Below are positions 1 to 64,000 of a stretch of DNA of 64,000 nt, in pieces; positions within the stretch are counted from its first letter, which is position 1; every line of letters begins with the position of its first letter. The stretch covers positions 325,438,001 to 325,502,000 of the forward strand of contig OZ024742.1 of the NCBI GenBank assembly GCA_964016885.1, written 5' to 3'. Source of the stretch: Eledone cirrhosa. Taxonomy: Eukaryota. Below the pieces are notes generated by a model, which was not told the origin of the DNA, searched no databases, and worked only from the letters and a program-made list of their open reading frames with translations. The position numbers and the translations under genes are program-made.

Positions 1-1851
1 TTGAACGGTTGTGAAAGGTGACCGTTCACTCTCACTACAGAGCAGATGTCGCTGTTCATGGCAGCAATCCAGCGTCTGTAGACGGGCCCAAAGCCAGCCA
101 CCCTCAGGACTGCCGCTAGGTAACGATGGTCGAACCTATCGAAGGCTTTCGACTGATCTAAATTGATCAAGGACCCACCCGTGCCAGGTTCCCTAGCTAC
201 CCTCTCTACGATGTATCGCATGAGGTGGAGGTTGTCGTGGATGGATCTGTCGAGAATGGCGCATGTCTGCGCCTCTCCCACCAAACCATCAACGACAAGT
301 GCCAACCTCTTTGCTAGTACCTTTGCCAAAATCTTGAACTCTGTGTTTAGCAGAGTTATGGGCCTGAAATTATCTATGTTATCCCCCTTGTTCGGATCCT
401 TTCTCAGCAGTGCCGGCGCTCCTCGGCTCACAGAGCTGGGAATTCTCCCGTTCTGTTGCCAGTTGTAGTAGACGTCCGCCAAGAGGCCTCCGAACAAGTA
501 TGGCATCTGTACGTAAAGTTCATAGGGCAGACCATCCAAACCAGGCGAGTTACCCCTTGTGCAGCCAGTCATTGCCTCCCGTATTTCAGCGGCTGTTATC
601 GGCTTTTCGCAACTCCTCGCCTCAGTGGCCGAGAGCCGCGGCAGTCCGTCGAGGTAGACACTAAAGTCCATCCCTCGACCCGGCCCGCCGCTGCCCCCGA
701 ACAGCTGAGCGAAGTGTCGCTGAAAAGCTTCACACATTTGCCCGGGATCGAGTAGCATGCGCCCGTCGTGTTCCACCATAGACCGGATCGTGGCTTTGTT
801 GCCACGACGCACCTCCGCCACTCGGGCCCATTGAACGGCTTTCGTCCCCTCGTGTCTGAGAGCATGCACCCTAGTTCTGACAACGCAGCCTTCATGCTTT
901 GCATTGAAGAATTGGTCAAGGGCCAATTTCGCCGCAAGCACGTCGGTCGCGATGCCTCTGCTAAGCGCCTCGTTCGTCTTATTTTCTAACTAGTTCCCCT
1001 CTGCTCTATTTTTCTCTATTGCTAAAGCCTTACTAAACCTAATGGACTCTATTCTAATCGCTCTTTTCGGAACAAACCACCACTTGTTGTTGACGATGGC
1101 CCCCATCAACGCCCGCTTAACTAGTTCGCTAATCCGGTCTCTGTAGGCCTTGGGCGCTGGTAAGGATGCGTTTAGCTTCCAGTAGCCGAGTCCTCGTCTA
1201 TGAAGCCTATCTAAGTCAAGCACACAGATCACGAATTTGTGGTCCGTGTAGCTGACTATCTTGAATTGTGGACAGCCTATGCTAGACCTATCTATTTCCT
1301 TACAACTCTACTTAGATATGATCTGGATGACCCAATGCGATTTGTCCAAGTCCACAATGGCACATTCGGGAAATCCAATCGGTACCTGCCAGACAGTTCA
1401 AAACGCCTGAGCAGGATGGTGAGGCTCTTGCACCCTCCTCCCCTATCCGTTAATCCCACACAGTCCCAGCGTGCCTCTAAGATCCCGTTCCAGTCGCCCA
1501 CTAACACTAAAGAGCGGGAGTTCCAAGAAAGGTCTCCAGACGCCGGAAGAAATCAGGCCGCCCTGCTCCTGTCGGGGCATAGACGGCCACTAGCCTGAAA
1601 GCTTTCCCGTCTCCTCTGGGTACGTCCAGCACCACCAACTTACCCTCTGGGTCCAGGAAGATGGCCCGTATGGCGAGATCCTCTCCGAAAAAGCACAGCA
1701 ACTCCTCCCTCCCCGATGCTTCGGAGATTCTGGTCTCGCTGATGGCCACTACATCTATGTTTAGTGACCTGAGGTCGTTGAGTAGGTGGCCCTGCTTCCA
1801 TGACGACCCCAAGCCACGCGCATTTATGCTGCCTATTCTGAGTGAGGTCAT
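1..1851 (-). pseudogene. A1 ORF2 (APE endonuclease and start of RT), frameshifted, with a ~60 bp deletion near 1710
   Basis: ORF pieces 1507-1851, 1292-1507 and 990-1232 are colinear with A2 ORF2. Confidence 0.9.
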
Positions 1852-1885
1852 GTTGAAAAGGAGTGGAAAAGATGGGAAAGACCAC

Positions 1886-3794
1886 TTACCTTACTTCTCG
1901 TAGGGGAAGGACGGCTTTTCCATCCTTTTCACTGCTTGTGGCCTCCTCAGGAAGGATGTCCTTATGAATCCTCCTGGAGAGTGCTTGTCGGAAGTCTCCG
2001 ATGTCTTTGGGGAATTTTTGTTTTAGTGTCATGTACGTTTTCTGTGTGATGCGAGTGATTTGTATGTGTGGAGGATGGTGTGAACTTTTGGGTTGTTGTG
2101 TAGTCTTTTTCTGTGATGATGGTGTTGTGTTGCATGTAGTGTAATAATTGGTTGTTCAAATTTAATGATGTGTAGTGTGTATCGTTTTGGTTGTTTTGTT
2201 TTGTTTGCGTTTGTTGTGGGTTTGTTTCTGTTACGCTTTTTGGTGACTTTTGTGGTGTTGGTGATGGTGGTGTTGGGGTTAATGATGGTGACCGTGTTGG
2301 TGTTTGTGGTGATGGAGTTGGTGATGCTGCTGTGGACGGTGGCATATCTGTCTTAACTTTCTTGTTGGCTAATTTATTTGTTTCCCTCTGTATTTTGTTT
2401 TTGGAGGGGGAGGGAAGAGAATTTTTTCTTTTGTGGTTTCTTTTTTTCTTTTTTCCTGATACCGTTTCCCACTCCTCGTCGTCACAATCTGTCTCCAGTT
2501 GCGATAAGCCGGGGAGTAGAAAATCCTCCACAGGCGTTGGTTTTGGTTGTGGCGTGGTTGATGGTGTAGGCGCTGGTGCTAGTTCTGGGGCGCTGGGTGG
2601 GTTGTTGCTGTTACAGTTGCTTCTGTTGTTGCTGCTACAGTTGTTGCTGCCATCTCTGCTGCTGGTGGTGTTGATGGTTGATTCACTGGGGTGGGTAACA
2701 GAGGTGGCCTCAACCTTTTAGCCTGAGTGCAGAAAGCCCTTAGGTGGGTTCCTTCACCACAAACGACACACCTGGGTCATCTGCCCTCGACGATTACGGT
2801 GAGGTGGCTGCCGTCAGTGAGGTCTATTACCTCTGGGATCTCCTCAATGCTTTTATGGTCCGCTTGGATCAGGAGCTCCATCCGAGATCCTGACCAGTTC
2901 TCCTGCTTTTCTTTTGCTATTTCTATTATTTTGGTGTTCGTCTCGATGCCGGCGAGGACGGCAGCCATTAGCCAGGGAATTTCGATGGCCGGTGGAACGT
3001 GGGTCACCCTGATCTTCACAAGTCTCTGGCCACAATAGATTGGGATGAGTGTGAAGTCGTCGCTTCTTAATGGGGCCATGGAGTTTTCTCTGGCCTCCTG
3101 TAGTGTTTCAAAGAACACGTCCACTGTTCCATACTTCTGCCCACGTCTGATGTGGGTTTTTTGCCCACATATGTCCCAAAGCTTTTTGGATTTGGGACTC
3201 AGATTCCCGTTGCACTCGGCGCGATTTTATGGTTATTGTCCGATAAGACACGGTGCATAGGCGACGTTGCTCCATTTTATTAGGTGAGGCTGACCCTGCA
3301 CCCATCTTTCTTTACCATTCCTTTGGCTTCGTCTAATTCTTCCTGAGTTACCTGGATCGCTTCGCACGTTTTTGCTACTCTGGCAAACTCAGGGTAGTTT
3401 TCTTAATTTCATTGCTGCTGTTGTTATTATCGTTATTTTTGCTATTGTTAATTTTAGTTTCAGTTGTGGTGGTGGTGGCGTCAGTGGTGTTCGGTGTGGA
3501 AGTGTTCATTTTGGTTGAATTCATTTCGATATCATGAGTAAATTAATTTTTTTCTTTTGTTTCTGTTGTCGCTGTGGTGGTGGTGGGGATTGTGGTTGTC
3601 GCGGTGGTGGTGGTGGTGGCGGCTTTAACACCTGCAGTCATTGATAATGGCGGGAAATGAACGTCTGCCTGAGACAAATTTAAAATATTGCTACTGCTTA
3701 CAATTCCAGTGTTGGCAAACGTAGCAAAATTTACAATGGTGGTGTCGGTGTGAGGTGTTGGATTGTGAGGAAGGAGTGAATCTGAGTCATCCAT
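1886..3794 (-). pseudogene. A1 ORF1 (gag-like, Thr/Pro-rich), frameshifted
   Basis: ORF pieces 3543-3794, 3108-3305, 2777-3124 and 1962-2531 match A2 ORF1. Confidence 0.85.
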
Positions 3795-4010
3795 TATTTT
3801 TCAAAGAAAAATTTTTTGTTTGATAATTAAAAAAAGTTTAAATTTTGGGCTCAAGGCCCCAATATTTTTGAGTGTGCTTTTCAGAAATCAATATATGTGC
3901 ACTTATATACAGTTAACAATAAAAATTTTCCATAAATGGCAATTTTAAATAACTGAAAATAACAAACCTTTGCGGAGCTCACGATGAAACGATTTACTAC
4001 GTAGGGCGCC

Positions 4011-4046
4011 AATAATAATTATAATAATAATAATAATAATAATAAT
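4011..4046 (+). repeat. (TAA)n junction tract A1|B1
   Basis: Direct reading. Confidence 0.98.
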
Positions 4047-7000
4047 GAAAAACGTAAAGGAAATAAAAATGAAGAGAAAAACAAACGGACGGACAGAGAA
4101 GGGAAGGGAAAACTAAGTCAGACATTCAAACACTACATTACAATGAAACTTATGCTTATTCATTTTGGGGTTTTTTTCTGCCTGTTTGTTTGTTTGTTTA
4201 TTTGGGTTCGTCTACAGCGTGATAATGCCACACAAAAGTCACGTGGAGTGACGAAACCACCGGAGAAAAGTAATTCACCGGATCTTATGTAACCATACAT
4301 TCGCCAATCCTCGATAAGAGTGTTTAAATGTCGAACCTAAACAGTTCGAATAACGGTGAAATGGAGACTAGAATGTCACGTGACAGACTCTCACCCAACA
4401 GGTGCTCCCTGGCTCAGCAGCAGGGACCTGGCTGTCAACCAAATACTGCTGGTGTCGGAGGAAGAAGAAGAAGGAAAGGGACCAGAACCAACTGGACGAA
4501 AGAATTGAATAGAACTGTTATGCAATGTTACCTGAAGAGTAACCCCAAGGAGAAAGGCTATAGGAAAAGGATGCATAACATCTGGAACGAGATTGGTCCA
4601 TTTAAATTAGATGAACAAAAACTGGCCGGGCAGGCTCGGGTAATAAGAACTAATGGGTGGATAAGCGAGCTGGAACTGGAGGAACTGAGCAGAGAGATTA
4701 GCTTGGAGATGGAGTGTGGACTATGCCAGGCAAACGAGCCAGTGGGAAATGAAGGTGAAGAGGTCGAGAGAACGGAGGAACCACCCGAAACAGACAATGA
4801 TCTGAATGCTGAGATAAATAATACCTGGAACAGAGATACGGCCACTGAGGAGATGAATGCTGACGGGCTAGGACAAGATTTGGTAGATATCCTAAACTTA
4901 GTGGTAGATGAATTGAAAAATGATAGTGGGAGACCTATGAACCTAAGATTTGTAGACAGGAAAAAGTTAAAAGAAACAACAGCTAAGGTAAACAAAGTCA
5001 TCCCATACCTTCAGGCGAGGAGCCTTCACCAGTGCAACAATATCCTCAAAGCAACAGCAAATACGGTGAGGAAACTACTTGGTATAAAAACGAGAGGGAA
5101 CAACAGACAAGAAAGAGCAGAGCCTTGGTGGAAGAAACGACTGAGTGGTCAAATCAGGGAAATGAGAAATGACATTGGAAAGCTTGAGTCCCTACTGAAT
5201 GGGACACTAAAATACATAGACACTAAAAATAGACTGGAAATAAAGTACAAAACTAGGAGGAAAAAGGTAAATATTATCATAGAGGAACTGAAGCAACGCA
5301 TTGTAGCAAAGAGTGCAAAAATCAGGCGATAGGAGAACAGGGTCAGCCAGTATAGACAGAACCGCATGTTCGACAACAACCAGAAGATGCTGTTTGGACA
5401 GCTTGAAGGGAAAGAAGAGGCAACGAGTTGATCCCTGAGGCGGAACAAACTAAAACATTCTGGAGAGGAATATGGGAGCAGGATGTTAAACATAATGACC
5501 AGGCAGTGTGGATTGAGACAGTACAGAAGGAGTTCAGTTAACAGGCACACCAACAAACTGATTTGAGTATCACAGTTTGAGTATCACTCTTAAGGGGCAG
5601 GCCAAAAAACTAACCAACTGGAAATCACGTGGCCCAGATGGTGTGCAGGCGTATTGGATTAAAAACATAATTTCCCTCCACAAGAAACTGACAACCATGT
5701 TCAATGACTGCTTGATGTCAGGTGAGGTACCAGAGTGGTTGACAAAAGGTACCACAGTTCTGATAATGAAAGACCGAATCAAGGGTAATGATGTTACCAA
5801 CTATAGACCTATCACATGTCTGTCCGTAATGTGGAAACTGTTGACAAGCATTATGTCTGAGGAAATCTACCATCACCTCCACACAAACAACTTGTTACCG
5901 GACGAAGATAAAGGATGCCGAAAGAAGTCACGTGGTACAAAGGACCAGTTACTTATTAATAAGATGGTAATGAGGAATTGCAAGAGGAGACACACTGGTC
6001 TTGCCATGGGATGGATAGACAACAAAAAGGCATTTGACATGGTGCCTCATTCTTGGATCACCAAAAGCCTGGATATCTTCAAGATGGCAGATAGCATCAG
6101 ACAGTTGTTGGGCAAAAGTATGAAGTCCTGGGAAACAGAGTTAACATCAACTGGAGAATCCTTGGGAAGCGTGAAGATCAAGAGAGCTATCTTCAAGGGA
6201 GATAGTCTGTCCTCTCTGTTGTTTGTCCTTGCCCTGATGCCCCTGACCAGTGTACTGCGAAAAGTGAGAGCAGGATACAGGTTGGGAAAGGGAGGGCTTA
6301 CCATCAATCAACTCCTCTTCATGGACGATCTTAAGCTCTTCGGGAAGAGTGAGAAGGAGTTGGATGTGATGTTGACACTGTCCGTATTTTCAGCAATGAT
6401 ATATGTATGCAATTTGGTATAAGTAAGTGTGGAGGCCTTGTGATGAGGAGGAGTAAGTTGAGCAGAAGTAACGGAATCCAGATACCAACAGGTGAGATGA
6501 TAAAGGAAATTAACTCTAAGGAAGGATACAAGTATTTGGGCGTTCTGGTGGCTGATGACATCAAGAACAAAAAAATGAAGGAATTGATAAGAACTGAATA
6601 CATTCGGAGAGTAAGGAGCGTATTAAAGTCACATCTGAACAGTAGGAATGCCATAAGTGCAGTAAATTCCCGAGCTGTGTCTATTATTAGGTACAGTGTG
6701 GGAATTCTGAGATGGAATGTTGCTGAACAAAAACAAATGGATAGGAAGTCTAGGAAGCTATTGACTATCTACAATATGTTCCACAAGAGGAGTGATGTCG
6801 ATAGACTCTACTTAAGGAGATCTGAAGGTGGAAGAGGTCTAATCAGCATAGAGGACTGTGTTCAGATGGAGAAAAACAACCTACACAAATACGTGACTGA
6901 TAGTAAGGAGCCAATGCTCAGAACTGTACTGAAGGAGGGGACAATAGGCCAGGGGATAGCCCACTGTGCAGGATCTGTGGAGAGAGAGAGAGTAGACTGT

Positions 7001-7620
7001 GGCTCACATTGTATCCGAGTGTAAACACCTAGCCCAGGTTCACGATAAGGGCTGGAGACATGATGTGATGGGCAGGGTGATCCACTGGCACCTATGCAAG
7101 GTAAACAATTTACCACTTTCTGAGAAGTGGTATGAGCATAAGCCAGAGGCGGTGATAGAAAACGATCAGGTGAAGGCGCTGTGGGATTTTAGGATACAGA
7201 CGGAGAAGAAACTGGAACACAATAAACCTGACCTGGTGGTTGTGGACAAAGAAAAAAGATCGTGCCTGATTGTGGGTGTGGCCTTCCCATTCAACACGAG
7301 AGTGCAAGAGAAGGAGAGGGAGAAAATTAACCGATACCAGGACTTAAAGTGGGAGGTAAAAAGGATTTGGAACTGCCATGAAGTCAAAATGATCCCGATT
7401 GTCATAGGCGCACTAGGGACTATCTCAAAAAGTTTCCAGGGATGGTTAAAAAAAATTGGCCCCTTCACGCTTTTTGGAACGCTTCAAAAGGCATGCTTGC
7501 TGGGAACAGCAAGAACCCTCCGATACGTCCTGAATATCTGAGGCTGCAAGTAGTGGCTTGATATTCATTTCAACAAACTTTCCAATTAACTAACATAAAT
7601 GACTGAGACTAAAAAAAAAA
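4047..7620 (+). mobile_element. Family B copy B1: R4/Dong-clade RLE non-LTR retrotransposon, defective
   Basis: Single broken ORF 4328-7541: N-terminal W..ELN..VMQCY..SNP..GYRKRM motif, RT (YRPITCL, KAFDMV, GDSLS, LFMDD), then HIVSEC..WRHD..KPDLVVVD..EKINRYQDL (RLE). Contains stops, frameshifts and a ~215 bp deletion at ~6958. Flanked by (TAA)n. Confidence 0.93.
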
Positions 7621-7622
7621 TA

Positions 7623-7652
<30 letters not shown>
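7621..7652 (+). repeat. (TAA)n junction tract B1|A2 (tail-to-tail)
   Basis: Direct reading. Confidence 0.98.
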
Positions 7653-7653
<1 letters not shown>

Positions 7654-7896
7654 TTTTCTTTATTAACCACAAGGGTTCACATAAAGTAGACATCAAGGAC
7701 AGTACAGGACAATACAGGACGGTACAAATGGGCATTTCTGCGTGTAAAAAAAACAGAGGTTGAAATAAAATAACAAAGAAAAATTCCCCAATAGGGGGGA
7801 GACTTCCAAGGAACATTTGTGGAGAAAGCCCATTAAAAGACCACAGTGGCCCTGACCACCAGGGCAAGTGCCCTCTCCCAGTTTTCCACCTTTAAT

Positions 7897-10800
7897 TTAC
7901 AGACACATACTCAGAGAAGGCCCATTCATTCGGGCCATACTTGCTTCTCTCACCCATCTTTCAACAAAATGCTGAGAAGAGAGCACTTCCCTCTCTACCC
8001 TGATTTTTCTTTTCAAATGAAATTTGAAAAAGTTAATCAGAGCATCACCGAAGAGGTAAGTGCTCGTCTTCAGCCCTTTCAAACGTGTCCACCATACTAT
8101 CTCTTTCGCAATGGCCACCAGACAGATAAAAACTGCCTGCCCTTCCAGGCTAAAGGAAGGGGGCGGGGCAATCCTCACGATGGACTCAGCTGATAGCTGG
8201 ATCCGTCCTACACGTGACAGCAGGTGTTCGACATAAACCCACAAGTCAGCAATGCTCGGACACTGGACGAGTGCGTGCAGGACGGTTTCGTCGCCCTGCG
8301 CGCATCTCGGACATGCCCGGCTGACGGCACCTCCATGCCTGTAGAGTTTATCCCGAACTGGCAAAGCTCCTCGGTAGCACTGCCAGGCCAGGGATTTCTG
8401 GAAGATGTCCATAGGCCCCGGCCCGAAAGTCCTTCCGAAGAGATTGGCTAGTTGATTTTCGTCGACGCCTAGATTTTCTCCAAGTACGTCGTCGCTCTTC
8501 CCCTCCACTAATCCCCTATAGAACGCCAAGGTGGAGTTTCCACCGATCACATTGCCCGATTGGTCGAGGGCTGTGAGCGCCTGAAGACATTCCAGTCTCC
8601 AAGCGCTCCCTCTCGATCTTCGCTTGACCCAGGACTGCAGCTCCGTCAAGGAGACGAGCTGGGGAAAAACGTGTCTTGCAAACGGCGACCACACCTGATC
8701 ACCGTCGAGGAAGAGGTGGAGATGTCGTAGCCTGAGCACGTGTCTGCGCATCATCAGCCACGGCATGCCCAGCCCTCCACGTAGCGGGTGTTGACAGCAG
8801 ATGGACCGCCTGACCATCGGAGCGCGTCCCTTCCACAAGAAGCGAAAGAGCAAACGCTCCAGCGCAGTCAGGCGGGGCTTAGGACAAGGTACGACGGTCA
8901 GGCGGTAGTAGATGACGGATGCGATGTACGCATTCGCCACCTCCGCTCGACCTTTCAGGGATAGCTTCCTCTCGGCCCATTTCTGGGTGAGAGAAGCCAC
9001 CCTGCTCGTCACCTCGTCCCAGTTTTTGTCCGTCTGGAGGTCTGGACCGAACCAGACCCCTAGCAATTTAACCGGTCCGTCCGTCCAGCGCCCGACGACG
9101 CTGTTGGACGGCATGGACCTGCCTCTGCAGGTGCCGAGCTGCAGCCCCACTGACTTTTCCTGGTTGATCATTGCTCCTGTCACCGCTTCGTATTCTCTTA
9201 GTGTAGTGCCGATCGCCTCGATGTGTTTGGCGTTCGACACCACTACGGTGACATCGTCGGCATATGCTGACACGGATCTTCCGCATCCTAGTTCGCGCGG
9301 GACCCCCCTCAACGTCTCCAGTTTGTGCAGTAATGGCTCGAGAGTCAATACGTACAATAGGGACGAGAGGGGACATCCTTGGCGGACCGAGCGCATGATG
9401 TTGAACGGTTCCGAAAGGTGACCGTTCACTCTCACTACAGAGCAGATGTCGCTGTGCATGGCAGCGATCCAGCCTCTGAAGACGGGCCCAAAGCCAGCCG
9501 CCCTCAGGACTGCCGTTAGGTAACGATGGTCGACCCTATCGAAGGCTTTCGACTGATCTAAATTGATCAAAGACCCACCCGTGCCAGGTTCCCTAGCTAC
9601 CCTCTCTACGATGTATCGCATGAGGTGGAGGTTGTCGTGGATGGATCTGTCGGGAATGGCGCATGTCTGTGCCTCTCCCACCAGACCACCAACGACAAGC
9701 GCCAACCTCTTTGCTAGCACCTTGGCCAAAATCTTGAACTCTGTGTTTAGCAGAGTTATGGGCCTAAACTTATCTATGTTATCCCCCTTGTTCGGATCCT
9801 TTCTCAGCAGCGCCACCGCTCCTCGGCTCACAGAGCTGGGAATTCTCCCGTTCTGTTGCCAGTTGCAGTAGACGTCCGCCAAAGGCCTCCGAACAAGTTT
9901 GGCATTTGTACGTAAAGTTCATAGGGCAGACCATCCAAACCATGCGATTTACCCCTTGTGCAACTAGTCATTGCATCCCGTACTTCAGCGGTTGTTATCG
10001 GCTTTCCGCAACACTCCGCCTCAGTGGCCGAAAGCCGCGGCAGTCCGTCGAGGTAGACACTAAAGTCCATCCCTCGATCCGGCCCGCCACTGCCCCCGAA
10101 CAGTTGAGCGAAGTGTCGCTGAAAAGCTTCACACATTTGCCCGGGATCGAGTAGCATGCGCCCGTCGTGGTCCACCAAAGACCGGATCGTGGCTTTGTTG
10201 CCACGACGCGCCTCCGCCACTCGGGCCCATTGAACGGCTTTCGTCCCCTCGTGTCTGAGAGCACGCACCCTAGCTCTGACAACGCAGCCTTCGTGCTTTG
10301 CATTGAAGAATTGGTCAAGGGCCAATTTCGCCGCAAGTACGTCGGTCGCGATGCCTTTGCTAAGCGCCTCATCTAATTTTCTAACTAATTCTCCCTCTGC
10401 TCTATTTTTCTCTATTGCTAAAGTCTTACTAAACCTAATGGACTCTATTCTAATTGCTCTTTTCAGAGCAAACCACCACTTGTTGTTGACGATGGCCCCG
10501 TCAACGCCCGCTTAACTAGTTCGCTAATCCTGTCACTGTAGGCCTTGCGCGCTGGTAAGGACGCGTTTAGCTTCCAGTAGCCGGGTCCTTGTCTATGAAG
10601 CCTATCTAAGTCAAGCACACAGATCACGAATTTGTGGTCCGTGTAGCTGACTATCTTGAATTGTGGACAGCCTATGCTAGACCTATCTATTTCCCTACAA
10701 AATACTCTATCTAGATATGATCTGGATGACCCAATGCGATTTGTCCAAGTCCACATTGGTACATTCGGGAAATCCATTCGGTACCTGTCAGACAGTTCAA

Positions 10801-11313
10801 AACGTCTGAGCAGGTTGGTGAGACTCTTGCACCCTCCTTCCCTATCCACTAATCCCACACAATCCCAGCGTGCCTCTAAGATCCCGTTCCAGTCGCCCAC
10901 TAACACTAAAGAGCGGGAGTTCCAAGAAAGGTCTCCAGACGCCGGAAGAAATCAGGCCGCCCTGCTCCTGTCGGGGCATAGACGGCCACTAACCTGAAAG
11001 CTTGCCCGTCTCCGCTGGTCACGTCCAGCACCACCAACTTACCTTCTGGGTCCAGGAAGATGGCCCGTATGGCAAGATCGAAACCTCTCCGAAAAAGCAC
11101 AGCAACTCCTCCCCCCGATCCCGGACGGCTGGGAGATGCGTACACATCGTAGCCGCCGAAGATCGGTGCGAAAGCCTGTGCTTCGGAGATTCTGGTCTCG
11201 CTGATGGCCACTACATCTATGTTTAGTGACCTGAGGTCGTTGAGCAGGTGGCCCTGCTTCCATGACGACCCCAAGCCACGCGCATTTATGCTGCCTATTC
11301 TGAGTGAGGTCAT
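7897..11313 (-). pseudogene. A2 ORF2: APE endonuclease, reverse transcriptase and CCHC finger; frameshifts near 10906, 10500 and 9880
   Basis: SINARG/ISET/GDWN/YLDR/YTDH (APE); FRPITLLN, DQSKAFD, RQGCPLS, YADD (RT); CPRC-x8-H-x4-C in the 661-aa ORF 7897-9882. Confidence 0.95.
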
Positions 11314-11347
11314 GTTGAAAAGGAGTGGAAAAGATGGGAAAGACCAC

Positions 11348-13331
11348 TTACCTTACTTCTCGTAGGGGAAGGACGGTTTTTCCATCCTTTTCACTGCTTG
11401 TGGCCTCCTCAGGAAGGATGTCCTTATAAATCCTCCTGGAGAGTGCTTGTCGGAAGTCTCCGATGTCTTTGGGGAATTTTTGTTTTAGTGTCATGTACGT
11501 TTTCTGTGTGATGCGAGTGATTTGTATGTGTGGAGGTGGTGTGAATTTTGCGGTTGTTGTGTAGTCTTTTTCTGTGATGCTGGTGTTGTGTTGGATGTAG
11601 TGCAATAATTGCTTGTTGTTCAAATTTAATGCTGTGTAGTGTGTATCGTTTTGGTTGTTTTGTTTTGTTTGCGTTTGTTGTGAGTTTGTTTCTGTTTCGC
11701 ATTTTGGTGACTTTTGTGGTGTAGGTGATGGTGGTGTTGGAGTTAATGATGGTGATGGTGTTGGTGTTTGGGTTGATGGGGTTGGTGATGCTGGTGTGGA
11801 TGGTGGCATATCTGTCCTAACTTTTTTGTTTCTTAGTTTATTTGTTTCCCTCTGTATTTTGTTTTTGGAGGGGGAGGGAAGAGAATTTTTTCTTTTGTGG
11901 TTTCTTTTTTTTTTCTGGATATCGTTTCCCACTCCTCGTCGTCACAATCTGTCTCCAGTTGTGACAGGCCGGGGAGTGGAAAATCCTCCACAGCCGTTAG
12001 TTTTGGTTGTGGTGTGGTGGATGGTGTAGGCGCTGGTGCTAGTTCTGAAGCCTTGGGTGGTGGTGGTGTTGGTTTTGCTGGTGGTGGTAGTGGTGTTGGT
12101 TTTGCTACTGTTGCTGGGGTTGTTGCTGTTATAGTTGCTTCTGTTGTTGCTGCTACAGTTGTTGCTGCCATCTCTGCTACTGGTGGTGTTGATGGTTGTG
12201 TCACTGGGGTGGGTAGGAGAGGTGGCCTCAACCTTTTAGCCTGAGGGCAGAAAGCCCTTAGGTGGGTTCCTTCACCACAAACGACACACCTAGGTCTTCT
12301 GCCCTCGACAATTACCGTGAGGTGGCTGCCGTCAGTGAGGTCTATTACCTCTGGGATCTCCTCAATGCTTTTTTGGTCCGCTTGGATCAGGAGCTCCATC
12401 CCAGATCCGGACCAGTTTTCCTGCTTTTCTTTTGCTATTGTTATTATTTTCGTGTTGGCCTCGATGCCGGCGATGACAGCCGCTATTAGCCAGGGAATTT
12501 CGATGGCCGGTGGAACGTGGGTCACCCTGATCTTTACGAGTCTCTGGCCACAATAGCTTGGGACGAGTGTGAGGTCGTCACTTTTTAATGGGGCCATGGA
12601 CTGTTCTCTAGCCTCCTCTGGTGTTTCAAAGAACACATCCACGGTTCCATACTTTTGCCCACGTCTGATGTGGGTTTTTCTTGCCCACACATGTCCCAAA
12701 GCTTTTTGGATTTGGGACTCGGATGCCCGTTCCACTCGGCGCGATTTTACATTTATTGTTCTATAAGACACGGTGCACAGGCGCCGATGCTCCATTTTAT
12801 TAGGTGGGGGGTGAGGCTGACCCTGTACCCATCTTTCTTTACCATTTGTTTGGCATTTTCTAAATCTTCTTGAGTTACCGTGAACGCTTCGAATTGTTTT
12901 GCTACGATGGCGAAACTGAGGGTCGGTTTTATAATGTCATTGTTGTTGTTGTTGCTATCGTTAATATTAATTTTATTTTCAGTTGTGGTGGTGGTGACGT
13001 CAGTCGTCTTTAGTGGGGAAGAGTCCATTTTGCTTGATTTCATTTCGACGTCACGAGTTAATTTATTTTTTTCTTCTTTTGTTTCTGTTGTCGCGGTGGT
13101 GGTGGTGGTGGTGGTTGTCGCGGTGGTGGTGGTGGTGGAGGGTTTAACACCTGCAGTCATTGGTAATGGCGGGAAATGAATGTCTGCCTGAGACAAATTT
13201 AAAATATTGCTACTGCTTATATTTTTTGTAGTGTTGGCAAACGTAGTAACATTTACAATGGTGGTGTCGGTGTGAGGTGTTATTTTGTGAGGAAGGCTTT
13301 CAGCTGCTTCGTGCAGAGGGGAATTAGCCAT
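11348..13331 (-). pseudogene. A2 ORF1: Tx1-type gag-like protein with zinc knuckle, frameshifted
   Basis: CVVCGEGTHLRAFC fits CX2CX4HX4C. Pieces at 12753-13340, 11833-12795 and 11348-11932. Confidence 0.9.
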
Positions 13332-13538
13332 TTTTTTCAAAGAAATTTTTGGATATAATAAAAGTTAAAATTTTGGGCACAAGGCCCCAATCTTTTTGGG
13401 TGTCCTTTTCGGAAAACAATGTATGTGTGCTTATAAACAGTTTACAATAAAATTTTCCATAAATGGCAATTTTTAAACAAACGGAAATAACAAACCTTTG
13501 CGGAGCTCACGATAATACGATTTCCTACGTAGGTCGCC

Positions 13539-13594
<56 letters not shown>
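13539..13594 (+). repeat. (TAA)n junction tract A2|B2 (head-to-head)
   Basis: Direct reading. Confidence 0.98.
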
Positions 13595-16500
13595 GGGAAG
13601 AAGACGCACGAGGTGACGGAGGTCATGAAATCGCTCCCGTAAGTTTTGAATTTTTAACATATTTAAATCATTTGTGAAATAACAACTCTTAGTACAAATG
13701 CTACGTAAAGCACCCGGCTTGAGCCCCAAAAAATTCGGACCCAAAATATATTGTTATAAGGCTCAAATATTCAAATATTCAACTTTGTATTGTACACTGT
13801 ATATCCCCCCCAAAAAAATGGCTATAAATGGAAGAAGAAGAAACCCCCCCCTCCTCTCCTCTGGCTACACTATATAGGACAGCTAAACTCACCAACACCA
13901 GAAACTAGATACACCACCCACCCCATCATCTGTGTACACTAAACACAACAGCATTTTCACCTTCACCGCCACCGCTCACTACGGCCATCATTACCACCAC
14001 TATCCCATCACCGCCGCCACCACCCCTTGACTCCTTCACTGCTGCTGCCACCGCTACAGCACCATCACTACAGTAATACGGTCGCATCACCGCCACCACT
14101 GCCTCGGTATCGACATCACCACCACCACTGTCTCAGTATCGCCAACGCCGCCAGTCTCTGCTGGCTGCCACTTCCACATTATAGAATTCCTACTACTAAC
14201 AAAGAGGAAGGCATCAAAATATATAGATAGACTCAAAAGAAAAAAGAAAAAACAAACAACAAAACCAAAGCAGCACAGCAACAACAGCAAAAAACGAGAA
14301 AAACAAACAGAGAAAAACAAAAACAAAAAAAGAAACCCCAAAAACGTAAAGAAAATAAGAATGAAGAGAGAAGCAGGCGGACGGACAGAGAAGAGGGGGG
14401 AAAAAGTAAAACTTAAAAAACAAAAACTAAGTCAGACATTCGAATACTACATTACAATGAAACTTATGCTTATTCATTTTTGGGGCCCTTTCTGCCCGTG
14501 TGTTTGTTTGTTTATGTGTGTTCGTATACAGCGTGGTGATAATGCCACACAAGGGCCAAGTGGGATGGCGGATCCACAGATGGCTATGTAAACATACATT
14601 CGCCAATCCTCGATAAGAGTGTTTAAATATCGAACATAAACAGTTCGAATAACGGTGAAATGGAGACTAGAACGTCATGTGACAGACTCTCACCCAACAG
14701 GTGCCCCCTGGCTCAGCAGCAGGAACCTGACTGTCAACCAAATACTGCTGATGTTGGAGGAATAAGAAGAAGGAAAGGGGCCAGAACCAACTGGACGAAA
14801 GAATTGAATAGAACTGTTATGCAATGCTACCTGAAAAGTAACCCCAAGGAGAGGGGCTACAGGAGACGGATGCATAACATCTGGAACGAGATTGGTTTAT
14901 TTAAATTAGATGAACAAAAATTGGCCGGGCAGGCTCGGGTAATAAGAACTAATGGGTGGATAAGCGAGCTGGAACTGGAGGAACTGAGCAGAGAGAATGG
15001 CTTGGAGATGGCGGGTGTAGTATGCCAGACAAGCGAGCCGGCGGGAAATGAAGGTGAGGAGGTCCTGAGAACGGAGGAACCACCCGAAGCAGACAATGAT
15101 CTGAATACTGAGATAAATAATACCTGGAACAGAGATACGGCCACTGAGGAGATGAATGCTGACGGGCTAGGACAAGATTCGGTTGACATCCTAAATTTAG
15201 TGGTAGATGAGTTGAACAATGATAGTGGGAGACCTATGAACCTAAGATTTGTAGACAGGAAAAAGTTAAAAGAAACAACAGCTAAGGTAAACAAAGTCAT
15301 CCCATACCTTGAGGCGAGGAGTCTTCACCAGTGCAACAATATCCTCAAAGCAACAGCAAATACGGTGAGGAAACTACTTGGTATAAAAGCGAGAGGAAAC
15401 AACAGACAAGAAAGAGCAGAGCCTTGGTGGAAGAAGCGACTGAGTGGGCAAATCGGGGAAATGAGAAATGACATAGGAAAGCTTGAGTCACTACTGAATG
15501 GGACACTAAAAAACATAGGCACTAAAAATAGACTGGAAATAAAATACAAAACTAGGAGTAAAAAGCTAAATATTATCATAGAGGAATTGAAGCAACGCAT
15601 TGTAGCAAAGAGTGCCAAAATCAGGCGATACGAGAACAGAGTCAGTCAGTATAAACAGAACCGCATGTTCGACAACAACCAGAAGATGCTGTTTGGACAG
15701 CTTGAGGGGAAAGAAAGAGGCAACGACTTGATCCCTGGGGCGGAACAAGCTAAAACATTCTGGAGAGGAATATGGGAGCAGGATGTTAGACACAATGCCC
15801 AGGCAGGGTGGATTGAGACAGTACAGAGGGAGATCGGTGAGCAGGCACAACAACAGACTGATTTGAGTATCACAGTTGAAACTCTTAAGCGGCAAGCCAA
15901 AAAACTAACCAACTAGAAATCACCAGGCCCAGATGGTGTGCAGGGGTATTGGATTAAACATTTAACATCCCTCCACCCGAAGCTGACGGCCATGTTCAAT
16001 GAGTGCTTGGTGTCGGGTGAGGTGCCAGAGTGGTTGACAAAAGGTACCACAGTTCTGATAATGAAAGACCGAATCAAGGGTAATGATGTTACCAACTATA
16101 GACCTATCACATGTCTGCCCGTAATGTGGAAACTGTTGACGAGCATTGTGTCTGAGGAAATCTACCATCACCTCCACACAAACAACTTGTTACCGGACGA
16201 ACAGAAAGGATGCCGAAAGAAGTCACGTGGTACAAAGGACCAGTTGCTTATTGATAAGATGGTAATGGGGAATTGCAGGAGGAGACACACTGATCTTGCC
16301 ATGGGATGGATAGACTACAGAAAGGCATTTGACATGGTGCCTCATTCCTGGATCACCAAAAGCCTGGAGATCTTCAGGGTGGCAGATAACATCAGACAGT
16401 TGCTGGGCAGGAGTATGGGGTCCTGGGAGACAGAGTTGACATCAACTGGAGTATCCTTGGGAAGCGTGAAGATCAAGAGAGGTATCTTCCAGGGAGATAG

Positions 16501-18122
16501 CCTGTCCCCTCTGTTGTTTGTCCTTGCCCTGATGCCCTTGACCATTATGCTGCGAAAAGTGAGAGCAGGATACAAGTTGGGAAGGGGAGAGCTTACCATC
16601 AATCACCTCCTCTTCATGGACGATCTTAAGCTCTTCGGGAAAAGTGAGAAGGAGTTGGATGTGCTTGTTGACACTGTCCGTATTTTCAGCAGTGATATAT
16701 GTATGCAGTTTGGTATTGGTAAATGTGGAGTCATTGTGATGAAGAGGGGTAGGTTGAGCAGAAGTAACGGGATCCAGATACCAACAGGTGAGATGATAAA
16801 GGAAATTGACTCTGAGGAAGGATACAAGTATTTGGGCGTTCTGGAGGCTGATGGCATAAAGAACAAAAAAATGAAGGAATTGTTAAGAACTGAATACATT
16901 CGGAGAGTAAGGAGCGTATTGAAGTCACATCTGAACAGCAGAAATGCCATAAGCGCAGTAAATTCCCGAGCTGTGTCTATTATTAGGTACAGTGCGGGAA
17001 TTCTGAGATGGAATGTTGCTGAACAAAAAGAAATGGATAGGAAGACTAGGAAGCTATTGACTATCTACAACATGTTCCACAAGAGGAGTGATGTCGATAG
17101 ACTCTACCTAAGGAGATCTGAGGGTGGAAGAGATCTTATCAGCATAGAGGACTGTGTTCAGATGGAGAAAAACAACCTATACAAATACGTGACCTATAGT
17201 AAGGAGCCAATGCTCAGAGCTGTACTGAAGGAGGGGACAGTAGGCCAGGGGATATCCAAGGAGGAAATAACATCAAGGAGGAAGAGCAGCCTTAAGGGAA
17301 AATCCCTTCATAGTACCTTCTTTGAGAAAACTGAATTTAGAGATCCACAGACATGGAACTGGTTGAGAAGAGGAGACCTCAAAAAGGCTACAGAAGGAAT
17401 GCTAATGGCTGCGCAGGAGCAGGCCCTCAAAACGAAGTGGTTGAAGCACCATATCTACAAGGAGGAGGCTAGCCCACTGTGCAGGATCTGTGGAGAGAGG
17501 ACACTGTGGCTCACATTGTGTCCGAGTGTAAACACCTAGCCCAGACCCAATATAAGGGCTGGAGACACGATGTGATGGGCAGGGTGATCCACTGGCACCT
17601 GTGCAAAGTAAACAATCTACCACATTCTGAGAAATGGTATGAGCATAGGCCAGAGGCGGTGATGGAGAACAGTCAGGTGAAGGTGCTGTGGGATTTTAGG
17701 ATACAGACGGACAAAAAACTGGAGCACAATAGACCTGACCTGGTGGTTGTGGACAAAGAAAAAAGATCGTGCCTGATTGTGGATGTGGCCTGCCCGTTCG
17801 ACACGAGAGTGCAAGAGAAGGAGAGGGAGAAAATTAACCGATACCAGGACCTAAAGTGGGAGGTGAAAAGGATTTGGAACTGCCATGAAGTCAAAGTGAT
17901 CCCGATTGTCATAGGCGCACTGGGGACTATCTCCAAAGGTTTCCAGGGATGGTTAAAGAAAATCGGCCCCTTCACGCTTTTTGGAACGCTTCAAAAGGCA
18001 TGCTTGCTTGGAACAGCAAGAACCCTCCGATACGTCCTGAATATCTGAGGCTGCAGGTAGTGGCTTGATATTCAATCCAACGGGCTTTCCAGTTAACCAA
18101 CATCAATGACTGAGATTCAAGG
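13595..18122 (+). mobile_element. Family B copy B2: near-complete R4/Dong-clade element with a ~1 kb leader
   Basis: ORF 14660-18048 is broken only by TAG at 15914-15916 and a frameshift near 17500. Part of the leader is shared with B1 and B3. Confidence 0.93.
14660..18048 (+). pseudogene. B2 polyprotein: RT, CCHC finger and restriction-like endonuclease
   Basis: QGDSLSP, LFMDD, CRICGE..HIVSEC, WRHD, RPDLVVVD..IVDVACP..EKINRY. Confidence 0.95.
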
Positions 18123-18134
18123 AATAACAATAAC

Positions 18135-18186
<52 letters not shown>

Positions 18187-18194
18187 TTAATAAT
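18123..18194 (+). repeat. (TAA)n tract, last one with TAA on the + strand
   Basis: Direct reading. Confidence 0.98.
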
Positions 18195-19090
18195 GCCCGT
18201 TTACAATTGTTTCGCTAATCTGCATCAAATGATTATAGATCATTATTGATCTGGTTCAGTTGAAGATAATTAACTTAGGCAAAATTAGACCAGCTCATCG
18301 GAACTTCAAAAGGAATAAAAATAAAAATAAAGAATGTTCTATATATTGGTATTTCACTATGGTGGCCTGGGTATATCTATTGTCTGCCATAGTCGAGCAA
18401 TATTCTTCTGTCGAGGCTGCATTGTGTGAGATCTGCCTATGGGTAATAAGATGGCCGCCAATGGACATATTTACCTTACCAATTTGAGGGTGGTTTCAGG
18501 GGAAGTAACTCCTCGAGAAATTAGAAATTGTGCGTAATTTATAGTTAAGAAGTGCTAATTTTTTAATTGAGAGACAATGTAATTGAGAGACAATGTAAGG
18601 GAGGTAACTTATAATTATCTAAGTTAGCTATAACTATTTAACTTATTAGCTATGAGTAAGAATGGGACTAGATGACTATGTTGGGTCAAATATTCTGTTG
18701 GCGAAAGAATTAGCCCTTCGATGTTGACAGCTAATAGTTGCCTCCGTTCTATCATTAATAGGTAGAGGTCGTGGTAGAGTTATGTAATATGCTTCGGTAA
18801 GACAGAGGTCACAAGTGTTTCTTCGTCCTTTGAACGGTTGGGCCCTAGCCAAGATATCACATGCTAGTGAGTGTTCAATGTTGGTTAATTTAAGGTTTTT
18901 AATTAGCCTAGCTAGAGATGTCGAACATCTATTGTTAGGGTCTCTTTTAATTTATATTCCTTTTGAAGTTCCGATGAGCTGCTCTAAATTTACCTAAGTT
19001 AAATATCTTCAAATGAACCAGATCAATAATGATCTATATTTATTTGATCCAGAAGCATTATATGGAGTAGCGAAACAATTGTAAACGGAC
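18195..19090. mobile_element. Fold-back element with ~130 bp imperfect terminal inverted repeats, containing a Penelope-type GIY-YIG endonuclease relic
   Basis: 18195-18320 is the imperfect reverse complement of 18950-19090 (G(C/T)CCGTTTACAATTGTTTCGCTA...GCTCATCGGAACTTCAAAAGGAAT). The minus-strand frame 18676-18951 reads ..STSLARLIKNLK..DILARAQPF..CDLCLTEAYYI..NDRTE..SCQH..DPT*. Confidence 0.75.
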
Positions 19091-19112
19091 ATTATTTTTA
19101 TTATTATTATTA
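19091..19112 (-). repeat. (TTA)n tract, first one with TAA on the - strand
   Basis: Direct reading. Confidence 0.95.
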
Positions 19113-22100
19113 CATTTGCATTTATCTTGCTTTATGTTCATACGAGTTATCACCAAGTCACAACCAGTGACCTCAAGAGACAACAAGGTCCGCCATGTTT
19201 AAGAAAGAACATACATACTCACACATGCATCTTTAGTGTGTGATGTGATCTTTTTCAAGTATGGGAGTTGGTTGATGCTCCCACCAATTCTTTTGATGGG
19301 GCAGGTCAAAATGCTTACACATTATCCAATGTATGTATTGTGCAGCTCTGTCATGCCTGTTTAGGTATTCGGTTGGAGCTATAGGACTGCACATTGAAAT
19401 TATATGGTCAATGGTCTCTGGTTGTTTTTTGCATACACGGCATAATGGGCCACATCCATTTTTTATTATGTTGGCTTGGTAATTTTTTGTTGGCAGACAC
19501 TGATCTTGTGCTGATATAATCAGTCCTTCAGTCTCCGATTTCAGTCCAGAGGATGCCAACCACTGATGGGTTAAAGTTTTGTCAACATCAGGATTGTTAG
19601 CTCGCTCTGGGAATTTTCCATACAGAGGCTTTCTTTGCCATTTCTTAGCCAGTTTCTGTAGCAGTTCTTTCTTTGCAGTTACTTTTACCTGCTTTGCTTT
19701 TTCTGTGTTTTCCATTTCAGCAGTAAATGGGACTTCTGAAATTTGTGGTCCATTACTGTATCTTTGTGCATCTTTTGTAATGGAATATGATCTTTTGATG
19801 CTTTCGTGTTTCAAAACGAGTTTGATCATCCAATCATGTGATTCCCTTAGATATGTAGATAATCCAATTGTTGCAGTTTTCAACGCAATGTCTAACTGGA
19901 TTAACCCACGTCCTCCTTCTTTCCTAGGGAGATATATTCTATCTATATCTGCCTTAGGGTGATGCATTCTGTGCATGGTTAAGAATCTTCGAATTTTTGT
20001 ATCGAGCCTACGGATCTCTGTGCTTGACCAGTTGATGACATTGTAACTGTAGGTTACTACTGGTATGGCAAGCGTGTTTATGGCATCGATCCTATTCCTT
20101 GCATTCAATTCCGTTCTTAAGATTGCTCTTACTCTGCGGTAACATTCCTTCCTTATCCTTTCCCTCATTGTCGAGTGCTTGATACCGTCTCCTTCACAAA
20201 CACCTAGATATTTGTAAGTTTTTGCTTGAAAAAGTTCTCTTATCACGTTCCCCCGATCAAGATTAATGTCTGAACTCTTCAGCAGCTTACCTCTGGTGAA
20301 CGTTGCTTTGGCGCATTTATCTAGTCCAAACTCCATTTTAATGTTATCACTGAACTGCTCCACAGTGGATAATAGCCCTTGCAATTGTTCATCATTTTTT
20401 GCAAATAGTTTCAGGTCATCCATGTAGAACAGGTGATTAATTGTTTTGTCATAGACTTTATATCCAAGTTTTGTTTCATTGAGCATTTTACTTAATGGTA
20501 TAAGTGCGATGCAGAATAAAAGTGGTGATAAAGAGTCACCCTGAAAAATTCCACAATTAATATTAACTTCTCCAGCTTCCAGTGATTTTGTTTCACTATT
20601 CAAAAGGAGTGTCGTTTTCCATGTCTTCATACTGAATGACAAACACCTCCTGACAACGGGGGATATTTTGAAAATCTCTAAACATTTTTCAATCCAACTG
20701 TGTAGCAAACTATCGAATGCTTTTTTATAATCTATCCAAGCAATCGATAGATTTTTGTGTCTATTATGACAATCATCCAGTATCATTTTGTTAACCAGAA
20801 GCTGATCCTTACAGCCATATGAGCCTCGTTTACACCCTTTCTGCTCAATGGAAAATAGGTCATTTGTTATCAGGTGGTCATATGTGTATTCAATTAGGAC
20901 TGATGTTAAAATTTTATACATTGTGGTCAAGCAAGTTATCGGTCTGTAATTTTGGGGATTGTTTCTCTCATCATTCTTCGGTAGCAGGAATGTAATGCAG
21001 TTAACTAGTCATGATGGTATATTTTGTGGCTCCTTAACTATTTCATTGTAAAGTTGGGCTAACAGCTCATGAGACTCTGTGAAGGCATTTATCCAAAAGT
21101 TTTGTATTTTGTCTTTTCCTGGGGATTTCCATTTGCTGGTTTTTCTTAGAGCCAAGCGCAACTGTTCAACTGTTATATTTTCCCATATTTGTTCCTCAAG
21201 GTGAGCTGTATCTTTCATTTGTCTGTCTATCCATGGGGCATGTATGTTATGAAATTTTTCTTCGGCCCAGATCTTTTCCCAGAATTCTTGCACTTTCTCC
21301 TTGGATTATATTGATTTAGCAGTTATTGTTGACTTACCAATTTTTCTGTAGAAGTTTCTTTGGTTGTTTTTTAACATATTATTGTCTTTATAGAATCTAG
21401 ATCGTTTTTCAAAGCGCCTTATACGAGCAGCTTTGGCCGACACTTTTTGCTTGATTATTTCTATCAGCATGTCTATGTCACATGTTGATTTTATACTGTA
21501 CTTTTATTTCAATTTTCTAAGTTTAGTTTGTTTAACATGTTCAGCTAATTTATAGATTGTTAACATTTCTATGTCAGATCGGAGAAGGTTTATTTGGCGA
21601 TTGATGTTCTCTTGCCAAGTAGATTTCTTGTGGGAATTCCTTTGTTTTTTCATCTTCACTCCACATAAGCGAGTGGTGACTTTAGCCGATGCATAATAGA
21701 GATGATTTAAATCAGTAATGTTTAGTTTGTGATGATAATGTTTTTGAGAATTATGTTAGTCTTGTGTATTATCATTTGGTTCTGTTTGGAGTTCTGGCAT
21801 ATTAGGGAGGGTGTCTCGTTGCCCTATGTCAGATTCTTTCATTTTCATCCATTCGATCATAATTTCATCCTTCAAGTTGGCAAGTTCATTCTCATTCATT
21901 TCTTTATCATTTACGATCTCATTAGTTTCATTTGGAGTTTCATCTTGAGCATGCACTCCCTCCACTTTTTCGATCCTTTCTTTAATTTGTTCTGTTGCCA
22001 GTGATTCCGCCCCAACCCTGGGATTCGAAGTGTTACACTTTACCTCGTTTTCTCTGACACATGTTTCATTTTCCCTTCGCTGACTTTGTGCTAATAGCTT

Positions 22101-23014
22101 GATCTGATCAATTTCTATATCAGTTAGTAACTTTTTTCGTACAATATTTCTTCGTATATTGGCTAGTTTATTACTGTCAATATAGCCTCTGTTTTAGGGA
22201 TGTTTCTTTTTCCAATTGATATATGTCTGTTCTGTATTCGATGTATTTGATGGGCAGTACATGGCAGTGTAGAAAGCCTCAAGGACTTCTTTATTATCTT
22301 CCCTTGACCATTTTTCTCTCTGTTTCTTTGGATTTCTTGGTGGTGAGCACGGAGAGCCAACAGTAGCAGTATTCCGGTTATGGGAGGTCTCCAGCTCCGA
22401 AGTGATGGGAAGGTTTGAACCATTAGCTGATTTTTCGACCCCAGTCTGGTTCCTCTCTGAGGGACGCGGCCCTTTTTTACCCGGGTGAAGGCCGAACCGG
22501 TATGAGATTTTATCATTAGACATTTACTTTATTTTGTCGCGTTTTATCCTTATCCGCCAAGGGGTAATCATTTCGTGTTACCACTTCTAGAACGAGTGTC
22601 AACCAAGACTAGAGGGGTCGTTCTCCCCTAGAGACACGGCTATTCCCCGCCGGCCGCCATCCCGGTATTTCTTGGTCACGGGGTTTTCTTTTTGTTGCTT
22701 TTTTAAATTGTTATTATCGTGAGTGGTTCCTTAATGTGAGCATTGCGTGGCTTAAGAATGAAATTATTAATAATTGTCTCCACTCCAGGCACAAGGCCAG
22801 CAATCACCCAGTGCATTACAATAATATAATATACTTTTTGCTGAAGTTGCCTGTTATTGTTGTTGGCTATGTCGGTGGTGGTGCCGGGGCTTTTTATATT
22901 GTTGGTGAGGAAGGGGTGAGCCAGCAGTCCCATAGTTGTTGATGTTAGCGTTTGGCCGGTGGAAGGTCGCTAAGTCAATCTATTTATATCTTTTGCTAGC
23001 CTCTCCCTTGTCTA
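19113..23014 (-). mobile_element. Family C copy C1: second R4/Dong-clade family, 5'-complete, RLE domain deleted at ~19238
   Basis: ORF pieces from 22523 down to 19233. The 565-aa piece has QGDSLSP, FYMDD, CRVC..HIISMC and NRHD. The 3'UTR matches C2-C4. Confidence 0.92.
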
Positions 23015-23018
23015 GTGA

Positions 23019-23076
<58 letters not shown>

Positions 23077-23082
23077 GTTATT
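23019..23082 (-). repeat. (TTA)n junction tract
   Basis: Direct reading. Confidence 0.97.
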
Positions 23083-23236
23083 CCTTGAATCTCAGTCATT
23101 GATGTTGCTTAACTGGAAAGTCCGTTGGAATGAATATCAAGCCACTACCTGCAGCCTCATATATTCAGGACGTATCGGAGGGTTCTTGCTGTTCCAAGCA
23201 AGCATGCCTTTTGAAGCGTTCCAAAAAGCGGGAGGG

Positions 23237-23237
<1 letters not shown>
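23083..23237 (-). mobile_element. Family B 5'-truncated 3' fragment (~155 bp)
   Basis: Reverse complement of B2 ~17970-18122 (..LFGTLQKACLLGTARTLRYVLNI* plus 3'UTR). (TTA)n on both sides. Confidence 0.93.
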
Positions 23238-23273
<36 letters not shown>

Positions 23274-23287
23274 CATCATTATTATTA

Positions 23288-25711
23288 CAGTTGCATTTAT
23301 CTTGCTTTATGTTCATACGAGTTATCACCAAGTCACAACCAGTGACCTCAAGAGACAACAAGGTCCGCCATGTTCAAGAAAGGACATACATACTCACACA
23401 TGCATCTTTAGTGTTTAGACTTGTGATGTACTTATGTTGACAGAATCTTCCTTAGTATATGGGCAGTTCCCATTAGTACTATCTTTTGTATTTCTCCTAT
23501 ACGCGGGTTTCCTGGGATTTGCGATAAGTAATCATTAGACCCCTTAGGTATCATTCCCAGAGCGCCTACAACCACTGGTATTGTTTTAGTTCTCAATTTC
23601 CACATTTTTCCAATTTCTATCTCCAGGTCCTTATACTTGCTCAATTTTTAAAATGTTTTTATAGATACATTCTTGTCTATTGGAACAGACATATCAATTA
23701 GCAGGCATACCCTCTTTTGAAAGTCTTTCAATATTATATCAGGTCTATTTGCATCTATTTTTCAGTCTGTTTGGATGCTAAAGTTCCACAAGATTGAGAT
23801 GTGATCTTTTTCAAGTATGAGAGGTGGTTGATGCTCCCACCAATTCTTTTGATGGGGCAGATCAAAATGCTTACACATTATCCAATGTATGTATTGTGCA
23901 GCTCTGTCATGCCTGTTTAGGTATTCGGTTGAAGCTATAGGACTGCACATTGAAATTATATGGTCAATGGTCACTGGTTGATTTTTGCATACACGGCATA
24001 ATGGGCTGCATCCATTTTTTATTATGTTGGCTTGGTAATTTTTTGTTGGCAGACACTGATCTTGTGCTGATATAATCAGTCCTTCAGTCTCCGATTTCAG
24101 TCCAGAGGATGCCAACCACTGATGGTTTAAAGTTTTGTCAACATCAGGATTGTTAGCTCGCTCTGGGTATTTTCCATACAGAGGCTTTTCTTGCCATTTC
24201 TTAGCCAGTTTCTGTAGCAGTTCTTTCTTTGCAGTTACTTTTACCTGCTTTGCTTTTTCTGTGTTTTCCATTTCAGCAGTAAATGGGACTTCTGAAATTT
24301 GTAGTCCATTACTGTATCTTTGTGCATCTTTTGTAATGGAATATGATCTTTTGATGCTTTCGTGTTTCAAAACGAGTTTGATCATCCAATCATATGATTC
24401 CCTTAGATATGTAGATAATCCAATTATAGCAGTTTTCAACGCAATGCCTAACTGGATTAACCCACGTCCTCCTTTTTTCCTAGGTAGATATATTCTATCT
24501 ATATCTGCCTTAATTCTTAACCATGCATTCTGTGCATGGTTAAGAATTTTCGAATTTTTGTATCGAGCCTACGGATCTCTGTGCTTGACCAGTTGATGAC
24601 ATTGTAACTGTAGGTTACTACTGGTATGGCAAGCGTGTTTATGGCATCGATCCTATTCCTTGCATTCAATTCCGTTCTTAAGATTGCTCTTACTCTGCGG
24701 TAACATTCCTTCCTTATCCTTTCCCTCATTGTAGAGTGCTTGATTCCGTCTCCTTCACAAACACCTAGATATTTGTAAGTGTCTTCTTGATCAAGTTCTC
24801 TTATCACGTTCCCCCGATCAAGATTAATGTCTGAACTCTTCAGCAGCTTTCCTCTGGTGAACGTTGCTTTGGCGCATTTATCTAGTCCAAACTCCATTTT
24901 AATGTCATCACTGAACTGCTTCACAGTGGATAATAGCCCTTGCAATTGTTCATCATTTTTTGCAATTAGTTTTAGCTCATCCATGTAGAACAGGTGATTA
25001 ATGGTTTTGTCATAGACTTTATATACATGTTTTGTTTCATTGAGCATTTTACTTAATGGTATAAGTGCGATGCAGAATAAAAGCGGTGATAAAGAGTCAC
25101 CCTGAAAAATTCCACAATTAATATTAACTTCTCCAGCTACCAGTGATTTTGTTTCACTATATGGAGGGCCAACAGTAGGAGTATTCCGATTATGGGAGGT
25201 CTCCAGCTCCGAAGTGATGGGAAGGTTTGAACCATTAGCTGATTTTTCGACCCCAGTCTGGTTCCTCTCTGAGGGACGTGGCCCTTTTTTACCCGGGTGA
25301 CGGCCGATCCGGTATGAGATTTTATCATTAGACATTTACTTTATTTTGTCGCGTTTTATCCTTATCCGCCAAGGGGTAATCATTTCGTGTTACCACTTCT
25401 AGAACGAGTGTCAACCAAGACTAGAGAGGTCGTTCTCCCCTAGAGACACGGCTATTCCCCGCCGGCCGCCATCCCGGTATTTCTTGGTCACGGGGTTTTC
25501 TTTTTGTTGTTTTTTTAAATTGAAATTATCATGAGTGGTTCCTTAATGTGAGCATTGCGTGGCTTAAGAATGAAATTATTAATAATTGTCTCCACTCCAG
25601 GCACAAGGCCAGCAATCACCCAGTGCATTACAATAATATAATATACTTTTTGTTGTAGTTGGCTGTTATTGTTGTTGACTGTTATTGTTTTTGGCTGTTA
25701 TTGTTGTTGGC
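23288..25711 (-). mobile_element. Family C copy C2, internally deleted (~1.75 kb at ~25160)
   Basis: ORF 24517-25335 fuses the N-terminus to mid-RT. The RLE region has in-frame stops. (TTA)n at 23238-23287 and 25712-25737. Confidence 0.92.
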
Positions 25712-25737
25712 TATTATTATTATTATTATTATTATTA

Positions 25738-28487
25738 CAGTTGCATTTATCTTGCTTTATGTTCATACGAGTTATCACCAAGTCACAACCAGTGACCTCA
25801 AGAGACAACAAGGTCCGCCATGTTCAAGAAAGAACATACATATTCACACATGCATCTTTAGTGTTTAGACTTGTGATGTACTTATATTGACAGAATCTTC
25901 CTTAGTATATGGGCAGTTCCCATTAGTACTATCCTTTGTATTTCTCCTATACGCGGGTTTCCTGGGATTTGCGATATGTTATCATTAGACCCCTTAGGTA
26001 TCATTCCCAGAGCGCCTACAACCACTGGTATTGTTTTAGTTCTCAATTTCCACATTTTTCCAATTTCTATCTCCAGGTCCTTATACTTGCTCAATTTTTA
26101 AAATGTTTTTATAGATACATTCTTGTCTATTGGAACAGACATATCAATTAGCAGGCATACCCTCTTTTGAAAGTCTTTCAATATTATATCAGGTCTGTTT
26201 GCATCTATTTTTCAGTCTGTTTGGATGCTAAAGTTCCACAAGATTGAGATGTGATCTTTTTCAAGTATGGGTGGTGGTTGATGCTCCCACCAATTCTTTT
26301 GATGGGGCAGGTCAAAATGCTTACACATTATCCAATGTATGTATTGTGCAGCTCTGTCATGCCTGTTTAGGTATTCGGTTGGAGCTATAGGACTGCACAT
26401 TGAAATTATATGGTCAATGGTCTCTGGTTGTTTTTTGCATACACGGCATAATGGGCTGCACCCATTTTTTATTATGTTGGCTTGGTAATTTTTTGTTGGC
26501 AGACACTGATCTTGTGCCGATATAATCAGTCCTTCAGTCTCCGATTTCAGTCCAGAGGATGCCAACCACTGATGGGTTAAAGTTTTGTCAACATCAGGAT
26601 TGTTAGCTCGCTCTGGGTATTTTCCATACAGAGGCTTTTCTTGCCATTTCTTAGCCAGTTTCTGTAGCAGTTCTTTCTTTGCAGTTACTTTTACCTGCTT
26701 TGCTTTTTCTGTGTTTTCCATTTCAGCAGTAAATGGGACTTCTGAAATTTGTAGTCCATTACTGTATCTTTGTGCATCTTTTGTAATGGAATATGATCTT
26801 TTGATGCTTTCGTGTTTCAAAACAAGTTTGATCATCCAATCATGTGATTCCCTTAGATATGTAGATAATCCAATTGTTGCAGTTTTCAACGCAATGTCTA
26901 ACTGGATTAACCCACGTCCTCCTTCTTTCCTAGGGAGATATATTCTATCTATATCTGCTTTAGGGTGATGCATTCTGTGCATGGTTAAGAATTTTCGAAT
27001 TTTTGTATCGAGCCTACGGATCTCTGTGCTTGACCAGTTGATGACATTGTAACTGTAGGTTCATATTGGTATGGCAAGCGTGTTTATGGCATCGATCCTA
27101 TTCCTTGCATTCAATTCCGTTCTTAAGATTGCTCTTACTCTGCGGTAACATTCCTCCTTATCCTTTCCCTCATTGTCGAGTGCTTGATTCCGTCTCCTTC
27201 ACAAACACCTAGATATTTGTAAGTTTTTTCTTGATCAAGTTCTCTTATCACGTTCCCCCGATCAAGATTAATGCCTGAACTCTTCAGCAGCTTTCCTCTG
27301 GTGAACGTTGCTTTGGCGCATTTATCTAGTCCAAACTCCTTTTTAATGTCATCACTGAACTGCTTCACAGTGGATAATAGCCCTTGCAATTGTTCATCAT
27401 TTTTTGCAAATAGTTTCAGGTCATCCATGTAGAACAGGTGATTAATGGTTTTGTCATAGACTTTATATCCATGTTTTGTTTCATTGAGCATTTTACTTAA
27501 TGGTATAAGTGCGATGCAGAATAAAAGCGGTGATAAAGAGTCACCCTGAAAAATTCCACAATTAATATTAACTTCTCCAGCTTCCAGTGATTTTGTTTCA
27601 CTATTCAAAAGGAGTGTCGTTTTCCATGTCTTCATACTGAATGACAAAAACCTCCTGACAACGGGGGATACTTTGAAAATCTCTAAACATTTTTCAATCC
27701 AACTGTGTGGCAAACTATCAAATGCTTTTTTATAATCTATCCAAGCAATCGATAGATTTTTGTGTGTATTATGACAATCTTCCAGTATCATTTTGTTAAC
27801 CAGAAGCTGATCCATACAGCCATATGAGCCTCGTTTACACCCTTTCTGCTCAATGGGAAATAGGTCATTTGTTATCAGGTGGTCATATGTGTATTCAGTT
27901 AGGACTGATGTTAACATTTTATACATTGTGGTCAAGCAAGTTATCGGTCTATAATTTTTGGGATTGTTTGTCTCATCATTCTTCGGAAGCAGGAATGTAA
28001 TGCCGTTAACTAGCCATGAAGGAATCTTTTCTGGCTCCTTAACTATTTCATAGTAAAGTTGGGCTAACAGCTCATGAGACTCTGTGAAGGCATTTATCCA
28101 AAAGTTTTGTATTTTGTCTTTTCCTGGGGATTTCCATTTGCTGGTTTTTCTTAGAGCCAAGCGCAACTGTTCAACTATTTTATTTTCCCATGTTTGTTCC
28201 TCAAGGAGAGCTGTATCTTTCATTTGTCTGTCTATCCATGGGGCATGTATGTTATGAAATTTTTCTTAGGCCCAGATCTCTTCCCAGAATTCTTGCACTT
28301 CCTCCTTGGGTGGTATTGATTTAGCAGTTATTGTTGACTTACCAATTTTTCTGTAGAAGTTTCTTTGGTTGTTTTTGAACATATTATTGTCCTTATAGAA
28401 TCTAGATCGTTTTTCAAAGCGCCTTATACGAGCAGCTTTGGCCGACACTTTTTGCTTGATTATTTCTATCAGAATGTCTATGTCACA
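25738..28487 (-). mobile_element. Family C copy C3, 5'-truncated
   Basis: RT 27135-28223, CCHC 26212-26982, RLE tail 25882-26094. Truncated directly into (TTA)n 28488-28548. Confidence 0.93.
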
Positions 28488-28534
<47 letters not shown>

Positions 28535-28548
28535 TTATTATTATTATT

Positions 28549-31500
28549 CTTTGAGTCTCAGTCATTGGTGTTAGTTAACTGGAAAGTTTGTTGAAATGAA
28601 TATCAAGCCACTACCTGCAGCCTCAGATATTCAGGCCATATCGGAGGGTACTTGCTGTTCCCAGCAAGCATACCTTTTGAAGGGTTCCAAAAAGCGGGGC
28701 GCGGCCATGTTTCTTTAACCATCCCTGGAAACTTTTTGAGATAGTACCTAGTGCGCCTATGACAATATAGACCACTTTGTGTTCATGGCAGTTCCAAATC
28801 CTTTTCAGCTCCCACTTTAAGTCCTGGTATTTGGTTAATTTGCTCCCTCTCCATCTCTTGCACTCTCGTGACAAATTGGCAGGCCACATCCACAATCAGG
28901 CACAATCTTTTTTCCTTGTCCAAAACCACGAGGTAAGGTCTATTGTGTTGCAGTTTCTTGTCCATCTGTATCCCAAAATCTCACAGCACCTTCACCTGAT
29001 CGTTTTCTATCACCGACTCTGGCTTATGCTCATACCACTTCTCAGAATGTGGTAAATTGTTTACTTTGAATAGGTGCCAGTGAATCACCCTGCCCATCAT
29101 ATCACGTCTCCAGCCTTTATAGTGAGTCTGGGCTAGGTGTTTACACTCGGATACAATGTGAGCCACAGTTTCCTCTCTCTCTCTCCACAGATCCTGCACA
29201 GTGGGCTAGCCTCCTCCTTGTAAATATGGTGTTTCAACCACTTCGTTTTGAGGACCTGCTCTTGCGCAGCCATTAGCATTCCTTCTGTAGCCTTTTTAAG
29301 GTCTCCTCTTTTCAACCAGTTCCGTGTCTGTGGATCTCTGAATTCAGTTTTCTCAAAGAAGGTACTATGAAGGGATTTTCATGATGGCTGCTCTTTCTCC
29401 TTGTTGTTATTTCCTACTTGGACATCCCCTGGTCTATTGTCCTCTCCTCCAGTACAGTTCTGAGCATTGGCTCCTTACTATCAGTCACGTATTTGTGTAG
29501 GTTGTTTTTTTCCATCTGCTCACAATCCTCTATGCTGATAAGACCTCTTCCCCCTTCAGATCTCCTTAAGTAGTGTCTATCGACATCACTCTTCTTGTGG
29601 AACATGTTGTAGATAGTCAATAGCTTCCTAGACTTCCTATCCATTTCTTTTTGTTCAGCAACATTCCATCTCAGAATTCCCACACTGTACCTAATAATAG
29701 ACACAGCTCGGGAATTTACTGCACTTATGGCATTCCTACTGTTCAGATGTGACTTTAATACGCTCCTTACTCTCCGAATGTATTCAGATCTTATCAATTC
29801 CTTCATTTTTTTCTTCTTGATGTCATCAGCCTCCACAACACCCAAATACTTGTATCCTTCTTCAGTGTCAATATGCTTTATCATCTCACCTGTTGGTACC
29901 TGGATTCCGTTGCTTCTGCTCAATTTACCCCCTCTTCATCACAAGGACACCACACTTACTAATACCAAATTGCATACATACATCATTGCTGAAAATACGG
30001 ACAGTGTCAACAAGCACATCCAACTCCTTCTCACTCTTCCCGAAGAGCTTAAGATCGTCCATGAAGAGGAGTTGATTGATAGTAAGCTCTCCCTTTCCCA
30101 GCTTGTATCCTGCTCTCACTTTTCGCAGTATAATGGTCAGGGGCATCAGGGCAAGGACAAACAACAGAGGGGACAGACTATCTCCCTGGAGGATACCTCT
30201 CTTGATCTTCACGCTTCCCAAGGATTCTCCAGCTGATGTTAACTCTGTTTTCCAGGACTTCTATTTTTAGTGTCTATGTTTTTTAGTGTCCCATTCAGTA
30301 GGGATTCAAGCTTTCCAATGTCATTTCTCATTTCCCTGATTTGACCATTCAGTCGTTTCTTCCACCAAGGTTCTGATCTTTCTTGTTTGTTGTTTCCTCT
30401 CGCTTTTATGCCAAGTAGTTTCCTCACCTCATTTGCTGTTGCTTTGAGGATAGTGTTGCACTGGTGAAGGCTCCTCGCCTCAAGGTATGGGATGACTTTG
30501 TTTAACTTAGCTATTGTTTCTTTTAACGTTTTCCTGTCTACAAATCTTAGGTTCATATCATTGTCCAATTCATCTAACACTAAGTTTAGGATATCAACCA
30601 AATCTTGTCCTAGCCCGTCAGCATTCATCTCCTCAATGGCCGTATCTTTGTTCCAGGTATTATTTATTTCAGCATTCAGATCATTGTCTGCTTCGGATGG
30701 TTCCTCCGTTCTCTCAACCTCTTCATCTTCATTTCCCACTGGCTCGTTTGCCTGGCATACTCCACTCTCAATTTCCAACCTAATCTCTCTGCTCAGTTCC
30801 GCCAGTTCCAGCTCGCTTATCCACCCATTAGTTCTTATTACCCGAGCCTGCCCGGCCAATTTGTGTTCATCTAATTTAAATAGACCAATCTCGTTCCAGA
30901 TGTTATGCATCCGTTTCCTATAGCCTTTCTCCTTGGGTAACATTGCATAACAGTTCTATTCAGTTCTTTCGTCCAGTTGGTTCTGGTCCCTTTCCTTCTT
31001 CTTCTTCCTCCGACACCAACAGTATTTGGTTGACAGCCAGGACCCTGCTGCTGAGCCAGGGAGCATCTGCTGGGTGAGAGTCTGTCACATGACATTCCAG
31101 TCTCCACTTCGCCGTTATTCGGACTGTTTAGGTTCGACATTTAAACACTCTTATCGAGGACTGGTAAATGTATGGTTACATAACCACCGGTGATTTTATC
31201 ACCTCCGGCGATTTTAGTGTGGCACTATGACGCTGTAGACGAACATAAATAAACAAACAAACAAATAGGTAAAAAAAAATCAAAAAGAATAAGCATAAGT
31301 TTCATTGTAATGTAATGTTTGAATGTCTGACTTAGTTTTTTTTTTTTTTTTTCCTTCTCTGCCTGTCTGTTCATTTTTCTTTTCTTTACGTTTTTCGTTG
31401 TTGCTGTGCTGCTTTGACTTTTATTTTTATTTTTTTTTATTTTTTGACTGAGTCATCAAATCTGTCTATTTATATCTTTTGATGCCTTCCTCTTTTAGTG

Positions 31501-31736
31501 TGGACACTACGATGCATGTCTTAGCAGGAGGTAGTGGGAGAGAATAGCGGCGGTAGCGATAATGAGGCAGTGGTGGATATGGTGGTGGTGGTGCTGTGCT
31601 AGTAGTACTTAGCAGGAAGTATTGGGAGAGAATAGCGGCGGTAGCGAAAATGAGGCAGTGGTGGTGGTGATGTGATCGTAGTACTGTAGGTGTTGAAGTT
31701 GAAGTAGAAATAGAAGTTGAGGTAACTTGACTAGAA
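28549..31736 (-). mobile_element. Family B copy B3, internally deleted (~0.9 kb at ~30260)
   Basis: ORF pieces from 31140 down to 28623 are colinear with B1 and B2. The leader resembles B2 14000-14620. Confidence 0.92.
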
Positions 31737-31756
31737 TTTTTATTATTATTTATTAT

Positions 31757-32044
31757 GGCCCGAGTGAATGGGCCTACTCTGAGTATGTGTCTGTAAATTA
31801 AAGGTGGAAAACTCGGAGAAGGCACTTGCCCTGGTGGTCAGGGTCACTGTGGCTTTTTAATGGGCTTTCTGCACGAATGTCCCTCGGAAGGCTCTCTCCT
31901 ATTGGGGAATTTTTTCATTGTTCTATTATTACATCCTCTGTTTCTTGTTTTTTACACGCAGAAATGCCCATTTGTACCGCCCTGTATTGTCCTGTACTGT
32001 CCTTAATGTCTACTTTATGTAAACTCTTGTGGTTAATAAAGAAA

Positions 32045-32046
<2 letters not shown>
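31757..32046 (+). mobile_element. Family A 5'-truncated 3' fragment (~290 bp)
   Basis: Encodes the ORF2 end (ARVNGPTLSMCL*) plus a 3'UTR ending AATAAAGAAATC|(ATT)n. (TTA)n at 31737-31756 and 32047-32101. Confidence 0.93.
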
Positions 32047-32101
<55 letters not shown>

Positions 32102-32103
<2 letters not shown>

Positions 32104-32602
32104 TGCATTTATCTTGCTTTATGTTCATACGAGTTATCACCAAGTCACAACCAGTGACCTCAAGAGACAACAAGGTCCGCCATGTTCAAGAAAGAACATA
32201 CATATTCACACATGCATCCTTAGTGTTTAGACTTGTGATGTACTTATATTGACAGGATCTTCCTTAGTATATGGGCAGTTCCCATTAGTACTATCTTTTG
32301 TATTTCTCCTATACGCGGGTTTCCTGGGATTTGCGATAAGTAGTCGTTAGACCCCTTAGGTATCATTCCCAGAGCGCCTACAACCACTGGTATTGTTTTA
32401 GTTCTCAATTTCCACATTTTTCCAATTTCTATCTGCAGGTCCTTATACTTGCTCAATTTTTAAAATGTTTTTATAGATACATTCTTGTCTATTGGAACAG
32501 ACATATCAATTAGCAGGCATACCCTCCTTTGAAAGTCCTTCAATATTATATCAGGTCTATTTGCATCTATTTTTCGGTCTGTTTGGATGCTAAAGTTCCA
32601 CA
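32102..32602 (-). mobile_element. Family C copy C4, 5'-truncated 3' fragment (RLE and 3'UTR)
   Basis: WNFSIQTDRKIDANRPDII..KYKDL..GALG. Ends in (TTA)n 32603-32624. Confidence 0.93.
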
Positions 32603-32624
32603 TATTATTATTATTATTATTATT

Positions 32625-35600
32625 GGCAACCTACGTAGTAAATCGTATTTTCGTGAGCTCCACAATGGTTTGTTATTTTCAGTTGTTTAAAATTGCCATT
32701 ATTGGAAATTTTTTTATTGTTAACTGTATATAAGTGCACATACATTGTTTTTTGAAAAGGACACTCAAAAAGATAGGAGTCTTGAGCCCAAAATTTAATC
32801 TTTTATAATCATCAAAAAAAAAAAAAATTTCTTTGAAAAATCAAGGCCCACTCACAGCTGAACCCATTAGCTGAGAGCCTTCTTCACAAACTAACACTTC
32901 ACACCGACACCACCATTGTAAATATTACTACGTTTGCCAACACTAAAAATATAAGCAGTACCAATATTTAAAATTTGTCTCAGGCAAACATTCATTTCCC
33001 GCCATTACCATTGACTGCAGGTATTGAAGCCGCCTCCCCGACCACCACCACAGCGACAACAGAAACAAAAGGAAAAATAAAGTATCTCGTGATATCGAAA
33101 CGAATTCAGCCAAAATGAACTCTACCACACCGAACACCACTGACGCCACCACCACCACCACCACAACTGAAAATAAAATTCAAAATAAGAAAAATAACGA
33201 TAACAACAACAGCAACAATGAAATTAAGAAAACAACACTGTCTTCTGCCAGAGTAGCACAAAAGTGCGAAGCATTCCAGGTAACTCAGGAGGAATTAGAA
33301 GAAGCCAAAAAAATGGTAAAGAAAGATGGGTATAGGGTCAGCCTCGCCTTATCGGACGATTAACATAAAATCGCGCCGACTGGAACGGGCATCCGAGTCC
33401 CAAATCCAAAAAGCTTTGGGACATATGTGGGCAAAAAACCCCCCACATCAGACGTGGGCAGAAATATGGAACCGTGTACGTGTTCTTTGAAACACCACAG
33501 GAGGCCAGAGAACACTCCATTGCCCCATTAAGAAGTGACGTCTTCACACTCGTCCCAAGCTATTGTGGCCAGAGGCATCGAAACCAACACCAAGATAATC
33601 GAAATAGCGAAAGAAAAGCAGGAGAACTGGTCCGGATCTCGGATGGAGCTCCTGATCCAAGCGGACCAAAAAAGCATTGAGGAGATCCCAGAGGTAATAG
33701 ACCTCACTGACGGCAGCCACCTCACCGTAATCGTCGAGGGCAGAAGGCCTAGGTGTGTCGTTTGTGGTGAAGGAACCCACCTAAGGGCTTTCTGCCATCA
33801 GGCTAAAAGGTTGAGGCCACATCTCTTACCCACCCCAGTGACTCAACCATCAACACCACCAGCAGCAGAGATGGCAGCAACAACTGTAGCAGCAACTGTA
33901 ACAGCAAAAACCCCGGCAACAGTAGCAAAACCACCACCACCACCACCACCACCCAATGCGCCAGAATTAGCACCATCGCCTACACCATCCACCACACCAC
34001 AACCAAAACCAACGCCTGTGGAGGATTTTCCACTCCCCGGCCTATCACAACTGGAGACAGATTGTGACGACGAGGAGTGGGAAATGGTATCAGGAAAAAA
34101 GAAAAAAAGAAACCAAAAAAGAAAAAATTCTCTTCCCTCCCCTTCCAAAAACAAAATACAGAGGGAAACAAATAAACTATCAAACAAAAAAGTTAGGACA
34201 GATATGCCACCGTCCACACCAGCATCACCAACCCCATCACCACAAACACCAACACCATCACCATCATTAACCCCAATACCACAAAAGTCACCAAAAAGCG
34301 AAACAGAAACAAACCCACAACAAACGCAAACAAAACAAAACAACCAAAACGATACACACTACACAGCATTAAATTTGAACAACAACCAATTATTACACTA
34401 CATCCAACACAACACCAGGATCACAGAAAAAGACTACACAACAACCCAAAAGTTCACACCACCTCCACACATATAAATCACTCGCATCACACAGAAAACG
34501 TACACGACACTAAAACAAAAATTCCCCAAAGACATCGGAGACTTCCGACAATAACTCTCCAGGAGGATTTATAAGGTCATCCTTCCGGAGCGGAGGTGGC
34601 TAACGCGTACATCGCGTCCGTAATCTACTACCCCCTGACCGTCGTACCTTGTCCTAAGCCCCGCCCGACTGCGCTGGAGCGTTTGCTCTTTCGCTTTTTG
34701 TGGAAGGGACGCGCTCCGATGGTCAGGCGGTCCATCTGCTGTCAACACCCGCTACGTGGAGGGCTGGGTATGCCGTGGCTGATGATGCGCAGACACGCAC
34801 TCAGGCTACATCTCCACCTCTTCCTCGAAGGTGATCAGGTGTGGTCGCCGTTTGATAGACACGTTTTTCCCCAGCTCGTCTCCTTGACGGAGCTGCAGTC
34901 CTGGGTCAAGCGAAGACCGAGTGGGAGCGCTTGGAGACTGGAATGTTTTCAGGCGTCACAGCCCTCGACCAATCGGGCTATGTGATCGGTGGAAACTCCA
35001 CCTTGGCGTTCTATAGGGGATTAGTGGAGGGTAAGAGCGACGACGTACTTGGAGAAACTCTAGGCGTCGACGAAAATCAACTAGCCAATCTCTTCGGAAG
35101 GACTTTCGGGCCGGGGCCTATGGACAAGTTCCAGAAATCCCTGGCCTGGCCTGGCAGTGCTACCGGGGTGCTTTGCCAGTTCGGGATAAACTCTACAGGC
35201 ATGGAGGTGCCGTCAGCCGGGCATGTCCGAGATGCGCACAGGGCGACGAAACCGTCCTGCACGCACTCGTCCAGTGTCCGAACATTGCTGACTTGTGGGG
35301 TTTATGTCGAACACCTGCTGTCACGTGTAGGACGGATCCAGCTATCAGCTGAGTCCATCGTGAGGATTGCCCCGCCCTCCTCCTTTAGCCGGGAAGGGCA
35401 GGCAGTTTTTATCTGTCTGGTGGCCATGGCGAAAGAGATAGTATGGTGGACACGTTTGAAAGGGCTGAAGACGAGCACTTACATCTTCGGTGATGGCCTG
35501 ATTAACTTTTTCAAATTTCATTTGAAAAGGAAAATCAGGGTAGAGAGGGAAGTGCTCTCTTCCCAGCATTTTGTTGAAAGATGGGTGAGAGAAGCAAGTA

Positions 35601-35883
35601 TGGCCCGAATGAATGGGCCTTCTCTGAGTATGTGTCTGTAAATTAAAGGTGGAAAACTGGGAGAGGGCACTTGCCCTGGTGGTCAGGGTCACTGTGGTCT
35701 TTTGGTGGGCTTTCTCCACAAATGTCCCTCGGAAGTCTCCCCCCTATTGGGGAATTTTTCTTTGTTATTTTATTACATCCTCTGTTTTTTACACGCAGAA
35801 ATGCCCATTTGTACCGTCCTGTATTGTCCTGTATTGTCCTTAATGTCTACTTTATGTAAACCCTTGTGGTTAATAAAGAAAAC
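32625..35883 (+). mobile_element. Family A copy A4: both ends intact, ~2.45 kb internal deletion (APE and RT) at ~34587
   Basis: 5' end TTATT|GGCAACCTACGTAG. ORF1 with zinc knuckle (33535-34476) is joined to the ORF2 C-terminus (34596-35641). 3' end AATAAAGAAAAC|(ATT)n. Confidence 0.93.
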
Positions 35884-35922
35884 ATTATTATTATTATTAT
35901 TATTAGTATTAGTATTATTATT
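35884..35922 (-). repeat. (TTA)n tract marking the right boundary of the array
   Basis: Direct reading. AT-rich non-array sequence follows. Confidence 0.95.
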
Positions 35923-37619
35923 CTCTACATTCCTTACATTAAACTAAAAATATGTTGACAATCTTTTAATAATGTCTTCCTTGTGAAATTTGTGCTCTTG
36001 TTTTGCTTAACTAATGAATATTTCCATCTCTGTGTATCTAACCTCTGCATGAACCCAGCCACCTAGCTGCCTTCCACTGCATATTGCACATTGAGCACAT
36101 GCCTGTACGCTTTGGCTTCTAACTAATTCACCAATCTTTCTTTTCCTCTCCTATTTCCATCTCTTTAAGATTAGTTACTCTTGAACTGTATATATATATA
36201 TATATATATTACAAGCAACTCTTTGTAATTTTGTGGATATATATTTGATAAGTATAAAACAAAATATGTAATAAAATTATTGTAATTGTTTTAAATGAAC
36301 GTAAAATGAAAAACAGTGATGGATGAAGTGAGAAGAAACAGAAGGTCAATAATAATCGCGGATTCGAACACCTTTACATAAAATGTTGTGATCAAGAAGA
36401 AATTCAATTCATAATGATTTAGTATAAATCCAATTATTATAGGCATGTATTATGATAGTATTTATATTCTCAGTCACTTAACACCAAGAAATCTGGATAG
36501 AAGCCGATATAATATGCCTCCAGACTTTCCTTTAATAGTCCTGGTTCCTAAAATGCATTAACCATTGATATTTCAAACAGGTCTGCAGTCCGTGACATTA
36601 AGTAGTTTGTATGTTGTATTGCTGATGACATGAATATTAACTTAATGTGCTGTTTAAACTCTCTTATAAATGAAACTTGAAGAACAATAAAGTGTAACAT
36701 GGGTTCCGAAATATAAGCTAGATACATCTAAAATCCTCGTATGGTTCTTTTATGATTTTATGGTGTGTGAAATAAGCAGTTACATGCGTATATATGTGTA
36801 TATTATTACCTATGGATTTCTATGTATGCAGCTTATCTTGACAAATTTGTATTATCCAATATAACGCACAAACACACATACTCATTTTCAGTTTGCATGC
36901 ACTGGATAATATCTTCCTTAGAAATACTAAATATATTTATTCCGTAATCAGTCAATTGAATTACCATCAAATTATTTGCACCATTAAATGATGCGCTAAT
37001 TTATATCCAAAATTATTAAATAATACGTCTGTCAGAATTGTGAGAGTTATTAAAATTAACGCTATTCATTAGAACCAGGGCTATATTGGAGATCGTCAGT
37101 TGAATATTCTCATTGCAAATGGAAATGCAATTAAGAATTCATTGTTCGCTACTAACAGAATCTACTTAATCGCTATGTAAATTGTACACTAATCATTTAG
37201 CTGAGTAACGGTGAAAACATTGTTTACCTTATCCTTCTTCATTTCAATACATGATGGTGATTTTCAAACTTTAAACTTTTGTAAAATTGATACCGATTTT
37301 ACTAGTCATTATGTATTTTGTTCTCGTTTACTCATGCCTGATGTTTAGATCGCTCTGGGTATCTTTGCAAAGCTCTTGTCTTGTATGCTTTCGTGTATTG
37401 ACTGCGTGCGTACAGTTCTAGCATTCCTCTGATAGTCTGTTTAAGTTTTTCAATAGTACTAAATAATAATTCCTAGCAATACCTCTATCTTGCTGATGAA
37501 ATCTGACCACCCGGTCCCAATGAAACACTGCTTTAAATGCACCATATTCATTGCTGTACATCTCCAGTAACAGCAAGATACCATGCAGATACGAAAAGTT
37601 TCATACTATTATATCTCTA

Positions 37620-38033
37620 CTGATGGCTTGGACGCTGCGGGCTTCCCTTCCCAGCTCGAGCCGGTGGAGGGGAAAGCAAAATAGCCAGATCGCATGACCA
37701 TCTTTCCGTTCCGTGGTGGCAAACTCCTCGTGTGGGATGCTACTGGCACCGACACTTTCTACAGCCGCAACCTGGTGCAGTCTGCCACTAACCCAGGTTC
37801 TGCTGCACGTCTGGCTGAGGAGGCCAAGCTCCTCAAATATCGGTCGCTCTCCGACAGATTTGTGGTTGTACCCCTGGCAGTGGAGACTTCTGGTGTCCTT
37901 GGCCCCAGGGCTACCTCCCTACGCACCACCATAGGCGCTGAGCTGGCCAGCCGCAGGTGTGAACCCCGCTAGCTAGAGTGGCTTTTCCAGCGCATTTCCC
38001 TTGCCGTCCTCCGCGGGAACGATTTTCCGGGGC
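37620..38033 (+). mobile_element. CRE-like non-LTR retrotransposon 3' fragment (restriction-like endonuclease domain)
   Basis: [61 protein letters not shown]-rich island ending at (GT)n. Confidence 0.75.
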
Positions 38034-38183
<150 letters not shown>

Positions 38184-38629
38184 CGGGGTGTGGGTGAGGG
38201 GTGGTGGGTGGCATCGCGTAACATTCCATATTTAGGTATCCGAAACATTAAAGCTGTTTATTTAGTCTCCATCTATCAGACATCACTTCGTTCACTAATC
38301 CGCAAGCTAAATAGCCTACGTCTTATTTCACGTTTATTTATGTACGATATATGTCACATGGTTAAGTAGCTACAGTAAATAGAATAGAGAAAATGCCACT
38401 TTTCTCAAACGGAGACTATTTCTGTAATCTATGTTCAGGTGACTCGTGGATATTGCTACGAAATGTTTTGCGATCTTTTATTTAAGTTCTATGTATTCAA
38501 GAAACAAGTCCACTCCCTCAGATCTCATCGATTCCTAATTTTAGATGCATCATATTTATGATGAAGTAAAACCTCAAGTAATCTGATGTTTTTACCTCAA
38601 ACTCATTGATTAATTAAAACATCTATGGA

Positions 38630-38990
38630 AGTTTCTAATTTTGACACAAGGCGAATCGTTTTAATTAAATCGATCCAGTAATCGACCGGTACATTAATTT
38701 TTACCTCGGAAGGATGAAAGACAGAGATGACATCGGCGTGATTCGAACACAGAATGTAATGTAGCAAAATATTTTTTTTTCCAGAAAATGTTCCGATATA
38801 TGACCAATAACATATAAGTCCAATAACATTGCTTTCTGACTTAGACACAAGGCCAGCAATTTTGAGGAGAAGCGGAAGCCGAATCATTCGATCCAGAGCG
38901 TTACAGGCAATTTGTTTTATCAAACTCGAACGGAGGAAAGGCAAAGCTAATCTCGGCCGGATTTGAACAATGAACGCAAAGGTATGTAAC
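38630..38990 (-). mobile_element. Two old, diverged copies of the tRNA-derived SINE
   Basis: Degenerate GACACAAGGC...GGA(T/G)GAAAG(A/G)CA...GATT(C/T)GAAC blocks at ~38630-38760 and ~38850-38990. Confidence 0.65.
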
Positions 38991-39039
38991 TCTATGTCAT
39001 AAATCATGCTGTCGGGTGTTCTACCAATAGAGCTAATAC

Positions 39040-39633
39040 ACCACCCTCTTATATAGGCACAAGGTCAGTAAATGTTGGGGGAGGGGAAAGTCGAGTGTTT
39101 GACTGGTACTCTATTTTATCGACTTCGTAAGGATGAAAGGCAAAGTTAACCTCAGCGGGATTTTAAATCAGATCATAAAAGGGCCCGCATTTTGTCCGAC
39201 CCTCTACCGATACTGCCAATCCACCGCCCTAAAATAAAACAAGCCCAATAATAATTGTTTCTACTTTTGGCACAAGGCCAGCAATTACCCAGTACATTAC
39301 TGGTACTTTATTGTATCGACCCCGTAAGGATGAAAGGCAAAGTTAACCTCAGCGGGATTTTAAATCAGATCATAAAAGGGCCCGCATTTTGTCCGACCCT
39401 CTACCGATACTGCCAATCCACCGCCCTAAAATAAAACAAGCCCAATAATAATTGTTTCTACTTTTGGCACAAGGCCAGCAATTACCCAGTACATTACTGG
39501 TACTTTATTGTATCGACCCCGTAAGGATGAAAGGCAAAGTTAACCTCGGCGGGATTTGAACTCAGACAGTAAAGGGACGTAACTATGCTGGAAAGCATGG
39601 CGTCCGACTCTCTATTGATACTGCCAATCCACC
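39040..39633 (-). mobile_element. Three tandem tRNA-derived SINE copies, including an exact 197-bp duplication
   Basis: A-box TGGCAGTATC(G/A)(G/A), B-box GAGTTCAAATCC (third copy), central GCCTTTCATCCTTACG(G/A)(G/A)GTCGAT and tail CCTTGTGCC. Repeat unit starts at 39127, 39324 and 39521. Confidence 0.88.
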
Positions 39634-39870
39634 ATAATAATGACTATGAATATGTGTGAGCTTTAGAAGCAGGTGTTACAAAGAATCGAGTAATGAAAGA
39701 AACATGATGAGTAAATGTGACCAAAGAGTAAAGAGATATTGAAATCCAAATACATTTATAAAAATACACTGGTAGAACAATAACAAAATGGTGGGTGGTT
39801 CACACATATTATTATTAATAATAATAATATATGTAACAATAATATACATCTGTGGCATTAGATATGGATA

Positions 39871-39936
<66 letters not shown>

Positions 39937-39942
<6 letters not shown>

Positions 39943-40665
39943 GACAGGGGGGGAGAAAAAAAAGGCTTCACTTGTTCTTTCAACAAATTTATTTTCTTCA
40001 CAAAATCCCAAAACAGTTTTTTGTTGAGACAGTGAGTAGGGTTAGGTGGGGAGAAATGTAGCATGTGCGGCCTTCCCCGGTCATTCTCGAAATATTCCTT
40101 TATTCAGGGAAAAAAGCTTTTAGTATTCCTTTGTGTCGAGAATGGTCATAGGCAAACCGCACCTGCCAAGCTTGTAAACAATTATTTTTTTCTGAAGAAT
40201 TTTTCTACGTCCATACCAAAATTAGTCCTTTGTTCAACACACACATGTGCGTATATACGTACATACACACACGGACATATGTAGGAATATATAGGCACAC
40301 ACCATCAATCACACACCCATGTACATATACATCCACATACATACATAAAAACCTATAAAGACACATATAAAAACACATATACACATACGTACACACACGA
40401 ATATGTACTCATACCTCCACATGTATATATATATATATATATATATACATACATACATATACATATATATACACACATACAGATACATAACTAAATATAC
40501 ATATATACACATACACGCACACATACACACACACGTGTACACACACACACACACACACATATACATATGTCCGTATATATACATCCGTTCACACATACAT
40601 GCATACACACACACACATACACACATATATATATATAGAGAGGCATACACACACACATACATTTA

Positions 40666-40717
<52 letters not shown>

Positions 40718-40873
40718 AACACATACAGACACATACACACATATACATACATATACACATATATATATATCTATATATATATATATACACACATATATAT
40801 ATATACATACATACACATACACATACAAATACATACATACACACATACATATATAAACATACATATACATACA

Positions 40874-40909
<36 letters not shown>

Positions 40910-41147
40910 CATACACACACATACATACACACATATATATATATGTGTACACACAAGCACATAAAGACACATATATACATATATATATATACATATATAT
41001 ACATACATCTACATACATACATACATATACACATACAGAGACATACATATATGTACACACATATATACATATATGCACATACATACACACACACACATAT
41101 ATAGATACATACATATACATACACACACATATAAACATATATCTATA

Positions 41148-41179
<32 letters not shown>

Positions 41180-41230
41180 CAAATATACACATACATACAT
41201 ATACATATACATATATATACACAAATACAC

Positions 41231-41265
<35 letters not shown>

Positions 41266-42083
41266 TACAAACATACACACATCCATACATATATATACAC
41301 ACACATACACACACCCACATACATATATACCCACACGTACATACATCCATACATACCTACACATATATATGTGTGTGTCTGACCATTCACTCAGATATTC
41401 ATGTGTACACATAAGAAGAGGGGGGGGGGGGTTAGTGAAATGGAATTTTACCTCCGAGTGTTAATTCATTTTTTCGTGTTCAGTAGTGGTTTAAATTTTT
41501 CAATGAAGGATTCTTCTTTATATCTGGACGTAGAAAAATTCTTCAGAAAAAAATAATTGTTTACAAGCTTGGCAGGTGCGGTTTGCCTATGACCATTCTC
41601 GACAAAAAGGAATGCTAAAAGCTTTTTCCCCTGAATAAAGGAATTTTTCGAGAATGACCGGGGCAGGCCGCACTTGCTACATTTCTCCCCACCTAACCCT
41701 ACTCACTGTCTCAACTCATTACTGCTATTAACATTTTTTCAACACACCTACACACCTACACTTATTAAAGGGGGAGAATAAAAACCCCACCACAGACATG
41801 TTAAATCCCTATATATAGAACAACACACCACATACACATCAGTTTGACAAGCGCACCTCAGCGTGAAAGGTTTTTCTAAAAACGAAACAATACCTCCTAC
41901 GTTAACCAAGAACTCTTAAGACCTAACCAACAACCAAAAACTTAATTTATAAAAAAAATTTTTTTAAGAAGAAATTTTTTCTAATCCGGAAAAAAAAATT
42001 ATTTTTGGATTTTGTGAAGAAAATAAATTTGTTGAAAGCACAAGTGAAGCCATTTTTTTCTTCCCCCCCCCCTGTCTTAATAT
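39937..42083. mobile_element. Inverted-repeat element (MITE-like) enclosing a 1.1-kb compound microsatellite
   Basis: 39937-40013 is the reverse complement of 42003-42083, and 40023-40212 of 41525-41716. Ends read TTAA|GACAGGGG...CCCCTGTC|TTAA. Confidence 0.7.
40240..41380. repeat. Compound (TA)/(CA)/(TACA) microsatellite
   Basis: Direct reading. Confidence 0.97.
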
Positions 42084-42113
42084 ACCTAACTGTACCAAGG
42101 ATTATACACATTT

Positions 42114-43210
<1,097 letters not shown>

Positions 43211-43751
43211 AAATATAGTATTATTGGTGTGATATTTGGTTGTATTGCATTAATTAGGCCACAGAGGATCATTCTAATACACATGTAACATTTATCTACA
43301 CCAGTAGATCCATGCCGAAACCTGTTGCGATTTATATCACTTTGGTTTGGGTTTTTTGTTGGGTGTAGGTTTGTATTTTATCATTAACATAAGTTCTACA
43401 GTCAAACATGTATCTTTGTGAAACTCCATATAATATTGAACTACCATCAACAATTATATTTTGTTTCACGTCCTGTTTTATTTCATGCTACAATAGCTCT
43501 TTGTTGTAAATATATAATACACTGACGAGAAAGTGTAATTTTGAATAATTTTGTAACAGCGTGAAAGTGTTTTCAATTGTCATGTATATATCGAAATTGG
43601 CATATTATTTTTTTTATCTGAAGTAATTTCTATGGCGTGTAATTTTTGGTAATGATGTAGTCAATCCTTGTAAATAGGAATCTGTGTTAAGGCTTGATAA
43701 TTCCGTATGTGTTGCAACGTTTTATTTCATGTATATATGTGTCATTATTTC

Positions 43752-43860
43752 TTCCGCCGAGTTTCAATTTGCGTTTCATCCTTACGGGGTCGATAAAATA
43801 AAGTACGAGTAATGCATTGGGTAATTGCTGGCCTTGTGCCTAAAGTAGAAACAATTATTT
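43752..43860 (+). mobile_element. tRNA-SINE 3' half
   Basis: TTTCATCCTTACGGGGTCGATAAA..GCTGGCCTTGTGCCTAAAGTAGAAACAATTATT. Confidence 0.85.
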
Positions 43861-45829
43861 CTTATAGTGAATTATAATTTTAATAGATTTTGAGAAAAAA
43901 ATAATGTACCATATTATTTTATATTTTTTGAGAAATGTAGTTGAAATATTTTTGCATTTCTGAGAGCATTATAATTACCAGAAATGTAACAAATCACTAA
44001 CATTTCACCGTGTGATTTTCTCACCGACGATTAGAAGGAAATGTAAATTATTCATTCATATCCATTGATTATATTCAGGACAATATTCGCTTGTTATTAA
44101 ATTGTGCTGATTGAGACATTTTGGAACACGTGAGTTATTCGCCAATCAACAAATTCAAGTAAAATTTCAAGATGAAAATCAATTCAATTTTATTTTCTTC
44201 TTCTAATTAATTATTCATTTATTATTATTATTATTATTTGTTCAGCCCGGCAGCGATACTAAAGGAAATTGCGCGAAATCTCATAATTATATAAATCAAG
44301 TTCTCTTATGCAGACAATTTTATTTTTATGTTTCAACACCTTGCTCTGTAGAATTTAAGTTGATGACAATTTTTCAAAGTGTTTTATATTTCTACAACGT
44401 GTTATTTTTTATGTATTAAAAAATGGTATAATTACAATTTCGTTGAGAATCCCATTAATATTTGACATTAAGAGCTATTTAATTGACCTCATATGGAACA
44501 AAAAAAAATCCAAATCAAATCGGAAAAGAATTTATTTGTTGATAAATAAATCTGAAATTTTAATCATTATTTTGAGAATGAATTTGAAGAAAAAATTGTG
44601 AAATACGAAAATATGAAATAGGAAAATAAGAAATCAAAAGTGAATTAATAATCAATTCAATGAGAATAAGAAGGTGCAGAAAATGTACAAGGAGGTGATT
44701 GGGAGTTCAGTAATAGTCAAGTGCCATCTTCCGTTATTTGCAAAATTGAAATTACTTTTATTATAAGAGTCTCACAAACCAATCAGAGTTTTTTGGCAAC
44801 GTTTTAATAAAATGAGTTTTATATTGAGGATAGTTCGTATCATTTTCCTGATAGAGATATACAGTTATAAACAGACGTATATGCAGTTAACTTTAACAAG
44901 CATCATTCTTTTAGGAATAAATTATTGTCATGGACACTAGTTTGAACAACGACTTAAACGCATTTTATTTGGCTCAATACTTCGACATGATTAAACGTCG
45001 TCATGGAAGTGTTCAAGTGTAAACTGATTTGATTGCTGGATCTCGATAATATTCCTTAACAGATTAACTGAACGAACAGTCCAAATATCGCAAATTTGGG
45101 TTTAAAAGGGAATATCGAAAAGGTAAAAATAATCTATTGTTAATTCATATTGGAATGATAGACTGTGAATGCTTTGGAGAACGTTAAATATCGCAAAATG
45201 TAAATGCTTTTCAGAAGCGCGAATACGGTAAATGCTAGTATTGTTCTAAAGATCAATTGGTAAACAGAAAAAGCCAAAGATTAAACAAGGTGTAAAGGGA
45301 AGAAAAAAAGAGTCAGGTCATGTCACGGGTTAAAAACAGTCTAAATATCATTTAATTAAATCAATCCATTCCTTTGAAGCGAAATATTTTTGGAAATATC
45401 AAAATCATCATTGAAATATTTGTATCCAAATACAATTCTTTTGTCAAAATTGATTAGTATTTCGCCTCTTCAAAGAGCACGCAATTAATTCAGTCCTAGT
45501 GAAATGTGATGTATAATATCCGAGCAACGGAAATGGATCTGACTTTAGTGGGAAGGGAAGAAAGTATTTAAGTGACATTAATTTCCTTGCATGCGAATAG
45601 GTACATGATGCAAGATCTAACAAAGGTGACAAGGAAATATTTTACTGTCAAATCAGTTATATGTTTCTATCTCATCAATGCTAGCATGTTCTGCTAATTA
45701 GAAATTCAGTCCACCAATTAACAATATTCTTTATGAACTGAAATATTTAGTGGAATTGGTTACAAAATTAATGGAATAGAATTTCGACGGTTTCAACATT
45801 GAGTGCCACAGTGTTTCGATCGACGGAAA

Positions 45830-45960
45830 TGACTTTCCTGTACGATTAATGTGCAAGTTGCTGAGCATTCCACAAATACGTGTATCATTAACCACATCCA
45901 CAAGGAGATTTATGATGAGACAGTGTCTGTGATAGTGCTAGACTTTTGAATAAAATGTGG
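45830..45960. mobile_element. Degraded copy of a second SINE-like interspersed repeat
   Basis: GCAAGTTGCTGAGCATTCCACAAATACGTGT..GGAGATTT resembles a common octopus repeat from memory. Not verified. Confidence 0.4.
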
Positions 45961-46262
45961 AGTCAATATGATATCTTCTAAACAGTTTCGGCCTGCTCAA
46001 TTTCACGCACAACATTTGGGCCAATCTGAGAATAATTAAGAATGCTTGTTGGCTATAAATAGTTTTGCGTTGATCAACGGATCCTTTATCTAAAGATATC
46101 CCGGTACAGGTATATTATACTGAAACCTATATTATCTAAAATGATACGGTGTGATTTGTTTCATATTTGACGTCTATTTTTAACAGACGGAAAACATCAA
46201 TGGTGAAGTAGAATGCAGTATGGTACCTACAATGATTATATTTATTAAATCTATATATTCAT

Positions 46263-46437
46263 TATAATTGTTTCTACTTTTGGCACAAGGCCAGCAATTA
46301 TACCAGTGTATTACTGGCACTTTATTTTATTATCCCGTAAGGATGAAAGGCAAAGTTAACTTCGGCGGGATTTGAATTCAGACCGTAAAGGGCTGTAACT
46401 CTTTGCTGCAAAGCATGGCATCCGACTCTCTACCGAT
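46263..46437 (-). mobile_element. tRNA-SINE copy
   Basis: Matches the 39447-39633 unit. Confidence 0.88.
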
Positions 46438-46783
46438 GAAATCTTGTTATGCATCTTGGTAAAGTAAAAACTAAGTGTCTGGCAAAGAGATGAAGGGATA
46501 TTTATGAAGCTACGGTAATTCACGCAAGCGACTATATATTCACAATGTGTCAGTTTTTCAGAAATTCATAGGAGTATTACCGAGAGGTGTATTCTTTTTT
46601 CGTGGACCGCGGAAAGTGACTTGTGTAAAAGTATGCGACCAACAAATAACTTCAATTTGCATTGAGGTCCCTAAACAAATGCCCTAGTATTTGTTTTCGG
46701 ATAAATATTCCTAATTCGAAACCATTCAATGTGAATGTTGGACACACACACACACACACATACACACACATACACACACACAT

Positions 46784-46814
<31 letters not shown>

Positions 46815-47064
46815 CACAGATACACACACACACGCACATACACACATACCCACTTATATATATATACATACATACATATGGGCGAGGGTCACATTAAAGG
46901 GTTTGGAAATTCCAAGCGCACAATATATATGTTATCACAGTCGACTAGTATAAACAGTTGTTTCGAAAATTTATAGCAATGAAATTGTATTTACAGCTAT
47001 TTTTAGTGTTTCGGATTCCTTCACTTTGGTACAATATTAAAATTTACTCTTTATATATATTAAA

Positions 47065-47108
<44 letters not shown>

Positions 47109-47192
47109 AAAGTTATATTTAAATTGTTGGGTTACAACTAGTAAATATTTATAACTGATATAAAAGCACTCGACAAGTATTTGGAGTATATT

Positions 47193-47552
47193 TACGATAT
47201 TAAATAAATGGAAACTATATTTATAAAACCATATTTATTTCATTATATATATTTCAGGGATATCATATTAACAATATGCTATGCCTTCCTCAGACAAAAT
47301 ACAATATAGACAGTTTTATAGATAAATAGATTTGACATACCGTTCAACATCGACTTGTATTTGACAAGTTGATCAACTTTTCAAATACAAGTCGATGTTG
47401 AACGGTATGTCAAATCTATTTATCTATAAAACTGTCTATATTGTATTTTGTCTGGGGAAGGCATAGCATATTGTTAATATGATATCCCTGAAATATATAT
47501 AATGAAATAAATATGGTTTTATAAATATAGTTTCCATTTATTTAATATCGTA
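47193..47552. repeat. 360-bp spacer-less palindrome (180-bp arms, 2 mismatches seen)
   Basis: Centre AAGTTGA|TCAACTT at 47372/47373. The arms read as reverse complements out to TACGATATT/AATATCGTA. Confidence 0.95.
47236..47301 (-). ncRNA. Type I minimal hammerhead ribozyme motif
   Basis: TATTTTGT-CTGAGGA-AGG..CCT-GAAA-TATATA-TA^ATGAAATA: 8-bp stem I (2 GU pairs), 3-bp stem II, palindromic loop III. Confidence 0.7.
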
Positions 47553-47601
47553 TATATATATATATATATTATGTACATATACACACACATACATACACAC
47601 A

Positions 47602-47694
<93 letters not shown>

Positions 47695-49334
47695 TTAAAA
47701 TAAATCCTTTGTATCTTTGTACTATTCTTTGCAATTTTTCTTTCCCGAATATCATTTTCTTAGATGAGTTGGAAATTCCCAGACAATTACACGGTTGATT
47801 TCAAATTTAATTTTCTAGTTAATCGCTCGCATCGTACTATATATTTGTATGCGTGTGTTAGAATGTAAGCGATTCAGGCGTGTTCATGTTTATATTTCTA
47901 TTCATTTATTTATTGCTTTCGTTTTGGTTCCCATCGTGAATTGGGTTGAATAATCATTAAAAATCCTGAATATATATAAATTTTGTGAGATTGTCACAGG
48001 TGATCTGTAAATGACTGGAAGTTAGTGGAAAATGATGTTTCTGAAATTACTGACTATGATGATAATATAGTTTGTATGGGAATATTCAAATTGACTGCAA
48101 CTCTATACTGTTTGCTTTGTATTGGTTCCACAGTCATCAAATATGATATTTTTGTCATTCTTGCCTTTTTGATTAGCCTCCGCCTTCTCTTCCCTTTATG
48201 AATTACAAGTTTATATTGCACACACAATCTTAATTTCGAAGCAAAACGTATATACAGAACTTACGTATATACTTTTACGTATATACAGAACTTGTTTCAT
48301 ACAGACATATTCTTCTTTGCCCACACATTCGTTGGGCCAGATTCCTAAGATATGACTTCCAGATTGTGCTATCAGAAGTAACTGTCTCTAAATAATCCGC
48401 TTGAATCTCAAAGTTAGATCAGCCGAGCTTATGGATGTTGTCAAAACATCTTGTTCGTGGTCAATATCTTGCTTCCCTGGCAGTTGGCAGCGATGCTTTC
48501 ATTAAACACTCTAGTATTATGTTCGTAAAACCGGTACTGTGATCTCTCAATTTGGAGATGTAGCCGCTCTACCTAGAGTTACGCAGTATATCGATTAACG
48601 TTACTCCAAAATCTCTTCCAGCTTTTACACCTAGAACCTGGAAATACTAAACGGGAGTAGTGTATAAACGAAGCTAATTAGAGACGAAGAAAAATAATGA
48701 TTGGTATTGTAGCCCACATCCGAACGTCTGAAAGAAAGAAAAAGTATTTACCTCAAATGGAGGGAAGTACAAAAGCGTACGCAACAACAACATTTTCATA
48801 ATACGTATACCCTTGAAATAATAAAATACATAATAAGAACATTTCACAATATAAAATAATTCATGACCGCAACAAAAACTAAGTTGTTTATGGCGTGTAT
48901 TAAACCAAATTATACGAAAGCAAGAACTGAATAAGAGACCGTTGTGAAAAGAATCGAGGAGTGAAATGATGAGAAATGTCCCAAAATAGATAAACTGCTG
49001 TCACTAATTCTATAATAAGTCTATGGAACATGCATATAAAAAATGTAGAATGAAAGAAATGGGATGCAAATAAACAACTGAAATATGTGACAAAGGATGG
49101 GAAGGGCAGTATCCAAAGCTGCGATCGAGGGATTGTTTATCTCGACACTGAACAACGTACATAAAATAATTACAAAATGTTGGTCACCCAGAAAAATAGC
49201 TTACAAAAATAAATGTCCTGCCTTGGTGGTTTCCGTATGTGCGTAGGTAATAAGGAACAATAATTTATAAATTTATATTACGACACAATGAAGCACAACG
49301 TGCTGTCACAACGTGCCTACACTGTGTAAATAAA

Positions 49335-49720
49335 TAATTGTTTCTACTTTTGGCACAAGGCCAGCAATTATCCCAGTGTATTACTAGTACTTTATTTTAT
49401 CGACCCCGTAAGGATGAAAGGCAAAGTTAACCTTGCGGTATTTGAACTCAGACCGTAAGGGACGTAACTATGCTGGAAAGCATGGTGTCCGAACATCTAC
49501 CGATACTGCCAATTCACCGTGTAAATAAATAATTGTTTCTACTTTTGGCACAAGGCCAGCAATTAACCAGTGCATTACTGGTACTTTATTTTATCGACCC
49601 CGTAAGGATGAAAGGCAAAGTTAACACCGACGGGATTTGAACTCAGAATGGCAAGGACCGTAACTCTATGCTTCAAAGCATAGCGTTCGACCCTCTACCG
49701 ATACTGCCAATGCACCGCGC
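49335..49720 (-). mobile_element. Two tandem full-length tRNA-SINEs sharing the TSD-like TGTAAATAAATAAT
   Basis: Units at 49335-49520 and 49530-49720. The 14-mer occurs at 49325, 49520 and 49722. Confidence 0.9.
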
Positions 49721-50712
49721 TTGTAAATAAATAATAAAATATAATATGTGTCCCTAATATGTAGCTGTTCTTGAGTCTGCATCTGAAACGTCCAAGGGTT
49801 TTATTTTTTCTTTGAAAACCAACAGTCACCTATGTATGCAAATGCTCACAACGCAATATCAGAACGCAAAAGTCTCAAGAAGATGCTGCACTGAATCACG
49901 CCCTACACTCAAAACGTTCTACCTATTCACCGATCTTGATGTGTAGTTTATCTATTGTATCCGAAAGGTTGAACTCAGCGAAGCATCATATCCCGTTGTT
50001 AATTCGCCTCCCTTTCCTTGGTATATATAGCGAAAAATTATGTGAAATTGAAGATTGTTTATCATAAACAGTTTATTTTCAGTAATACTGGTGAGTAAAA
50101 CATATTGAGTGTTTACAAATTGTTTAAAAGTACTCTAATCGAATTATAAAACCCTATGTTATCGAAAGGTACTAGCATGTGAAAGGCAAGTATCAGTTAT
50201 CAATCACGAAACAGAGTCAGTATTATTTATTACACACACTGAATACAATTTCAATTTGGATATTTTCAAAGCATATTTCATAGGGATCGATTAGCAGTTT
50301 GCAACGAAACACTTGAACATACAGGCGTCATCGAAATAATATTGTTGGCTATAGGTTTCCCCACAGAACCTTTCAATATCATAAATATAGATATACATGT
50401 TACTGATGAAGTGCGACAATTCCTAATGATATGTATACACCAATCTGAATGAGGACATCAATAATGACGGTGTTGATGGCAATTGTAATCACATAGACAA
50501 GTAAAACAAGAATAATTGCAATGACGTTAATGATGATGAGTGATGAACATATTATATTACAAATACTCTATGAGTAATACCCAATGACAAAAACCCAAAT
50601 ACATACAGATGAAAATATGAACATATAAACACATAAACATTCCGACACTGACACAGATAGAGACACACTCGCTCTCCCAAACACCACACACAGAGTTATA
50701 TATATATTCTCT

Positions 50713-51488
<776 letters not shown>

Positions 51489-51751
51489 AATAATAATATT
51501 AGTAATAATAATAAATTTGAAGACTAAAATCCAAAGACGGCTCGATAGGGATAAATATATAACGAAGGAAGTGTGGTAAAGAACCAAGAGGCCTAAAACG
51601 CCCCAGAGTACTCGATACTTTGGGTAGCAGAGAGGATAATAGGAAAAGGCTCAAAACTACGACAACAGAGCTCCAGCCGTTTCGACGGATATTTCTGGAC
51701 TCCTATATATATATATATATATATAAATATATATATATATCATATATATTT

Positions 51752-51797
<46 letters not shown>

Positions 51798-51801
51798 ATA
51801 T

Positions 51802-51904
51802 CAACGTATGTTGATGCCCTAAGGTCAGACACTGGCAGCGATAATGAGGGATAGAGACCGCTGGAGAGAACTCGTCCATGGATCTCGGGAATTTTACCCG
51901 CCTT

Positions 51905-51907
<3 letters not shown>
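51802..51907 (+). mobile_element. RTE-like LINE extreme 3' fragment
   Basis: TYVDALRSDTG / MRDRDRWRELVH..* resembles the RTE C-terminal M.DR..WR motif. Embedded in (TA)n. Confidence 0.55.
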
Positions 51908-51956
<49 letters not shown>

Positions 51957-52101
51957 ATACTTGGGGAGGGTCATATATGTGTAATATTGCCAGAATTAAT
52001 AACAGAACACACTCACTGTTTGGTTGCTTTTCGCTTTTCGCTTCATATCAAAAACCTCGCAAAACTAATTCATCGCCGTTATATATATATATATATATAT
52101 A

Positions 52102-52292
52102 CGGTGGTGGATTTGCAGTATTGGTAGAGGGTCGGACGCCATGCTTTGACGCATAGAGTTACGGTCCTTGCCATTCTGAGTTCAAATCCTGCCGAGGTTA
52201 ACTTTGCCTTTCATCCTTACGGAGTTGATAATATAAAGTACCAGTAATACACTGAGTATTTGCTGGCCTTGTGCCTAACGTAGAAACAGTTA
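52102..52292 (+). mobile_element. Full-length tRNA-SINE
   Basis: A-box-like TTGCAGTATTGG, B-box GAGTTCAAATCC, central GCCTTTCATCC domain and GGCCTTGTGCC tail. Confidence 0.88.
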
Positions 52293-52508
52293 TATATATA
52301 TACAGATGTGAGAAAAACCACAGACCCTCGATCTCAACTCTACTTTTGAAAAGCAGAAGAACTGCGAAACCGGTACAGGAACCAAATAAATATATATCTT
52401 TTTTTTAAAATAAGACTCCAGTTGCATTTTCTATTTCATCTTTTTTTCTTTATACTTTCACTCGTGTAGGACACCTCGGTTATTTTTCATTTTGTAAAAA
52501 ATCCTCAC

Positions 52509-52541
<33 letters not shown>

Positions 52542-52925
52542 GTAATAATAATAAAATTGAAGACTAAAATCCAAAGAGGGCTCGATAAGGATACATATAT
52601 ATCAGATATATAAGAACCGTAGAGCAAATATTTATTAAAATAACAGATTAAAGTTTAAGCGAAGAATCGCTGCTTTCACCCTTAACGGGATCTCTGTTTC
52701 ATCTTAAGGGATATATATATATATATGTATTTATATATATATATAGGGGTCCAGAAATACCCGTCGAAACGGCTGGAGCTCTGCCGTCGGCGTCCTGAAT
52801 TTTTCCTACTACCCAAAGTAGCGAGTACTCTGGTGCGTTTTATGCCACCAGGTTCGTTACCACACTTGTTTTTATCTGTTATTTTAATATATATATATAT
52901 ATATACATATATATATAATATATAT

Positions 52926-53761
52926 AATTGAGATAAGCGGAGCAAGTAAAATTCAAACAATTTCTTAAAATAAATTAACAAATATAATTTAAATATTTAC
53001 CTAATCCATTTGCTTTTACCGATGGTTTCACCTTACAAAAGATTGGAGATTCTAGGGATCTCCAATGGAAATGTTCGGATCATCAGAGAGCATTTTCCCT
53101 TCCTAGGACAGAAGTCACAAGAACGGCAAAATATATTGCCACCTGCCAGCTAGCACAGGATCGAATGAGGCCGTAAACTTGACCTATGCATGAACTAGCC
53201 CTTAGTAGAAGCAGGAAGTAAACATAGACGTGTTGTCTATCACGCCACTAAAATAGCAGCTAAATAAAACAACAGATTTGTTCTCTACATAATGGAGAAA
53301 ATATAAAAGGAGATTAATATCCCCACAGGTACTAAGTACCCCTGGAAATATATAGGGTGTCTATGATACGTTTACTTCCTGCTTCTTCTAAGGGCTGGTT
53401 CATGGTATAGGTCAAGTTTACGGCCTCATTCGATCCTGTGCTAGCTGGCAGGTGGCAATATATTTTGCCGTTCTAGGAAGGGAAAATGCTCTCTGATGAT
53501 CCAAACATTTCCATTGGAGATCCCTAGGATGTCCAATCTTTTGTAAGGTGAAACCATCGGTAAAAACAAATGGATTAGGTAAATATTTAAATTATTTTTT
53601 ATTTATTCATTTTAAGAAATTGTTTAAATTTTACTTGCTCCGCTTATCTCAATTTTTATAGTTCTGGTATGTCAAATTAATACCATGGAACAACCACTGT
53701 ATCATAGACACCCTATATATTTCCAGGGGTACTTAGTACCTGTGGGGATATTAATTACCTT

Positions 53762-53766
<5 letters not shown>
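52926..53766. mobile_element. Interleaved inverted-repeat unit X-Y-Z-X'-W-Z' with a hammerhead-like motif
   Basis: X 52926-53223 pairs with X' 53370-53654, and Z 53302-53369 with Z' 53699-53766. CTGATGA at 53493-53499, GAAA at 53550-53553, then CCATCGG-TA. (TA)n on both sides. Confidence 0.8.
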
Positions 53767-53802
<36 letters not shown>

Positions 53803-53897
53803 CAAGTTAATATAAATTAATATATTTGATAAACACAAATACCAACATATCCATGTCTGTATTGTAAATGACTAAGTTATGACTGTATATATATATG

Positions 53898-53929
<32 letters not shown>

Positions 53930-53980
53930 ATACACATATATATATGGAGAATAGGATGGGTGTGTAGTTGCTAGTTATGT

Positions 53981-54161
53981 TAGGCTTAAAAATGGAATGA
54001 GAATAAGAAGAAAGCAAGAACGGGGGGTCCTCATCAATTGTCTACTGGGGGGTTTCGGATATTTCATCGCTTTTGAAATATCCAGTAGACAACTGATGAG
54101 GAAAACTCACCCCTCCCTCCACCGTTCTTGCTTACTTATTCTCATTCCATTTTTAAGCCTA
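53981..54161. repeat. ~180-bp nested fold-back
   Basis: TAGGCTTAAAAATGGAATGAGAATAAG../..CTTATTCTCATTCCATTTTTAAGCCTA; TCCTCATCAATTGTCTACTGG/CCAGTAGACAACTGATGAGGA; GGATATTTCA/TGAAATATCC. Confidence 0.88.
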
Positions 54162-55954
54162 TATATATATATATATATACAAAAATACAGGTGAAGAGGC
54201 ACTTTGTGTGTGTATATGAGTGCGTTTGTATGCCAGTTCGTTCGTGATAATGTATTTTGGCCGGTCAGTAGCATGGTGTTATAGTATTTTCCTTAAAATA
54301 TACACATATTCCCATACTGGAAAAATGTCCTTTTTATTATAGCGATGTGATGAGTAAGAGAGTTTGATCAGTGAAAATAAATATTGCGCCTATCTTTATA
54401 TTGAGTACTTTTTTTCTGTTGAGTAAAACTATGGCTATCTCAATGAATGCTCAGCACTATTGATCTATAACAACGAGCTATTGGCTAAAACTTTGCTGCT
54501 ACTCACACTTACAGGTGGAACTGAACACATTGTGGCAAATTAAGCCTAAACTTCTGTATTTTACAGTGTTATTCTTCGTACACTGGTACCCATTGCTGCT
54601 CTACGGTTCCTATTTTTATCTAAAGTGACACCATGATTTGATACGAAAACCTATCCTATAACAGTACTTCTAATTCTCTGTTCTTTTTACCTTAAATTCT
54701 CTCTGGTCTCTCTCTATTTCTTTTGGTCTTTCTTTCTCTCTCTCTATCTCTCTATCTATCTGTATATATATATATGTGTGTGTGTGTGTACGTCTCTCTC
54801 TCTCTCCCTCCCTCCCTCTCTCTCTCCCTCTCTCCCTCTCTCTCTCCCTCTCTCTCTATCTCTCTCTTTTTCTATCTCTCTATTGTGTCTGTGACTCTCT
54901 CTTACTCTCTCTCCCCCTCTCTTTCTTACCCTGTCTCATGCAACACCCTGAAGGTGTATTTATTAGTGATAAAATCGAAAGAGAAATCGCGTACAATCAT
55001 TTTCATATACACAGACAAAATGTATAAAAAAAGTTAAAACAACTAATGTCCCAGAATATTATGTTACTTCTGTGATCTTAATTCTCTCTTTCTTCTCTCA
55101 TTTTTCAAATATGTAATAAACATACACCCTCTCTATCTTTATATAGTTCATATACATTTTTTTTTTCATTTGGTCTTTTTTTTATCATTTGCCATCTTCG
55201 AATCTCTTCCAATTTATATTATACATTACGCATTTTTTCTTCTACAGACGAAATTACAGCAGCTTTCATTTTTGCTTTATAGCTCCCGTTACTGGAATGT
55301 ATACGTTCATCCAATTATATTTTATGCATTTTAAATATAGTCATAGAGTTTTACTTATATTTTCATAGCTCTTCACAGATGTTATCGCTTTTCAATGCCC
55401 ACTTAGTTTTACTTTCTTTTCTAACATAAAATAAAGTAAATATATTTCAGTGTGAAAATATACTTGCTGATGAATATATTTCGACGATGAATGAAAAAGC
55501 ACCTAAAAATGTATACAAAGTGTGACGTACTAATTTCGTATCTGATCTTAAAAAGATTCAATTTGCTTTTCATCAGTACATGTAGTATGATATAAATTGT
55601 TAGTAGTACAATTCTGATGAAATAATAGAGGCATATATTAACCTTATACAATATGATTATGTATTATAAACATACATAAGTCTCGCTATAGTTCTTTCAA
55701 TGGGTGATCATAGCAAAGTTACATTAGTAGGCGTGTGGGAAAGACAGATCATTTTTGAGGTTCATTAATCTTCAGTAACGTTCAATCACTTGGTGCAGAT
55801 GCAAGACTCAGCTTCGGCTGACATATATTGCTAATATAAAAGAATCACTCGAGTTACACAGTTCCATATAGAGTGTCTTTCACAGGCTGCCTTTAATTAG
55901 CAAAATCACAAATATAGAGTGTTCAATGATAGAGGCGTATTTAAAATGTGTTTA

Positions 55955-56908
55955 TCTGTATATTTATATATAATTAAGTATGTAAATGTGGTGTGTGTGT
56001 GTCTGTGTATTACCTATAGGAGCCTACATCTTACGACTGATTTTCATGAATCTTTACAGGTTCATCGATTAGTCATCGGGGAGTATTTTCTATATATCAG
56101 CGTTTTTATTATCAGTTTTTATCAGTTCTTTTATTCCGGGGTCATTCTGCAGATGAAAATCGATAGGGAGGTCACCTTTTTTTAGGTATCGAAAAATAAG
56201 ATTTTTGGCTCTAGCTCCCACATTTTGCCACCGATTTCGTTCAAATTTTAAAGCAAAATAGAATTTAGTATTACACATCCTGTAATTGCTTTGTATTGTG
56301 CATTTATTGTTCAGAGACGGCGTGGTAGCCGCTTAAATATTCAAAAATAGCACTTTTAGACTCAAATTTCCACTTTTTCATCTCTAGCTCCCACATTAAT
56401 CAACTTACTTTGTACAGATTTTACACTACGCTAGATCTGATTATTTCACTTCTTAAAGTGGCTTTACATGGATTTGTTGTTGAGGAACTGCGTGGCAGCC
56501 GCTTAAATATTCGAAAATACCACCTTTTCGCTCAAATTTCCGCCTTTTCGGCTCTAGCTCCCACATTTTTCAACCGATTTCGTTCAAATTCGAAACTTCG
56601 GCTCCACCTCACACATAAATAAATTTATTTGGTTCAACTTTTATACTACGATAGAACCTATCATTGCACATCTTATAGTAGCTTTACACTTTGCATTTTT
56701 TGTTCAGGGACGGCGTGGTAGCCGTTAAACTCTTCAAAATACGATTTTTTCCACCTCCCACATATTCCATTATATTTCACTCAACATTTCGCCATTTGCT
56801 ACACCTTACGACCGATTTTCAAGAAACTCGCAGTCACTGAGATCAACACCTTTTCATCAAAGCAGATATTATTTTACCTACCCAGGCAACGCTGGGTACT
56901 GTTGCTAG
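55955..56908 (+). mobile_element. Non-autonomous Helitron-like element
   Basis: A|TC 5' end, 3' hairpin ACCCAGGCAACGCTGGGT followed by CTAG|T, no TSD. Internal tandem subrepeats (CTCTAGCTCCCACATT x3, GCGTGG(T/C)AGCCG x3). Confidence 0.8.
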
Positions 56909-58639
56909 TGTATAATAAAGCAAAGTTAATTTAGTCGTTTGGACATTCATTTTACAGACATAGTACCAGGTAGATTATTCATTGCTAGTTTCCCACATTC
57001 TCAAGTACTTCAATGTTGAATTGCCACCGGAAAAAAAAATATTTGTAATTATTTTGGTTATATGTATGTTATAATTTTGTAGAGAGAAGAGACACGGTAT
57101 ACTTCTCCCAGATACAATGCACTGATGGCGACAGCATACTTATTATCCATCGCATCTTGCGAGCATCTAGATCAGTGATTCTTAAAATTTCAAGTTCCAC
57201 GCACTACCGCGATGCATGAAACATATTGGTCCCGCCAAAATTAAAAATCAATACGTTCTGCTTTAAAAGTATATGAAATAAATATTAGATAAACTATCAA
57301 CTAAGAGTCACCTACTCCCACAAAAATAAAAGAATTTGAACAACTACCATTCGCCTATCGCATTGAAACCACCGACTATAGAGCATGAGTCTCACGCACA
57401 ACATTATATTTTGAGCGTTTTCCTCAATATTAATCTTCCTGGAAGATGCCTTGTTGAGGTCAATATCAGTCGGGTGAATGGTAACGTGACAGTCTATAGT
57501 AGACAAGCGTTTCTTTCTTTTTATTATAGATGCAAATCGACTTGGTGCATTGGTGTTGCTATACGACTTTGTGAAACCAATAATCCAATAACTTATAATG
57601 TCAGTGCATATCCTGTTTCAAAACAAAGTTATTCTCAAATAGATTAGTTAATAGAATACCAAGTGATATTATGTAATTCTACTGTTATTTCTATACTGAA
57701 AATCATTGCCTACATTAGTGTATATACGCAATGTGATGGATGTTTATTTACTAAACACATATATCAGTATTTCATTTCCATTAATTTTTCTCATATTCAA
57801 ATAATAATGTGTTGGTATTAAGAATTCAGACATGTATTTCAATCATGGCCATATGTACGTGATTGGAAAGGCGACTAACGCATCTGTGACTGTTATGCAT
57901 ATCGATCACTCTCCTAAGTGTACATGAATTTCCTATTCTTCTGACACAGCAGACCTATAATCAAGGACTTTCCAATCATGAGATTTCAATTTTCTGTTTT
58001 GACATAAAGTAAGTTGCGAATTCGAAAGTTACATTATATAGATGTCATCCCTCTATTAATAATACAATAGGGTGTGATATGAACGATATATACAAGCTAA
58101 ATTGAGCAAGATCAAGACACCTCCAGTATTCATTTATAGGAATGTATTATTTATTTTACAATAAGTGCCTTTATTCTCAAAGTGTACATAGACATGTATT
58201 ATGTTTGCATTGGAATAAATAACATGGTCTCACTCGCCTTATAATAAGAAGAGTGACACCATGATTTTAATATCTAATGGATGAGGACTCTGACCGCCTA
58301 CAAAACAAAATCAACAATGACTAAACAATTCAAATTGCCTATAGAAAGATCCGTTGCAGAATGTTTCATAAAATTGTTTATCAGAGATTCTTTAACTAAC
58401 ATGTAGTACAGTTATCACCATAGACCAAAACAACACAAAAATACAATTCTTTTTGTGAGTACTTTAATATATATGTAACGGACGTAACGTTGCCGAACAA
58501 CGGAGCAATATTTTAATTATATCAGAGCTTACTGAAAAGCACACGGGCGAGTAAACGCGTTGATTGCATATCTGAGGCATGCTTATTGTAAAATGTATAG
58601 GTATATTTGTAAATATATATATATATACATACACACACA

Positions 58640-58773
<134 letters not shown>

Positions 58774-58909
58774 AACAAAGATAATAGTGGGTAGACAGCG
58801 AATCCATTTCAGAGAATGAGTTGATTTCTCAAACTATAAAATGGCGACAATTCGGCACTTTATGTAAAACAACAGTCACCACCCAAACCCAGAAAACCCA
58901 GCCTATATT

Positions 58910-59760
<851 letters not shown>

Positions 59761-60105
59761 TGTGTGTGTTTATACATATCTTCTTCTGCGGTTATCAGTT
59801 AACATACACCCACATACAGACACATATATACATGTAAGTATGTATTGATTTTGTATATTATATGTGTATATAATTATATGTATTCAGATAAACTCAAAAG
59901 CACATATGAAGCGAATTATTTAACTGCGGGACATTACTTTATTTAGACATATATTTATATATTTTTGTATGTGGGTATATCTTTCTTTATATCTCATATC
60001 TTTTCGTTCCCACTCTCGCTATCTCTCTATATACATACAAACAGACATACATACATACACACACATACACCCCCCCACACACACATATATATATATGTAT
60101 ATATC

Positions 60106-60143
<38 letters not shown>

Positions 60144-60301
60144 TATATTAATATGTGTAGAAGTAAACACAGTAAAGCCGTGTCTAAAATTACTAGGGTA
60201 GTTTACACCGCAAATGTTATATATCATTCAACCTGAATCATATGAGAAGTTACATGATTTCTTACAAGATTTCTCATACATACCATATCAATAACCATTT
60301 C

Positions 60302-60384
60302 ATCTCCCGGACAGACTAAAGATTTCGCCCTGAATGAATCCTGTTTGTAACAAGTAATCCGTAGGCATTTCGTCAGCGAGAGAT
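60302..60384 (-). ncRNA. Hammerhead ribozyme-like motif
   Basis: ATCTCTCG-CTGACGA-aatGCC..GGC-GAAA-..GTC^CGGGAGAT: 8-bp stem I, but stem II is offset by 3 nt and stem III is weak. Confidence 0.55.
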
Positions 60385-60496
60385 AAGACTAAATGTTACA
60401 TAACACGTATAACAATAAACTCACTAAAGTTTACACCTCGTGCGTAGAAAGTCATATGCGGTGCGAGTGGTTATGCTAGAAATAATAGCCTATTTA

Positions 60497-60666
60497 CACT
60501 CATTTGTATAAGCTCAACAGATAAGGAGCCGAAATACAAATAAAATATAGAGTTATTAACTCATATAGATACCCTGCAATTAACAAGCTCATATCTATAT
60601 GATTTAATAACTCTATATTTTATTTGTATTTCGGTTCCTTATCTGTTGAACTTATAAAAATGAGTG
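60497..60666. repeat. Inverted repeat, ~75-bp arms with ~20-bp spacer
   Basis: CACTCATTT..TCATATAGATA / TATCTATATGA..AAATGAGTG. Confidence 0.9.
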
Positions 60667-60810
60667 GAAGAAACATTACAAATGCTGTTTTCGAAGGACC
60701 AACTCCTAAACAAGAAAGACGAACTGGTAACCGCATGCAAACCCAGATTGCGTAGGACTTACCTCGCCCTCAAACCCTATAACGACCCGGGTGGTAGACA
60801 AGGGCTGATA
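60666..60810 (+). mobile_element. Penelope-like element ORF 3' end (GIY-YIG C-terminus)
   Basis: EETLQMLFSKDQLLNKKDELVTACK..DPG matches the E..I...LLN.R.EL...C.H pattern. Confidence 0.55.
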
Positions 60811-61667
60811 CCCCCCCCCACCAAACACACACTTGCCGAATAAGTTAGGGGAAACCCCAGCTTACATAGGTAGATGTATCTCTTTTCTTTTCCTCTTTGT
60901 CTTCTTCTTCCCCCTGTCTCATCCTATCACTTCCTTCCACCCCCTATTTTCTTCCTCGTCGCTTTTCCCCTTTCGCCTACCCCGATGCAGCCCATCGGGC
61001 CTCTGTAGCATCAATTCCCGCATCCCTGTAATTTTAAGGTAGAATTGGCCGAATACGTTTTACTAACTACTTATAGCAGATGTGTTAGACCCCTTTAATT
61101 TTGTATCAGTTTTGTTACTACTCAATTTCCACAAGTTTTTTCTATTCTCAACTTATTAATCTGCAATTGTAAGATAGCATTGTGATTTTTTTTATTCATT
61201 TCTCACTATCTAATTTTATATATTTTTTTATTTCTTTCTATTATCTTTTATTGTCTCCTACTCGCCACATGCCAGTTCTTTCTCTCACCTTTCTCTCACC
61301 TTTCTCACACCTTTCTCTCACCTTTCTCTCGATGAGTTATGAGAATCATCGTTAAGTGACATCAACAATTCTGCCTGTTTTTCGGATAGGAACTGCTAGT
61401 CGGTACAATAACATTACATATGCAGTAATTTCTTAAGCTACTTTCTTTACAATTTTAAAATTCATGAGATCAAATTATAGCAAAATTAACTCCTTAATAA
61501 TTTCAACTGCAATATCTATCTGTCTATCTTTATATATACAGACATAAACACACACATAAACACACACATAAACACACACATGCACACGCATACGCACACG
61601 CACCCACACACAAACACACACAAACACACACACACACACACACACACATACACACACAGACACACAG

Positions 61668-61743
<76 letters not shown>

Positions 61744-63227
61744 CTCAGCGACGGATGCTGGAAATGTATAACTACAGATAAAATGATTGATTAGACCCTT
61801 AATTGAATTTCTCCGTGATAGATTGCCAGGCTGATTATTTTGTCATATATTTAGTTTTTCACGGAACGCTTATAAAGTATGTTCTTAATTCATAAACGTT
61901 GTGTTTTCATATATATAATGGAAAATAGAGAAAAAAGTGGAATGTGTGTGAAATATAGAAATTTGTGCTGATGTGGCATTTCAATTTATTTCTATAAAAT
62001 TTTGTATATATGCATAACGATATATATTCTTGTATGATATTAATAAATAAAGTTATTTTGTTTGTGTCCATAAATTCACAAAAACATTTAATCAGGCGCC
62101 GACATACTTACATAATTATATACATAGCTACATACATACACAGATAAATAAATACATACATACAAACATACATACATCCAAACACATATGTAATATATAT
62201 ATATGATAAAGAGTCAGAACCCTACGGTTGAGCTCTTGCTGTCTCAACACCTAGCCTGGAACTAGGGAGTAGAACGTGTCTGGTTTGCTAGGACTCAGTG
62301 CTAGTTAAACGTGTGTGTTTTCTTGTGGGATTAATTACAACTATATGGATTTAAGAGACAAGAGGAGGAATAGATGGGTTTTATCCATCTCACTATATTA
62401 ACCACTGGGAATTATTCAATTCTAGCTGGTTGAAAATACTGGGACCTTATTTTTTTAATGGAATCTCTGTTTTGTGGAGGTGACCGATCCTAAAATCCAT
62501 GACTTTGATGATGTGTCTAAAGTTATTGAGGCTTTACTTTTGTGGGTGAAATGTTTGCAATATGTGAAGAAAATATCAATGTTTTCTAAAATTTGACTAT
62601 GATTCAGATGGTTATCATATTGCGTATATGATATCTTAAACCTACATATACGTCATGAACATCTGAAAAGAAATTGAGCTTAAAGAAGATAAATTCCGTT
62701 AGATATACAACGAATAATTTTAATTTTATTTTTATATATAGGAACACACCAGCCTGTTTCTAAGATCAATTATTCCCGTTGTAATTTGCATTCATAGTAT
62801 CTATTAACCAGCCAATGTAAAGTAGTGTCATATTAAAATCAAAATATCTTAAAATGAATCCTTTATGAGTTATCATCTGGTCAACACCAGTGTAATTGTA
62901 ATAAAGAAATATATATAAAGTTACATTTATTTTACTAACTTCACTGGGAATGAAGTCATACTAAATAGTAGATTCTAGAAGGAGAATTGATTTATGCAGC
63001 TGTCATTATTTCTATTAACAACTAAATACCTGAGAATATACCAATTAATTATCCATGACCTATCAAATAATATATTCGAAAATGTGTGTACATGATGTCT
63101 ACATATTTTACCAATGTTAGAGTTGCCTTCTTGCACACTGAAAAATTATGATCAATGGAATTAGATATTACTTTTAAACTATCATATACACACAAAAAAC
63201 ATCTATAGATAATATATTAAGGATATC

Positions 63228-63395
63228 TGATTTAGGCACATCGCCAACAATTTGGGGGGAGCGGAAAGTGAATGAAATCGACCCCAACGCGTTACTGGTA
63301 CTTCATTTTTTCGACACTATAAGTTTGGGGATTTTAACTCAGAACATGCTATATGCCACAAAGCATGTTGTTCGACGTTCTTCCGTTACTGGTAA
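63228..63395 (-). mobile_element. Degraded tRNA-SINE
   Basis: TTAGGCACA..ATCGACCCC..ACTGGTACTT..GGGATTTTAACTCAGA. Confidence 0.6.
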
Positions 63396-63825
63396 TGAGA
63401 TATTGAAATCCTAAACTTCTTGATCCTCCATATAATGGTTCACATTCTCTGTTGGCTATCATTCACATCATTTAAGGGGAAAAAACATCTGAAAAATATA
63501 TGACTTGCTTACCATGTAGTGAGCGGTTTTAATCGTTGAATATAAGTAACGGGAACTAATTTCTAAGAGTTTCCTTGCAGATCAGATACGTAAAATACAA
63601 AAAAAAGGAAATGTATTATAAAGTGTACTATGCGTTGTTATTTTAACAAAAGGTTTTATTGAGTTTTCTACAATTCCACACAACACACGTTTTCACATAA
63701 ACTTGCATTAAGTGCTACACACACATGTAAAAGAAACATCGTTTTTCTTAATATATATACATTCTACCACTCCACCGATTGTTCATTTTAGTACCACCAC
63801 CAGTAATTCACTGAATCACATACCC

Positions 63826-64000
<175 letters not shown>

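Follow-up and report, generated by a model that had tools for sequence, protein, structure and literature searches.

Retrotransposons that create the microsatellites they target are a long-discussed idea. The question raised by this stretch of Eledone cirrhosa DNA (here called the window: 64,000 nucleotides of contig OZ024742.1, positions 325,438,001 to 325,502,000) is how LINE copies with two different types of endonuclease came to be packed on a single (TAA)n microsatellite, in strictly opposite orientations, and what maintains the repeat between them. The data are best explained by one APE family and two RLE families that very probably inserted into (TAA)n in fixed opposite orientations, filling both arms, mutually inverted, of an element that is older and likely of Penelope type, likely one by one through strand-specific nicking and with each insertion likely adding repeat.

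Organization of the array

Self-BLAST and family mapping of the window bore out the 12 LINE copies of three families (A, B and C) and the 13 connecting (TAA)n/(TTA)n tracts that an earlier note had described from the sequence; the tracts measure 22-72 bp each. The polarised array reported there is real, but its span of 36 kb was short: the whole array comprises 37,715 bp and 14 tracts, with its left edge 1.8 kb outside the window. The central hinge is not a neutral spacer; it forms the middle of a fourth element, Penelope-like in type, and the outer arms of this element enclose the array.

The leftmost copy, A1, a 5'-intact Tx1-clade LINE (1-4010, minus strand), extends a further 1.75 kb beyond the left edge of the window, where it reaches its 3' end; next come a (TAA)14 tract and then the Penelope-like element's short outer arm (L061:8109-8250). 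A (TAA)n tract (4011-4046, plus) separates it head to head from B1, a 5'-truncated RLE LINE with a small internal deletion (4047-7622, plus), which meets A2 tail to tail across a further (TAA)n tract (7623-7652, plus). A2 (7653-13538, minus) is a young, full-length, frameshifted Tx1-clade LINE of 5.9 kb, with a CCHC knuckle in ORF1 and an APE-RT-zf arrangement in ORF2. It lies head to head, across (TAA)n (13539-13594, plus), with B2 (13595-18122, plus), a full-length 4.5-kb RLE LINE and the youngest copy, carrying RT, CCHC and PD..D..K motifs. The next (TAA)n tract (18123-18194, plus) is the inner part of the short-arm repeat of the Penelope-like element and retains an ancestral ATT interruption. 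The hinge follows (18195-19090, minus), formed by a probable C-terminal GIY-YIG-type remnant and the 3' UTR of that element, with an inverted arm copy at 18945-19090, and then the inner part of the long-arm repeat, in which (TAA)n is on the minus strand (19091-19112).

In the right arm the minus strand carries C1, of the second RLE family and truncated within its 5' UTR (19113-23018); a tract between the C1 5' end and the B3 3' end (23019-23082); B3, a 155-bp 3' fragment of B (23083-23237); a tract between the B3 5' end and the C2 3' end (23238-23287); the internally deleted C2 (23288-25711); a C2/C3 tract (25712-25737); the 5'-truncated C3 (25738-28487); a C3/B4 tract (28488-28548); and B4, a 5'-truncated, internally deleted copy of an older B subfamily (28549-31733). 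The segment 22871-23018 was ruled out as a separate insertion, being the 5' UTR of C. A decayed (TTA)n tract (31734-31757, plus) joins B4 head to head with A3, a 289-bp 3' fragment of A (31758-32046, plus), and (TTA)n tracts on the plus strand connect A3 tail to tail (32047-32103) with C4, a 499-bp 3' fragment of C (32104-32602, minus), and C4 head to head (32603-32624) with A4 (32625-35883, plus), which keeps both ends and has a 2.5-kb internal deletion. Beyond the outer part of the long-arm repeat, again (TTA)n (35884-35922, plus), the Penelope-like element continues with its long outer arm (35923-36188, minus), which is identical at 93 of 99 bases to the short outer arm beyond the left window edge, and then comes the (TA)n flank at which that element was inserted (36189-36209).

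The array had been described as devoid of SINEs and (TA)n. Within 1-35922 there are no (TA)5+ or (CA/TG)5+ runs, and a single SINE-like match occurs, a 45-bp piece within the C 5' UTR, as compared with 11 such matches between 38.7 and 63.3 kb. Directional growth within the array was considered and rejected, as the ages of the copies follow no order in either arm.

The three LINE families

Family A has two ORFs, with a CCHC knuckle in ORF1, and an APE endonuclease. In an intact relative (L249) an ORF of 1152 aa includes the domains Exo_endo_phos (E 1e-13), RVT_1 and zf-RVT, and among PDB entries L1 endonucleases match it best. In a quick IQ-TREE analysis of 50 RT rows, which did not include Kibi and Koshi, A and Xenopus Tx1 ORF2 (P0382) fell in one 34-row clade (SH-aLRT 97), apart from vertebrate and plant L1, for which unnamed amphibian and plant proteins were taken as L1-like, in agreement with the Tx1 label initially given to A. 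Inside this clade A belongs to a 12-row group including the Argonauta protein GAB1597330.1, separate from the group that holds Xenopus Tx1.

Families B and C have a single ORF and an RLE, and share 40% amino acid identity. In an intact B relative (L264) one 1141-aa ORF contains RT, a CCHC knuckle and a PD-(D/E)xK endonuclease; at the C-terminal end it can be aligned with the RLE of R2 (E 0.001), and R2 provides the top PDB matches of the B RT. The same RT/CCHC/PD..D..K motifs are found in C, in broken frames. The Dong/R4 assignment of the earlier note is kept as Dong-like, on the strength of the two features on which it stands, the single-ORF RLE architecture and the TAA target; there was no named R4 or Dong protein among the matches to B and C. 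R4/Dong elements feature an N-terminal Myb-like region without zinc fingers; Pfam returned no N-terminal zinc-finger family for B and C, and a language model matched the N-terminal region to Myb with a score of 0.85 only, which is taken as a lead.

Open ORFs are present in 8/20 A and 7/20 B copies. All three families are split into subfamilies, and additional A-type 5' modules occur in the genome. The 5' ends of A and B gave no Rfam ribozyme match and no stable hairpin (folding z 0.63 and 0.75).

The probable Penelope-like element at the hinge

The fourth element consists of a copy with an inverted 5'-truncated copy joined at a variable junction and an extension on one side only. Both of its inverted arms contain a short (TAA)n, and these repeats are filled by the array. 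The outer arms, found at both array ends, each lie on (TA)n, and 28/29 other long arms finish on a TA-rich run. Outside the tract the arms are unequal (99 versus 266 bp), and the inversion point varies among copies. Longer copies of the family encode an RT motif (YRDD) as well as a domain with the pattern IVY...YIG, and the first protein-atlas match obtained for the putative endonuclease with a language model was a GIY-YIG cluster (0.95). Pfam, NCBIfam and the PDB yielded no substantial match to the proteins, the single-sequence fold of this putative endonuclease reached a pLDDT of 36, and no hammerhead ribozyme was matched in Rfam at the gathering score in window positions 1-40000. The element is likely Penelope-like, as judged from motifs, structure and one language-model match. 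A MITE or TIR DNA transposon is excluded by the unequal arms, the variable inversion point and the RT/GIY-YIG-like remnant.

The array changes polarity at the hinge because the two arms are inverted relative to each other. The arms differ from each other by 6-8% and the LINE copies by 0.2-4.4% from their nearest fetched relatives, so that the Penelope-like element would have been in place before the LINEs. A second Penelope-like copy hosts an 11-kb A-A-C array with the same polarity, and in a further one (L216) there is a lone piece of B, flanked on the 5' side by 69 bp of repeat. A polarity flip without a Penelope element was also observed, at C1:301.22 Mb.

The strand rule

All 12 copies in the window follow the rule stated in the earlier note, with A sense to TTA and B and C sense to TAA, and the genome-wide bias agrees. 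Outside the window, in samples collected as best-similarity matches and therefore skewed to young copies, the repeat was on the expected strand at 291/315 junctions, namely 100/108 for A (with (TTA)n on the sense strand), 119/131 for B and 72/76 for C. The opposite strand alone was found at 0/315, which disposes of random orientation, and 22/315 had no tract. When 5' ends were considered, 30/30 of A, 29/30 of B and 30/30 of C were in line with the rule.

Growth of the repeat

Intact copies of the hinge family with empty arms show the same lopsided arms and a median tract of 30 bp. At the present locus the repeat in the arms amounts to 236 and 365 bp. Although a tract is split by every insertion, those in the array are still 22-72 bp long; therefore, as a net outcome, the target has been renewed. 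With respect to empty arms the repeat has grown many-fold, likely through the insertions themselves. The renewal of the landing pad proposed in the earlier note is thus sustained as a net gain, while that the insertion reaction itself makes repeat is a plausible reading of the junctions. Among 55 full-length B and C 5' junctions, (GAA)3-14 runs were found at 6 and partial 5'-end duplicates at 9. The element end has only two GAA units, yet up to 14 are present at the 5' junctions of copies that share 95-99% identity with the reference piece, and these stutters suggest repeat synthesis during insertion.

It may be argued that targeting and polarity are real but that the tracts are lengthened by host replication slippage, longer tracts then being hit more often. 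Empty arms do reach 69 bp without insertion (1/18 and 1/16; L128 and L221), so that slippage and a preference for long tracts account for part of the growth, and the long 5' tracts of full-length B copies (median 63 bp) fit such a preference. However, all 14 array tracts are similar to or longer than the original 30 bp whereas most empty arms are still near that value, and the GAA runs of such similar copies are also difficult to reconcile with slippage, which is unlikely to be the full explanation.

Recognition of the repeat as target

A second possibility is that polarity arises from RNA-DNA pairing, in which case an RNA ending in (AUU)n or (UAA)n could prime solely where a loosely nicked repeat offers the strand complementary to it. 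Element-encoded AATAAC/AACAAT repeats form the end of B, the A 3' junction has no poly(A), and annealing of repeat-like RNA has been proposed for SART1 (in passages of PMC7265360). An ATT-tailed SINE also has the polarity of A, yet it often inserts outside microsatellites; a TTA run adjoins 16/44 of its 5' ends, and the SINE is not established as a strict microsatellite-targeting partner of A. Against pairing, the 5' end of A meets the repeat in constant register, ATT|G, in 35/35 full-length cases, and 5'-truncated copies adjoin repeat in 70/86, neither of which is predicted by 3' pairing alone. Furthermore, the same passages relate that the target of TRAS1 and SART1 was changed by endonuclease swaps (PMC7265360). 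Pairing as the source of polarity is accordingly judged improbable.

It is far harder to maintain that the repeats are only 3' tails, in which elements pile up passively. Repeat was present at 139/157 5' junctions in the genome-wide sample, and it is therefore a target and not only a tail. Of these 139, 62 follow the 3' end of an element on the same strand, as passive piling would have it; the other 77 face another 5' end (35) or other DNA (41), with 1 unclassed. Moreover, four of the 13 window tracts, those starting at 4011, 13539, 31734 and 32603, lie between two 5' ends, so that 3' tails cannot account for them, and the tract of the Penelope arms appears to be older than the LINEs. An assembly artefact or local tandem duplication is scarcely credible, because same-family copies in the array diverge by 3-15%, differ in age and carry private truncations or deletions, the correctly placed, matching arms of the older element close both ends, and similar arrays were found in 6/6 extended regions fetched besides the second Penelope-like copy, short contigs and RAD reads having bridged no junction and thus arguing neither way.

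Proposed mechanism and implications

With strand-specific insertion into the repeat as the preferred reading, the Penelope-like element would have entered (TA)n with an inverted 5' arm, so that each arm provided a (TAA)n tract of about 30 bp and the two tracts ran in opposite directions, as its structure indicates. From the orientation and register of its copies, A likely nicks the TAA strand at a T-A step with its APE, to become sense to TTA, whereas B and C likely nick the TTA strand with their RLE, becoming sense to TAA as is reported for the target of Dong. The tracts are likely renewed by duplication of the target in multiples of three, by 3' tails that resemble the repeat and by synthesis that stutters at the junction, and the polarity flip reflects the inversion between the Penelope-like arms. 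A bolder version, which is possible but rather doubtful, pictures a self-feeding community of three tiers and three unrelated endonuclease classes, in which a GIY-YIG Penelope, along with ATT-tailed SINEs, sows short (TAA)n pads, APE Tx1 and RLE Dong-like elements use opposite strands, and the RLE RT stutters in a telomerase-like manner at the 5' junction and thereby writes new microsatellite, every insertion enlarging the target and seeding the long arrays and the repeat hotspots seen in octopod genomes.

The Penelope arms offer matched empty and filled sites in one genome, so that the making of target microsatellites by retrotransposons becomes measurable. APE and RLE elements on opposite strands of one repeat also amount to a natural experiment on convergence in target recognition and on how the strand is chosen during target-primed reverse transcription, for which copies with open frames exist for assays. 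(TTA)n is added to the targets of Tx1-clade elements, and the array system offers a mechanism for transposable element hotspots and for the richness of octopod genomes in AAT repeats. For repeat annotation it is a warning, since the parts of a Penelope element that holds such an array come to lie tens of kb apart.

Comparison with known systems

TRAS1 and SART1 belong to the R1 clade. The earlier note proposed a TRAS/SART-like antiparallel community of APE and RLE elements on an interstitial microsatellite, which the strand rule and the 5' junctions support, and it knew of no mixed Tx1 and Dong arrays; a (TTA)n-targeted Tx1 lineage sharing the target of Dong was likewise not found described in the literature, Repbase lying beyond this search. 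As portrayed in parts of PMC7265360, TRAS1 and SART1 of Bombyx mori insert into one repeat in opposite directions, TRAS1 nicking at a T-A step. The likeness lies in two elements sharing a repeat in opposite directions, but both of those are APE elements on telomeric (TTAGG)n, while here APE and RLE elements meet on an interstitial microsatellite.

Dong elements of the R4 clade (Bombyx mori Dong, DongAg and DongBg) are RLE elements on TAA microsatellites, according to portions of PMC3812793, and Dong-R4 has been recently active in Octopus vulgaris, according to portions of PMC13282606. B and C resemble them as RLE non-LTR elements on a TAA microsatellite with a single ORF containing RT, CCHC and PD..D..K; unlike Dong as depicted there, B and C are two families on a target that an APE element uses as well, and mixed arrays of 10-40 kb are built. 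Kibi on (TC)n, Koshi on (TTC)n and crocodilian Tx1 families on (TTCC)n/(TTTC)n (sections of PMC4494074) are, like A, Tx1-clade APE elements targeting microsatellites. A is set apart from Kibi and Koshi by its target, (TTA/ATT)n and not (TC)n or (TTC)n; (TTC)n adjoins or lies near A in 2/59 loci (L024 and L060). The same sections report that Xenopus Tx1L inserts into Tx1D and crocodilian Tx1 families into DNA transposons (PMC4494074), which is similar in that the insertion site of a Tx1 element lies within a different mobile element; here, however, the target is a simple repeat carried by the host element, and most copies lie outside such a host.

Finally, C-terminal EN+ Penelope-like elements (Neptune, Penelope/Poseidon and Hydra) have inverted arms and a one-sided extension of 30-40 bp, as outlined in parts of PMC8557442. 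The hinge element shares with them the inverted 5'-truncated copy, the one-ended extension, the insertion into (TA)n and, as a candidate feature, an RT followed by a GIY-YIG-type domain, but it differs in that its extension is about 170 bp and not 30-40 bp, and the (TAA)n of its arms serves other retrotransposons.

A strand-specific target shared across the genome

The use of one microsatellite by unrelated LINE families, each on its own strand, is genuine and genome-wide. In the array at window 1-35922, self-comparison and mapping against single-copy references resolve 12 LINE pieces, four each of A (a two-ORF APE LINE of the Tx1 clade), B and C (single-ORF, Dong-like RLE LINEs), parted by 13 tracts of 22-72 bp; the totals of copies, families and tracts are those read in the earlier note from the sequence alone. 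The plus strand reads TAA to the left of 18195 and TTA to the right of 19090. All 12 of the 12 copies obey one rule, A lying sense to TTA and B or C to TAA, bearing out the claimed opposite orientations of the RLE and APE families; four tracts separate two 5' ends. Runs of five (TA)n or (CA)n units are absent from the array, and its sole SINE-like match, of 45 bp, belongs to the 5' UTR of C, in agreement with the reported lack of SINEs and (TA)n between elements.

First-look searches of the genome gave 1862, 1367 and 848 candidate 5' ends for A, B and C, respectively. Repeat of the expected strand was found upstream of the 5' end at 30/30 loci for A, 29/30 for B (a rearranged copy being the odd one out) and 30/30 for C, with a GAA run intervening in five of the latter, a sample two of whose places had already appeared among earlier loci. 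A tally of 167 of 190 loci (23 that overlapped the window or its flank, or were duplicates, being excluded), which are best-similarity hits biased towards young copies, comprised 315 junctions. The expected strand was found at 291 of them, both strands at two and the opposite strand alone at none, the other 22 having no tract, so that the random orientation named in the earlier note as a refuting outcome is contradicted. The same applies to a second such outcome, that the repeat is only a tail: a tract is present at 139 of 157 5' junctions, 77 of these 139 cannot be the 3' tail of a neighbour, and 70 of 86 5'-truncated copies also have a tract at this junction. Full-length A copies start in a single register, ATT|G, in 35/35 cases and most A 3' ends read C|ATT, registers that would fit cleavage of each strand at the T-A step. 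Mixed arrays of approximately 12-40 kb were present in 6/6 extended regions, several of them picked for clustered hits. Among full-length young copies (L240-L279), LINE neighbours appear commoner on the side that faces the 3' end of the TAA strand than on the opposite one (19/20 on the 5' side of A and 17/20 on the 3' side of B, counted by eye in a biased sample).

The enclosing, probably Penelope-type element

The central hinge of the earlier note (window 18195-19090) is present, but it is more than a spacer, being part of an element whose outer arms close the array. Its family is abundant (1787 candidates in the genome). Intact copies run from (TA)n through the short arm, some 30 bp of (TAA)n and the body to an inverted (TAA)n, the longer arm and a second (TA)n, a layout that agrees with Penelope-like elements as outlined in PMC8557442; the inversion point differs among copies. 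In longer copies the coding sequence includes an RT motif and, C-terminally, an IVY...YIG domain, with a high-scoring GIY-YIG cluster as the first atlas hit; the proteins gave no match of substance in Pfam, NCBIfam or PDB. Outer arm parts, both adjoining (TA)n, sit exactly at the two array ends (window 35923-36188 and 1.8 kb to the left of the window), and the array, 37,715 bp long, therefore lies inside an element of 38,080 bp. The flip in array polarity is the inversion between the arms of this element.

Flips also occur without a Penelope-like element, for example where (TAA)5(TTA)7 joins two B tails. Palindromic (TAA)n(TTA)n junctions reverse array polarity at G000:C1 near 301,221,350 (L195), L189 and L267, and a small (TTA)3(TAA)4 palindromic repeat with no LINE attached lies outside the array at window 39809-39827. 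At window 37600-38183, the 3' fragment of another microsatellite-linked RLE retrotransposon, presumably CRE-like from its motifs, ends on (TG)n.

The arms match each other at 93/99 and 121/131 bases. Distances to the nearest fetched relative are 3.9-4.5% for the hinge element and 0.2-4.4% for the LINE copies, with no order along either arm, and for this reason piecemeal filling of an older element by LINEs would fit the data. A second hinge-family copy contains an 11-kb A-A-C array of like polarity, and four others (L075, L077, L216, L218) carry single insertions. At L127 (about 4500-8700) and L125, further LINE families adjoin Penelope-like copies: a putative RLE element resembling HERO/NeSL, and probable RTE/CR1-like pieces.

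Renewal of the target

Through its Penelope-like arms the array carries a built-in empty-site control. Empty arms hold 15-33 bp of repeat in 17 of 18 cases and 69 bp in one, and in 16 more the median is 30 bp and the range 24-69, versus 236 bp in five tracts and 365 bp in nine tracts in the arms that enclose the array, a gain of approximately 52 and 42 bp per insertion. Tract medians on the two sides are 32 and 45 bp for full-length A copies; for those of B, of which 12 out of 20 had been chosen for non-element 5' flanks, they are 63 and 46 bp. The longest tract in 65.8 kb of flanking DNA is 18 bp. Net renewal of the (TAA)n target is thus shown. The renewed landing pad of the earlier note therefore stands as a net gain, while insertion as its cause is inferred.

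Synthesis during insertion would account for the new repeat. It is favoured by pure (GAA)3-14 runs, read from the junction list at 6/55 full-length B/C 5' junctions, and by 9/55 at which the initial bases of the element, starting GGGAAGAAG, are partly duplicated. Speaking against it, empty arms at times attain 69 bp with no insertion, and long tracts would be expected to be hit more often. On internal evidence an assembly artefact, another refuting outcome named in the earlier note, is unlikely, since the copies are diverged, separately truncated and enclosed by matching arms, and identical junction types recur at many loci; short contigs and RAD reads did not span the array junctions, one contig representing the unique right flank.

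Runs of (GAA)n of up to dozens of units separate (TAA)n from the ends of elements (L291, L294, L298, L300, L309, L124, L136; L060, L024), and may represent a second microsatellite born at insertion junctions.

The LINE families

The intact A copy L249 encodes ORF1 and an ORF2 of 1152 aa with APE, RT and zf-RVT domains. A quick RT tree of 50 rows groups A with Xenopus Tx1 ORF2 in a clade of 34 rows (SH-aLRT 97), from which the L1-like rows of amphibians and plants are separate. Among named relatives the nearest to A comes from Argonauta hians (68% identity), which makes an octopod the likely host. The intact B copy L264 has a single ORF of 1141 aa that contains an RT, CCHC and an RLE alignable to R2. 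As these frames are open in 8/20 fetched A and 7/20 fetched B copies, A and B may still be active. B and C operate like Dong and are candidate members of R4. Their proteins are only 40% identical, but their 5' ends begin with identical bases and are 73% alike over approximately the first 350 bp, in the 5' UTR (window 13595-13960 versus L009), possibly reflecting a common promoter or recombination. A tandem duplication of approximately 330 bp in the B 5' UTR (positions 159-487), seen in many copies (L095-L124), is the mark of a young B subfamily.

A second A-type element, A' (G000:C1 near 301,235,980, L197; also L205, L250, L256, L285-L289), is about 95% alike to A in the ORF2 region and has a different 2.2-kb 5' UTR/ORF1, and a third, A'' (L047, L077, L288), has an ORF1 38% identical and is also preceded by the repeat. 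In all, two A-type 5' modules besides that of A are preceded by (TTA)n, one in 15/15 hits, some at overlapping loci. The A, A' and A'' set suggests swapping of 5' modules with the target kept. An abundant SINE of approximately 180 bp with an ATT-repeat end (ten matches in window 38685-52288, plus many loci) matches the A 3' end at 15/20 of its last positions, in the top 1% of background; its insertions into Penelope arms share the polarity of A, most copies lie elsewhere, and apparent duplications, judged by eye, are about 15-23 bp. It is a possible partner of an A-type element and may supply new tracts.

Comparison with known systems

In Octopus vulgaris, recent activity of Dong-R4, L1-Tx1 and Penelope families is described in PMC13282606, the main text of which contains neither 'target' nor 'nested'. 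The literature search, to which Kojima and Fujiwara 2004, Xiong and Eickbush 1993 or Repbase may add such a record, found no Tx1 family reported to target (TTA)n and, in line with the earlier note, no account of mixed Tx1/Dong arrays. TRAS1 and SART1 have (TTAGG)n in common as their target and lie on it in opposite directions (PMC7265360). B and C have the TAA target in common with Dong (PMC3812793), whereas A differs from Kibi and Koshi, with targets TC and TTC (PMC4494074), in its use of (TTA)n. What is new is thus a (TTA)n target for Tx1-clade elements, common to two endonuclease classes.
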